Source: Haliotis rubra (Eukaryota). Taken from it: a stretch of DNA of 64,000 nucleotides. Numbering within the stretch: the stretch's first letter is position 1; each line of letters begins with the position of its first letter. The DNA is taken from assembly GCF_003918875.1 (NCBI RefSeq), contig NW_025766967.1, forward strand, positions 434,001-498,000, in the 5' to 3' direction. Under the pieces are notes generated by a model, which saw nothing but the letters and a program-made list of their open reading frames with translations, did not search any database and had not been told where the DNA came from. Positions 1 to 64,000 of this stretch are shown piece by piece. Made by a program: the position numbers and the translations under genes.

Positions 1-28
1 GTGTTAATCAGTGTTGTATCATCTTCAG

Positions 29-3000
29 GCGGTGTGTGGTACTACACCAAAGAATACAGAGAAGGACAGGGCGCAAGAGCCTTCGATTATCTGAACACCA
101 ACGTCAGCAGGGAAATGTATGGGTTCAGTGACTTCCCTTACCCCTCCAACCTTCCGCCATTCCTGAACCGCACCATGGTCTACGACTACGTTCAGAGTTA
201 CTGCGAGACGTTTGGTCTTCGCAAACACATTCACCTCCGAACCAGAATCGTCAACATAAAGAAGGCTGCTGACTACAACGTCACGGGAAGATGGCAGGTG
301 GAGACAATGGATGCCCAGAAGAAGACGAAAACGGAAATCTATGACTTTGTGATGATCTGTTCTGGCTTCTACAAGAAGCCCCGAATTCCTCCTATTGAAG
401 GAATGGAGACATTCAAAGGGACCCTTGAACACACATACAAGTTCAGAGATGGTTTGCCCTACAAGGACAAGAATGTTCTTGTCATTGGTAAGTAATTAGT
501 TTTTCATGTATTTTCAAGACAGGGATAGTCTTTGTGATGACATCAACCAATTTGAAAAGCCCCAAAACACCACGAGCCGGTTAATATGGACATAAGGTCG
601 AATACACAAAACTATTTAAGCACATTTTGGACGCAACAACTTTTATGCGCATTCTGCTTTGTTTCCAAACGTTACGGGTGTGTCAATACAAACAAGTAAC
701 ATGATTGTTTATCTTTTTGATATGTAGGAAAAAATGGTTTAAATATCGATTATTTCAAGAGTGACTTTACAGGAGAAAAGACATCATTTTCCTCTTGCGT
801 TAGGTTTTTATCGCCAATGATCTTAGAACAAAGTTAATTCATAACTGCAAATCATCAAAATTGTACATAATTCTAATATTTTTGTCAGATTGACAAGCAG
901 CAGCATGATAAATATAACTTACGTGTCTGTTCTCCTGTGGATAATTTGGTATTGTTCCAAAGATCTGTAAGTATCTACTGCCATGTTTTTTAACATACAA
1001 GGATCACGAAGTCCACTTTTCAAAGGGTAAAAAAATCGGTAAGAATCATTAAACAGTATGGCTGTACCCCTGAACATGCACAAGTTTCTCTGCAATATAT
1101 TCCCACTTCCTACCCACAGGGAACTCCCATTCATCCGGGGATGTGTCAGTGGAGTCTTCCTGTTATGCAAAACAGGTACGTCATGTGGCTGGATAGGACC
1201 AATCGTTACACCATTATCTCTCATAATTTTAGATTTCCTTTATTATCGTCGTCATTGCAATGTCAGCGTTGAAGTGTTAGGCTGTACTGGTAGTATTCGT
1301 TGGTTGGGTGTTAAACGCCGCGTTCAGCAATATTCCAGCTATATGGCGGTGGGCTGTAAATTATTGAATCTGGACCCGACAACCCAGTGGTCAACAGTAT
1401 GAGCATCGATCTACGCAATTGGGATACGATTAAATGTGTCAACCAAGACAGCGAGTATGACCACCGGATCCCGCTAGTCGACAAGCTGAAGAACAATTCT
1501 AACCCGATGTTGACGGGTTGTCCTGATAGTAGATAGAACTGGTGGTGTGTTGTCTCGTGCATTGAGCCCAGGTCACACATCCGTTCAATTGAATATTGAA
1601 GAAGTCTTTAGAAGGGGGAACGTGTTTGATTTTTAGGAGTTTCAAGGCCACATGTGGTCTCACCTTAGGCAAGTGAGTTTGTTCAAACTTGCTACTCATT
1701 ATCAAGCGGCGGGATAGGTCTTATGGCTGTTTCTATACTACCTATCAACAGTTTAGACTCACTTAAAGCATTCACTATATGTTACGTACATACATATGGT
1801 TACATTGAAGATGAATTTCTATACTAACTTGAGGATACAACTGCAGACCTTATGCAGATGAATTGCACAAGGATCATGCATCAAATTGCTAAAAGGCATG
1901 TGCAAATATCGTGCATAGGAACAGCTGCGTTTTGGTGTAAAGTTGTGTTCAGAATTCGTCAATTTTCACTGAGTTTCATTATTTATTGAACTCATGGCAA
2001 TGATGTTTTCAATGTTACAAATTTGTTTTACAATACAGGTTAATATATAGGGGTCATGGGACAATATCAGGAGACAACAGGTTAATATATGGGGGTCATG
2101 ATAGAATATCAGGTCACGGGTTAATATATAGGGGTCATGAGAGAATATCAGGAGACCACGGGGTATTTTATAGGTTTCATAAAAGAATAAATGAATAAAA
2201 GAAGCACAAGTAAATATATGGAGAACATAAAATAATATGAAACTTGTTATACGAAAATAGCATCAGCAGTGCCAAATATTACGAGAGAAAATGCCACAAC
2301 TGTTCACGAATACAAGGCAAGTAGATTTCGTCAAGATTCGTGCACCTAACCGAACCAATATACTATGGTTTGCACACATATTACTGCTCCGTTTCTTTAT
2401 TCGTCTGCAGGTGTATTACAGTGTAGGGGACGGAATGCTCTTGTTGCCATTGTGTGTCAGAAACGGACAACCGTGGGACATAGCTGTCTTCAGACGGTCC
2501 AAGATGTGGAATCCAACGAAATTCTTCAAGCTGTTGGTCGACACATGCAATGAGCGTCTTGATCACAACAAGGCGGGCATCGCCCCCTCAACTCCCCCAT
2601 CAAGGACCAGAGTAATGCTCAACGATAGAGTTCAGTATAAAATCATGAACGGACGGATTAAAGTTGTCAGTAGACTTATCCGTCTTGGACCCCACGAAGC
2701 CGAATTCGATGACGGCACTGTCCTGAAGAACTTGGACGCCGTTTTGTTTGCAACTGGATACGATTTTTCAGTAGACTTTATGGATGAGCCATTTCAAGGA
2801 AGTAACTTTAAGAAATGTGGAAATGTAAACACAAATCTGTTCGAGTCATCATTTAGAAAAGTCAAGCTTTTCTGTTTCTGTTATTCTTTATTTTTGAATA
2901 GACAATAGTCTCATGGCAGTTAACAATTACATTCAAGATATATGTCCCAGTTTTAAAGAATATGCCATGACACTTATGTACAGAAGTTACCAGGAAACTG

Positions 3001-6000
3001 ATTGTGAAACATATTTCTATTCTTCCACATCCATACATTAGAGACTGACCACGGTGGTCTGGTTTAACAAGGCTGGGATTCTTTTGAAAGAATTGTTTCA
3101 GAGAACATTTTTTAAACGGCATCAAGTTTTGTCTTCCAAGAGATGGTTACACTTGTTGTCCTTGGAGAAACATACTACATAGAGAAATGTTACTGTCCTT
3201 CAGAGAAGTAACTATTTGTTGCAGAGGATCGAAAGCTGGGTCTGTACAAGATGATGTTCCCCCTACATCAGCACCACACGCTGTCTGTTGTGGGTTGTGT
3301 GGACTCCGATGGATCGATTCCAGCATTGGCGGAGCTGCAGGGCCGATTCGTTGCACTGGTGTATACCGGCAAGCTTCGCCTGCCTTCACTGAAAGTCATG
3401 ACTGAGGTGACGGAGAAGATGAATGCAGATATCTTCGAAAAATATGGACGCTACAAATATCTGGTTAGTAAAACACCTGGCAAATGTACCACTAACCCTC
3501 TGTCTTATAGAACGACATTATTCCTAATACAGTCGATGCATGACTTCCTATCCATCCAAAGAAAGCATTTGAGACAAGTAAAATAGAAATAATATATATA
3601 AGAGACAAACCACTATGCTTAAAGCAAAGTATATTATATGATACCAAATACACTATGATCGTTATCAAATTTATTATTGATCACTTTCAAATAGTTATGA
3701 CACCACATTTTCGCGACACTGTGAAGTCCCGGTAGCGTTTGTCGTAACATATGCAAAGGCAAGTCAAGTGTTTATCTGAAAAGACATTGGTACATACAAG
3801 TGAAAATAGCGAATTACATCAAACATTATTTGGTCACTGATATCTGTTTGCTATGTCCCCCACATGTCTACAGTAACAATGTTTTGATGAATCAGCTTCA
3901 TTGAAATCCTCCTACATTGTCCTTCACAATGTGTTGAATGTGGACACCAAGGGTGAAGGTCAAGAGTCTTGCCCAACCTAATAGACGATCTGACTGGTGG
4001 AATGCTGACGTCTCCCATTTGAAATCTTTAAGCAAAGATCTAAGTACGATACAAATAGGTATCATTCCTGCATGAGGTCGGGAGAGAATGGATTATTTGA
4101 CTATAATTGAATAATATCAGACCATGAACATCCCAGAAGCTTCTTGTCATTTACCAAGAACTGAGAATAAACTGTAATTCATTTCCACAAAAACTTTGTA
4201 TGAACTATTGTGTCTGAAGTTTCTATAGCCTATATAAATTGTAACTACCGATGACATTTTCATGGATTAACAACAATTTAAACAATGCATACAATTGATA
4301 TACTGACCCGAGTATACTACTAACAGATTCCATAGTCTTAAAATATCCAAACAAAAGTCCACTGCACGATTCCGTCATGGGTATTGTTTGTGAATTAACA
4401 TCAAATAGCGATGATCAGTACAGTGACGTGTGAACGTCACAATCTGTACGGTTGACATTGAAACGTTTGAATGACCCAGTTTCAAGTAGCTTACCATCCT
4501 CGCTCATCACACTGCAGGATTGTCTCCTCAGATCTCTACTTCTCTGGATAATTCAATATTATGAACGGATAAATGGAAGATAGTTAAAAATGGGACGACC
4601 AAATGGATCTTTGGTACGACAAAATTTCGTTATCATCCAACGGCACGCACCACGTCGTGTCCAATAATTGTTGTGATAGTATGTCGGCCAACATATACTA
4701 CCCATCAAAAGTTTAGACTCACCTCAAGCACTCACTATATCTTATGTATATATATATGGTTACATCGAGATGAATTTCTCCGCTAACTTGGGGGAACCAA
4801 CTGCAAACCTTATGCAGATGAATTGCACGAGGATCATGCATCAAATTGCTGTAAAGCATGTGCAAATATCGTGCACGTGAACAGCTGCGTTGTGGTGTTA
4901 CGTTTTGTTACTGAATATTTTATACTGAATGGAATATTTTGCAAAATCAAGTTTAGAACAGTTGCCTGGAGTAAGTGGCTACATTAACACTAGTGAGTCT
5001 AAACTTTTGATGGGTAGTGTATATATGGAAGCTAACATGAAATAGCAAAATACGTTTTAAACAATTACAACAATACCCAAATGGCCAAGGTTTATAACTT
5101 GAGGCACCATAATTATGCCAAATGTAACGTTAGCTATGTGAGTATACCGTGATTAAATTTATCGGGATTATTACAACCATTTAGAGTAGAGTGAGTATGG
5201 TTTTACGCCGACTTTTGCACTTTTCCAGCAATATCACGGCGGAGGTCAATCAGCAATATTCCAGCGATATGGCGGCGGTCTGTAAATAATCGAGTCTAGA
5301 CCAGACAATCTAATGATCAACAGCATGAACATCGATCTACACAATTAGGATACGATGACATGTGTCAGCCAAGTCAGCGAGCCTGACCACCCAATCCCGT
5401 TAGTCGCCGCTTACGACAAGCGTGGGTTACTGAAAATCAATTCTAACCCGGATCTTCATGGGTTATCACGGTTGGGGACACCAGAAATGGGGAAACGTGG
5501 GGAATCCAGCTCGGGACTTCAGCGTGACGTGTAAACGCTTTAACCACTAGGCTATCCCAACCTCGCCATATAGCATATCCCGAGTCTACACGTATAGGTA
5601 TAGGGTTAGAATATGGTTCTTCCATGACCCCCTGTGATATTGCTGGAATATTGCTAAAAGCGGCGTAAAACTAAACTCACTCACTCGCTCTTTCATGATC
5701 CCCTGTAAGTTGTCGTCAGAGGTTTTGACATGGAGTGGTGGGCATCCGTTGTCACTGCGTCACCGGTTCGTCTGGCCCAGAATATTTCCAGATTTAAGTA
5801 TTCCCTTCCTCAATAAAAACCCCAACATATCAGGTACTATGAAATATATGTTAAATATTTCAGATACCCAACCTTCCTTATCGAGACGACATTGCAAAGC
5901 AGATGGGCGTTGCCCCCTCCTTGTTTGACTTGATCAAGGCAGGTCCAAGACTCGCCTACCAATACTACTACGGACCTGCCTTCCCATACCACCATCGACT

Positions 6001-6205
6001 GTGGGGGCCGCATTCCTGGAGCGGAGCCAGAGAAGCGATCGACAATGCCACAGAACACGGGCACTATGGCAAGCAAATGCGACATGTCCAAGGGCCGGAC
6101 ATTCCTGCAACAAACCGCTTCCTCAGATTCATAATTGTTTCTGCAATGATTGCCATGTTGGCTTTGGCCTATCAGAAGAGGGAATGTTTCTGGTTGTCAG
6201 GGTGA
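29..6205 (+). CDS. Flavin-containing monooxygenase (class B FMO, dimethylaniline monooxygenase-like), 5'-partial; exons 29-487, 1120-1175, 2411-2801, 3225-3463, 5864-6205
   Basis: Spliced translation shows GGVWYY, TNVSREMYGFSDFPYP, the FMO fingerprint FKGTLEHTYKF (FxGxxxHxxxY/F), VLVIG, LFATGY, AELQGR, GPAFPYHHRLWGPHSWSGAREAI and a C-terminal hydrophobic anchor. All introns are GT..AG with matching phases (1,0,1,0). The 56-nt exon 1120-1175 was read by hand; the ORF track does not show it in this frame. The N-terminal FAD-binding exon lies upstream of the window. Confidence 0.93.
1300..1520 (-). mobile_element. SINE family B copy (diverged, internally deleted) in FMO intron
   Basis: Matches the repeat at 11411-11655, 33191-33439 and 53665-53911. 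Confidence 0.75.
1736..2037. mobile_element. Truncated copy of the ~424 bp Tc1/mariner-type MITE
   Basis: Left TIR tactacctatcaacagtttagactcact after TA; body matches 29666-30089; right end absent. Confidence 0.75.
2036..2165. repeat. Short tandem repeat, ~40 bp unit, ~3 copies
   Basis: caggttaatatatagggg-tcatg..aatatcagg repeated. Confidence 0.7.
4696..5019. mobile_element. Tc1/mariner-type MITE, internally deleted
   Basis: TIRs (T/C)ACTACCCATCAAAAGTTTAGACTCAC at both ends, flanked by TA. Confidence 0.85.
5186..5568 (-). mobile_element. SINE family A copy interrupted by a family B copy (~5249-5463)
   Basis: Family A tail at ~5186-5242 resumes at ~5464-5568; family B body lies between; tatcacgg is repeated either side. 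Confidence 0.7.
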
Positions 6206-6563
6206 CTTGGTTAAATGCTATACAGCAAATAGACTACGGAGGGTCAAATTACCTGCAAATACCACAGCGAATTATTTGTCTTGTATGATAAGACAGATGC
6301 ACATGTATTTGTAAGCAGTTTAAGTTTTTGGAAAGAATATGTTATAGTACTTACTGCTGGATAAGGTACTATTTGCAACGTTGTTACTTTCTGCACAGAG
6401 TTACTTCCCGTCGATATGTCAGTTTGTGGGCCTTGAGGAGTGGAAAATATTTGGCAAACATGACTATGTTTACTGAGATATTTTTAATGTATTTTACTGA
6501 AGACCTGGACACACTGTACTATGTTGTATGCATAATTATACAACCTACTGTATATCGTTCGTA

Positions 6564-8268
6564 TACTACACATCAAAGGTTTAGACTCACTTAAAGCACT
6601 CACTAAAGTACTGTCGGAAATGCTAGAAAAATGCTTTTTACCCTTAATATCTTTATAAAGGTGATAAATGTACTATGTTGTCAATATATCAACTCGCCTA
6701 TTGTCTACCTAATTTTTATTTCAATCGATTTAACATTCCCATGCATTTAAAGGGCAGTTTACAGGAGAGAATTTGGTACCAAAGCAGCAACTTAAACAAC
6801 AGAAATCTGAAATAGTCTTTACATTTATGCTAATAATACAGGTGGTGTAAAAATATAAATTAACATTTTTCCTACACAAATAAATGTTGAATGTTCATGT
6901 TACTTTACTTAATTATCGTTTTCTTTATTGAAGAAATATTAATATAAATGTTAAGTCTTAATAAACAAGTTTCCCGTCATGCATGCACATCTTTATCATA
7001 GCGTCCACTATGGCCAACGATTTGCAGTCGGTTGTTGCAAAGCTTTATAGGTTTTTCTGCTTAAAAAAGACAGAGGTAACCTTTCATTAGTTTAGAAAGG
7101 GTTTATTACAGAACTTGCAGAGCTGTTGGCATGTCTTACCAACAAGTTTACAATATTGTAAACAAATCAGACAAGACAGGGACCGTCTCAAATGCAAAAC
7201 CGGGACGTAAAACCATCTTTGACAACTTTGACAAGGGAATGCTTAGACGGGCGGTCTACAAACTTTATGAGAAGAAAAATATATATATTCTAAAGAATCT
7301 ACACCAGTGACTTCGTTCAATCTTTGGCCAATGTTCACAACTGACCGAATTACATCCATATTTGTTCAATGAAATATACTGTTGACATGCAAAACATTTA
7401 TTAAAACGTTGCACATTTCTACAATCAATCGATAAGATAACACAAGTGATAGGATTCTTTCCAATGTACAGTAATTCGTATGTTTATTTCAAAACAAACA
7501 CACACACGCAAATGATCCCTTACATAACTGATACGTATACTATACGTACACATATTCAACATTTTGAACAAAACATCTATTAAATGACCCCTCACCCGAG
7601 CGTGTGCTCAGGTGTCAATTTCACCTGTCGATACCGTGCATGCTGATGATGTAACACAGGCAGTTAATGTTTGTATCAAATAACGTCCCACTACCCCTTA
7701 TTTTTCTAAGTTTTTGGTATTTTCATCAATAAAAACACATTTTAGATCATGTCTCAAAATTTATTCCCTCGGTCTACATTAGGTAGATGTTTCTTGAAGT
7801 GATATTTGTTATTTAAGTATCTGTAATACCTCTGAATTTTAAATATAAGTCAAAAAGCATTTTTCTAGCATTTCCGACAGTACTTTATATGTTATGTATA
7901 TACATGGTTACATCTAACATGAATTCCTTCACTAACTTTGGGGAACCAACTGCAAACCTTATGCATATGAATTGCATGAGGTCCATGCATCAAATTGCTG
8001 AAAAGCATGTGCAAATATCGTACATGTGAATTGCTGCATTTTGGTGTGAGGTTTTGTTAAGAATTCGCCAATTTTCACTGAGTTTCATCATTTATTTAAC
8101 TCATGAATAATCTTTTCAACGTTACGAATTTGGTTTACAATACATCATTTCATGTGAAAACTGTACCGTTAAACCTTATGGAGTATTTTGCAACATTTAG
8201 TTCAGAACAGTTGACTGAAGTAAGTGGCTACATTTACGCTAGTGAGTCTAAACTGTTGATTGGTAGTA
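6564..8268. mobile_element. Tc1/mariner-type MITE split by a nested transposon
   Basis: TIRs at 6564 and 8268 with TA flanks; removing 6606-7885 plus one TA restores the family sequence cactatatgttatg. Confidence 0.85.
6606..7885 (+). mobile_element. Non-autonomous IS630-Tc1-mariner DNA transposon (1280 bp) with decayed transposase N-terminus
   Basis: 34-bp perfect TIR AAGTACTGTCGGAAATGCTAGAAAAATGCTTTTT, TA target duplication. Frameshifted remnant 7010-7310 reads MANDLQSVVAKLYRFF..PFISLERVYYRTCRAVGMSYQQVYNIV..GRKTIFDNFDKGMLRRAVYKLYEKK, resembling an HTH region. Confidence 0.85.
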
Positions 8269-8847
8269 TATTATACAGGAGTATTAAATTACATTCAAAC
8301 ACCAGCTGCTGCCTGGTTCCAGAGCTGACAGCTACAATATGTAACTCGCCATTATGTAGCCTGAATAAATAATCGGGAAAACGTCAGGCAACTTTGCTAA
8401 CAAACAAAAGATTTTCACAAGACGTATGGGTGCGCCGTTCTATTAACATGAGGAACCTCCCTTTGATTAATCTTCATGATTGCAGCTTTTATCACTACAT
8501 GTATCCTTTTATAGATAGTCTAACAAGATTAGCGTCCTATTAACTGTGTGTACACAGTGAACAATAAACAGTATAAAGGAATTTGTAAAGGCTTGTAAAC
8601 ATTGCACTATGAAAGGCTTTGACTGTTTATGTATCAGATTAATAAAGTTAGGTTTTTTTTCTTTGTTTGAAATGTGTTTATTCCTCTCTATAAAAAGGGC
8701 GATTCTGAAGATCCAACACTGTTGTAGTGGGTTATTATTTCACATCGTAGAATACGCTGCTGGCTTGATTTGGAATAAAATAATGTAAAGATTTTAACAC
8801 GTCTTAGTCGGAACATAAATCAAATGAAAGAAGCTTTCAATGGATCT

Positions 8848-9010
8848 GGGCCGGTGGGGTAGCCTAGTGGTTAATCACGCCCATCACGCCGAAAACCCGG
8901 GTTCAATTCTCAACATGGGTACAATGTGTGAAGCCCATTTCTGGTGTCCCCCGCCGTGATATTGCTGGAATATTGCTAAAAGCGGCGTAAAACTAAACTC
9001 ACTCACTCTT
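8848..9010 (+). mobile_element. tRNA-derived SINE family A
   Basis: Box A TAGCCTAGTGG, box B GGTTCAATTC, (ACTC)n tail, TSD aatggatctg. Confidence 0.88.
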
Positions 9011-11410
9011 AATGGATCTGATAAGTAAAATGAACCACAACAAACTTTTTAAAAAACAACAACAAACAAACCCAGAAATCTCCTGTAAATGTTGAGTTAG
9101 TTTTACGTAAACATGTGTTAGTCGGGTCAGTAAATATCCACATAATTGTCGATTCTGTTGTGCTCTCCCTGTGATGTCTGCACTCCCCACAAACAACCCA
9201 AACCGCCCCTTTTGGCACGCAAGCAACCTATCATCGTGGGGTCAAATCTGGGTTCGATCTCGTCAGTTTTCAAGGTTTGTCAGTACCATACCAGTGTTCC
9301 TCAGTTTCACCCAATTCTATACGTATGCCACTTGCTTCACTTCGGGCTTTCCTCCCCCGTTAAACCGTGATATAACTGACATATTGTTCCAAAGGTGTCC
9401 TCCCATTACGCAGACAGCCAGTTCGCAGACACCTTAAACAAACAACATTTACGGTTCAGTGAACAGATTATCTACTACCTGTTACCTACACAATATAATG
9501 GAATAGTCCAAATAAAAACGCAGGAACAACATGAAGCTATATTATTTATTTTGAAAGATGGACGAAAAGACAGTAACATGAATTTTTATTGCTGCAATAT
9601 AAAAACAGTTTATTTTCATAAACATTTCGGTTTAACCTTCTAGTCTAACGGGAGTCGGCATCATCATATTGAAAACATTAGCTTAGCTATTAGAAATCGC
9701 GACACTGTTGTATCATATAAATCAAATAAAGACAAATGTGAACCTAAATATTATTCATATGGAATAAATACGTTGTATGTTTTGCACACAATATTAAGAT
9801 ATATGACGAGTGCACTTAATTACGATTTATTCAGAATAAATATTTAAAATATGACACATCATGTCAATGTGGCCATGGATGTGAGAATGTTTTTCATTAC
9901 TTCCTTGAATGTCCATTGTACACTACTCAAAGACATAAACTGTTACAATCATTAGAAACGATTGTTAAAATTAGAACACTGATTTGTATTAATCGTATCT
10001 TACATGGCAATGCAGGTGTCTCATTTACTGCAAATCAGAATGTTTTCAAATATGTGCATGTCTATATCACTCCAACAAAACGTTTTCTCAGTTAACTTCT
10101 GTTGTACATATGCTATTATTGGGAGGGGACCTTTCTAACAATAAACACAATCAAACCTCTCAGTGACAAACCTGTTTTATATTCGATAGTAATTAATAGT
10201 AAAAACAATTTTGAGAAGAGAAATCATTTAGCATTTAAACACAACAAATTTCTATTTACCTACAATCAAACTTCTCAATAACAAACCTGTTTCAGGCTCA
10301 CCCTGCTCTACTCACTAGACAGTGGACTGTTCCATTATACCCATAGGTGTAACCCTAATTAACCTTCTAGTTCAGTGTCTGTCAATTGGGTGTCTGTGTG
10401 TCTGTCAAATGGGAGATAACCGTTCCAAAAGACGTTAAACGGAACCCACTCACTCACTCACGCTTGACTTGAAGCAGTGAACATGAAAGTGAACATGTGA
10501 CCATCGAACTTTTACATTATGCATCGTTGTTGATATATATCAGTATATTAAACTTTAAGATTGTCTGGTCCAGATTCAATTTTATTTACAGCTGGAACAT
10601 TGTTGCGTTAAACGACAATCAGGCAAATTAAATTCATAAGTAAAGACAACTTGTATACACTCCTCTTCAGTCATTTCACAGTCACTTGTTCAGACATACT
10701 TTGGTTTGTTTGTGTTGCATTGGGTTTTTCGTCGGTCTTCTCGTCACATGTCTCCTGTTTTCGCTGTACCTACTCGTAACACATTAACATTACTAGCGTG
10801 GAACCTCACGTATAATCTGCATTGTACACCACAATGGGAAGTAAAAATGCGTAAATGTACGGGCACTCACGCGGGTGTTCTTAAAATGGAAAACAAGATC
10901 ACTACCAAGAAGTTCTCTTTTAAGAAGAACGAGGTCACTTAACCTGAACAAGGTCGATCTACCTCTGTGTATGTATAGTGTGCGGTACCAGTATATCATC
11001 TACAGTCCTCCTATTAACATGGAAAACACTTGCATCCCTAAACAAGGGCGACGCCACAGAGTTGTGACGACAATATGTATACTGACTCTTGTCATCTCAG
11101 CAGCGCTGAACATATCGATGATTGTTCTTGTTTTGTTGCATACATTTTCTCGCAGTCACCCTGTAATCACAGCCGATACAAAGCGCATTGGGCAGGGATC
11201 TTTGTGCATTCCGTGTGAAACGCATAGGAGAGAGAAACGTACCTTGGCTCACTCCGAGTATGCCGATGTGGTACTTCTTCAGGGACGTCGGATATGCTGT
11301 CTGAGACATGCTAAGGGTCTAACACATCTTGTGTAACTTGTCAGTAAAGTGGTACATGTAACTAAAGACATATTTCGTATTAATAAACAGCCAACTATCA
11401 GCTGAATTTA

Positions 11411-11655
11411 GTGATTGAGTTTAGTTTTATACCACACTCAGCAATATTCCAGATATATGGCGGCGGTCAGTAAATAATCAAGTCTTGACCAGACAATCCA
11501 GTGATCAACAGCACGAGCATCGATCTGTTGAATTGGAAACCGATGACATGTGTCAACCAAGTTGGCGAGCCTGACCACACGATCCCGTTAGACGCCTCTT
11601 ACGACAAGCATGGGTTACTGAAGATCAATATTCTAACCCGGACCTTCACGGGTCA
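11411..11655 (-). mobile_element. SINE family B
   Basis: Full ~245 bp copy; shares the 3' tail (gctggaatattgct..aaaactaaactca) with family A. Confidence 0.85.
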
Positions 11656-12142
11656 ATGGAAGTTAATAAGAAAGGCTTAACATGTTGGATTTTGACAAAT
11701 CTGAGTATGACTCGTCCTAATACCCGTTGAACGGTTTTTGGAGTATGTGATAGTTTCCGAGCTTAAAGTGTGAGGAATGCACAAGTGATTCAGGTATCAG
11801 TTTTTGAAATTTACTACTGGAAAATCAAATGAGCCTGACAATAAAGCGGACAACTCCAGACCTGTAATTACGGTGAACTGGAGAATCGAGTAAATTGCTG
11901 TGAAAACCATTCTGGTATTTCAGTCTCTAACAAGAGCATTGTCTGATACATTGTCATCAAGTGTATATTTGATTAATATTTAATAATTAATTATGTTTGC
12001 AAACTGACCATCCAAATTGTCCACTTGTGTTAAAAATAGGTTTTTATTCTGTAAATAGAATAGTCGTGTATAATAAAAGACCAAAGTGATGCATTATTCT
12101 TTATCACACTGGTGAATCCCACCATTATAAAGATATAAAGAT

Positions 12143-12340
12143 ACTGGATCCCACTCAAGAATCGATGGATCCCACTCTGAAAAATCGTGGATCCCACTCA
12201 AGATCATTCGATCACTCCTCTGACACACCTCTTCACAGAGAATTGGCACCTAATCTGTGATATCGTGGATCCCACTCAAGATCATTCGATCACTCCTCTG
12301 ACAAAACTCTTCACAGAGAATTGGCACCGACTCTATGATA
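12143..12340. repeat. Local tandem duplication (~78 bp x2 plus partial copies)
   Basis: atcgtggatcccactcaagatcattcgatcactcctctgaca..ctcttcacagagaattggcacc occurs at 12184 and 12262. Confidence 0.85.
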
Positions 12341-14047
12341 CGTACGCTATTAACATAGCCAGAGTGTTGCTATAATACGACCAAAACGTACATTATATTC
12401 TCTGCAATGAACCTTGGCAATCTATTTTTAAATATATAGCTTAACCCAAATGAGTCCATGCTCTTGATTATTCTAATACCGTTTAAATGTTCTGATACAT
12501 GTGTGTTTATTGCAGATGTCATGCTACTTCTTTGAACACAGAGAACTGAACTCTGACTCGGGCAGGGCACGTCACATTCATCAAGGCGACGTCAAAGCTT
12601 CAGCCCACGTGTTCCTTAATCAGGTCACATTTAAGGGTACGTCTTGCAATGGTTATTTTAAGCATTATCTAGTTCTGTACAAATCGTGTTTCACTGGAGC
12701 AAAACACAAGTTTTGATATTGTTTGTTTTCATGTCGGTTAATACACAATTGCATGGAGTCCCTCTCTGTTGAACACATGTTTGTAAACGAAGCACTGAAA
12801 AATCAGTGATGGTACCAGGTGTTCGCATAAAGGGTAGCATCCGCTTGTGAAATATTTGAAATATTTATCCCAAATATTAGAACTCGAAAATAAGGACAAA
12901 TATGTTTATCGTTATTCTAATAATGATTGTCATCATCAATTACAAATAAAATGCGTCGTATGTTTGCAGGAACCCATCTTGTGTGGAGCACAAAGCCCGG
13001 TTATGGAAGTGCCCATGTCACTGGTGCCATAATATTGGAAGACAACTCATTATTTATCCCAAAAGACGGTTTATTTTTCGTATATTCCTCTCTGACGTTT
13101 ATTGTACGTCGTGGTGACATCACAAAGATGCATGTGACATATTCGTTATTACGTCACAATCCATGTTATTCTCCTGTGCCAGACATTTTACTACTAACAA
13201 ACGTTAGTCTTCTTCATGGAGCGGGGCTGTTCACGGCAATAACTTTAGAGGAAAGCTTTTCCTTGAGGCGGTGAGATGTTCTGTCCGTCTTCGTGTTAAA
13301 CTATTCTTATGTTTACCCGTTCGGTTTTCTTCATCAAACTATTTTGATGTTCGCCAGCTTTAGCACAAAACCTTAGAACGAAACTCTGTTCAAATATTTA
13401 CAGTAATTATATATCATGTAAAACAATAAAAATAAAAGAAATGTTAGAATACATCCAGCTGTTGATTTATGTGACAAATAGAAAAAGACTGTTTGTTTTG
13501 GGTGGGTGAGGGTTGGGGTGTGTGGGTGGGAGGGGTGGGGTTTTTGTGGGTGGGAATGGTGGTGGTAGTGTGGTGGTTGTGAAACGGGGTTTAAGGACGT
13601 GTGACACGTGTACTGATGTGCGGATTCAGACAACAAACTTCCATGTGCAAGCTGTTGCTGGTGCTGCCGTTATTGCAGACCATGCTGTCCCCGTTTTGCG
13701 AACACCTGGTGTCACTACACAATTTCAGCGATCCGATCATGTCATTTTCACTGATGTTTTGCCTTTTACCTGCAGTGGAATCTGTTTTAACGTATAATCG
13801 ACGATTCGTATTAAACAGTAATACATGTTACTGTCAGCATCGATATTCCATTAATATAATATTAATAACATACCAATATTTATCACACACAAAATTACAT
13901 TTCAACATTTTACAGTGATTAATCTATAATAACGGATGGAAGGTGTAATACTGTATAGGGCTGTTGCAGCACATTAAGGCCGTAAGACTCGTCTGAAGCT
14001 GCTTCAAAATGTATTTCAGCTTTAGGAAATTACGGTAATAACGAAGT

Positions 14048-14425
14048 CAAGGGGACCCTAAGTCAAGGGAATCAAAGTGGACCACTGCCTCAAGGGGATC
14101 ACTGACTCAAGGGGACCAGTAACCCAAGGGGACCACTGACTTATGGGAACCAGTAACTCAAGGGGACCACTGCCTCAAGGGGATCACTGACTCAAGGGGA
14201 CCAATAACTCAAGGAGACCACTGACTCAAGGGGACCAATAACTCAAGGGGACCACTAACTCATTGGGACCATTAACACAAGGGGACCACTAATCCAAGGG
14301 GACCACAAACTCAATGGGACCACTAACCCAAGGGGACCACTAACACAAGGGAACCAATAACTCAAGGGGACCACTGACTCAAGGGGACCAATAACTCAAG
14401 GGGACCACTAACTCAAAGGGAGCAC
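14048..14425. repeat. 17-bp minisatellite (AGGGGACCACTGACTCA)n, ~22 units
   Basis: Direct reading of repeated units. Confidence 0.92.
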
Positions 14426-14600
14426 TATCTGTAAATTGCTTGTCGCTGTTATTATAACTTTAATTCAAAGTCGTGAGAACAGTACATGTTTTTGCCCTCA
14501 ATAATGTTTATTTAATTAAAATATATTATATGTGTGAGGATATTTTACAAAAACACAAGAACGCGATAGGTCCTGGCCGACGTGGTGCTGTAGGTAGAGT

Positions 14601-14752
14601 GAGTGAGTGAGTTGGTTTTTACGCCGCAGTTAGCAAAATCCCTGCGAGAGACACCAGAAATGGTCTTCATACATTGTACCCATGTGGTGAATCGAACCCG
14701 GGCCTTCTGCGTGGCGAGTGAACGTTTTAACCACTAGGCTATCCCCGCCCCG
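14601..14752 (-). mobile_element. SINE family A (internally deleted)
   Basis: gagtgagtgagtt..tacgccgc..gaatcgaacccggg..ccactaggcta. Confidence 0.8.
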
Positions 14753-14889
14753 CAGTAGCACTAAGTGGACAGTGGTGTTACGTTGAGTCAATGTCACCTC
14801 CGCTCACCTCTCACAAAAGGTTTTCTGATTATCGATTCTTCCTGAATTATGCAGTACCAGAACAAGAACTATTTTCCATTCACACCTGA

Positions 14890-15048
14890 CTGACTGACTG
14901 AGTTTGGTTTTACGCCGCTTTTAGCAATATTCCAGCATCATCACGGCGGGGGACACCGGAAATGGGCTTCACACAATGTACCCATGTGGGGATTCGGGTC
15001 TTCGGCGTGACGAGCCAACGCTTTAACCACTAGGCTACCCCACCGCTC
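14890..15048 (-). mobile_element. SINE family A with 14-bp TSD
   Basis: ccattcacacctga at 14876-14889 and 15049-15062. Confidence 0.9.
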
Positions 15049-16754
15049 CCATTCACACCTGATACTGAAATTGAATGAACAAACATTTCTGACTAAATAC
15101 GGCATTATGAATTAGAAAATCAACGTTAATGATCACTTAAAAAAGAAAACATCATTCTTACATTTGTATCCTTTGATCTATTTCAACAATGAGTAAACCA
15201 AGTAATGTAAGATGAGGAGAATAATGTAAGATGAGGAGAATAATGTAAGATGAAAAAGTATTGATAACATTGATAACACAAGACAAAAAAGGAAATTCCG
15301 GTGCATGTTGTTCTTTAAGATATGACGAATACTGCATCTTCGCTATATATTCATGATCCTTTTTGTTGCTGCCTCAAACAGTTGGTTCACCCGTGCGTGT
15401 ACGACATAAATCATGTACTATTTATTCAGCTGTTGCAGGATAGTAACACTGCAGAGGTAACATATGGCAAAACTCTATTTAAGGCAGTACACGTAAATAA
15501 GCGACATTATTTAGCAACTGAAATACACATATGGCCTCGTAAGTGATGGGATATGGACAGGATACCATAGAACAAAGTATGTCACTGCATAAACACAAAT
15601 GTAAAATACAATATATGTTATTCAACTGCCACTTTTGTCTATGTTAGTACACGTGAGTATGTATAAATGAATGTTAAACACAGTTACATGTAAACAATAT
15701 TCAACTTTGTCACACTTATAACATATGTTATATTTGGGATTACACTTTCTTAGTAAACCATAACATATGTGTACATTTGACCACTTTCTAAATGGCATTG
15801 TGTATTCATTTGTCACACTTGTATGGGGTAATAAGGTTGGTAAACCAACAATTATTAACATTACTTAAGGCACTGGTCAATTTTCGGGGTGGACGGAATA
15901 AATATACGTTCAAGTATCGAATACAATGCTTCTTTGTAGAACGTTTGACCCTATGGTATTACATGGATATAACACATTGGCCACCAATAAAATCATCAAT
16001 CACAAACATATTCAAGTCGAGAGTATTCAGCGCCCTCTTTATCCGGTATAATCAAGGCAGATCACTCCTGTTCAGGATCTGGTAGAGAAATGTCTATATG
16101 ATACGTCTTACTCAGAGGCACCACAAACAAGACACCCAGGAGCCACATCTCCTCCGAAAAGATCACACATTACAAATTAAGAACACAACATTAACAATGA
16201 AAACAGAATCAACCATGAAAGCTGACAGAACAATGTACACCAAAAGGTGATCGTTCTATTCTAATAAGAAGATTATAAAAAAAATCCACAAACTTGATAC
16301 AAGTTTCTTCCATGTGTCTACCATGCACGGTCGTCAGCACAACATCGGTGTAATTAAACCAATTACAGATTATGAGTCGTCGGTACACATAAATAAATAC
16401 ATTGAAGTAGCTGCTGACTGTTTCAATGGGAATACTAAGACACGAAATAGTCAAATCTGAAGGACTTTCATTACGAATTATAGAACTGGGCTGAAGCAGT
16501 TACAAGGAGACTTTGAAGTCAAAGGAGCTAATTTTAATTATACAAATTTTGATTTCATTGGTTAAATTTCTGTAAACTTTATATTCACCGCACATTATAG
16601 CAGTTTTATACAACAATGGCATTTTGGAGGTTTGAATCTTCAGATCAACCTTACCAGTAGTGGTTTTGTACACCAGATCGAAGTGCTTGGGCGATCTTCC
16701 TACCAAATAGACGCCAAAGAAATTAGAAGGAGGAAATGGGTAAGAATACGCTCT

Positions 16755-18339
16755 TTATGTCCCTACGAAATACAAGCCAAAGAAATTGGATGGTGGAAAC
16801 CGGTAGATATACGACATGTTGCTGACGTGTACAAACACGTGATCATCTTGTCTCAGCCTGACTGTAGCCGACAGGAAGCTTGTGACGAATCTTTCACTCA
16901 CTTCCGGCATCGTCTTCTTGGCCAAAAGGATTACAGTGCTGCCAAGGTTTGGCAGGTGTGTGTTGGTCCTTCTGATGGTGTGGATGATGTTTTCAGGACG
17001 TCGCCGTCGTTGGTGGGTCTTGAACGTGAAGAAGGAGTAGATGCAGTATAGGCCTGACTTTGTTACCCGCAGTGTGTTGTTGTCAGAGTAGATGTCGTTG
17101 CTTCTGTAGGCGGAACCGTAACCATATTCCTCGGTCCATTCCAAAGAAGGTTCTGGATGGAATTAAAATTGGTTAACGTCCCGTTAACTAAACTTCACAC
17201 ATGTGTGACGTCAATGCATTTGGTGTTCTTAGTGTACTATCAGTACAGGGAAGGAACCAAAAATGCCAATTGAATTTAATGTTCAAAGTCTAATACAAAA
17301 CTAAATTTACTTCTATGTTAGCTAACATATGTACAACATACCCTGGTTATAATGCCATCGTTTGTCCAGGAGGAAATATGGCATTATATCCAGGGTGACA
17401 ATATAACCAGGTAGGACCTCAGCAGGATGGTTGGTGGTACGACATTACCACCTGCATCATTGTGTCCTGCAATGATCCTTAACGGACTGGATAATCCCAG
17501 CGTCTTGGGGCTGCAGGTGACTTCTTGTTGTAGGTGTTCACCAGTGCCACTAATTAGAACAGTCCAACATCCACTGTCCAGCGACCTCCTAATCCCTTAT
17601 CCAAACATTCAGATATGGGGGAAAGAGAGGTTAAACCGGCAGGAAGTGTATAGTCACATGTGTTGAATACTTAAATCTTTAATGAGTTTGTTCAATGAAT
17701 CTGGGTCATATCAATTAACCAATTAAGTTATGTATACTACACGCAGACAGTGTAATTGGCATAATAACCAGGGAAAATTTCTTTTGTTCCAAAAACAATT
17801 GGCATTGTATCCAGGGTGGCATTATAACCAGGGTGCACTGTAGTGGCTTGAATACTGGACACCATGATCGTCACCACTTCTCGCCAACTAAACGTGCATA
17901 CTCATATTTATCACGATGAGGTTCGGTGTTACAGAGAAATGGCCGTGTTTCACTACAAGAAACGTTTATTCTGATCTCGGTTTCCAGGAATTTACCGTTT
18001 CATACAGTGCCTTCTTGAACGAATATTCGTGCGGGTTCAAGGCCCAAACCAGATCAAACTCCCGACTGGTAATATTACGTGTGTTCTTATGTATCTACGC
18101 GAGGCAATATATTACAAAAATACGTCATCCCTGTCATACACAAATAATACAGATCAACGCATCCTGAAATTATTACCCCACGTTATTACTCTGAACTCTG
18201 TATACGTACTTGCTGCAGTCAATGCGTCACTTTCAAGATACACATGGGCTCCAGTGTAAATACTTTGAATGACTGTGGAGTCATTGTTGTTGGTGTCTTG
18301 GTTCCTGGTCCTGGTTGTATCAAAGAATCGGTCAGCGAA
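16755..18339 (-). CDS. Duplicate exons 2 and 3 of TNF-2 (18339-18210, 17152-16755); no dedicated exon 1
   Basis: Open frames and intact splice sites; complete TNF homology domain; three amino-acid differences from the copy at 21411-19852. Confidence 0.75.
17334..17840. mobile_element. TA-flanked MITE (Tc1/mariner/pogo type) in TNF intron; second copy 20431-20909
   Basis: Imperfect TIR CAGTGCACCCTGGTTATAATGCCA, TA at both ends. Confidence 0.75.
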
Positions 18340-18632
18340 CTGAAATGTTATAAAAAAAAGAACGTTCGTACCAATTTGATCTGTTTCCTGTTGTTGGTGC
18401 TTTGGTTCCTGTTGTCATGGAAATAGTCTGTTGAATTATTATTTTATTTGACTTGTGTGGAAAGATCACATTCATATTCGAACTGTAATATTGACTCTTC
18501 TAAATACAGGTCATCTGCTGATCATCATAAACTGAAATAAAATACCTCATAAATTTACTGAAAGCTGTTTCAGACATCCTAAAGCAAAACAAAGTACTCA
18601 AAGGTTGTTTTTTTCAGGCATCAGCATAAGTA

Positions 18633-18780
18633 GGTGGGTATGTTTTACATATTTAGCAATATTCCAGCAATATGACGGCGGGCAACACCAGAAACGGGCT
18701 TCACGCATTGTGGTTAATCGAATGCGGGTCTACGGCGTGACGAGCCAACGCTGTAACCCTTAGCCTACCCCACCATCCAG
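18633..18780 (-). mobile_element. SINE family A, diverged; duplicated at 21706-21854
   Basis: TSD tcagcataagta on both sides. Confidence 0.8.
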
Positions 18781-19851
18781 TCAGCATAAGTAAAGTTCGT
18801 GGCACTCCTGAATTGACCAGACTGGAATAATCGAACAGTTATCTATTAGTCATGCTAGCCAACTTCGATGTTACAAAATCCAATAGCAGGCTACCTATGT
18901 TTTCCAGCCCTCCTACATTCTACTTACAGATCTCCTAAGACCTACTCCCCTTATGAAATCAAATCACCAATAAAACCAGTTGGGTTTAAAACATTATTAA
19001 CATTACTTAAGGCACTGGTCAATTTTCGGGGTGGACGGAATAAATATACGTTCAAGTATCGAATACAATGCTTCTTTGTAGAACGTTTGACCCTATGGTA
19101 TTACATGGATATAACACATTGGCCACCAATAAAAATCATCAATCACAAACATATTCAAGTCGAGAGTATTCAGCGCCCTCTTTATCCGGTATAATCAAGG
19201 CAGATCACTCCTGTTCAGGATCTGGTAGAGAAATGTCTATATGATACGTCTTACTCAGAGGCACCACAAACAAGACACCCAGGAGCCACATCTCCTCCGA
19301 AAAGATCACACATTACAAATTAAGAACACAACATTAACAATGAAAACAGAATCAACCATGAAAGCGAAGATTATAAAAATCCACAAACTTGATACAAGTT
19401 TCTTCCATGTGTCTACCATGCACGGTCGTCAGCACAACATCGGTGTAATTAAACCAATTACAGATTATGAGTCGTCGGTACACATAAATAAATACATTGA
19501 AGTAGCTGCTGACTGTTTCAATGGGGAATACTAAGACACGAAATAGTCAAATCTGAAGGACTTTCATTACGAATTATAGAACTGGGCTGAAGCAGTTACA
19601 AGGAGACTTTGAAGTCAAAGGAGCTAATTTTAATTATACAAATTTTGATTTCATTGGTTAAATTTCTGTAAACTTTATATTCACCGCACATTATAGCAGT
19701 TTTATACAACAATGGCATTTTGGAGGTTTGAATCTTCAGATCAACCTTACCAGTAGTGGTTTTGTACACCAGATCGAAGTGCTTTGGGCGATCTTCCTAC
19801 CAAATAGACGCCAAAGAAATTAGAAGGAGGAAATGGGTAAGAATACGCTCT

Positions 19852-22800
19852 TTATGTCCCTACGAAATACAAGCCAAAGAAATTGGATGGTGGAAACCGG
19901 TAGATATACGACATGTTGCTGACGTGTACAAACACGTGATCATCTTGTCTCAGCCTGACTGTAGCCGACAGGAAGCTTGTGACGAATCTTTCACTCACTT
20001 CCGGCATCGTCTTCTTGGCCAAAAGGATTACAGTGCTGCCAAGGTTTGGCAGGTGTGTGTTGGTCCTTCTGATGGTGTGGATGATGTTTTCAGGACGTCG
20101 CCGTCGTTGGTGGGTCTTGAACGTGAAGAAGGAGTAGATGCAGTATAGGCCTGACTTTGTTACCCGCAGTGTGTTGTTGTCAGAGTAGATGTCGCTGCTT
20201 CTGTAGGCGGAACCGTAACCATATTCCTCGGTCCATTCCAAAGAAGGTTCTGGGTGAAATTAAAATTTGTTAACGTCCCGTTAACTAAACTTCACACATG
20301 TGTGACGTCAATGCAGTTGGTGTTCTTAGTGTACTATCAGTACAGGGAAGGAACCAAACATGCCAATTGAATTTGATGTTCAAAGTCTAATACAAAACTA
20401 AATTTACTTCTATGTTAGCTAACATATGTACAGCATACCCTGGTTATAATGCCATCGTTTGTCCAGGAGGAAATATGGCATTATATCCAGGGTGACAATA
20501 TAACCAAATAGGACCTCAACAGGGTGGTTGGTGTTACGGCATTTCCACCTGCATCATTGTGTCCTGCAATGATCCTTAACGGACTGGATAATCCCAGCGT
20601 CTTGGGGCTGCAGGTGACTTCTTGTTGTAGGTGTTCACTAGTGCCACAAATTATAACATAACAGACCATAGTCCAACATCCACAGTCCAGTGACCTCCTA
20701 ATCCCTTATCCAAACATTCAGATGTCGGGGAAAGTGAGGTTAAACCGGCAGGAAGTGTATAGTCACATGTGTTGAATACTTAAATCTTTAATGAGTTTGC
20801 TCAATCAATCTGGGTCATATCAATTAACCAATTAAGGTATGTTCCAAAAACAATTGGCATTGTATCCAGGGTGGCATTATAACCAGGGCATTATAACCAG
20901 GGTGCACTGTAGTGGCTTGAATAATGGACACCATGATCGTCACCACTTCTCGTCAAACTAAACGTGCATACTCATATTTATCACGATAAGGTTCGGTGTT
21001 ACAGAGAAATGGCTGTGTTTCACTACAAGAAACGTTTATTGTGACCTCGGTTTCCAGGAATATACCGTTTCATACAGTCCGTTCTTGAACGAATATTCGT
21101 GCTGCGGGTTCAAACCCCAAACCAGATCAAATTCCCGACTGGTAAAATTACGTGTGTTCTTATGTATCTACGCGAGGCAATACATACAAAACTAAGTCAT
21201 CCCAGGCATACAAACATAATGCAGATCAACGCATCCTGAAATTATTACCCCACGTTATTACTCTGAACTCTGTATACGTACTTGCTGCAGTCAATGCGGC
21301 ACTTTCAAGATACACATGGGCTCCAGTGTAAATACTTTGTACGACTGTGGAGTCATTGTTGTTGGTGTCTTGGTTCCTGGTCCGGGTTGTATCAAAGAAT
21401 CGGTCAGCGAACTGAAATGTTATAAGAAAAAGAACGTTCGTATCAATTTGATCTGTTTCCTGTTGTTGGTGCCTTGGTTCCTGTTGTCATGGAAATAGTT
21501 AGTTGAATTATAATTTTATTTGACTTGTGTGGAAAGATCACATTCATATTCGAACTGTAATATTGACTCTTCTAAATACAGGTCATCTGCTGATCATCAT
21601 AAACTGAAATAAAATACCTCATAAATTTACTGAAAGCTGTTTCAGACATCCTAAAGCAAAACAAAGTACTCAAAGGTTTATTTTTTTCAGGCATCAGCAT
21701 AAGTAGGTGGGTATGTTTTTACATATTTAGCAATATTCCAGCAATATGACGGCGGGCAACACCAGAAACGGGCTTCACGCATTGTGGTTAATCGAATGCG
21801 GGTCTACGGCGTGACGAGCCAACGCTGTAACCCTTAGCCTACCCCACCATCCAGTCAGCATAAGTAAAGTTCGTGGCACTCCTGAATTGACCAGACTGGA
21901 ATAATCGAACAGTTATCTATTAGTCATGCTAGCCAACTTCGATGTTACAAAAATCCAATAGCAGGCTACCTATGTTTTCCAGCCCTCCTACATTCCTACT
22001 TACAGATCTCCTAAGACCTACTCCCCTTATGAAATCAAATCACCAATAAAACCAGTTGGGTTTAAAACATTATTACTACTCATTGTTATGTTGATTTATG
22101 CTGCTCTGTCAATGTGGAAAACACGTAATTATGAAAAACATAATTGTCATAATTAGTCATAAGACTGCAGTCACGCCTCCGCGTGACTCAACTCGTGACA
22201 GTCTCCCATTGTTAACCTGTCCCATAAACCAGATGCTATGTAATCGTACATCCGAGTTAAATACACTTTAAACAGACTTACGATTCGCTTGGGATATCAC
22301 CTATAAATAATATATACAGCTCAGCATGACATCTAAGTGCTACACCACTATGTGTTTACTGTCTGCTCGGCCCTAATTTAAGAACCAACGAATCCATTGT
22401 CAGTGAAACATTAAAACACACAAGTCTCGAAACCAGATCGTAAATCATGTTATCTGCAAGTCTGTACTGGTAATCTTGTAGGGTAACAGGTTGGGACTAT
22501 CCCACAACCATGGTACATCCTAGTATCGCCGAATTATGGTCTTTATAGACAGAATCATTATTACCAATATTGCTCATATCGGCACCAATAATATCACCTA
22601 AATCGTTATCATGATATAAACCTATGTTTTCTAACACATTTATTAAGCATGAAGCAATTAAGACTCAAAAGAGAGTAAAAATAAACTCACAATCGCCAAT
22701 AGCCGCTGAAGCCCTTCAGCATTTTCCAGACAGCAGACGGAAGTTGAATCAGTCACGTGATGCACGGTTATACCGTGCAAGTCGGTCCTCCTGTGATTGC

Positions 22801-23155
22801 CCGGATGAACACCGACAGAAAAGCAGTCCATGCATATTGTGCCCTTGTCTACTGCAGACACAAGAGCGTCAGTAGACAGACTGCCACTGTCAGTGTCGTG
22901 GATATCAACGTGTTTCCATAGGTAAAACGTCAACACAATGTTCAGTAACAACGATAACAAAACTGCAGATAACACGATGCATTGCTTGATCGTGCAGGAC
23001 GTCCTCGGGTGGGGTGACGACTGTGTGGGATGAAGGCCGTCCACCTTTGTGTAACTGTAGACAGACCTTCTAGGTGTTGTCGGGAGATCAAAGGTCACTG
23101 TAGACACTTTGAATTTCCCGTTGGGCTGTCCCAGCAACAAGGACAGGGCACCCAT
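19852..23155 (-). CDS. TNF-superfamily ligand TNF-2, 330 aa; exons 23155-22691, 21411-21282, 20249-19852
   Basis: Type II TM helix IVLSAVLLSLLLNIVLTFYLW, GAHVYL, LEW, LRVTKSGLYCIYS, TSFLSATVRLRQDDHVFV, SNFFGLY. GT/AG sites, phases 0 and 1, 993 nt in total. Confidence 0.93.
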
Positions 23156-23226
23156 AGTTCTCAGCCGAAGTCCCGTCCGTTGTGGTAACACGTAAACAAA
23201 CTAACTCTGTCGCTGAGCGTCATAGT

Positions 23227-23236
23227 CTATAAATAG
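23227..23236 (-). promoter_or_regulatory. CTATAAATAG TATA/MEF2-like box upstream of TNF-2
   Basis: About 70 bp upstream of the ATG; the identical 10-mer lies upstream of TNF-3. Confidence 0.45.
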
Positions 23237-23926
23237 ATGGCGGGCCTATCTTTCATGTGTTGTTACGTTTTGCACTAAAATAGACTCTTCCTGCTTGTAT
23301 AATCTATCAATAAAGGTCAACGCCTTTACATTTCTTTGAGAGGCATTTTACAAGAAGTGAGCTGAAGGAAAACCAAGTTCTTTACATTAGCATTGCTGTT
23401 TTTAGAAACATTCACACACTGTTGTGCAGTCACAAGCCGAATCGATTTCTAGACGCCTTTATATTGTTGTCAATGGCTGACGGGTCACGATGGCCTGATG
23501 AAACGAGCTTGTGAGATCGGATCAGGATACTCCAGTCCAGGCGGTTAGCCCAATCTTGAGTGCTGATCTAAATAGATCCTTAAGCATAAATCATCCAGAT
23601 AAGACGTTTTCCTGTTGATATCATTTCGAAACGATTAATCAGCAAAGCTTCACACAATGGCGACTAGGTAAAGACCTGGATTTAGTGTGCATGGTTATGT
23701 ACGCTGCCTAAACGTGTTAGTAATCAGCAGATTTAAAGAGGAATATTTCGGCCAACAACGTTAGATAACATCTCACTCCTACATATAGAAACGAGACAAT
23801 AGTTTATATACAGATAAAATTTGCACTTAAAGAGACCTTTGTTGCTTCCATGAGTTGATATAAAATGTTCAGCTTATGTCCGTCTATCTATCCAGCCATC
23901 TAATATAAACTGTCGTCTGATCAAGG

Positions 23927-24243
23927 TGAGGCGATGTGAAATTGGGTTTAACGTCGTGCTTGAGAATATTTCGCTCATATGACGACGTGCATGCGTGTGT
24001 ATGTGTATGTGCGGCTGCTTGTACTAGCCCAGACTTAAGCTGGTTTCATAGTGCTAGCCCACTGAGATACCATGCCGCAGTGAAGCATGAATACCCCGCT
24101 CAGACACATTATACTGACGCAGAGCCGACCAGTCCTTGATGTGCCCATTAATGCCGAGCGCCAGGCAGGGACCAACAAGTACCATATTTTAACGTCTTTT
24201 GGTATGACGCGGTCGGGGTTCGAACCCGCGACCTTCCGCTCTC
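23927..24243 (-). mobile_element. tRNA-derived SINE family C (Meta-domain-like), 13-bp TSD
   Basis: cgtctgatcaagg at 23914-23926 and 24244-24256; box B GGTTCGAACCC; central gtcataccaaaagacg..aaaatatggtac..ccctgcctggcgctcggcat; (CACCT)n tail. Confidence 0.88.
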
Positions 24244-24599
24244 CGTCTGATCAAGGAGGAACGACTGTTTGATGTTGCCGGGTACCCCTAGCTGGTAGAT
24301 ATAATGTTGAAACCAGTTTTAAAACAAACGACGATTTATGCCAATTGCTTGAATTGTCTCCATGTTTTCTGTGAAGAATTTGTTCAGGTTTTACCCTCTG
24401 GACGTCGGTATATCTTACGCCACTGTTTGTGTATTCTTCGCAACGCCGCTTCACCTCTGTTGCGGGGTATATATGTCTTAGTTGAACACCCTGCAGCGAT
24501 GTCATGAAAAGTATCAAATTGTCACTGAAAAGAGAGGTTAAAACGTTTAATACGAAAACTCTTTCTCTTTTACTGCTTGTGTCCTTCCCTTTGTACAAT

Positions 24600-24851
24600 T
24601 GACCCGTGAAGATCCGGGGTAGAACAGGTCTTCATCAACCCATGCTTGCCACAAAAGGCGACTATGCTTAATGTCGTAAGAGGCCATTTACGGGATCAGG
24701 TGGTCAGGCTCGCTGACTTGGTTGACACGTCATCGGTTCCCACTTGCGCAGATCGGTGCTCATGCTGTTGATCACTGGATTGTCTGGTCAGGACTCGATT
24801 ATATAGCTGTAATATTGCTGAATGCGGCGTAAAACTAAGCTCACTCACTCA
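24600..24851 (+). mobile_element. SINE family B
   Basis: gacccgtgaagatccggg.. to (ACTC)n tail; ccctttgta on both flanks. Confidence 0.85.
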
Positions 24852-25400
24852 CCCTTTGTATAATTATGCGACTCGTTTACATTCAATATATATTGAACAT
24901 CTGGTGATCTGTTTAGATGTACATCTACACCAGCTACAACTATTACATACATCAATCACTGTACATACACGTATATATAACACGTGTTAGTGCATCACAT
25001 GTAGAAACATGCACTTCGGTATTCAGAGAGTTAGCTCCCTTTAACAGGCTGTTGAGTCTCAGCAACCACTTGATCGTTAATTTGATGTTTGCCGGTCTGA
25101 CTCACACATGACAGTCAGATGATGTCACGTTGTTGGATGGGAAAACCGGAGTCAAAAGTCAAACACGCTCACACTGGGTACATCGGCGTAAAAAGTGTAA
25201 AAGGGTTATTTGTGATGCATACACACAATCTAACACTGTGAAATCACATGAGTGCAGGTTGCATGTAAATACTCTGTCTTGTATTATCCCAAGCTCCGGC
25301 TTGCCTTTCTCGGGATTGAGGTCTGGGTCAGGAACGCTATCTCTAACACATTTATCTATGTCTCACTCGAGCCCAAGAGAGATGTCGTTTGTTATGTCAA

Positions 25401-25638
25401 GGCGAGGTGAGGTGAAATTGGGTTTAACCTCGTGCTTGAGAATATTTCGCCCATATGACGACGTGCATGCGTGTGTATGTGTATGTGCGGCTGCTTGTAC
25501 CAGCCCAGACTTAAGCTGGTTTTATAGTGCTAGCCCACTGAGATACCACGCCGCAGTGAAGCATGAATACCCCACTCAGACACATTATACTGACTCCAAG
25601 CCGACCAGTCATTGTTGTACGCATTTATGCCGAGCGCT
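25401..25638 (-). mobile_element. SINE family C, 5'-truncated
   Basis: Matches 23927-24160. Confidence 0.85.
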
Positions 25639-26663
25639 TGTTATTACAAAGAGTTATATAATGTCAATTAGCTTGATCACAGACGGCAAATGCGGAGGGG
25701 AATATGTGGTAGCTATGTGTAACAGGAATTATATTTTCTACCAACCATTCGTTTAGACGGAAACCCTCATTAGTATTATTTGCAAACACAAACAAATATA
25801 CAATACATGTCAAACTACCTTTCAGTTCCTTTACATCTGACGGTTTCAACAATAACACCTCTAAAGCGCCAACAATGGGTACTGACAATAACAAACAATG
25901 CTTCCGTGTGCATTGGGATCACTCACTCACAAAAACTCTCAGCTAGAAAACTATAATGCATCATAGTGTCTGTATACATAATGAACAATAAAGAATAGCG
26001 TCATGAATAATTTGGGGATGTTTTTATTTGAAGTTGTCTTCCTCCGGATCCACAACTTCTTTATTACAATTCTTTCGACCATAAGCAAACAAGCGATCAA
26101 GCAAGCTGCGTGATGGTATGTACACTGAAGCGTCGCATGTATTTTAATAAAGAACTTGTATTTCCCTTGTTGATCACACCAACTTCTAAATGCCACTCAA
26201 AGAAATTTCAAGTAATCAAACAAATGGTAAACAACGTGAAAGGACATGCCATAGAGGCAAGGTCACATGTATACAGACATTGACAGTCAATATTTCTTCC
26301 TTCTGACAATTGTAAATATATGTGTCGGTGCCATTGACACTCAATGCGTATAATCATTATGTTTATATAATCGCAGACAAACAGAATTTGTCCGGTTGTT
26401 GATGCGTATAGACTGATGTACCAATCAACAGCAAGAGTCTTCCGGAAACTCCCGCCATTGGTTTTGTCCTTGGCTTCATCTGTCAAAGATTCTTAACTTA
26501 AGTTAGCTATGACATATTGCCAATGACCTACTCCTATAATTTCCATCTGTTTTGCCATTTACTCAGTGGAATCTAGTTCGACAGGTCACCGAGGCAGATT
26601 ACTCTCTGGCAGTGCAATTTGCTTTTGTGTGAAGCCAGTTACACCATTTTATGGTGACACAAT

Positions 26664-28603
26664 TTATGTTCCAAGATAGTACAAACCAAAGAAGTTTGAA
26701 GGTGGGTAATTGTAGATGTACGACATGTTGCTCACATGAACAAACAGGTCATCGTTGTCCCTCAGTCGGATGGAAGCAGACAGGAAGCTTGTGACGAACT
26801 TCTCACTGACTTCCGGCATTGTCTTCTTCGCCATTAGAAGTACAGAAGGGCCTAGATTTGGCAAGTGCGAGTTGACCCTGTTGACTGTGTGAACAATGAT
26901 TTCAGGTCGGAGACGTCGCTGTTTTGTCTTGAACGTGAAGAAGGAATAGACGTGGTAGAGGCCGGGCCTGGTTATGTGGAGCTTGCGGCCATCAGTGCCA
27001 ATGTTGCCACTGCTGTAGGCGCCGTACTGTCCATAATTTTTAGTCCATGACAGAGACGGAGCTATAATGAGAGTGAATGACTTGAATTGCACGTCAGTTT
27101 TAAGAGTATTCTTAAAATATTACATGTGATTTCATGTGGTAGAATTCGAAAAGGACAAAATGAGTTCTTCGATTTAAACCAGTTTGAGGTGTGATGATGT
27201 CAAACTAAAAATCTAGTTAAGCATGAAACAGGGATTTGAGCCAGGAATTATAGGATTGAAGCACGTCGAGTGACGACTGCACAACGCCATCCACTCTTGC
27301 TGTGATTTCCATTAAAAAAAACCAAAAACCTGAATTCAAAGAAGTTTCTGAAAGTTAAACTTGATCTTCCCTCCGGTTGCGGAGGGAATCGTACAAAATG
27401 ACGTTAAATGCCAAACGAACGGGTGCTAAAGATCTAAACTTTCTCAAATATTTCAAAAATTCAGTCAATAACAGACTGCCAATTACAACTACTTACGATG
27501 AAGATTTAAATCTTCGCTGTTGACATTCAGGTGAGCTCCAGTAATTATTTGCTTGGTTCGTGGGCTACTGGTTAATGCATCACTGACTGCTTCTGTGTGG
27601 AATCTGGTCGCAAACTGTAAAAAAACGCTACTGAATACAGAATCTTCTTATGCATGATTGAGCAGTTTGATAATTAGACAACAATTGAGCTGCATGTGTG
27701 TGTCTCTACGGAAGGCTGAGTGGTATCCCACTGTCTTGATTAGAATTTGTTACGAGCACCCCTGCGTTAGTCGTTACAATTGCCACTAATGCAAACAGTC
27801 GAAAGTAAGTGTGTTTAAACATACCTCTCGGGCAACTATACTAGCATAGACAACATAAGCGACTGCACTGCATATCCCCTGAGTGAGTGAGTGTGGTTTT
27901 ACGCCGCTTTTAGCAATATTCCAGAAATGGACTTCACACATTGTACCAATGTGAGGAATCGAACCCGTGACGAGCGAATGCTTTAAACACTAGGCTACCC
28001 AATCGCTCTTCATATCTCATGAACACAATAGCCTGATCGATAATCATAAATCACACGCATAAATCCGCAAATCGAAGTCGTGTTGAAGCTTCTTAATATT
28101 TCATCCCGCGTGATATGAAACAATTAATTGTAAAAAGAAACGTTTTCTGAACTCACCATCGACGCAAGCCTCCACAAACCTTCTGCATTTCGCAAACAAC
28201 ATAAAAAGGACGAACCAGTCACGTGATGCACGTGCAGCTCGTGTAAGTCCGGTTGGTTTCTGTCGGGATGCACCCCCAGCAAACTGCAGTCCGTGCAAAC
28301 CGTGTTTTCGTGCACATCAAAAACACGGGCCTCAGCGCGCGGACTGTCGTCTGCTTTATGCTTAAAAGTCACAGTGGTTAACAACCAAACGACAGCCAGA
28401 ACATTGATCCCCAGAGATACGACGAGGACGACAGCAGCAGTGCTGCGTTTACAACAACGAGGAACTCTTTCAAATCCGCTGGATTTAACGTCCTGTGAGA
28501 GATGGTCAACTTTACAATAGCTAGTTTCTGAGTTGTCTGTTTGCTCAGATGAACTGTCACAAATCTTGTACTTGATGTCGGCTGTTGTTGCCAGCACCGC
28601 CAT
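26664..28603 (-). CDS. TNF-superfamily ligand TNF-3, 320 aa; exons 28603-28157, 27614-27497, 27061-26664
   Basis: TM AAVVLVVSLGINVLAVVWLL, CTDC..CC, GAHLNV, LSW, LHITRPGLYHVYS, SNFFGLYYL. Closest paralog of TNF-2. GT/AG sites with phases 0 and 1. Confidence 0.93.
27880..28010 (-). mobile_element. SINE family A (deleted copy) in TNF-3 intron 1
   Basis: gagtgagtgagt..tacgccgcttttagcaatattccag..gaatcgaaccc..cactaggctaccc. Confidence 0.75.
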
Positions 28604-28759
28604 CTTTCAACGATCGTTAAACATTGACGCTGTGTTCCACGAAGTCGATTTCTCGGAAATTGCTGTGTTGAGTGTGCTGCAGGTGAATAGCTTTGACCTA
28701 CATATGGCCGTTTATTGCCTGCTTGCATGCACACTCTGTGGTTACTAACAATTTGCAGA

Positions 28760-28769
28760 CTATAAATAG
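28760..28769 (-). promoter_or_regulatory. CTATAAATAG TATA/MEF2-like box upstream of TNF-3
   Basis: About 155 bp upstream of the ATG; shared with TNF-2. Confidence 0.45.
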
Positions 28770-28783
28770 GGACTGGTTTTTCA

Positions 28784-29115
28784 CGTATCTGTGTCCGTGA
28801 GGTTGAGTTTCAAGTTTGCATACTGCATTGTAAATTTCGATCCGATCCGATACTATGCAACTTCAGTCGCCACACGAAGCACTTGATTCGGGTTCTGACA
28901 CGAGCTGTATGCGCCTGGGCAAGAGTTCCGCCCGTAACACCCGTATCTGTGTCCGTGAGGTTGCGTTTCAAGTTTGCATACTGCATTGTAAATTTCGATC
29001 CGAACGATCCGATCCGATCCGATACTATGCAACTTCACTCGCCACACGTAGCACTTGATTCGGGTTCTGACGCGAGTTGTATGCGCCTGGGCAAGAGCTC
29101 CGCCCGTAACACCCG
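28784..29115. repeat. ~160 bp tandem duplication directly upstream of TNF-3
   Basis: cgtatctgtgtccgtgaggttg..ccgcccgtaacacc occurs twice. Confidence 0.88.
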
Positions 29116-29257
29116 CTTGAAATGTATCGTACTTATTAGGATGATTTCGAGGGTTTAGGGTTACGTTTAGGCTTTTTTATAAAAAAAATATAGGCCTATA
29201 TTTTTAGGCATAGAATGATACGGAATAAAATACGGGGTTACGGGCGGAAATCTTTCC
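29089..29257. mobile_element. Small inverted-repeat element
   Basis: ggcaagagctccgcccgtaacacc pairs with ggggttacgggcggaaatctttcc; internal gggtttagggtta-type repeats. Confidence 0.55.
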
Positions 29258-29665
29258 AATTTTGCTCATCCTTTCGAGTCGGAACTATTTTCTAAAAATA
29301 TATTATTCATGTGTGTTTTTGCTAGATTTTCACCTCGCTGTGCATCATAAATTATCAGATTTAAATATTTGATACTTTCATAAAAATATAATGTTTGTGC
29401 CGACGTTCCCAAACGTAGAAGTTCAAGGCGCAAACTATCGATAGACCATTGATTGATTATGTTGAAACTAAGCAATTTGTAATAATGTATTATATCTGCT
29501 GCCTTTAAGTAAAGAAAATATGTTTAACAAATATATTTGTTTTGCAATCTAGCGAAGGGCAATTTTAATGTATCGTTAACTCTGTATAACCGGTAAATCC
29601 CACTACCCTTTTGGAGAAATTCTCCGATTTCACTTACAGAAATATCGACCCTGTTAAAGTAAATA

Positions 29666-30089
29666 TACTACCCATCAAAAGTTTAGACTCACTTAAAGCA
29701 CTCACTATATGTTATGTATATGTATGTGGTTACATCGAAGATGAATTTCTCCACCAACTTGGGGGAACCAACTGAAAACCTTATGCAGATGAATTGCACA
29801 AGGATGATGCTTCAAATTGCGAAAGGCATGAGCAAATGTCGTGCATGTGAACAGATGCGTTTTGGTGTAAATTTTGTTAAGAATTCGCCAATTTTCACAG
29901 ATTTTAATCATTTACTGAACTCATGACAATAATCTTTTCAATGTTACGAATATGTTTTACAATACACCAGTTCATAACTAAACAGTACCTTTAAACAGTA
30001 TGGAATATTTTGCAAAAAGCTAGTTTAGAACAGTGGACAAGTAAGTGGCTACATTTACACTAGTGAGTCTAAACTTTTGATGGGTAGTA
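29666..30089. mobile_element. Full-length 424 bp Tc1/mariner-type MITE
   Basis: Perfect 28-bp TIR TACTACCCATCAAAAGTTTAGACTCACT, TA flanks. Confidence 0.92.
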
Positions 30090-31176
30090 TATTAGAAGTC
30101 AACGCCAGAGAACACCAGTCACGATGTTCATTTTCAAACTGAAAGAGACACAATAATATCTTTGAGAATCCTTATCCGCTGTGCTAGTATTCTCTTGCCG
30201 ACACAAATGTATTGACTACAACTCACTGTGAGACCTGTCACCATTCGTTAGTTGTAATGTGTAACAAGGAAGTCCCACTTCTGCGTATTCTCTAGATAAG
30301 GTTTGTAAAGGATCAAGACGCCTAACCTGTCAATAGTTAATGTTACGATCAGAGAAGAAGCTTTTCAACTGCAGCCATCTTCCTTGTGAGTGTCGCTTTC
30401 TTGTTCAATGAATGTAACGCGGACGTACTTCACGCAAAATAGTCACGATCTTTGTGAATGTCACTGGCGCCTTTGCAATATATTCATAGAATGAACAGTT
30501 TTACCCTGATTGCAGTAATGCTTGGGACGAGTAATGAAGCGGGTGGTCAGGCATGTAGAATTTGTGCAGATCGATACATGTTCCAGTCAATAGATTCCAG
30601 ATACATTTCTTTACAAACCACCTTTATATTGCTGGAACATTGACAACTACGCCAAGCAAAAACAATAAACAAGCAACAAACATATCTTCAGACATGAACA
30701 AATATGACATTTGTGTGTGACAAGCTTCTATTCCGCTCACATCTTACTCTGCCTTGTTAATCCAATTATGCTTTGTCATAAGTATATTTTATTCAAGTAT
30801 TGTGGTAGATGTTTTCTTTCAGTAGGCTGACAGTTTCTGTCCTGCACTCGGAAATGTGGAGATTTGAAAAAACTGTTGGAGTTCTCGTTTTCGTATTCGA
30901 GGAAAATCTGATCAAATTTCATTTTATTCTTGAATTAGTTAAGAGAGTTTTCACATTTAAGGTTAAACATGTACAGGTAGCTCTGACGCGCTGCGCTGCA
31001 TGAATCAATGAAGCTGATGATGAGAGGTCTCCCATATTCTGACTCAAAATTCCTCCATGATTCTTGTATAAGCATTTGAGATGATATTTCTGTCAAAATA
31101 TACTATCCAAATGTAATGTGTACATTGTTAACAGTTTCGAAAACATTCTACACACATATCTCTCTATTGTCTTATT

Positions 31177-31193
31177 TCACACACACACACACA

Positions 31194-31237
<44 letters not shown>
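31177..31237. repeat. (CA)n microsatellite
   Basis: Direct reading. Confidence 0.95.
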
Positions 31238-31241
<4 letters not shown>

Positions 31242-32309
31242 GTTACTTCGTCCACGCTGTTGGATAAGAACACGAAATCATTTCCAAGGAATCACTTAAC
31301 GTGTTATTTCTCCTTTACGCGGAATCCGATAGATATTCATCTAAAACTCGGCGTAATAAAACACTGATATATCGTAAACATAAAGAAACTTCCTTGTAAT
31401 TGTTGGGGGGTTTGACGGACCTCTTTTCCCCTGAATATGCCAATCGTTAATAAGCCAGTGCTTCTCAGAAATGACAAACCTGATAACCTCCACAGCATGC
31501 GACCAATGAGCGTCACGAATGTGGAATAGGGTTTCTGTGACTGGGTATTCACCAATACCTCTTCCCCATACCACGTGTCCCAACATGATATGGATCTGTA
31601 AATTTGCAAAACGTTTTTTTAACGCACACAATATAAGAATCATGTAATGTTAACTTGTGTTTTCAGGTCACTGCTCAGGTTCTGGTTAAACGACGAGTTA
31701 TACAAAAAGGACGTTCTGGTCCAATGAAATTGACGAATTAAAATAGAAAACCCTACACAACGTAATGAGGAAACTGGATACATTCCTTCCAGAAGTTTTC
31801 ATGAAATACAATATTGATTCTCCAATATTTGCAGCAAAACGTATGTTTTATTATATGCTTCAAACGATGACCTCATTAAGGTGATATTGTCAGGAAATGA
31901 CTGTTCTTTTGTTATGTTGCCCAGAAGAGATTACGGGTTGGGTGTTCTACCCAGCATCTTATGTTGACCGATCAAACGGACTGAGTGGCCAGGTTTAATT
32001 GATGGCGTATCATGACGTCGTGGAGCATCCCCAGCACTGCTGTCACTGAAATATCCTGACTCAACGTTGTCACCAGGAGCCAACAATACAGTTTCGAAAA
32101 GAACGCTATCACCCGGAAAATATATTATTCTCCCTACACTTTATATTTTTAATTGGTAATATCACTAACAGCGTTCCGTTAAATACAGATCTCTCAGAGT
32201 GATTTTTGGAGTGTTTTTGTTTTCAATACTTCTTTAAGTGGCTTGGTGAAGATGGCTCGCTGATTAAATTGGATATTACGCATTTTTAGTAATAAAAATA
32301 GTAATAATC

Positions 32310-32560
32310 CTCTTACATGGCGCTCATATCCAGGCACATTGCCTGCTCACGGCGCTACGTATTACTATCCCCGTCATAGGACACTATCGTACTTTCCGAT
32401 ACTTTTTCAACTCTCTGGGGACTGTACAGCCATGCTGCCTGTTAGGCGCAATGAACTAAACACTTACATTGCCAGCACATCCTCACGGGTACCCATTTTA
32501 CAGCTGGGTGAACAGACAGTGTGGATCTAAGTATCTTGTCAAAGGATACTACGCAAATGT
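32310..32560 (-). mobile_element. Old CORE-like SINE fragment; related pieces at ~47080-47205 and ~1645-1692
   Basis: gggtacccattttacagctgggtgaacag..aagtatcttgtcaaagg resembles the reverse of a CORE domain (recalled, not searched). Confidence 0.5.
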
Positions 32561-33190
32561 GCGTGCCCACCTCCTGGGCAAATCTGAAAGTAAGCTGATC
32601 GAACAGATTGGATGCTTATGCCTTGTCTGTTTGACGTCAACCCTGTTTTCTGGCTTTAACTGCTCAGATAAATTATCAAGCCAACTTTATAGGCAAGTGG
32701 ATACGGACTCCGCTCAGAGAACGACAATTCGGTGATTCGATCCGATGGTACCGTCAAACAAACAGGACGTTAGTGCATGCTGGTCTGTGTTACCTGCCTC
32801 TTCTCGAATTAAGTCGATAAGACTGTTTGTCTTGGAGTGATGAGACTCTCTGAGTCGAGTGTCCATGTTGTGTGTGGTATCCTACAGTACTGTTACCCAG
32901 TGGACGCACGCACGCACGCACGCACGCACGTACGCAGGCACGTACGCAAACTACAAACACACGACACCACGCATACACTCTAAATAGTACTCACTATGTG
33001 CATCTTGAATGCAGGGTAAACCCTCATACCACTTCATCTGACTCCTAAACTGTTGATTGTGAGGCGGAGGACAATTTAAATGGAAGGATCATTTCATTTA
33101 TATGGTACAGGGTTCCTAGGGTCGGCTACAGGCAGTAGCCATGTGAGGGTCGTCCATCACTGTAAGAATGGATGGTCATCATTAACGAAA

Positions 33191-33438
33191 GTGAGTGAGG
33201 GAGAGTTTAGTTTTACGCCGCACTCAGCAATATTCCAGCTATATGGCGGCGGTCTGTAAATAATCGAGTCGGGACCAGACAATCCAGTGATCAACAGCAT
33301 GAACATCGTACGGAGCATTTGGGATACGATGACATGTGTCAACAAAGTCAGCGACTGTGACCACCCGATCCCGTCAGTAGTCTTTTGTGGCAAGCATGGG
33401 TTGCTGAAGACCTATTCTACCCCGGATCTTCACGGGTC
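33191..33438 (-). mobile_element. SINE family B with TSD
   Basis: cattaacgaaag on both flanks. Confidence 0.9.
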
Positions 33439-33530
33439 CATTAACGAAAGGAGCAAGTATAAGGAATGTTTTCCCTCCTGAAAATATGTGTGTATCTGTA
33501 TTAATGAGATGAACCTGTTGATGTATATTA

Positions 33531-33680
33531 AGGTGAGGTGAGGTGAAATTGGGTTTAACGTCGTGCTTGAGAATATTTTGCTCATATGACGACGTGGATG
33601 CGTGTGTATGTCTATGTGCGGCTGCTTGTACTAGCCCAGACTTAAGCTGGTTTTATAGTGCTAGCCCACTGAGATACCAC
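33531..33680 (-). mobile_element. SINE family C, 3' fragment
   Basis: Matches 23927-24072. Confidence 0.85.
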
Positions 33681-34232
33681 TATGAAGACTGCTTTTACTG
33701 CATAGGTGTTATCGGCACAGCATGTTCATGAGGAATAGACAACATGAACAACCATATACGTCAATGTCCTTTGTGTGCACTCCGACCTTTTTTGTATCTT
33801 TTAAAAACAAAACACAAAATAAACAACTGCAGAAAAAAGCACGTTTAATAATCGAAAAAAGTGATAAAACTTGTATAACACCGGTTATTAATATATATTT
33901 TGTATATAAACAACATTAAAACTAATCAGAGAAAGAATGTTTATCAGAGTAAAATAAGACATTATCCGGTTGTTTTACCAGCTTTTTCCAACCCGGCAGT
34001 ATGTTTTATCCCTCAAAATACAAGTTCAAGTTCAAGTTAGGGTGGAATCCACAATGGTAATATGACACAACACGTTAACCGTTATTTTGGGAACACACAG
34101 TAAATATTACTCAGTGCGAACCCGGCTCTACCAGAAGCTTTCTCAAAAACCTCACACAAATTCAACGTCATCAAAAAGACTTCCTCGGTAGCCAGGAGTA
34201 TATTTACAGAAATATTTTATCTTACATGACAG

Positions 34233-37150
34233 TCAGTTATCTAACTTGAAAAGGCCAAAATAGTTAGATGGCGAGTAGGCGTACACCGACGAAACTGGTT
34301 CAACGTTTACCCATACTTCATCCCCTTTCCTCAGAACTAGTGACGCTCCGAGATAGGTTGTGGCGAACCTCTTGCTTTCTCTCGCGAGATTGTGTTTTCG
34401 AAACAGCAGAAGCTGGTTCTGCAGCTGTGGAAGACTGGGGTTATAACGGGTGACTGTGTGAAGAGCATTACGGCTCTCGCTGGTAGTCTCGCGAGTTTTC
34501 AGCGTGAAGAAGGAGTAGAGGAAGTACGTTCCATCTTCTTTGATCTGTATTCTTCCGTCGACTAGTTTGACACCGTGACCAATGTATGCACACCCGTATC
34601 CCAAATCAGTGGTCCAGACAAGCTTGTGCTCTGTAAGATGGATCTGACACTGTGTTAGTAGTTCATGTGATGACCTCAATATTGTAAGAGATTCAGCAAG
34701 AAAAACGTTTAATTTAAGGCCACGTAAAAAAATATTCCTGTTTCACATTACCTCCCGACCCAAATATTCGACCCTATCCTAAGAAAAAAAAAATTTACAC
34801 AAGAGAAAATGCAACTTTGACTCTCAAAGATTTGTCACTCTTTTAAACTTTGATTTTCTATCGGATAAAATATGTAAATTTCCACAAACTTCAAAGGCTT
34901 TGGACATAAAATAGAATAAAATGTAAAATTAATTTTCCTCCCCCTATACCCCGATCCATTTTTTTTTTAAAGTGATAAGAAACATTCTTTTTTTATGTGG
35001 CCTAAGGTGGAAGTTTAGTTTATACACGGTACCAGTTTCATTGCAATTTTGCATCTTGTTTCAAAACTACGTGAATGACTTGAAAATAAGTTGATGGATG
35101 AAGGGCCTCATTTGAATATATACCAACAAAAAATATGACTTACCTTTCAGAAATCCGCTTTCCAGGAATAAATGAGCGCCATGTTGGATTTGAAGTGGAC
35201 TTGTCAACACGGGCGTCGTGTCAATACTTGTCCTGTTATAGTACCGGAACTGAGCTGAAAACTACACCCTTTAAACACTGGGATCACGCACATCAATACA
35301 AGATGAAATAAAACATTACGTTCAAATGATTTTTGATGACTGTATATCATTTTTGTACACATTGAAAAATATTCCGACGTGATCGGTTGAAAGACGGAAG
35401 AGCTGACGAACTGATGAGGGAGATGTGTGATGGGTTAATATTAAGTGAGAGAGTGCGTGCGCGCGTGCGTGCGTGATCGTGTGAGTTGGGTTTAATGCTG
35501 ATTTGACCAGTATTCAAGTTATATTTTGGCTTGTAAGTTGAAACCACCGATCATTGGTATGTTCCTGACAGATATAGAAAGGCAAACAACGTTCGAACCC
35601 ATGGTGAGGGCTTCCTGACGTGTCCAAGGGACGCAACTGTAGACGACAGGGCCAGCCGTCTTCTTGTAGAGAGATAACTCCTGACTGGATGTAATGCCAT
35701 GGATAGTTGATGGATAAATGATGGATGGTGGGTCATAAATGGTGGATGGATGAGGGAGAAAAAATGATGAATTGCTAAATATCAGATAAGAAATATTGAT
35801 GATGGATATGTGAAAAGGTGGGTATGAAACGGCTGACGTAATGAAGGGATGGATCAGTGAGCGCTGGTAGAGCGATGGCGATGGTTTTCTCGGAAACCAG
35901 TGTGACGTAACAATAAAACGCGATGGCAGCTGCAGAACAGCTCAGATTTCACAAAAGGTGATGGGTGCTTCTTTGTTAATTTTAACAGATCGCTTCAAGA
36001 GACATGAAGATGGGCAGATGTTTTATTTGTAGTTTTCTAGTTGTAGCACTGACAACTTCCTTACCTTTAAGATGTCTTTTTCTTAAAAATTGTGTGCATC
36101 TGTTTACGTGTACCGCCTTTGAATGTAAAAGAGAAGTTTGATCGACTTGATCGACAGGTGGAAGATGTGTAGATGAATTATAGTCCGTTTGGCTAAAAAG
36201 CGGACCGATGAATTGCAATCTAACTCGAAAACTAATAAACATATAATACGCAATGAAACGCTGATCATAATCAAAACATCAGACCAACTCTGTGATTTGT
36301 TTGCAAAATTGTATGTCCTAAAATGAAAAAAGTTGTTTAACAAACTATCATTAAATTATTGTCACAGTTCACTATTTGTTACGAGGGAGGAGTGCAGAGA
36401 AAGGGACTAGAGTGTAGTCAACCCCCATTGCTGTTATATATACACAAATATTCATGTTTACGTCACAAAGCACCGTATAATACCCTCATAAATTAATTGG
36501 CACTATGACCGTAATCACGAGTTTCATAATGGACCCTGTCTTATAACAGATATCGTATGATTATATCACGGATTATGCCACTTTAACATATGTCGACATC
36601 AACTCGATTTCCGTTGTTTAGTTGCCGATGAGGCTTAAAACAGCATTTACTCACTCCGTTGTTGTTTTTTAATTTTAAGTTTTTAAAGATTGAATGGTGT
36701 ATGTGTACTTACGACTGTAATAAGCTTTTGTAGATGGTCAGAGTTCTTTAGACAACAGAAAGTGTTGTGGTCTGGCATGCTTCTTACGACGATATCCTTC
36801 CTTCCATTCACCACACCATCTTGCACATTGAAGCCAAGGCTTGCACACAGAACACAAACACTTGAGCTCAGATCTTCGGAAGAATCCAAGACTTCCAGGC
36901 CGGAATTCTGCGACATTCCATGTCTGGCAACTGACATCACCAAGACAACACCGAGTGTGATGTTGACACACATTGACAGCACAAGGACGGCCACCAAGGG
37001 ATGTTTCTTCACATCAAAGCATTTTTCTTTGTTGTTGCTTTTCTCGTTTTCCCTTGCCTGTTTCGTCTTCTGGATCTGACAGGTATGGTCTTTTTTGAGG
37101 TGACTAACGTATAAATAGGACGGGTCAGACCCATCCTCTGTAGTGTCCAT
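34233..37150 (-). CDS. TNF-superfamily ligand TNF-4; exons 37150-36713, 35249(or 35254)-35144, 34630-34233
   Basis: TM LVAVLVLSMCVNITLGVVLVM, CVLC..CC, GAHLFL, LVW, IQIKEDGTYFLYS, YLGASLVLRKGDEVWV, SNYFGLFKL. Exon 2 is in frame only from the second AG (35249). In-frame ATGs further upstream at 37213 and 37243. Confidence 0.88.
34718..35002. mobile_element. PIF/Harbinger-type MITE in TNF-4 intron 2
   Basis: Ends GGCCAC(G/A)TAAAAAAA..GTTTC inverted; TAA on both flanks. Confidence 0.7.
36181..36409. mobile_element. Truncated copy of the 62842-63097 MITE, opposite orientation
   Basis: tagtccgtttggctaaaaagcggacc end; body is the reverse complement of 62870-63097. Confidence 0.8.
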
Positions 37151-37336
37151 CGGATGTGTCTTGGTCTCCGATAGACAATTACTGAGAGACGACTTTTGGT
37201 TTAACCAAACCATGCTTAAAGGAACAAGGGGGGAAACCAGCATTTGCCTCAAAACATGTTCGAAGCAGGAATAAAAGCTAAATCCGGGTTGGTGGACCAG
37301 GTGACCAACGACAGGTGCATGACGCGGGGAAGAAAA

Positions 37337-37347
37337 GGGGAATCCCC
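37337..37347. promoter_or_regulatory. NF-kB (kappaB) consensus site upstream of TNF-4
   Basis: GGGGAATCCCC about 190 bp 5' of the ATG. Confidence 0.6.
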
Positions 37348-38203
37348 GGTTATACGGTATGATATCAAGGAAGATATTAATTTATTTCTGTTTTATAATT
37401 TCGTTAGTTAAAAGTATGTTAGCATTTCTGTACTTATTTGTCTGTGGTAAATACATTTAATATTTCACATTTTCCTGTTTGTTATTCGTTAAATCAACAC
37501 CAGTTGCGCCACAATAAAGCCATGTGTCATGCAGTGAACTTGCCTGCTGACACACCAGGAAGTGTGTATCGTGTTCATATTATAAAGCAGTTGGTGCAAC
37601 ATTATACGTTACCTCACACATCCCGGCCACACAGCTCACCGGACCTATGTATAGAGGGTATACGATAGTATATCTGTCTGCCCATCTCACCACGTGCCTA
37701 CCTACCAACATCTATAATTCCTGTCTTTCCAACAACCTATCTACACTAATTAAACCTCATATCCCATACAAGAACAAATTAAACATGTAACCTTTTAAAG
37801 CCTAATTGTCTTTCAAAATAAAACAAATCCGCTTTTGGATTTCATTTTCTATTTTTGAAAGTAAATTTAACTTTGAATCTTTTCAATTATATTACATCAG
37901 CTTTACATGGGACAACGTCCGACGTGAGTCAGATTGTACGGCGTTGATCCAGACATGTACGGATTAGATGGTTATGGTGCTAGCAAACCAAAAATCACAA
38001 AAAAATGATGAATTTGGGATTTGACCCACCAGCATAAGTCTGGCATGTTAAAGGGGCGTAACTCAGTACACTTGCAACAAGCAGCAGCGGATAAGTACAA
38101 CCCGCCAGTTGTTCTGTTGAGGAGATACAACTGCATGGATATATCAATCAGCGTGGAGGTTGTGGAAAATGTTGTATACACGGAAATATTATAATTAATT
38201 AGA

Positions 38204-38664
38204 TAGGGCTTACATAACGATATCGATGCATCGAAATATCGATGGATTGCAATTGTTGAGTCTCCGATAGCAATTACTCGATGGTAGAAACGAAAATATA
38301 TCGATGCATCGATAGTATGTGTGACTATCGATAGTTTAGTGAATGACTTCCGTTGATAAATGTGCAGCACAAAATACAGGAAGTACCAGATTCGTTCACT
38401 GTGATGCAGAGTTATACGCCCCTGTTACCTCTCAAACAAACTTAATCTGGGTTTCAGCTTTCTTGTCAGTTATCAGAAGACACTGAGCATACTTCAGCTT
38501 GTTTCAGCTTATATTTTATTTTATGTTTTTATAAACTATACATTCATTTGGGAAATGACTTCAACTGAGACAATTCAAGGAGAAAAAAATAAAAACTATT
38601 GCAATAGTTTTGCAATAGACTATCGCTATCGCAATAGTTATTTCCGCCTCAGTAGTCACCCCTA
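38204..38664. mobile_element. hAT-type MITE
   Basis: TAGGG..CCCTA ends, 8-bp TSD taattaga/taagtaga, subterminal atcg-rich repeats. Confidence 0.75.
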
Positions 38665-38854
38665 TAAGTAGATGTCTACCTAGCATGTGTGACAAGACCG
38701 TACTGACGTACAACTGTAGTGATTCAGGAGAACCTAACGTACTGCTTATAATTATTATTGTATTTGCTGTGTCTATTGTACTTGGAGCGCAGATTGAACG
38801 CATAACCTATGGTGAAAAGCTGGGGCACTGTCATGACCATCTCTCTGTCAACTA

Positions 38855-39100
38855 ACCTGTAAAGGTCCGGGTTCGAATTCATCTTCAGTAACCCATGCTT
38901 GTCGTGCGAGGTGACTAAAGGAATCGGGTGGTCAGGCTCGCTGACTTGGTTGACACATGTCATCGTATCCCAATTGCGTCGATCGATGTTCATACTGTTG
39001 ATCCCTGGATTGTCTGGTCCAGACTCGATTATTTACAGAGCACCGCTACATAGCTGGAATATTGCTTTGTGCGGCGAAAAACTAAACTCACTCAGTCACT
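38855..39100 (+). mobile_element. SINE family B
   Basis: Full-length match to the family. Confidence 0.85.
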
Positions 39101-39241
39101 CCCCGTCGACTACCGCTGTGTACTGCTACAGTATACCACGTATATGACGAATACGCCTATTTGAGTTTCCCATCCATATGTTCATATCTTACTCGAACTG
39201 CGCCTTCAAATGCGACAAAAGATGTACGATTATAAGGAACT

Positions 39242-39643
39242 GAAATGGGCTTCACACATTGCACCCATGTGGGGAATCGAACCCGGGCCTTCGGCGTGAC
39301 GAGCGAACGCCTTAACCATTAAGCTATATCCCACCGCCCCTATCTCTATGTGACGTGTTAATGACGTCTCAAGGAACACGGGGTGGAAGTTGTTGAGTGC
39401 AAAGTAATGCGGAGAATGAAGTGTGAATTAACATGGTAACCGTAAATTCCACAAATTGCAGTGAGTGTGTGTGTGAGTGAGTGAGTGAGTTTAGTTTTAC
39501 GCCGCTTTTAGCAATATTCCAGCAATATCACGGCGGGGGACACCAGAAATGGGCTTCACACATTGTGCCCATGTGGGAAATCGAAACCGGGTGTTCTACG
39601 TGACGAGCGATCGCTTTAACCACTGGGTTACCCCACCGCTCCC
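39242..39643 (-). mobile_element. Two SINE family A copies (39242-39340 partial; 39470-39643 full)
   Basis: Family A head, body and tail. Confidence 0.85.
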
Positions 39644-40196
39644 ATCAAATTGTAAACTCATTACAATGCACTGAATCATTCTTCGTTATCACAGCTCGAG
39701 TGGTGCAAGGTACACATACCTCAGTCCTCACAATTGTACCAATTCCCAGGGAATCAGTGGACAGATTCCAAGGGCACACACAGGTTCCTAAGTTTATCTG
39801 CTTGGGAGCATTAAGTAGGTTAGTTCCCCGGGAGCGCATAAATAGGCTATTCCCCTTAGCTGTTTCTGTACACTTCTCCAGGGCACACCTTTTTCCTGTC
39901 TGTGCATAGATCCGTCCCTTACGTGCGGGAAACCCTGACTCTGGGTTCAAGTCCTGGTTTGCCTTGAATATATTTCTGGGTTCGACATCACCATGGCCAT
40001 GGGTTTCAAGGAATTCTTTATCTAACGTTTAAGTGTTTTGTTCAACGACGTTAATATTGGGAACAAGTGTTTTGTTCAACGAACTTCCTTCCTTAAGTGG
40101 CATTTAGAAGCTGGTATAATGAAGAGATATGATGAAGGGGAACACTTAGACAACATCAACTGCAATAAAGAAGGTTTTGTTATTCCAGTGATTGTG

Positions 40197-40353
40197 ATTG
40201 AGTATGCTTTTACGCCGCTTTTAGCAAAATTCCAGCAACATCACGGCGGGGACACCAGAAATGGGCTTCACACATTGTACCCATGTGGGGATTCGAACCT
40301 GGGTTTTCGGCGCGACGGACGGACTCTTTAGCCACTAGGCTACCCCACTGCCC
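40197..40353 (-). mobile_element. SINE family A
   Basis: Family A match. Confidence 0.85.
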
Positions 40354-40638
40354 ATGAGATGTACAATGAAAGCACAGGGGAAGTAACTCTATGGTTGTAC
40401 CATTTTTGATTCAAATATAAAATTCAAGGCACATTGGTTATAAAAATAAGTAGCTGTGGCAGTGTGCCAGTGCTATATAAAGTCATAAAGTCTATGTTTT
40501 CTTATTGGAGTTGCACAAGCAAGTTCAATAATGGCACAATGTTTGCCAGAGAAAGTAAAATTTATGGCAGTATGCTAATAATGCATGACGTCTGAAGTTT
40601 GCGATGCAAAGTTCAAGAAACGCATAGTGTTTACAAGA

Positions 40639-40809
40639 CTGACTGACTGAGTGAGTTTGGTTTTGCGCCGCTTTTAGCAATATTCCAGCAATATCACGGC
40701 GGGGGGACACCAGAAATGGGCTTTACACATTGTACCCATGTGGGGAATCGAACCCGGGTGTTCGGCGTGACGAGCCAACGCTTTAACCACTAGGCTACCC
40801 CACCGCCTC
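40639..40809 (-). mobile_element. SINE family A with 13-bp TSD
   Basis: agtgtttacaaga on both flanks. Confidence 0.9.
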
Positions 40810-41479
40810 AGTGTTTACAAGAGAATTCATAGGCCAATAGTATATGAAGTCATATGTAATTTGTTATAAATTAGAGTTGTACAAGCGTTTTTGAAAAACC
40901 AAAATTAAAGAACGGCACAGTGATTTCAAAAAAAAGGAAGTCACACCATGGCTATAAGCTAATACCATACCAGATGGTCAACTGTATACTCAATCAGATA
41001 TGATTTGTTTGATTGTCTGAGTAGTACAAGCATGTAAGAGAATACATCGATTAAAAAAGCAAGAAAAAAAAGCACACTGTTTGCACAGAGAGAGTCACTC
41101 CATGACTATAAGTAAATAAAGTACCCAAACAGGTGTGATTTCTCTGACTAGAGCTATATAGGCCTATTTGGCCCACCAATGTTCACGAGTGGCACAGTGT
41201 TAGCAAAGGGAGGTAAGTCTATGGTTGTAAGCCAGTAGTATATTCCATCAGATGTATTCTGTCTGATTCAATTTCTAAAGTGGCTCAAAAGTGGCACAGT
41301 GTTTTCAAAATAGAAACAGTCTATAGCTACAATTACAGTAATATACAATGATCAGACATAATTTATCTAATTGTACCAGTGAGCTTAAACTACAAAGTTC
41401 AAAGTTTGTACATTGTTTGCACAGGGAAGTGAATGTTCTTACAAGCAATAAATCTTTCGATGGCACACACTTGTCTGAA

Positions 41480-42860
41480 ATTATTTATAACCTTATCAAT
41501 TGATAGAGTGTTGCCCTTATAGAAATATATACTTTTTGCTTAGTAAGATTAAGTGATTCAACAAGTTATATTGATTTGGATAACCAAAGAGAATTGCGTT
41601 GGTATCCAAAGTTATGCCCATGTTAATGTTGGTCTTCAAAAATAGTTCCAGACTCCCCCAAAATTCTTTTACATATTCACATTGGAGAAAAACATGAGCT
41701 AGGTCTTCCTTGTAAGGTTCACAAAAAGATCAAATATCATCGTTTACTAGGTTCATAACCTTTAGTTCCTACCTAGTTATATACCATGCGGTGTAGAAAT
41801 TTGAATTGAAATTCTAGAAGTTTTACGTCTTTTGTACAACACCTAAACTGGAGCAATATATTTTTCCAGTTTGGAGAAGTAAGGTTAAAGTTATCCGTCC
41901 ATTTTTGACACACCTGGGCCACGTATAACATGTGATAATATTATCATAAAAGTATCTGGAGCCCTTTCCAAGCCTAAGCTAGTCAAGCTTAAGCTGTTTC
42001 CAATAATCAGGTTGGATTTTATAATACACCTTTGCTGGTTGATGCACTGTTTCCACTTAGGAGGGATGCTACATAGCAGTCTGTGATAATCTAAGAAGGT
42101 TCCCCTGGTATCATATACGTTTTTCAGTTCACTGAAGGGCATTAATCCTCATGTGTTACAGACATTCTTAACAAAATGCAGCCCTTTGTGATACCAATTT
42201 TGTATAAAGAGGGTTTTATCTTTGAACTGATGTTTCAGCCAAAGAGGTTGAGATAAAATATAGTTGATATTGTCTGGGTATTCTTAGATAGTGTCCATGC
42301 GTCCAAAACACTTCTCCAATAAGGATTTTAACAATTATTTCGAATATTGATATTCGCTCACAGATAAGGATAAAGGAAATTGGCTTGGGTTCTTGCAGGT
42401 AGGATTTTGGTAGCATTTTCTTAAGTGAGAAAGTTTCAAGGCTTGAATAAAAGTGTCAACATCAATCTTTCTTAGGCAACCTTCATCAGATTTCCTGATC
42501 ATATTAATCCTCTTTATTTTGTCCTTTTTCCCATTCCATAAAATGTTTTTACAAATATTTGATTTAATTCTTTAACAAAAGCTTCAGGAAGAGTAGGCAG
42601 GGCTAAAATATATGTACCAAGGAAGAAAGAGCTAAGGATTCAATAACTGTAATTTTGTAAATCAAAGTCAGTGGTCTATGCTTCCATAATGCGAGGATTC
42701 TTTGTATGGTTTCAATTCTCTTTATTGTATTTATGACCCAGAAGTCTTGTAAATTAGCATTAAGGGTAATGCCAAGAACTTCAAAGTTTTAACATTTAAT
42801 ATTTTTTCCAGCCATACAGCCTATGCAATAAAGAAGTTGCCTATCCATAAAAAGTGTTCC
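41480..42860 (-). mobile_element. Decayed LINE (L1/Tx1-like) ORF2 3' part
   Basis: Fragments on minus strand: WKHRPLTLIYKITVIESLALS, FLDYHRLLCSIPPKWKQCI, HVFLQCEYVKEFWGSLE, LLSKKYIF; many stops and frameshifts. Confidence 0.75.
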
Positions 42861-42874
42861 TCTTCAACAATTTG

Positions 42875-43103
42875 TTGGTTTGATGTTTAATGTCGCACTC
42901 AGCAATATTCCAGCCATATGGCGGCAGTCTGTAAATAATCGAGTCTGGACCAGACAACCCAGTGATCAACAGCATGAACATCGATCTACGCCATTGGGAT
43001 ACGGTGACATGTGTCAACCCTGTCAGCGAGCTTGACCACGCGATCCCGTTAGTCGCCTCTTACGGCAAACACCTGATGCTGATCAAGGACCCTTCACGGG
43101 TGT
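42875..43103 (-). mobile_element. SINE family B
   Basis: Family match. Confidence 0.85.
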
Positions 43104-43397
43104 CAATGACAGGAAAATGTGGTTAGTTCAGAAATGCGTCGTGTGATGAAATATTCATGGAAGTATGAACAGAAACTGCTAATCATATGTATATTGTTCA
43201 CGATGGCCCAGTCGGTACTGTTGGTTGCTGTACAGTGTTATTTCCTTTAGCTGTAGTATATCTGATCGTGGGTTCGAATCTCAGAAACTGGCCATCTGAT
43301 TCCGAACCCTGGTCTTCTAGTACAATACATGTGCTTATGGGTTTTATAATTGTGGTTAATGTCGGAGACCTGTACCGGTATGGGCTTGCTCATCGAG

Positions 43398-44925
43398 TAA
43401 CTCACTCGCCTGCCTACCAACTCACACAATCATCCACTCACTCACTCGCCTGTCTACCAACTCACACAATCATAGACTCACCGAGTCACTCACTCGCCTG
43501 CCTACCAACTCACACAACCATTCACTCAACCAGTCACTCACTCACTCGCCTGCCTACCAACTCACACAACTATCCACTCAACAAGTCACACACTCGCCTG
43601 CCTACCAACTCACACAACCATTCACTCACCGAGTCACTCACTCGTCTGCCTACCAACTCACACAACCATTCACTCAACCAGTCACTCACTCGCCTGCCTA
43701 CCAACTCACACAATCATAGACTCACCGAGTCACTCACTCACCTGCCTACCAACTCACACAACCATCCACTCAACCAGTCACTCACTCGCCTGACTACCAA
43801 CTCACAAAACCATTCACTCAACCAGTCACTCACTCGCCTGACTACCAACTCACACAACCATTCACTCAACCAGTCACTCCCTCGCCTGACTACCAACTCA
43901 CACAACCATTCACTCAACCAGTCACTGACTCGCTTGCCTACCAACTGATACAATCATAGACTCACCGATTCACTCACTCGCCTGCCTACCAACTCACACA
44001 ACCATTCACTCAACAAGCCACTCACTCAATCACCTGCCTACCAACTCACACAATCATAGACTCATCCAGTCACTCACTCGCCTGCCTACCAACTCACACA
44101 ACCATTCACTCAACCAGTCACTCACTCGTCTGCCTACCAACTCACACAATCATAGACTCACCGATTCACTCACTCGTCTGCCTACCAACTCACACAATCA
44201 TAGACTCACTGTGTCACTCACTCGTCTGCCTACCAACTCACACAATCATCCACTCAACTATTCACTCACTCACCTGCCTACCAACTCACACAATCATCCA
44301 CTCAACCAGTCACTCACTCCCCTGCTTACCAACTCACACATTCATAGACTCACAGAGTCACTCACTCACCTGCCTACCAACTCACACAATCATCCACTCA
44401 ACCAGTCACTCACTCACCTGCCTACTAAATCACACAATCATCCACTCAACCACTCACCGAATCACCTGCCTACCAACTCACACAATCATAGACTCAACTA
44501 TTGACTCACTCGTCTGCCTACCAACTCACACAATCATAGACTCACCGAGTCACTCACTCCTCTGCCTACCAACTCACACAATCATAGACTCACCGAGTCA
44601 CTCACTCGTCTGCCTACCAACTCACACAATCATGCACTCACCGAGTCACTCAAACACATGCCTACCAACTCACACAATCATAGTCTCACCGATTCACTCA
44701 CTCGTCTGCCTACCAACTCACACAATCATCCACTCACCGAGTCACTCAATCACCTGCCTACCCACTCAAACAACCATCAACTCACTCACTCCTTCCCTCG
44801 CCTACTCACTCATTCACTCAACTATCCACGAACCCACTCACTCTCTCATCCACCTGACCTCCCAACTGTTCACCCACTCATTCTCTCTTTCTCACTCACC
44901 CACCCAACGACCCACTCACTCACAT
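43398..44925. repeat. 48-bp minisatellite (~28 units) decaying into (CTCA)n-like sequence
   Basis: ctcactcgcctgcctaccaactcacacaaccattcactcaaccagtca repeated. Confidence 0.93.
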
Positions 44926-45564
44926 ACAAATTGGTAAAAGTGTTTAGGTGAAGTAAGACTCCTTTATAAAAACATACCAGTTTATTGTTTTTACATTTTG
45001 AAACTGCATTTCACAATGAACACATCTACAATATAGAACATGAACGTACTTTAACAATGACACCTCATTAAAACGGACTCCCAGGATATAATAACTATTC
45101 GAATTACCCGAACTTCAATTACAGAGGAGTGACATTAAAACATAGTCGACGAGGACTTAAACAGTACCAACACGAAACATCTCTTTTGAGATATCGGGAC
45201 AACAGAGTTCGACTTAAAAAGGCTTCAATGTTAAAATACTTCATACTAGTTGCTGCCTAGTGAGATATATCACACCTACTGGAACTTTCGACGCGTATCC
45301 GTTGACATAAATTTACTCATGTCACAGTTTACATCCGACGGTTGTGGCACTGTATTCCTGAAAGTGACTGTTTCTTCTGGATTGTCTTGTCCAATACACA
45401 TCACCAGGAACAATGCCGTTATGCATATATCTACATTCAAACGATAGAATTTGCGTAGCCACCTATTGCTTTGCTTCCAGATACGAAAATATTAGTGTTG
45501 TAATACTGTGCTTTAGACAGCCATTATGAAAAAAACAGCTTGAAAAAACAGGTTAAAATCATAT

Positions 45565-48500
45565 TTACATTTTTATAACACCAAAATAATTTGAAAATCT
45601 CCTTTTCTCAACTAAATCATAATAATTGTTCGACACCACCACATGGAGGCGATCTTGTTTGCGGAGCTTCACAATGGCGGACAGGAAGGACGTTTGCTGC
45701 GGAGTTACTGTCAACCGGAAGGACGTTTTAGACATGAGTATGGATTTCTCTCCGAGGCCAGGGAGGTTAGGGTTCTGTCGCCGTATCATGTGCAGGAAGG
45801 GTGTGTCTGAGGATGTTGGCAACGTGGTGAAGGTGATGTGTGAGTACACCAGGTACAGACCTGCTGCTGCCACGACGACTTTGTCCCCATCACATTCGAC
45901 GTTGGAACAGAAAGACGTATTGTAGGGGTCGCTCGTCGTCCATGTTGGCGGTGAATCTGTACAAACGAGTACAATATTAACAAAGCACAGTTCATGTACT
46001 GATGTATCACAACAATATTTATGTGTTATACAGAGAACCTGTAACTGTAATCACCTCAAATGATATAAACACTTAAAAAAGTAACGATATCCCATTTTCC
46101 ATATAATTTTTAATATATATATACTCACAGAAACGAATAAGGGAACACATGAAAGTACAAGTGTTCTTTTATTTATTTCCAGAATTTCACTCACTGTGTT
46201 ATTCATTCCTCGTGAAGAAACATGGACAAGAATAAAGGAACATTTGTACTTTCATGTGTTCCCGTATTCGTTTCCATGAATATATGTTTGACATTTTGTG
46301 AACACCAAACTCGGTAATACTCCATCAAAATGTCGGCGATCAGTATAGAACAGGTTGAACCAGACAGTCAAGGAAATTATCTGCATCAATCTACACAACT
46401 GTAATACAACTATATGCTTCCACCATGTGAACGAGCTGAAAAACAAAAGTACTGCCGGAAATAGAAAAAAAACTGTTTTTTCACATTTATATCTACATGT
46501 AGTTAATATGTGAAAGTGTGAAATATCTGTTAAACTAAGTTCGGCCTAACTACAGTCTCAGTGGGAGGGAGATAGGAAACGTAAAAGAAGGATTTTACTG
46601 AGGAGAGCTTAGTGCAGAAATGAGCAATGCAGTTTTTTTCTAAGTCCAATGCGACTTATTCAGAACAGACCATGGCTTTATACAAATTAGTGTGCGATGA
46701 TATTGTATTATAAAGGACACTTTTAAACGATCATTTTGAAATTAGACTTAGCTTCATTATAAACGATAGCAGACGTAAACAATAATAACTTTAATACTGA
46801 AATTATTAAGGATGTAGCTACCATGGCGTTTCACTATCAATATAAAAAGAAACAGGTAGGAGGGGTCGTCTCAAAAGCAAAACAAGACTTGGCGTTTGCG
46901 TGTCATTTTAAGCCCGAGTAGGCGTTTCTGCCACACAGTTACTCTGATTGAATGTATTTTGGACTGAATAGGGTGATTCTTCGATTCTAATGGAGGTACT
47001 TATGCCATGCAATACTCCACACAGCAAAGGGGCAATATTCAAAGCTCGCACATACAACACAACATTATAACCCCGGATAGCCCAAGCTGCCTGTTAGGAG
47101 CCAGAAGGTTATAGTCATATAACTTACCCCACCGGGTACCCATTTTCTGCTGGGTGAACAGAGGCAATTTTGAACAAACTCACTTGCCTAAGGTGAGACC
47201 ACGTGTATCACATGTGTTTCGTTGTGGGGCAGGACTGAAGTCCTAGAAACTCCCATGAGTCAAGCTGCCAAACACATGGCCAATAAGAAAGCCGGAATTT
47301 GTCTATGCGGCATAAAACACCATCCACCACCATGTCAGTGTTGTAATACGGAAGCAAATGTGCATGCATATGCAAATCATTACCTCTGTCTGGCACCAGA
47401 TATCGGTGAGCCCACGTCGACTCCCTGGGACGACTCCATATCTCTTCCCGCAACCCTTTAAGGAGGTCACCCGGCTCCCTGCCTAAAATGACAAAAGCCA
47501 TTGTTCGTTTATCGAAATTGTTCAGACAAATCGTTGTTTTGGTAGTACTACCTATACGTTTGTAACTGCTTCGTGTATTTGTTGTAAAATCATGGGAATT
47601 ATTATTTTGAATGAAATATAATTTATTCGTTTAGTGCCGTGAAGTTCTGTGTTAATTAAGCGAGTGAGTGAGTTTACTTTTACGCCACTTTTACGCCGCC
47701 GTGGGTGAGTGTTACATATAAAACAAAGATCCTTAAATACATGAATGAACGAGTGAATAAATGCACGCACCTGTGGACCTTCTGTAGTATTCGTCACTGA
47801 TTATCTGAAACGAAATAAAAACACATGAAGACCTCAAACGGCATGTCTTTAAAGGTTGATTTGGATTGGTTTGTTTGTTGTTAACGCTGCACTGTGTGCA
47901 ATTAATCGAGTCTGGACCGGACAATCCAGTGATCAACATTATGAGCATCGATCAACGCAATTGGGGTACGATGACATGTAAAACATCTAATCTCACTACT
48001 CTGCTCTGAGAAGTTAATTCAAACCCAGCGTATAATCTGAACATGGGAATAAACACACGATGTCTTTAGTTGTAGTCATTTCAGCTTTTTGTCTTTGTTA
48101 TATGGGGATTCGAACCTTGATTAACTCCTGCCACACCAGGGAACATGTCTCAGATACGCAAGTTCCTGTTCCTTGGGCTGCAGTGTTACTCGAGATNNNN
48201 NNNNNNNNNNNNNNNNNNNNNNNNNNNNNNNNNNNNNNNNNNNNNNNNNNNNNNNNNNNNNNNNNNNNNNNNNNNNNNNNNNNNNNNNNNNNNNNNNNNN
48301 NNNNNNNNNNNNNNNNNNNNNNNNNNNNNNNNNNNNNNNNNNNNNNNNNNNNNNNNNNNNNNNNNNNNNNNNNNNNNNNNNNNNNNNNNNNNNNNNNNNN
48401 NNNNNNNNNNNNNNNNNNNNNNNNNNNNNNNNNNNNNNNNNNNNNNNNNNNNNNNNNNNNNNNNNNNNNNNNNNNNNNNNNNNNNNNNNNNNNNNNNNNN

Positions 48501-49170
48501 NNNNNNNNNNNNNNNNNNNNNNNNNNNNNNACTACTATTGCAACTACAACAATTACTACTACTACTGCTACTACTACCACCACCAATGCTACTACTATCA
48601 CCAATGCTACTGTACTACAACTACTACTCCTACTGTTACTACCACAGCTACTACTACTACTGTAACTTCTGTAACTACTACGACTGTAACTATTACAACT
48701 AACTACTCCTACTACTACTACTACTACCATCACCAACGCTACTACAAGTACTACTTCTAAATGCACCGTCTATATTACTAGTATTTAAGTACCTTTTGGA
48801 ATAACGTTGTGACGTCATTCTTCTGTCTCTGACAACACAGCGCATGTCCCGATGGCAGTCTTATGACGTCATAAAGCGTATCCTTGGATTCGACCAGCGG
48901 ACCAAGTTGATCACAGGTGAGACATATTTGATCAGCAGCCGCCTGCTTTCGATTCGACAGAGCGGGTAAACCCTCAGTTCTGGGGTGATGTTCTCGCGGT
49001 TTCATAAACTCATGGACAGCCACGACGACAATCAGCACAACATTGGCTGTCAGCGATAATCCGATAATCGCATACAACAGCACCCCCGGACGACGTCGGC
49101 CTTGATGGGGCGGTGGAGTTGGTGACGTTGCTGGCTCAATGGATAGGAAGGTGGACTCGGGTTCGGACAT
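45565..49170 (-). CDS. TNF-superfamily ligand TNF-5, 300 aa; exons 49170-48793, 47804-47771, 47482-47384, 45956-45565
   Basis: TM VLLYAIIGLSLTANVVLIVVVAV, CLTC..CC, 34-nt micro-exon IISDEYYRRST, WAHRYL, PTW, VVAAAGLYLVYSHITF, TSFLSAIVKLRKQDRLHV, SNYFGVIKM. Phases 0,1,1. Intron 1 contains an assembly gap. Confidence 0.88.
48197..48530. other. Assembly gap (N run)
   Basis: Ns. Confidence 0.99.
48531..48757. repeat. (ACT)n degenerate trinucleotide microsatellite
   Basis: Direct reading. Confidence 0.92.
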
Positions 49171-49377
49171 AATTGAAAATGAAATCCGTTGCCACCGTGA
49201 AATCAATGTGTATTACGAACTATGTATACGTTCCCCATGAGATTAATGATGTAACAGCACACTTGTCAAGTCTCTCTAAGTCGAATCTGTTCAGCTGATA
49301 GTGTCGCCTGTAGCTGTCTCACATACACTGAATCTATCCAAAACATGCTAGTTGATAAAATACTTGCTCCCTCGGTA

Positions 49378-49437
49378 CGGAATACCCATTACCTCACCGC
49401 GGATTCCCTGAAGTTACGCTTGCTACGGGGAATTCCC
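49378..49437. promoter_or_regulatory. Cluster of kappaB-like sites upstream of TNF-5
   Basis: GGGGAATTCCC at 49427-49437 plus weaker cGGAATACCC at 49378 and gcGGATTCCC at 49399. Confidence 0.6.
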
Positions 49438-50254
49438 ATAGTGACCTGCTTTCTCTTCCTCAACAGCCATGGTGTCTGTCCTCTAGACTAAGGCTGAGTC
49501 TCCGGATATATATAACTCTGATTGTAACAAATAAACCCGTTTAAATTTAAAAGAATCCCTGGGGGACCAGAGATTCAGAACCTTGGGAAATCAAGACCTG
49601 CTTCATTTAGTCAATTAGCATTGCAGGGAGGGCTAGGCTGCAGGGAAATTAATATGGTTCGGGGACTGTTGGACAGACTATCTCCCCTCTAGCAGGGATA
49701 TTTCTTCTCTCCCACTGTGCTTGCATTTCCCTGAAACCATGCACCACTTGTGTGGAGGATACAGTCTCAGCTTACACAGATAAAAGTGGACAGGCTCCTT
49801 ATAACCGGACATCGTCCACCTTGCGTCCACTTGTAAACATTGTCATTATGTCTATATATGGTGATACATGATATTCTTACAATCACACTACGGATTTTAC
49901 GACCAGCAGAGATATTTTATGTTTGGAAAACGGTTTTGTTACTTTTGTTTTCACGTATTTCTTCTTATACCTCTCTCTTTTCTCTTTCCTGGAACCCGGT
50001 ATTTACATCATGCATCCTTACATTTTCTCTCAATGTCCTTGATCCATTTTCTGTTCTCACTCTTAGCCTATTTTACATTAACACAAACAAAATACGGCTG
50101 CCTTCTCTACATTTATTCTGTGCTGTGAGATATTACATTTCTTCTGATTCGTGAAGTGTGTTGTTCTGGCTATTAGCTGCATATCATACGATTGGCAGTT
50201 TGACAAGAAAATAATTTCTTACGTGTGTCAATAACCGTATATCGGCGACGGTAT

Positions 50255-50748
50255 AAATATATATTCTTTGTTCCTCCAAAGGAGAGTTACAAGAGTAATA
50301 ATAATGACAAATTTACATTATAAAAGCATGCAATGTTATGATTACTTGTAGCTTTAGAAACGGTGATTATAATATTCCTTTTCGATAACAGTTACTCTTT
50401 GGAATTGATGTAAGCCTTTGATTGCTACTTCAGAAAATGTGAGTTCAATGTCCGGATCTGGCACAGGAGGATGGCAGGACAGGAGACATCATACCAATTC
50501 CACATCAGGCTCCTGACCTCCACATAACACCTGTCCACTATGTTGCACCAGAGATTGTCTCTCTGTTCTTCTGTCTCAGGACACATGCACACAGTGTGCA
50601 CAAGTAGGTCTGTGTAACTGTCCCTGCACAGTCTGCACACACCCTGGACCTGGACATTTCCTGGCCTCCACATCTGGATCACAAAGGCTGCAGCTTGCTT
50701 TATACCAGGAACTCTCTTCGCTGTTACCCACGCTTCGGTGATGGTGGT

Positions 50749-50784
<36 letters not shown>

Positions 50785-51740
50785 GGGGGGGAATTACTGG
50801 ATGAATCAGTGGGAAGTGTCTTAGGTCTGGGTCAGTCTCTATTCGTCTTTTCCATATATCGAGTTCTCTCCCTTTGATAGCATCCTTCACAATTCTCTTC
50901 CAGGTCGATCTACTGGGGAATGTTCCATGGCTGCTGAAGGTGTTAAGGAAAGCCCCAAGGTTGCACCTCTCTGCAATCCGTTTGATGTCTGGAACAAAGC
51001 CGAGTGAGGTTTCTGTACACATGTACTTAGACAGAGCCAGTCTTGTTGAAAAGATGCGCCTGGGGACTAAGTCTGTTTTGCCTTTACATAGGTTTCCAAG
51101 GAACAGTAGCTTTCGTTTGTCTATTTCAGACTCCAGTGATGTCCAGCCGAGCAGAGCGTTACAGATATCTGTTCTCGTTGACCGAGGTAGGCCCTGTGCT
51201 ATCTTGAGGGCAGCTCTCTGGGAACGTTCCGATGCCAACATTTGTGCTTTACTCAGGTTGTAACACAGTTCACACCCAAAAAGGGATCTTTGGGACACAG
51301 ACAGATTTAATGATTTTAGAGCTGACTAAAGGGTTTAATCCTCTGATATGTACTCCTGATTTAAGCAGTGACATTGTTGTTGATCGCATCTTCGAGCATA
51401 CATCGATGGTTCTGTTCAAAGAGTTGTATTCTGCTGAAAGGGTTATCCCAACGTGTTCTATTTCCCTGGTGATTGGGATTCCTTGACCGTATAACTTTAT
51501 GTCCAGGTTAGAGGAGCTGACTGGTCCAAAGGTTAGAACTCTGCTTTTTGCTGGAGAAAATGTGAATCTCCACTGTCCACTGTATGCTTCGCACATAGAT
51601 ACCATGTCTTGTAGATGGGATCTGACTAGTGATATCAAGGTTGTATCGTCTGCCTGGGTTGGAGCTGTTACACTGATGTCCATTATGATTGATCCTTTCC
51701 CACTCTTTCTCAGAAGTTCATCTGATATACTTCAATTGAA
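50255..51740 (-). mobile_element. 5'-truncated LINE (RT C-terminal half plus CCHC zinc knuckle; RTE-X-like by inference)
   Basis: PTQADDTTLI, WRFTFSPAKS, HVGI, LFGCEL, CRLC..HTVCMC; 3' end tttggaggaacaaagaatatatat; frameshifts and an internal (CA)n insertion. Confidence 0.85.
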
Positions 51741-51745
51741 TGTAA

Positions 51746-52192
51746 AGGGGGCGGTGGAGTGGCCTAGTGGTTAGGCGATTGCACCTCACGTCGAAGACTC
51801 GAGTTCGATTCCCCAGGTGGGTACATACAATGTGCAAAGCCCTTTTCTGGTGTCCCCCGTCGTCACAGTGCAGGAATGTTGCTAAATGCAGCCAATACCA
51901 AAAGACGTTAACATATGGTACGTGTTGGTCCCTGCCTGGCGCTCGGCATTACTGGGTACAACAAGGACTGGTCGGCTTGGAGTCAGTATAATGTGTCTTA
52001 GAGGGGTATTCATGCTTCACTGCGGCATGGTATCTCAGTGAGCTAGCACAATAAAACAAGCTTAAGTCTGGGGTAGTACAAGCAGCCGCATACACACGCA
52101 TGCACGTCGTCATATGAGCGAAATATTCTCAAGCACAACGTTAAATCAATTTCACCTAAATGCGTCGTAAAACTCATCTCACCCACTCACTT
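51746..52192 (+). mobile_element. SINE family A interrupted by a 5'-truncated family C copy (51890-52155)
   Basis: ctaaatgc duplicated at 51882-51889 and 52156-52163. Confidence 0.82.
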
Positions 52193-52489
52193 AAAATAAA
52201 GACGAAGGCGAGACTCTGTCTAACATCTATAATCGCTCTCCTTCCATTTATTTATGTAAACAATAACCAACAGCGTCTTGGTTGTACTAAGTAGATTTTG
52301 TTTTATCGGTATCCTTCAGAGTTTCGGTATCAAAATACATGTAATCAGATACAGAAGATTGGAATGGGTGACAATTTGACTAGGTTTGCAATAGTTTGCC
52401 TAAGATTGTGATGCAATTACATTGTTGGCATATATCCTACTGTGGATCAGTACCGAGCGAGGGTGTTGTAGACGTCACTAATTGGTTAG

Positions 52490-52656
52490 TGAGTGAGTGA
52501 GTTAGTTGTACGCCGCTTTTAGCAATATTCCAGCAATATCACGGCGGGGACACAAGAAATGGGCTTCACACATTGTGCCCATGTAGGAAATCGAACCCGG
52601 GTCTTTGGCGTGACGGGCGAACGTTTTAACCACTGGACTACCCCACCGCCCCAGTG
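52490..52656 (-). mobile_element. SINE family A
   Basis: attggttagt on both flanks. Confidence 0.88.
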
Positions 52657-53664
52657 ATTGGTTAGTAAAGGTCACGGTAGTTTGTTGTTTAATTGATATC
52701 GGCCCATTGGTGAAATAAGATAACAGCAAAGCGCTTGTTTTATCTTCAGCAGCCCACGCTTGTTTTGTTCATCACATCCCAAGTGTGTTCATTAATGCCA
52801 GTCACTGTCCAGAGTATCTGGTCCAGGTTATATTCATTAAAGCTAACCGCCGTGTAACTCGAACATTGCTATCTACGGTGTTAAAAACAAACAAACTGAG
52901 ATTGAAATCCTTTCAGTTAAAGAGTATATAAAGTCATATTCTCATTGTACATGGATAATAAAGTGACATAACTATTACACAATCGCAAAGTTCACTGTAT
53001 GACTCCGCCGTGATATTGCTGAAATATTCCTAATGGCGGCGTAAAACCATACTCACTCACTCGTTGTATAACCCCCTCTAATCTCAAGATATTATGGACT
53101 ATTTGTTCAATCCATGGTGTTAACTTTGGTAAAAATGATTGCGGCAATTGAAAAGTGTTATATACGTCACTGACCAAAGGGAAACTCGCTGATGCAAAGT
53201 ATTTAAAGAATGGGAAGAGAAAACATATTTTATTGTCGATGAAAAAGTACCCAGGAAATTTCGAAACGGTAAATTGATCTAAATATATTTTCAATATGCA
53301 GTACGTGAGAATGGTATTGTTAGTAATGAGAAGCGTGGCCTTCATGAATCATGACCTACTATTTGTTGACGACGATGTGATACAGTGGGGTTTCTTGCGG
53401 CGTGGGCAGTGACAGTGTAGTTTCATTTTCACAGCGATACAACAGCGTCCCCGGTGAATACACTCAGGGAATACACACAGCGAATAGTGTTGAGGGTACA
53501 AACTGCAATCCTTCCAAGTCAGATGACAATGAAACAACATGTATCGTCACTATATGACAGTGAGACGTGCTCATGTTATGGTAGGAATCGTACAGTGAAC
53601 TAATTTCATCAGCTATCTGACGATTATAGAAATCTTCCTCATCTCTTTGTCTGTTGGCTGTAGG

Positions 53665-53911
53665 GCCCGTAACGATCCGGTTTTAGAACTGATTTTCAGT
53701 AACCCATGCTTGTCGTAAGAGGCGACTAACGGGATCCGGTGGCCAGGCTTGCTGACTTGGTTGACATATGTCATCGGTTCCTAATTGCGCAGATCGATGC
53801 TCATGTTGTTGATCACTGGATTGTCCGGTCCAGACTCGATTATTTACAGACCGCCGCCATATAGCTGGAATATTGCTGAGTGCGGCGTAAACCTAAACTC
53901 ACTCACTCACT
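53665..53911 (+). mobile_element. SINE family B
   Basis: Full-length match, (ACTC)n tail. Confidence 0.88.
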
Positions 53912-54324
53912 TATTTATATGGCTGATAAATAATGGGTTTAAATGACTATAAACGAACTGCCCAAACATGACTAACAATCTAAATATCATATCTCTGTGT
54001 CGTCAACATTGGACCTTTCATAATTATGATTATAATGAGATTACAATGATTGTTTTTTAACCTTCGTCCTTCTGTCGGGTGAATGTCACGAATCAGGAAG
54101 TCGGGTTCACGTGGCGTACTATACCTTGCACTGAAATCGTGATAGTTATTCTAATTTTCGTGATTGTTATCACCGTCCTGCATAAAAATAATTATATCAG
54201 ATTACCTTGATAAACCTTCATATGAGGGGTAGGTTCACATTATATACATTGTACTTGTCACTCCGAGAGTTCACCTAATCATTTTGTCTGTCACCTTGCA
54301 GATTTAGACGACGACCGAACACGA

Positions 54325-54501
54325 GTGAGTGTGTGAGTGAGTGAGTGAGTTCAGTTTTACGCCGCTTTTAACAATATTCCAGCGATATCACGGCAGGGGA
54401 CACCAAATATAGGCTTCCCACATTGTACTCATGTGGGGAATCGAACCCGGGTCTTCGGCGTGACGAGCGAACGCTTCAACCACTAGGCCACCCCGCCGCC
54501 C
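54325..54501 (-). mobile_element. SINE family A
   Basis: Family match. Confidence 0.85.
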
Positions 54502-56725
54502 ACGACAACACGAACTGGTACAAATGAGGAATAACAACTAGGGTGTTGATTATTTATAGCTTACGATAAATGTATGTTATACAGACAAAAAGCTATTCTT
54601 GTAAACTGCCATGTGTTATTCTTTATATACAGTTGATCAAAAAGAGATAGCGAAATGATTGTACACGCAATAGACTCTTGCACACGATTGCTTAGACGTT
54701 GTAACAGTTCGGGGCAAACCTGTACTTAATTATACAATACATTGGGGGTTGAGTGTCCTACATTTATTTTCTACTTTCGAGTCATACAGAAAACAAATAG
54801 AAAAACGATGGTGTCGGTGACCTAAATTAACCATCCTCGTTCAGGGCTAACTGACACGCTTCTCTTGTAATCAAGGGTTTGTGTACGAGAGGGGTCGGAA
54901 GGTACAACGTTCGATCAAGATACAGACGTATTGTAAATATACTAGTTTATCCAATGTTAGGTCATTCTTTGGGTTAAAATCGTGACACTTCCTGGTGTGT
55001 ATCAGACAGTATCTGATAACCGGTGTGAACTCACTTGAAGCACGTCATTTTAGTAATTTGTCAGCCAGAAGCAACAACAATTGAATAATGGTGACAAACA
55101 GGTAATTGCAGATGAATTATGAAATGTTTGACGTTTCGTGTTTTAAATAGCACAAGATGAAAGCCACAGCGGGGCGTTTGGTGATGGGTGACGGGTGTTG
55201 TGTGTGTATGTGCGAGGAGGAGAGTGGTCTGAGGCGGAGGGTGGAGGAGGTAGTTGGGAGGGGGAGGGTTGAAGGAGATAGTTGTGAGGCCTGTAGAGTG
55301 AAGTAAGTGGGTCGGCAGTAAGGAGGAGAGTGAGGTGGTGTGAGGATGTAGCATGAAGGGGAAGGGAGCTGCTGCTGCGACTACTGCTCCTGCTACAGCT
55401 GCTGTTACTCCTCCTAATCCTACTACTACTACTCCTACTTTCACATATCGGGTGTCCCCCGCCGTCATATTGCTGGAATATTGCTAAACCTAAACTCACT
55501 CACTCACTCACCATTATAATGTATACATCTTAATATTTTTACTTGTGCATTAAATTCTGACGATGACTTCCGTTGCTATATGGACTGCTATTGTCTTAAA
55601 AGGTTTGACGGGTATGTCAAAACGCATGTTTACGAAATAAACAAACGGAAAACGGTAATGCAGACATATTTTATTAATTCTAAAGCGTGGCCAGAGGAAA
55701 CATATATGATCTATAAATTCTAAATATCAATCATATATTCACATATTTACAAGCAAGATTTCAAACAATGTTTTGACATCTTTGATAATTCGCTTTACTA
55801 CTTTGCGTGTATTCCAGTGTTTGGCACAAACGTCATGCACGCAAGATCTAAAGGTGAAGAGATCGATAAGTAGGCTGTTGCGTCCTGGCTATGTTTATGG
55901 GGGTGGAGTTAGGGTTTTGGGGTGTGATGTACAGAGAGAGCATAACCATGATTTCAAGCGATGGCCAAAACATGTTCCCATGTCCTTCACTATTTGAATA
56001 CTGAGTCGGCCCTTTAGTGAAAGTGAGAATGGGTTTGGTCTTATGCCCCTTTCGGCAATTTTAGACCCTTGAGCGTTAGCTTTCATGTTGCTGACAACAT
56101 GATTTAATGACTCGAACCTTCGATCACGCCATTTTTGCTCGACTCCGAGAAAACGTTCAACTCATGAATAAAAAGAAGATGAACTCGAGAATAAAAGAAG
56201 ATGTAACCCAGAAAAATCTCTATGTTCATCATGGAATATAGGCGTGATTTCCGATGTCTTATGTGAAGCACTTCGTGCCGCTTATTGTTGGAACCAACTC
56301 CTGTATGTCTCCGGTTCATTCAAGCATCCCGCCTGGTCTTGGTTGATTATGCGTCAAACAGGGGGCGCCACCTTTTAACACGGGATGGTGTTCATGTTAT
56401 CAGTCACCAGGATCCTGTTCTTGCGGATCCCGATTGTGTGTGTCGGGTTTGCGTACCACAGCATATTTATGACTCCTAGTCTCTAACCGAAGACAAAGAC
56501 CAGAACTAAATAATATGCAGTTTCTTATATTAAATGAACACGAAAAGCAAGTTTCGTGAAGTACGTGTTCCCTTGCAACATATTACACCATGATGAAGTA
56601 CGCACCTTTTTCTACAACCTCTTTCACAGATCACTGGATTTTCTGGCCCGGGTTGTTGTATTACCCCATCAACTTCTAAATGCCTATCAAACATCTGATC
56701 ACACTGAGTCGGTCACTACGGGTCG

Positions 56726-59682
56726 TTATAGTTTTCTTACACCGAAAAATGTACGCATGGATTGTTTGTGAACTGACAAGACATCAGAAACTTTGACGGC
56801 GACTCGGTCATTCTTGCGCATGTCCAAGATGGCTGACAGGAAGCTGGTTTGATATTTCTCATGTGCGGAGTAGCTGTTGCTGTTAACCAGAAGAGTTACC
56901 TCCCCTAGGTTCGGTTGTTTCGGATGTTCACGGACAATCTGGTGCAAGAATACTTTGTCTTTATTTGTGTTCGTCTGCCGCCTGTATGTCACGTGAGAAT
57001 ATACGTGATATCGACCTTTTGACGGTATATGAATATGGCCATTTTGATATTTAACACCAGATATGTAGGCGAAGCCGGTCCGTCCACGGTCATACCAAGG
57101 CAGAGTGGTACCTGGAGACCAAAGGTCGTCATAGATCAATATGTATTAATTTACTGATACATGAGTCAAAATGCATCTAATACGCCTGATGGATTCTGTA
57201 TCGCTGGTTAATCGAGAAATATATACTAGGCGTATGGTGCTCCACAGGATGAAAATAACAGCAAATACCAAAACAAAATATTACCTTTCGCAGCACTCCC
57301 TAACAAACATACAAAGCAACTAGTAAAAAAATAAAAATAAATGAAAACCATACACCAAGCAAAAAATAAATCATTATGAAATAAAGTATAGAAACGTATA
57401 ATATACGTGTGGTCATGTTTACAGATTGCTAATGACCCGAGTTTGGAGTGCCCCAAGCCTTCCTGGTTTACCCTTGTTTAGGATTCAGTTTGTACAGCCA
57501 GAATACCTGGAAGATTTCGTGACGCAATGAACTTTACCCGCACGTGTCAATCAGTATGCAACAAGGAAGAGTCAAACACGATCATGGTAACAAAGACACT
57601 GAAGTCGTGAAAAAGGACCTCTATTTTTAGCAACACTTGATGTCTATACATTTGATTTTGTGATCTTTGAACTGGTAAAATATTTTCTTTTATGTATGGA
57701 TCGTATTTAAAGATAATCAACCTACGTCTGTAGCCCCGTCATATGTCTTTGTGTAAAATCATGTCATGTTCTAGTACTGACACAACTCACCCTACATTCT
57801 GAACGGTCTATACTCCTAACTGTCTATACTCCTAACGGTACATTCTCCTAACTGGCTATACTCCTAACGGTACATTGTCCTATCTGTCTATACTCCTAAC
57901 GGTACATTGTCCTAACTGTCTATACTCCTAACGGTACATTGTCCTATCTGTCTATACTCCTAACGGTACATTGTCCTCACTGTCTATACTCCTAACGGTA
58001 CATTGTCCTATCTGCCTATACTCCTAACGGTGCATTGTCCTAACTGTCTATACTCTTAACGGTACATTGTCCTAACTGTCTATACTCCTAACGACACATA
58101 CTCCTATCTGTCTACACTCCTAACGGTACATTGTCCTAACGGTCTATACTCCTAACGGTGCATTGTCCTAACGGTATATACTCCTAACGACACAAACTCC
58201 TTACGGTCTATACTCCTAACGGTACATACTCATAACGGTCTACACTCCTAACGGTACATTGTCCTAACGGTCTACACTCCTAACGGTGCATTGTCCTAAC
58301 GGTCTATACTCCTAACGTTGCATTGTCCTAACGGTACATAATCATAACGGTCTATACACCTAACGGCCTACACGCCTAGCGGTCTATACTCTAACGACCG
58401 CTACTGCTAACGGCACATACTCTTAACGGTACATATTCACAATTACAAAAGTTATCACAATGTAACAGTGTACGAATCACAACTATGACAGCTGTATTTA
58501 ATGCATCGCCATTTCTTCCTTGTTTCATTTTAAGTGAGGTGAGGTGAAATTGGGTTTAACGTCGTACTTGAGAATATTTCGCTCATATGACGACGTGCAT
58601 GCGTGTGTATATCTGGCTGCTTGTACTAACCCAGAATTAAGCTGGTTTTATAGTGCTAGCTCACTGAGATACCATGTCGCAGTTAAACATGAATACCCCA
58701 CTCAGACACATTATACTGACTCCGAGCCGACCAGTCCTTGTTTTACCCATCACTGCCGAGCGCCAGACAGGGACCAACAAGTACCATATGTTAACGTCTT
58801 TTGGTATGACGCGGCCGGAGATCGAACCCGCGACCTTCTGCTCTCCGGGCGGACGCTCAAACCAGGGCGGTCTCATTTTAGGGCCATCATCAAAGATGGT
58901 TGCATATTTTTGCTTAACAGTTCAAATGTTTACAATACACACTTTACTGGCCATAACTTCCGTCGTTATTCATAGTAATTATGTATATGGTAACGGACCG
59001 TTTCTTGGCGCCGGATCCAGATACAGATGTGCTCCAGTTGTTCCCTTCATCCACGAGGATGTAACCCTGGATGTAACAGGTGCATCCTCTGTAACATACA
59101 GGAATTACAATTAATCAAGGTCCGTGATCACACCTAAACCTAACCCCTGATTCATACTGTCAGTGTTATTATATTATTGTAACTCCCATATTTAACACTG
59201 ACTTAGGACGGTCGTAACGCTAAAATCGCTTTGTCCTGTGTTTCTCAATAAGATTATTGAAATCCATCTTCTCAAATGTGTCATTTGACAATAATGCTAC
59301 ACGTATCAATTTTTATTAAAATAAATTAGTTTTTTAACTTCAAGAGTTGCCGAAATTGATGAAAAGAAACAGCGTACAAGAAATGGTAAAAATCGTTTGC
59401 ATTTTTACATTGCTATATCATACATAGATAACAAATGTTACGATATTGACGCCAGAGAATATTATTGATTACCTTTTCCCTTGTATATTGCCCTCGCCAT
59501 CTGCATAAACAGAGAACAAGCTTGGATATTTTTCGATATACTTGAATACCACATATATATACTAAGTCTTGTTTTGTGAATATGCATGATTGAAATAAAT
59601 TATGCATTTTCATAACACCTCAAATAATGCTACAATGCATGGCAATACATTTTTGTGAGTGTATATATGCATATATACATGC

Positions 59683-59726
<44 letters not shown>

Positions 59727-60230
59727 GTGCGCGCGTGTGCATGTATGAGTGTGTTCATGTGTGTGTTTATGTTTGTGCGTGTAAATCCTGCCCAGCACAA
59801 TACGACCAATTTAAATGTTTGCAGGTTTGCCACAAACACACAAAGGCAGTTCAATTGATCAGTCGCAAAAAAAGCACAGGAAAACATAGTTTCCAACATA
59901 AACGCACACCTGTTGAAATGTTGGAGAAAGCTCATCCATTTCTTTCAGGCAACAGAACGTATCTTTCTCTACTCTCCCCACACTGTAGAGCGTGTCGTTG
60001 GATTCGATCCTGGGCCCAAGATAATCGCAAACAAAACACACAGCGCCGGTTTCAGCAACAGGGTTGAGTAGAGGAACATCTGTATCCTTCTTCAACACTA
60101 CGAAGATTACCAGTGTCACAACAGTTACATTGACAACAAGGGATGCTACCACGCTGATACGGAGAAATATGGGTCCACACACGGGCACATCAGCTCTGTT
60201 GGATTTTATGAACTCCGTGGATTCCGACAT
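56726..60230 (-). CDS. TNF-superfamily ligand TNF-6, 274 aa; exons 60230-59910, 59500-59473, 59088-58999, 57111-56726
   Basis: TM ISVVASLVVNVTVVTLVIFVVL, CFVC..CC, 28-nt micro-exon MARAIYKGK, GAHLYL, LPW, GVKYQNGHIHIPSKGRYHVYSHVTY, TSFLSAILDMRKNDRVAV, TFFGVRKL. Phases 0,1,1. The exon 3 donor (gtccgt) is weak. Confidence 0.9.
57800..58432. repeat. 32-bp minisatellite built from two related 16-bp subunits, in TNF-6 intron 3
   Basis: ctatactcctaacggt + acattgtcctaactgt repeated. Confidence 0.92.
58534..58872 (-). mobile_element. SINE family C, near full length
   Basis: tRNA-like head at the right end, (CACCT)n tail, tcatttta on both flanks. Confidence 0.88.
59655..59782. repeat. Compound (AT)n(GT)n microsatellite
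   Basis: Direct reading. Confidence 0.9.
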
Positions 60231-60801
60231 GTTGAATGAAGACACAGACTGGTTGATCGCCTTTTCATACAGAAGTCTACCTGAATGTTCACCCGACTTC
60301 CTAGTTGATTGGGTATTTTAGCTACCCGAGCAGTCTACGTCTCTGACATGGAAAAACCGCACAGAGAGTTGTCTTCCTGCTTGAATCCCGGTGTAGCGTT
60401 GTACTCCCTGTTCACTGTGTTATCATGTCAAGTACTGAGGGACGGCGAGCAGACTGTGACTATAGACTTCTGTTGTGTATGTTGCGTAAGCGATTGAGAA
60501 AAACAGATGTCTGTATAAGGAACATAAAGGCTGGACTCGAACATATAGAAGACGCTCTTACTGAGAAATATGCTCTACTTGGAATTGCTACTTTCTTCTC
60601 GCGTACTGCGATACGAAACAGGAGTCCTTGAGGCTGTTTTAAAGGCACTTAACCACACTATTTTCCTTTCAGATTTATGGACATCACTGGGGCCTCTTGT
60701 CTGAATGAACAGTTTTAAATGGAGTTATTGGGGCATGCAGGCATAAAATGCGTACTTGCATAGTACGTACATAAATGTATACAAACATGCATCCATGCGT
60801 A

Positions 60802-61259
60802 NNNNNNNNNNNNNNNNNNNNNNNNNNNNNNNNNNNNNNNNNNNNNNNNNNNNNNNNNNNNNNNNNNNNNNNNNNNNNNNNNNNNNNNNNNNNNNNNNNN
60901 NNNNNNNNNNNNNNNNNNNNNNNNNNNNNNNNNNNNNNNNNNNNNNNNNNNNNNNNNNNNNNNNNNNNNNNNNNNNNNNNNNNNNNNNNNNNNNNNNNNN
61001 NNNNNNNNNNNNNNNNNNNNNNNNNNNNNNNNNNNNNNNNNNNNNNNNNNNNNNNNNNNNNNNNNNNNNNNNNNNNNNNNNNNNNNNNNNNNNNNNNNNN
61101 NNNNNNNNNNNNNNNNNNNNNNNNNNNNNNNNNNNNNNNNNNNNNNNNNNNNNNNNNNNNNNNNNNNNNNNNNNNNNNNNNNNNNNNNNNNNNNNNNNNN
61201 NNNNNNNNNNNNNNNNNNNNNNNNNNNNNNNNNNNNNNNNNNNNNNNNNNNNNNNNNNN
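60802..61259. other. Assembly gap (N run)
   Basis: Ns. Confidence 0.99.
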
Positions 61260-61760
61260 ATATGTGAACTGAGACAATTAAAGTGTTACTATTAGTTTTG
61301 AAGGTCATACTTGTGTGCGTGCTTGCGTGCGTGCGTGTGCGTGCGTGTGCGTGCGTGTTAGCGTACAAGGCCATGTTACGCTTACTGACGTGCCGGATGT
61401 CTTTGTCTCCGACTGAACTATCCTGAATTACAGCCGACAATATTAATGTGAGCACCGCAGGAGCAAGTACATTCATGGTTTTGGTGTTGCACGTCACTAC
61501 GTTTCTAGGGAGTAGATTTGAAAACCGAATTCCATATTGCTTGGTTTGATTTTCACATCTAATCAGCTATATCATTGTATTATTACGCATCACTGATATT
61601 ACCAAGACAGAGGATGGTCAGCAGGAACTGTACCAGTTGTGATGTCACACGAAACCACTATATCAGAATGTAATTTATGTTTTAATATACCTTTTATTAC
61701 ATTTACAATATCTTACATTCCTACCTTTCTATTACACTAAACTTCTGTCAAACAATCTAA

Positions 61761-61930
61761 GGGGCGGTGGGGTAGCCTAGTGGTTAAAGCGTTGGCTCGT
61801 CACGCCGAAGACCCGGGTTCGAATCCCCACATGGGTACAATGTGTGAAAGCCCATTTCTGGTGTCCCCCGCCGTGATGTTGCTGGAATATTGCTAAAAGC
61901 GGCGTAAAACCAAACTCAGTCAGTCAGTCA
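61761..61930 (+). mobile_element. Young tRNA-derived SINE family A with 14-bp TSD
   Basis: Box A TAGCCTAGTGG, box B GGTTCGAATCC, (AGTC)n tail, gtcaaacaatctaa on both flanks. Confidence 0.92.
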
Positions 61931-62841
61931 GTCAAACAATCTAACACCTAAATGAGTACCTCTGACTGACAATCTCAATGCTGCATTTGCAACTTATCGA
62001 AACGAACTAACCACAATTTCACTTCGAACCCCACACGTGGCGAAAACGCATGCTTCATGCATGCTCGAGCTTTCTGCGAAGTAAGTTGTTGTCAGGTGTG
62101 TTTGTGCGAACTGTTAGCATGTACACAAACTGAAACCTAATAACACATGTGGTTAACAGTGCGATAAATCAGTACAATGAACGCACAACTAATAGACAAT
62201 AGATTTATCTGGACAATCCCTTTGACCAGAGGACGTCATGGTAACATTTGTATGTGTTTATCTGTTTATGTACATAAATATGTGTACGTGTAAGTATTGC
62301 GGAGTGTTTGTGAGGGAACTTATTTGTGTAACTCCCTGTATGTTTCCATATTCGGGTGTATTTGTGGTGCGGCTTTGCTCGCACACGTCCATGCGTGCGT
62401 GTAGTTCGTAGACAATGTCCAGGGAATAACTGTGTTTGCATGTTGAACCTGTGGCAAGTTCAGTCTATATCAGTAGGAGCATGTAACCTTTCACTGTCGC
62501 TATGAATGAAATAGTCGCCACAAGCAGTATCAATATGTTTCACTCTTCAAATAAGTGTGTAACCTTAACTGAACACTGTTAAACCTTTCTTCGCACAGAA
62601 GTTTTCCTGTCATGCGTTGCTCTTCGGAGTTTGCGACAGTAATACTTTCATGACATATGGCAAAAATAAAACTCATTCAAAGTGTAATGTGGGTGGGAGC
62701 ACGGGCCGTCCAATCATCCATGATGTAGCAATTATATGTGCAGAGTTCCGTCCCTTGGACACACCAGGAACCTAATTACATCTCGCGGGATTTGTCATTG
62801 GTTGCTACTTCCTCACTGCCATGACCAGTCAACGCCACGTA

Positions 62842-63097
62842 TAGTCCGTTTGGCTCAAAACCGGACCTGGCAGTCCTTTTCTCTGCACTCCTCCCTCGTA
62901 ACAAATAGTGAACTGTGTCAATATTTTAATGATAGATTGTTAAACAACTTTTTTATTTTTAGGACAAAATTTCTGCAAAAACCTCACAGAGTTGGTATGA
63001 TGTTTTGATTATGATCAGCGTTCATTGAGTATTTTATGTTTATTAGTTTTCGAGTTAGATTGCAATTCATCGGTCCGATTTTGAGCCAAACGGACTA
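62842..63097. mobile_element. 256-bp TA-flanked MITE
   Basis: TIR TAGTCCGTTTGGCTCAAAA(C/T)CGGACC. Confidence 0.85.
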
Positions 63098-64000
63098 TAC
63101 CTACTGCCTTCCCTTGTGTCCACATTTGCATGCTTTCTTATCACCTTTGCTGTTTTTCCATATATAGCTATCTTGCATTCATTCACCTGATGAGTAAGAA
63201 GATACTCCGAAATATCATATTCCCCACACTACAGAAGTTGACATATATGTTTCCCTCTTTAACAGAAAGCTGTCTTCCATTTGAAGTCTCTTTGACCAGC
63301 ATTCCAGATTTACTTAAACCACACAGTGTCCGTATGGGGGAGAGACCGGAGTCATTCAGGCATTCCAAACCTAGTATCCCGGGCTGGTTAAAGCGTTTTC
63401 TGGGCATATTGTCTCTTCAAATACAGAAGTCCATCAGTGGGTCCACAACACTTTATTCGGCAGCTAAGTATGTAATTACGTGATAGTGCAGCAACGGCCA
63501 GGCAGCATCACAGAGGCGATCGTCAGCCCACCTGCCTAGCCGATGTCCGAGGGTCAAGTCCCGTTACATCCGGAATTCATTGTCTATATACTACTACTGT
63601 CAGGCTGCCCCGTATCGTATTACGATACATGTATGGTCAACCTGCATTATCCAGCATGCACCTCATCCACAATGTTAAACTTCCGTGGCCAACCGGCCAT
63701 ACTCTAAGGTTCATTAGGGTTAATTACACGCAGGCAGCTGATCTGTACATGGCTGTGCTGATGGTCATGATAATAAGCTGCTGATATTTCATGTATATTG
63801 TCAGCACTGTGATTTAGATTTAGATAACACAACTTTAACTTAACTCAGAGAATATACAAACATGTCTATATTTCCCGATAAATCCCATACCCCATCAAAG
63901 TGCCTACGACACTAGCAACATAAACAGTGTGAACTTGGATTGAAACCTACGATCATATTAAGTTTCCTCCCCGAAGGACCTGACCCTTCACAGCGAATTG

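What the first reader, a model, noticed from the sequence alone, without database searches (positions are those of the whole stretch)
11210..60040. Conserved C-x2-C-x(24-29)-C-C stalk module in every ligand
Seen in exon 1 of all six, extracellular to the TM helix: CIPC-x26-CC, CMDC-x29-CC, CTDC-x28-CC, CVLC-x29-CC, CLTC-x25-CC, CFVC-x24-CC. Each is followed by exactly 13 codons (amphipathic, e.g. LENAEGLQRLLAI) and a phase-0 intron, though the rest of the stalk cannot be aligned. The THDs themselves have no shared cysteines. I do not recognise this as a named domain. Inference: a small disulfide-bonded or metal-binding module plus helix that could cross-link trimers, act as a redox switch or control shedding, by analogy with the clustering roles of the EDA collagen segment.
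Basis: partly seen in the sequence, partly recalled or inferred. Interest (0 to 1): 0.8.

Follow-up and report, generated by a model that had tools for sequence, protein, structure and literature searches.

The report
Four-cysteine stalk domain of TNF ligands
All six neighbouring abalone TNF-type cytokine genes carry, between the membrane anchor and the receptor-binding head, a small four-cysteine domain that is equally conserved in snails, clams, oysters and a brachiopod but has no name, no solved structure and no tested function.

Summary
Observation confirmed. Six tandem TNF-ligand genes (blacklip abalone; two RefSeq proteins map exactly) each end exon 1 with C-x2-C-x(24-29)-CC, then 13 codons and a phase-0 GT donor. 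A spliced transcript contig confirms ligand 3's junctions. Ligand 1 keeps the donor, but two in-frame stops make it a pseudogene. The N gap (48197-48530) lies inside intron 1 of ligand 5 and does not touch the module.

The module is not abalone-specific. Of the 150 best THD relatives among 1.84 billion proteins, 45 carry it, from gastropods, bivalves and the brachiopod Lingula. The four Cys are invariant. The intron sits at the same aligned position in 7 of 7 genes checked in other species. Within Haliotis the module is about as conserved as the THD.

Pfam, PDB sequences, Foldseek, VIA-align and the papers searched give no match. AlphaFold predicts a three-stranded sheet plus helix (pLDDT 80).

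Best reading: an undescribed, disulfide-stapled stalk domain of lophotrochozoan TNF ligands, probably a trimer pedestal. Cysteine pairing and function are untested. Vertebrate-type ligands among the hits lack it.

The scan noted the same mini-domain before on another piece of this genome (s1-322329).

The parts
11205..11339 (+). Ligand 1 module: CIPC-x26-CC (11205-11300) plus 13 codons, donor GTCAGT at 11340. In-frame TAA at 11334-11336.
   Evidence: The intact relative P0007 has 13 sense codons at this place.
12516..13274 (+). Ligand 1 exon 2 (12516-12636) and THD exon (12970-13274), cut short by an in-frame stop at 13272-13274. Pseudogene.
22691..23155 (-). Ligand 2 exon 1. Module CMDC-x29-CC at 22834-22730, 13 codons at 22729-22691.
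   Evidence: a contig ends at 22691; RefSeq P0161 maps exactly
19852..21411 (-). Ligand 2 proximal exon 2 (21411-21282) and THD exon (20249-19852).
16755..18339 (-). Distal near-identical copy of ligand 2 exons 2-3 (18339-18210 and 17152-16755). RefSeq isoform X1 (P0161) uses this copy.
28157..28603 (-). Ligand 3 exon 1. Module CTDC-x28-CC at 28297-28196, 13 codons at 28195-28157.
   Evidence: Spliced contig X1 record 6.
26664..27614 (-). Ligand 3 exon 2 (27614-27497) and THD exon (27061-26664).
   Evidence: junctions seen in a transcript contig; Pfam TNF
36713..37150 (-). Ligand 4 exon 1. Module CVLC-x29-CC at 36856-36752, 13 codons at 36751-36713.
   Evidence: About 80% identical to H. asinina P0003.
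34233..35249 (-). Ligand 4 exon 2 (35249-35144) and THD exon (34630-34233).
48793..49170 (-). Ligand 5 exon 1. Module CLTC-x25-CC at 48924-48832, 13 codons at 48831-48793.
   Evidence: RefSeq XP_046574298.1 = P0004 maps exactly
45565..47804 (-). Ligand 5 exons 2-4 (47804-47771, 47482-47384, 45956-45565), the four-exon layout also seen in other phyla. The N gap 48197-48530 lies in intron 1, upstream of these exons.
59910..60230 (-). Ligand 6 exon 1. Module CFVC-x24-CC at 60038-59949, 13 codons at 59948-59910.
56726..59086 (-). Ligand 6 exon 2 (59086-58999) and THD exon (57111-56726).

Best explanation
The motif is the cysteine framework of a previously unnamed extracellular mini-domain of about 55-60 residues. 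It is a fixed part of one large family of type II TNF-superfamily ligands in molluscs and brachiopods. It sits about 27 residues above the membrane and about 43 residues before the first THD strand. It is predicted to fold on its own. A short strand carries Cys1 and a turn carries Cys2. Two more strands follow, the last carrying the adjacent Cys3-Cys4, and then an amphipathic helix with its hydrophobic face at CC+7, +10, +11, +13 and +14. The phase-0 intron falls in the middle of that helix. Inferred: two intrachain disulfides staple the CxxC turn to the CC strand, giving a rigid knob on each protomer. Three knobs plus their helices form a pedestal under the THD trimer. That pedestal would set the head's height and orientation, help the trimer assemble or stay stable, and keep any cleavable linker on its THD side. 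Shown: presence, topology, deep conservation, fixed intron, expression of ligand 3, a confident but not high-accuracy fold prediction, and absence from the domain and structure libraries. Inferred: disulfide pairing, trimer packing and function.
For: Motif and donors. Transcript junctions. Exact RefSeq mapping. Spread: 45 of the top 150 THD relatives carry it, named as Haliotis (4 species), Gigantopelta, Lottia, Sinanodonta, Potamilus, Pecten, Argopecten, Ylistrum, Ruditapes, Pinctada, Saccostrea and Lingula. In a 50-protein alignment the invariant columns beyond the start Met are the 4 Cys and 5 THD residues. A local HMM finds 80 module stretches in the proteins held, and every one outside a cut gene model keeps all four Cys. 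Conserved hydrophobic core positions and helix periodicity. Within Haliotis, module identity is 0.65-0.86 against 0.67-0.85 for the THD, and the flanks are lower in most pairs. The intron is at the same aligned position and in phase 0 in Lingula, Pecten, Gigantopelta, Sinanodonta (3 genes) and Saccostrea, but not in a module-less clam ligand. AF2 on the module alone gives pLDDT 79.9 with strand-turn-strand-strand-helix, and the same elements appear in the full-length model. The ESM-Atlas shape search returns a mollusc THD-protein cluster first. For the pedestal role by analogy, the TRAIL stalk is reported to stabilise the trimer and to hold the cleavage region (PMC6678900).
Against: No coordinates were available, so Cys-Cys distances and pairing were not read from the models. 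The AF2 runs were monomers and cannot show trimer packing. pLDDT of the module within the full-length model is only 59-77. No member has lost a Cys pair, so evolution gives no clue to the pairing. Ligand 6 and its relative P0006 have a proline inside the 13-residue segment, so the helix may be shorter there. Function has not been tested in any species. Papers on mollusc TNFs describe only a TM segment and a THD.
Confidence: 0.5

Rival explanations
1. Interchain disulfide ring or knot. The CxxC and CC pairs bond between the three protomers, or between trimers, and make a covalent trimer or higher oligomer. This would resemble the cysteine pairs that flank trimeric coiled coils and collagen helices.
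For: The ligands are expected to be trimers (THD). CC is followed by an amphipathic helix with i, i+3, i+4, i+7 hydrophobics. Some bivalve subfamilies add a fifth, unpaired Cys in or just after the module. From memory, collagen III (CC) and COMP or matrilin (CxxC) use such motifs.
Against: The 24-29 residues between the pairs have conserved hydrophobic core positions plus Gly and Pro. They are predicted as beta strands that fold in a monomer, not as a coiled coil between two rings. The hydrophobic helix face spans only about two heptads.
Confidence: 0.2
2. Protein-recognition knob. The module is mainly a docking surface, for a sheddase, a cis partner or a membrane-proximal part of the small Grindelwald/BCMA-like receptors. 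It would not be a structural pedestal.
For: It is about as conserved as the receptor-binding THD among Haliotis orthologues, and more conserved than the THD in the ligand 5 lineage. The same genome holds expanded arrays of such receptors, according to unchecked scan notes.
Against: Apart from the core residues the surface positions are highly variable between paralogues (entropy above 3 bits in most loop columns). No partner is known.
Confidence: 0.15
3. Metal site. The four cysteines bind one zinc ion, as in a zinc knuckle or ribbon.
For: CxxC knuckle geometry. Weak sub-threshold Pfam hits to ZZ_ADA2 (E 0.0097, 16.5 bits) and zf-C2HC_3. TRAIL shows that a TNF ligand can hold zinc (PMC6678900).
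Against: Both Pfam scores lie far below the gathering cut-offs (27.5 and 24). The second pair is CC, not a knuckle. The site is in the oxidising secretory and extracellular space. Fold searches return no zinc-finger match.
Confidence: 0.07
4. Redox switch. The CxxC, often C-hydrophobic-P-C, is a redox-active dithiol at a helix N-terminus. The vicinal CC would form a second strained disulfide that toggles ligand activity or release.
For: Pro stands at C1+2 in 21 of 50 members, and Cys2 starts a short helical turn in the models. This recalls thioredoxin-type motifs (from memory).
Against: There is no thioredoxin fold and no fold match. Pro is not conserved in most members. Vicinal disulfides are rare.
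Confidence: 0.06
5. No function. The pattern is simply inherited from the common ancestor of six recent paralogues.
For: The six genes are tandem duplicates.
Against: The paralogues are only about 21% identical in this segment, yet all keep the Cys. The module and its intron persist across two phyla. Its conservation equals that of the THD.
Confidence: 0.02

Closest known systems
Stalk region of vertebrate TRAIL (TNFSF10), and RANKL (TNFSF11)
   Same: It is the segment between the TM helix and the THD of a type II TNF ligand. The TRAIL stalk is reported to stabilise the trimer and to hold the cleavage region, aa 89-106 (PMC6678900). TRAIL is among the best PDB matches to these THDs (E about 1e-28). 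From memory only, both vertebrate stalks have two cysteines 20-29 residues apart, followed by an amphipathic helix with a similar hydrophobic spacing.
   Different: Vertebrate stalks are not known to carry the CxxC...CC four-cysteine signature. No stalk sequence was available to any tool here, so homology is an untested lead. No human sequence was sent to any tool. The vertebrate-type ligands that were retrieved (FasL-, LIGHT- and TL1A-like) lack the module.
EDA collagen segment; N-terminal cysteines of adiponectin/CTRP and collectins
   Same: These are non-THD or gC1q parts of trimeric ligands that build or bundle trimers, some through cysteines (PMC9952994 for CTRPs, listed but not read).
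   Different: There are no Gly-X-Y repeats here. The module is predicted to be globular, with a hydrophobic core. It is membrane-proximal in a type II protein, not at a free N-terminus.
Interchain cystine knots beside trimeric helices (collagen III CC; COMP and matrilin CxxC) - from memory
   Same: The same two short motifs occur, next to an oligomerising helix in a trimeric protein.
   Different: Here both motifs occur together, separated by a conserved beta-rich segment that folds in a monomer prediction. Interchain bonding is untested.
Zinc knuckle/ribbon and ZZ fingers
   Same: A CxxC turn at the end of a strand. Four Cys within about 35 residues.
   Different: The Pfam hits are sub-threshold only. 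The second pair is CC. The location is extracellular. No structural match was found.
Described mollusc TNFs (AbTNF-alpha, CgTNF/MgTNF-3, PmTNF) and Drosophila Eiger
   Same: They are invertebrate type II ligands with a TM segment and a THD. The oyster and pearl-oyster genera also have module-bearing members.
   Different: The papers read describe only a TM segment and a THD and mention no stalk domain. Whether those particular proteins, or Eiger, carry the module was not tested.

Membership tests
TNF superfamily ligand (Pfam PF00229) | C-terminal TNF homology domain above the Pfam gathering score | tested here: met
   Window THD exons score 41.6-70.3 bits against a cut-off of 23. All 50 aligned relatives match TNF. 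PDB profile hits include FasL, TRAIL, TL1A, LIGHT, RANKL, lymphotoxin-alpha, TNF and CD40L.
TNF superfamily ligand (Pfam PF00229) | Type II topology: one hydrophobic segment N-terminal to the THD and no signal peptide | tested here: met
   The best 19-residue Kyte-Doolittle window scores 1.9-3.5 in all 53 members, 12-41 residues before Cys1. Orientation is inferred from the family.
TNF superfamily ligand (Pfam PF00229) | Homotrimer that binds a TNFR-type receptor | not testable with these tools
   Only monomer predictions were possible.
Any curated domain family or solved structure, for the module itself | Significant sequence or fold match | tested here: not met
   Pfam: nothing above threshold for the six exon-1 proteins, and only TNF recurs across the 50 full-length relatives (three other families each match one member above E 0.001). 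PDB sequence profiles A1 and A5: best E 1.8 and no hit. Foldseek against PDB: best E 2.2. VIA-align wide: best Z 3.0.
Zinc ribbon / ZZ-type zinc finger | Family HMM above the gathering score, with two CxxC or CxxH knuckles | tested here: not met
   ZZ_ADA2 scores 16.5 bits against a cut-off of 27.5, in one of six. zf-C2HC_3 scores 11.9 against 24. The second pair is CC.
Thioredoxin-like redox CxxC | Thioredoxin fold around the CxxC | tested here: not met
   The predicted unit is 63 residues of strand-turn-strand-strand-helix and matches no thioredoxin fold.
Interchain cystine knot of trimeric helical proteins | Cys pair directly beside an oligomerising heptad or collagen segment, bonded between chains | tested here: inconclusive
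   An amphipathic helix starts 4-5 residues after CC, with about two heptads of hydrophobics. Bonding between chains cannot be tested here.
TRAIL/RANKL-type stalk | Sequence or profile similarity of the stalk, and a shared intron position | not tested
   No vertebrate stalk sequence was obtainable from the tools, because PDB chains start after the stalk. The resemblance is recalled from memory.

The most novel reading that the evidence does not exclude
The four-cysteine module is the ancestral stalk domain of bilaterian TNF ligands, not a lophotrochozoan invention. Module-bearing ligands lie on both sides of the deepest split of the THD tree, with the vertebrate-type clade nested beside one of them (unrooted). 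The two-cysteine-plus-helix stalks of vertebrate TRAIL and RANKL would then be its remnants. On this reading the domain locks the trimer, covalently or sterically, and decides where the ligand can be shed. That would give the poorly understood 'stalk' of TNF ligands a defined, testable structure.
Probability: 0.2. Interest if true: 0.8.

Novelty: new variant of a known kind. Interest (0 to 1): 0.6.

Why it matters
TNF ligands are among the best-studied cytokines, yet the stalk between membrane and head is treated as an unstructured spacer. In invertebrates only "TM + THD" is ever described. Here a second folded domain turns out to be about as conserved as the receptor-binding head. It spans two phyla and dozens of paralogues per genome, and an intron has stayed at the same position within it. 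It gives a clean handle for experiments: four invariant cysteines, about 60 residues, and a unit predicted to fold on its own. Such experiments could show how membrane TNF ligands are held, assembled and released. It also gives a marker for sorting the very large mollusc TNF repertoires, and a possible link to the TRAIL/RANKL stalk. If it is only a lineage-specific structural knob, the finding is still a new domain family that should be added to the domain databases.

Tried and rejected
- The word-index protein search found nothing with the exon 1 of ligand 4. An alignment query gave only 12 hits and Lingula P0068 found only itself. That tool could not extend the taxon range.
- The ESM-Atlas feature search gave no usable hit.
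- A search for exon 2 of ligand 5 using the 'AH' motif failed, and a phase-aware scan was ambiguous. Mapping RefSeq P0004 settled it.
- Furin-type shedding site after the helix: only 1 of 53 members has R/K-x-K/R-R there, so this is rejected as a general feature.
- Weak or degenerate modules in the vertebrate-type hits: none was found, even with HMMER filters off.
- Loss of a Cys pair as a clue to disulfide pairing: no such loss was found.
- Chemokine-like or zinc-finger folds did not appear in the fold searches.
- Six literature searches and five papers found no description of the module. This is absence in the library searched, not proof.
- Runs X5-X7 turned out to be genomic DNA. Only X1 gave transcript evidence.
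- The N gaps were neither filled nor looked up. The TRAIL and RANKL resemblance is from memory, and no such letters were sent to any tool.
Full report
WHAT IS THERE

The window holds six tandem genes for type II TNF-superfamily ligands, one on the + strand and five on the - strand. It also finds three unrelated background matches that lie in no gene. Each true motif lies in a long first-exon ORF, 18-30 residues after a hydrophobic membrane segment. Each belongs to a gene whose last exon scores 41.6-70.3 bits on Pfam TNF, against a cut-off of 23. In the six-way alignment the four Cys are the only invariant columns, while overall identity is about 21%. The THD exons share no cysteine.

GENE STRUCTURE AND THE '13 CODONS'

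GT follows exactly 13 codons after CC in all six, in phase 0. All last-exon acceptors are in phase 1, so a middle exon was needed. It was found by paralogue comparison. It carries the 'GAH(L/V)' start of the THD, with a phase-0 acceptor and a phase-1 donor. The spliced models give open frames of 269-330 residues.

Independent support comes from reads and from RefSeq:
- A 1662-nt contig from public run X1 is spliced 28157|27614 and 27497|27061, exactly as predicted for ligand 3.
- Another X1 contig ends at 22691, the ligand 2 donor. Runs X5-X7 read through the donors and are genomic DNA.
- RefSeq proteins of Haliotis rubra map exactly onto the window. P0161 (LOC124282364 isoform X1) maps to ligand 2 and P0004 (XP_046574298.1) to ligand 5, with the same exon-1 ends.

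Ligand 1 is decaying. Codon 12 of its 13 is an in-frame TAA. Its THD exon has a second in-frame stop, with recognisable homology continuing behind it.

THE ASSEMBLY GAP

The N run 48197-48530 lies in intron 1 of ligand 5 (48792-47805). P0004 is encoded exactly by 49170-48793, 47804-47771, 47482-47384 and 45956-45568. The gap therefore touches neither the module nor any exon of that model. I did not fill it or look it up.

HOW FAR THE MODULE REACHES

A profile of the six THD exons (A2) was searched against 1.84 billion representative proteins. It gave 802 hits at E <= 0.001. Of the best 150, 45 carry C-x2-C-x(20-36)-CC upstream of the THD.

The named ones come from these taxa:
- Gastropods: four Haliotis species, Gigantopelta and Lottia.
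- Bivalves: Sinanodonta, Potamilus, Pecten, Argopecten, Ylistrum, Ruditapes, Pinctada and Saccostrea.
- The brachiopod Lingula anatina.

Nearly all are labelled 'uncharacterized', 'THD domain-containing' or 'TNFSF6/10/15-like'. The only Pfam domain on record is PF00229. H. rubra ligands on another scaffold (P0167, P0168) also have the module.

Fifty-nine of the hits have a complete THD and either the module or at least 90 residues upstream of the THD. Of these:
- 33 have the module.
- 22 without it form one well-supported clade (SH-aLRT 96). The one named member is a lungfish TNFSF15, and the others have FasL- or LIGHT-like N-termini.
- The remaining 4 sit inside module-bearing groups. P0083 and P0040 are visibly cut copies of module-bearing proteins, and P0052 and P0150 are unexplained.

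A clam ligand with a cysteine-free coiled-coil stalk (P0088, Mercenaria) shows that molluscs also keep a module-less class.

STRENGTH OF CONSERVATION

- In a 50-protein full-length alignment the invariant columns beyond the start Met are the four Cys and five THD residues.
- A local HMM of the module scores 41-68 bits on full-length sequences it was not built from. It finds 80 module stretches among the proteins held. Every one outside a cut gene model keeps all four Cys.
- Column statistics show a hydrophobic core: positions C1-1, C1+1 and C2+3 (Leu in 30 of 50), two Leu and one Val in the middle strands, CC-1, and then CC+7, +10, +11, +13 and +14. Gly stands at C2+4 in 27 of 50, Pro at C1+2 in 21 of 50, and Asn at CC+3 in 24 of 50.
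- Between Haliotis orthologues or near-paralogues, module identity is 0.65-0.86 and THD identity 0.67-0.85. The flanking spacer and linker are lower in most pairs. In the ligand 5 lineage the module is more conserved than the THD.

THE INTRON IS ANCIENT

I mapped annotated proteins onto their own genomic loci. Exon 1 ends 13 codons after CC, in phase 0, in Lingula, Pecten, Gigantopelta and two Sinanodonta genes. It ends 12 codons after CC in Saccostrea and a third Sinanodonta gene. Those two are the sequences with a one-residue gap just after CC in the alignment, so the aligned position is the same.

The usual layout there is four exons: exon 1, then 25-37 nt (phase 0 to 1), then 96-117 nt (phase 1 to 1), then the THD exon. 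Ligand 5 keeps this layout (34 and 99 nt). The other five abalone genes, and one Sinanodonta gene, have the two small exons fused. The module-less clam gene ends exon 1 in phase 1 instead. The intron falls between CC+13 and CC+14, in the middle of the hydrophobic face of the helix. The exon boundary is therefore not the domain boundary.

IS IT A KNOWN DOMAIN?

- Pfam-A (2025): nothing above threshold for the six exon-1 proteins. The best hit is ZZ_ADA2 at 16.5 bits against a cut-off of 27.5. Only TNF recurs across the 50 relatives.
- PDB sequence profiles: best E 1.8 with A1, and no hit at E <= 10 with A5.
- AlphaFold2 with the 50-sequence alignment. The module alone has mean pLDDT 79.9, with strand 4-7, turn 8-11, strands 26-30 and 36-40, and helix 44-62. 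In the full-length model the same elements appear (107-110, 111-114, 129-133, 139-143, helix 146-171) at pLDDT 59-77.
- Fold searches with the module model: Foldseek against PDB, best E 2.2. VIA-align against 48,161 chains, best Z 3.0. The ESM-Atlas shape search puts a mollusc THD-protein cluster first, which is the family itself.
- Six literature searches and five papers on invertebrate or mollusc TNFs describe only a TM segment and a THD.

So no name, structure or description was found. That is absence in these libraries, not proof of absence.

HOW IT MOST LIKELY WORKS

Shown: the module is an extracellular unit of about 55-60 residues with four invariant Cys and a conserved hydrophobic core. 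It sits at a fixed place, a median of 27 residues after the membrane and 43 before the 'AH' of THD strand A.

Inferred: it is a disulfide-stapled knob. In the secretory pathway four invariant Cys most plausibly form two disulfides. Adjacent Cys rarely bond to each other, so the CxxC turn is probably tied to the CC strand. The helix packs on the small sheet and then runs on towards the THD. Three such units under a THD trimer would form a rigid pedestal that fixes the height and orientation of the head and helps trimer stability. The TRAIL stalk is reported to have that stabilising role, and its cleavage region lies on the THD side of the stalk (PMC6678900).

I put about 0.5 on this reading. 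The fold is more secure than the role. The rivals are an interchain ring or knot (0.2), a docking surface (0.15), a zinc site (0.07) and a redox switch (0.06). Neutral inheritance is excluded. A general furin site after the helix is not supported, being present in 1 of 53 members.

ORIGIN

On an unrooted THD tree the vertebrate-type clade groups with one module-bearing group (Gigantopelta 'TNFSF6/10-like' and a scallop protein). It is set against the other 30 module-bearing ligands, with SH-aLRT 97 on both sides of the split. Depending on the root, the module was either gained once in lophotrochozoans or is older and was lost in the vertebrate-type lineage.

From memory, vertebrate TRAIL and RANKL stalks have two Cys 20-29 residues apart, followed by a helix with hydrophobics at about +7, +10, +11 and +14. 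No tool gave me those stalks, since PDB chains begin after them. I sent no such letters to any tool. This is a lead, not a result.

VERDICT

This is a new variant of a known kind, namely TNF ligands with a second conserved folded domain. Interest is 0.6.

Noticed in passing
window 16755-19100 and 19852-22100 (- strand): Exons 2-3 of ligand 2 and most of the intron before them are duplicated in tandem, at about 85-100% identity at peptide level. RefSeq isoform X1 (P0161) splices exon 1 to the distal copy. The two copies differ by 3 residues, so they look like mutually exclusive 3' cassettes.
   Followed up: partly
window 11334-11336 and 13272-13274 (+ strand): Ligand 1 has two in-frame stop codons. 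One lies in the 13-codon segment after CC and one cuts off the last ~32 residues of the THD. It looks like a pseudogene in an otherwise intact array. A 287-residue relative (P0007) is intact.
   Followed up: partly
window 43438-44785: A 48-nt tandem repeat of 27.9 copies with 86% matches lies between ligands 4 and 5. It shows strong strand skew and gives long spurious ORFs rich in Thr, His, Ser and Leu.
   Followed up: no
window 48531-48727: An (ACT)n-like microsatellite borders the assembly gap directly. This probably explains why the assembly broke there.
   Followed up: no
window 50425-51683 (- strand): ORFs here give a weak, sub-threshold reverse-transcriptase match (RVT_1, E 0.0036, 17.5 bits against a cut-off of 29.6). 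This is probably a decayed retroelement between ligands 5 and 6.
   Followed up: partly
window 23850-25650 and 27850-28050: These stretches have very high contig depth (10^5-10^6) in the DNA runs X5-X7. They are high-copy interspersed repeats in the intergenic region and in intron 1 of ligand 3.
   Followed up: no
P0047 (Lottia gigantea, 525 aa): One annotated protein holds two copies of the module (residues 42-102 and 301-361). It is either two tandem ligand genes fused by the annotation or a true double ligand.
   Followed up: no
P0088 / L008 (Mercenaria mercenaria): This mollusc TNF ligand has a cysteine-free coiled-coil stalk and a different intron phase pattern (1, 1). Molluscs therefore keep at least two stalk types.
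   Followed up: partly
bivalve members such as P0123, P0131, P0111, P0124: An extra Cys pair, C-x(9-12)-C, sits in the linker after the helix. Oyster and pearl-oyster members instead carry a fifth Cys inside the module. These are subfamily-specific additions to the cysteine framework.
   Followed up: no
run X1, contig record 6, on window 26026-28650: The spliced ligand 3 transcript contig differs from the window by about 3-4%. It comes from another allele, population or closely related abalone.
   Followed up: no

Follow-up and report, generated by a model that had tools for sequence, protein, structure and literature searches.

A cluster of type II TNF-superfamily ligand genes shared by abalones, with signs of recent turnover in Haliotis rubra

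The analysed window, 64,000 nucleotides of the Haliotis rubra genome (QXJH01000299.1, bases 434001-498000), very probably covers most of a conserved abalone gene cluster encoding type II membrane ligands of the TNF superfamily, a cluster in which two old subfamilies are accompanied by two recent events; we put the probability of this reading at about 0.9. There are seven open frames with a TNF homology domain (THD), and when the profile check suggested with the original prediction is made, all seven score above the curated gathering cut-off of 23 bits for Pfam PF00229 (28.6 to 70.3 bits), which places them among the TNF superfamily ligands. Searching with the THD frames and first exons (tblastn) gives no additional copies within the window, and the open reading frames at 25130-25756, 43187-43948 and 50576-51298 have no Pfam match. 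The array contains five intact genes (330, 320, 348, 300 and 274 aa) in which every intron is GT..AG, plus one dead copy and one internal duplication. Of six predicted transmembrane THD genes, all six first exons with their membrane and stalk segments are present and the THDs pass PF00229, but five genes are intact and one is dead. Nor does the array stop with the window: two more TNF genes lie beyond its edge at window-equivalent positions 64244-66288 and 69246-71369.

Table 1. Positions of the TNF ligand genes, THD frames and associated features in the window.
Feature	Position	Strand	Details
Left arm of inverted segmental duplication (FMO-like gene and TNF pseudogene)	1..13810	+	blastn colinearity with twin block
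TNF pseudogene g1	10971..13368	+	exons 11019-11339 (in-frame ATG also at 10971), 12516-12636, 12970-13368
THD frame	12927-13274	+	PF00229 above cut-off
Copy 1 of 3.1-kb tandem duplication, distal cassette	15851..18992	-	exon 2' 18339-18210, exon 3' (THD) 17152-16755
THD frame	16755-17144	-	PF00229 above cut-off
g3 (LOC124282364), proximal-cassette form, 330 aa	19852..23179	-	exons 23155-22691, 21411-21282, 20249-19852
THD frame	19852-20241	-	PF00229 above cut-off
g4, 320 aa	26021..28603	-	exons 28603-28157, 27614-27497, 27061-26664; 3' UTR to about 26021
THD frame	26664-27092	-	PF00229 above cut-off
g5, 348 aa	34233..37243	-	exons 37243-36713, 35261-35144, 34630-34233
THD frame	34233-34679	-	PF00229 above cut-off
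g6 (LOC124282367), 300 aa, four exons	45565..49170	-	exons 49170-48793, 47804-47771 (34 nt), 47482-47384, 45956-45565
THD frame	45565-45873	-	PF00229 above cut-off
Assembly gap	48197-48530	.	within g6 intron 1, between donor after 48793 and acceptor before 47804
g7, annotated "TNF ligand superfamily member 15-like", 274 aa, four exons	56726..60230	-	exons 60230-59910, 59500-59473 (28 nt), 59088-58999, 57111-56726
THD frame	56726-57139	-	PF00229 above cut-off

Splice phases at homologous positions define the gene models. All first-exon donors are in phase 0 and all THD-exon acceptors in phase 1, ruling out models in which the first exon is joined straight to the THD exon; the genes thought to have two exons have three each. 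The predicted four-exon pair is present as g6 and g7, with spliced products that match proteins P0001 and P0005 exactly. RefSeq already holds all five intact genes unfragmented, including both four-exon genes with their micro-exons of 34 and 28 nt, contrary to the expectation that such exons might lead standard predictors to break up the locus. Our spliced models agree with the RefSeq products or with their lengths, and a precomputed PF00229 match is present on every annotated product of the cluster. Individual PF00229 scores are 56.1 bits for g3 (an intact frame), 53.9 for g4 (annotated with the same coordinates), 64.5 for g5 (annotated from the same start, and 82% identical to H. asinina P0017), 41.6 for g6 (last exon alone) and 70.3 for g7. 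The assembly gap in g6 begins 262 nt past the donor and ends 392 nt ahead of the next acceptor; as four exons clear of the gap suffice to give the RefSeq protein exactly, the coding sequence is complete, and in the orthologues P0004 and P0008 the exon 1/2 junction is continuous with no additional segment. Assembled RNA contigs give evidence of transcription and splicing for two genes. Contigs from three runs join 22691 to 21411 in g3, stopping at 21282 and with a 5' end near 23174-23179, while in g4 the match stops exactly at the predicted acceptor 27061 and the contigs continue beyond the stretch compared.

Each gene is predicted to encode a short cytoplasmic tail, one membrane helix, a stalk module with four cysteines (CxxC...CC), a further helix and a C-terminal jelly-roll THD. 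The six first exons each have one strongly hydrophobic segment N-terminal to the THD (mean Kyte-Doolittle 2.5-2.8 over 19 residues), and the stalk motif is invariant in all six, its cysteines being invariant across 54 lophotrochozoan TNFs. Weak zinc-finger-like Pfam matches to first exons (E 0.011 and 0.35) fall below threshold and were discarded. In the AlphaFold model of P0162, the product of the one gene modelled, the THD has a pLDDT of 88-98 and residues 56-85 form the membrane helix (pLDDT 95), which together with the hydrophobicity profile predicts a type II membrane topology. Foldseek aligns this model to the solved structures of FasL, TNF, TL1A, LT-alpha and LIGHT (TM 0.83-0.89 by target, E 5e-12 to 2e-10), so that for this gene the modelled fold is a jelly roll like that of known TNF ligands. 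By analogy with those ligands, the predicted THDs would trimerise and engage TNF receptors, and we infer for the cluster a role in immunity or cell death.

For each gene there is a 1:1 orthologue in H. asinina, in H. rufescens or in both, and the single-strand order FMO > g9 > g8 > g7 ... g4 > g3 is conserved across H. rubra, H. asinina and H. rufescens. In the synteny comparison proposed for the FMO-TNF block, FMO and a g9-like gene stand in this order on one strand in both other species. Given these orthologues and the conserved order, most of the paralogues are old, predating the split of these abalones, and no intact gene arose recently. Orthologue dN/dS is 0.30-0.39, indicating purifying selection. 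Neither the cassette duplication nor the inverted FMO-TNF copy, both described below, was seen in those parts of the H. rufescens and H. asinina clusters that were examined. Tandem paralogues of different ages, a pseudogene and a putative recent duplicate with around 2% divergence together show a locus undergoing birth and death. The idea of a lineage-specific cytokine locus holds insofar as this is a TNF-ligand cluster with gene death and recent duplication, but its Haliotis orthologues mean that it is not private to H. rubra. Pairwise identity among the paralogues is only 25-47%, and some may have diverged in function.

Family members for comparison were gathered by word-index searches, with a first-exon profile and a mixed full-length/THD profile (10 and 8 proteins, respectively); these missed g3, g4, g5 and g8, and the missing members were recovered by exhaustive profile search and with P0015 as query. 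The maximum likelihood tree joins the four-exon genes to bivalve TNFs (support 87/81); a separate clade (91/82), whose named members are all from Haliotis, holds the three-exon genes. The array would accordingly be divided into a three-exon subfamily of g1, g3, g4, g5, g8 and g9 and a four-exon, micro-exon subfamily of g6 and g7. The original prediction of a local clade, i.e. that the whole array arose by tandem duplication in the abalone or gastropod lineage, is therefore not what the tree depicts, but an AU test in which all Haliotis family members are constrained to be monophyletic does not reject it (p 0.32, lnL difference 1.9). Two motifs also lean towards a single clade. [NH]xx[LQ]PxL[GQ] is, as predicted, found in every minus-strand gene, and TSFLSA is carried by four intact genes out of five (all but g5) and by the duplicated cassette; both occur in both subfamilies and, among named matches, in Haliotis proteins only. 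Against this, relatives in Saccostrea, Sinanodonta and Ylistrum have the same four-exon layout with a micro-exon of 25-37 nt, and the orthology of every gene with other Haliotis species leaves no intact gene recently born. We regard a single local origin as rather unlikely, and find moderate support for an array that mixes two old subfamilies. Both the four-cysteine stalk and the micro-exon layout are old features that bivalves and a brachiopod share.

Superimposed on these old subfamilies, turnover in the H. rubra lineage would comprise two events. In the first, a stretch of at least 13.8 kb with an FMO-like gene and a TNF gene was copied by inverted segmental duplication, the TNF copy in the window now being a pseudogene. 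This copy, g1, is the inverted pseudogene that had been predicted on the plus strand. It retains its splice sites and carries three lesions (stop codons at 11334-11336 and 13272-13274, and a 5-bp insertion near 13316-13320); its THD frame still reaches 28.6 bits, and no gene is called there in RefSeq. On the opposite strand, just outside the window at 503-515 kb of the record, lie an intact twin, LOC124282372 (P0002), and an FMO-like stretch. The pseudogene and its twin are 85-90% identical in amino acid sequence with a dN/dS of 0.87, and dS is 0.054 to the twin versus 0.28 to H. asinina. The left arm is colinear by blastn with positions 622-12521 of the twin block (L002) at 81-88% identity. 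The pseudogene is thus the decayed window copy from an inverted segmental duplication, for 10 kb of sequence upstream of the intact twin is likewise FMO-like and colinear with the left end of the window; a simple inversion of the cluster was dropped as its origin for the same reason.

The second event would be a 3.1-kb tandem duplication of exons 2 and 3 within one gene. A fresh partial duplicate had been predicted and is present, but it includes exon 2 besides the THD exon and sits inside the annotated LOC124282364. The copies (15851-18992 and 18993-22075) are 94% identical including gaps, with 2.1% substitutions. RefSeq treats the duplicated part as an alternative exon 2-3 cassette and models both proximal and distal forms; exon 1 with the distal cassette translates exactly to P0162, the RefSeq isoform X1. 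Sites at 21299/18227, 21340/18268, 21342/18270, 21384/18312 and 20195/17098 distinguish the cassettes, and the two ligands differ at three residues (V179I, A193D and S217N).

How this duplication should be read allows two tentative answers. It may be real, with the cassettes acting as mutually exclusive alternatives, so that one promoter would yield two ligands. Either cassette yields an intact 330-aa frame with GT..AG introns, and RefSeq has both forms, but isoforms of near-identical copies can arise in RefSeq from multi-mapping reads. The RNA contigs look distal, with 1428 nt after exon 2, and RNA depth is zero on the homologue of the proximal tail; RNA exon 2 has five differences to the proximal copy, where the copies themselves differ at four sites. 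However, a genome without the duplication would give the same RNA pattern, and no read set showed the proximal-specific letters. Which cassette the RNA uses was not decided by the repeat boundaries or by poly(A) signals at the predicted ends of the contigs. Equally tentative is the alternative that the duplication is not fixed, i.e. that the assembler placed two haplotypes in tandem or that the duplication is polymorphic and absent from the sampled animals. Copy divergence, at 2.1%, is lower than nearby allelic divergence (4.5% between DNA run X5 and the reference, 25637-27269), only the distal-type 3' UTR tail is found in RNA contigs, as expected of a single-copy gene, and DNA contig depth, when summed, does not rise within the duplicated part (13-21) above that of the flanks (15-24), although contig depth gauges copy number poorly. 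Set against this are the modelling of both forms in RefSeq and a clean junction at 18993, with a 7-bp microhomology (ATTATTA) in contiguous sequence without N. A real duplication with mutually exclusive cassettes under a single promoter would make LOC124282364 an early stage in the formation of a new ligand gene. Quite apart from this, g3-g8 lie between inverted repeats of 13.8 kb or more, which might turn the block around or promote further rearrangement in populations of blacklip abalone. We offer both suggestions speculatively and think them improbable on balance.

Expansions of TNF ligands are a recognised feature of mollusc immunity, and abalones are farmed animals affected by viral and bacterial disease. 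The genes of the cluster are already in RefSeq, are common to other abalones and are part of the known mollusc expansion, and knowledge of the TNF ligand family itself is unchanged by these findings. A search of the available literature found no paper describing this locus. What the analysis provides is a useful resource, i.e. a mapped and orthologue-resolved ligand cluster with exact gene models, in which dead and doubtful copies are marked.

The closest known parallels are in molluscs, vertebrates and tunicates. Ligand repertoires are expanded in molluscs, among them the Pacific oyster, with up to 27 Eiger-type paralogues in one mollusc (summarised in bioRxiv 10.1101/2024.07.27.603686); as here, one lophotrochozoan genome holds many divergent type II TNF ligand paralogues. 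Bivalve TNFs resemble those of the abalone cluster in their THD, four-cysteine stalk and micro-exon gene layout; the abalone cluster differs from the known mollusc expansions in being from a gastropod and in keeping its gene order across three Haliotis species. AbTNF-alpha, a Haliotis TNF ligand from the disk abalone, is reported to be induced by pathogens (De Zoysa et al. 2009, cited in 10.1101/2024.07.27.603686) and supports an immune role for the family. The human ligands FasL, TNF, TL1A, LT-alpha and LIGHT (5l19, 4msv, 2zjc, 3k51, 1tnr, 4rsu) resemble the modelled abalone protein in type II layout and in the THD at 20-28% identity, a likeness of fold that implies no orthology to any single member; unlike the abalone proteins, the vertebrate FasL sequences among the matches (P0068, P0083) are without the CxxC...CC stalk module. 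The tunicate TNF superfamily, with frequent lineage-specific duplications (PMC12843592), is likewise a dynamic non-vertebrate family shaped by repeated duplication, but the abalone cluster belongs to another phylum and most of its paralogues are older than the genus radiation, with only two recent events.

TNF ligand expansions are documented in molluscs, and the first mollusc TNF was reported from an abalone, according to a preprint (bioRxiv 10.1101/2024.07.27.603686). The present locus is a well-resolved new instance of this known expansion. A literature search found no published description of the locus; its TNF genes are present in RefSeq, mostly labelled “uncharacterized”. Encoded proteins are identical to RefSeq products of Haliotis rubra, and the positions of their genes put the window at bases 434001-498000 on the plus strand of QXJH01000299.1 (GCA_003918875.1). 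Two structural events add modest interest, an inverted duplication of an FMO–TNF block and a putative tandem duplication of exons 2 and 3 in one of the genes.

The Pfam search proposed in the original prediction places the TNF homology domain (THD, PF00229) in seven open frames of the window, at 28.6–70.3 bits, all above the cut-off of 23 bits, and both of the sequence motifs it had described (N/H-x2-[LQ]-P-x-L-[GQ] and TSFLSA) were found. No further TNF copies were detected by tblastn across the whole window. Six first exons each code for a single hydrophobic helix and share an invariant CxxC...CC motif. First-exon donors are all phase 0 at homologous positions, whereas THD-exon acceptors are all phase 1, 8 nt ahead of the Leu of the LxW motif, and therefore at least one middle exon is needed. 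The middle exons were located and code for the first strand, “AH-x-Y/F-L”. In the finished models of the five intact minus-strand genes (g3–g7), introns are exclusively GT..AG and the frames are intact. The concern that standard predictors might fragment the locus because of its micro-exons is not borne out, since RefSeq proteins P0001 and P0005 equal the g6 and g7 models at every residue, micro-exons (34 nt and 28 nt) included, and g3, g4 and g5 correspond to called genes of equal length at the same coordinates. In H. rufescens, RefSeq isoforms of a g6-like gene (P0006 and P0009, versus P0007) lack a 32-residue exon for the first THD strand (“AHLYM”); the exon-skipping product, if real, would miss part of the THD.

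Features of the TNF locus (window coordinates) and exon lengths of bivalve genes
Feature	Position or exon lengths	Strand	Product or remark
g3	23155-22691 / 21411-21282 / 20249-19852	minus	330 aa
g4	28603-28157 / 27614-27497 / 27061-26664	minus	320 aa
g5	37243-36713 / 35261-35144 / 34630-34233	minus	348 aa
g6	49170-48793 / 47804-47771 / 47482-47384 / 45956-45565	minus	300 aa
g7	60230-59910 / 59500-59473 / 59088-58999 / 57111-56726	minus	274 aa
LOC124282372 (g9, intact twin of g1)	69246-71369 (window-equivalent)	minus	outside window
Gap (Ns)	48197-48530		inside g6 intron 1, which has its donor after 48793 and its acceptor before 47804
Second gap	60802-61259		~570 nt upstream of g7 start codon
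Saccostrea gene	336/25/96/398 nt		four-exon micro-exon layout as g6, g7
Sinanodonta gene	474/28/114/383 nt		four-exon micro-exon layout as g6, g7
Ylistrum gene	468/37/114/416 nt		four-exon micro-exon layout as g6, g7

The g6 coding sequence is complete without the first gap, and in the orthologous proteins of H. asinina and H. rufescens the exon 1/2 junction is crossed without interruption; the gap leaves uncertainty in the length of g6 intron 1 only. The second gap lies so near the start of g7 that the promoter and 5' UTR of this gene are incomplete in the assembly. Between g5 and g6, a 48-bp minisatellite (43438-44785, ~28 copies, 86% matches) accounts for the strongly negative GC skew of the 42-46 kb region and for its long repetitive ORFs. 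An ORF between g6 and g7 (51270-51683, minus strand) has a weak, below-cut-off match to the RVT_1 reverse transcriptase domain (E 0.0036) and probably represents a retroelement fragment. Many copies of a short interspersed element (~125 nt) lie in the window, at 18652-18774, 21726-21848, 14920-15044 and no fewer than six further sites; its depth is very high in RNA and DNA runs alike, and so is that of longer repeats located at 23.9-25.7 kb and at 58.5-58.9 kb.

An exhaustive profile search returned 926 relatives at E ≤0.001, the top-ranking all from Haliotis, followed by bivalves. In a maximum likelihood tree of 79 THDs, which has a mollusc clade (support 99/92), the genes fall into clade A (g1, g3, g4, g5, g8, g9 and relatives, the named members all Haliotis, 91/82) and clade B (g6 and g7 with Haliotis relatives, 97/92), the latter sister to a bivalve clade (87/81). 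The single local clade originally predicted is not the topology recovered, nor is it rejected: constraining A and B together costs 1.9 lnL units (AU p 0.32). Exon maps are a character independent of the tree, and since bivalve genes have the g6/g7 layout, the micro-exon layout predates the gastropod–bivalve split; one Sinanodonta gene from another clade has three exons. A second Haliotis TNF cluster, on a 193-kb H. rubra contig and an 8.98-Mb H. rufescens contig, has both clades represented.

The plus-strand copy g1, for which the annotation has no called gene, is 85–90% identical in protein to its intact twin LOC124282372 (P0002) and is its sister in the tree (99/86). It has two stops, one at 11334-11336 and the other at 13272-13274, as well as an insertion of 5 bp near 13316-13320; its splice sites are preserved. 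Set against the twin, g1 gives a dN/dS of 0.87, where orthologue pairs give 0.30–0.39, and its dS is 0.054 against the twin and 0.28 against H. asinina. The homology exceeds the gene: window 1-13810 is colinear, at 81–88% identity, with 12 kb ending in the intact twin, FMO-like gene included. The FMO-like gene (1-6501) belongs to one arm of an inverted segmental duplication and is 81–88% identical to another FMO-like stretch, which lies upstream of LOC124282372 (622-6129 of the neighbouring sequence L002); the neighbouring locus examined has no called gene at that other stretch. Also in L002 (15082-17126, window-equivalent 64244-66288), just outside the window, is g8, an intact three-exon TNF gene of 315 aa (P0022). 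In H. rufescens and H. asinina, where g8 and g9 orthologues adjoin, the order is FMO, g9, g8, g7 on a single strand, with g4 and g3 farther along. This order and the FMO–g9 colinearity indicate that the H. rubra minus strand retains the ancestral row FMO, g9, g8, g7, g6, g5, g4, g3, and that an inverted copy of the FMO–g9 block was gained beyond g3, the TNF gene within it now dead.

The “fresh partial duplicate” of the original prediction corresponds to tandem copies at 15851-18992 and 18993-22075, with 2.1% substitutions plus indels and ATTATTA microhomology at the junction, but these are exon 2–3 units inside the annotated LOC124282364 (the g3 locus). Both copies span exons 2 and 3 together with the greater part of the 3' UTR. 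Exon 1 with the distal copy gives RefSeq isoform X1 (P0162) exactly; the proximal form differs from it at three residues. Three small runs were taken as RNA because their contigs are confined to exons; such assembled contigs demonstrate the existence of spliced forms, not their level. Contigs of all three link 22691 to 21411 (GT..AG, minus strand) and end at 21282, a joint absent from contigs of a DNA run. For g4, other RNA contigs terminate precisely at acceptor 27061, and the 3' UTR extends to ~26021. At the g3 locus, RNA contigs continue for 1428 nt beyond exon 2, reaching 126–171 nt past the duplicated segment, and RNA depth is zero across 21870-22069, which is homologous to the proximal tail at 98.75% identity, so the contigs resemble the distal form. 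In exon 2 they show five differences from the proximal copy; the copies themselves differ there at four sites. The two exon 2–3 cassettes may be used alternatively, but an animal without the duplication would give an identical RNA pattern. The duplication may instead be polymorphic, or may be an assembly artefact: nearby allelic divergence (4.5%) is greater than that between the copies, and DNA contig depth over the duplicated part is not elevated.

In the AlphaFold model of P0162, a confident membrane helix is followed by a small three-stranded module round four cysteines (pLDDT 62–81), a helix and then the THD (pLDDT 88–98), whose predicted fold matches FasL, TNF, TL1A, LT-alpha and LIGHT. 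The four stalk cysteines are invariant among 54 aligned proteins, including those of bivalves, Gigantopelta and the brachiopod Lingula, whereas the vertebrate FasL matches lack them.
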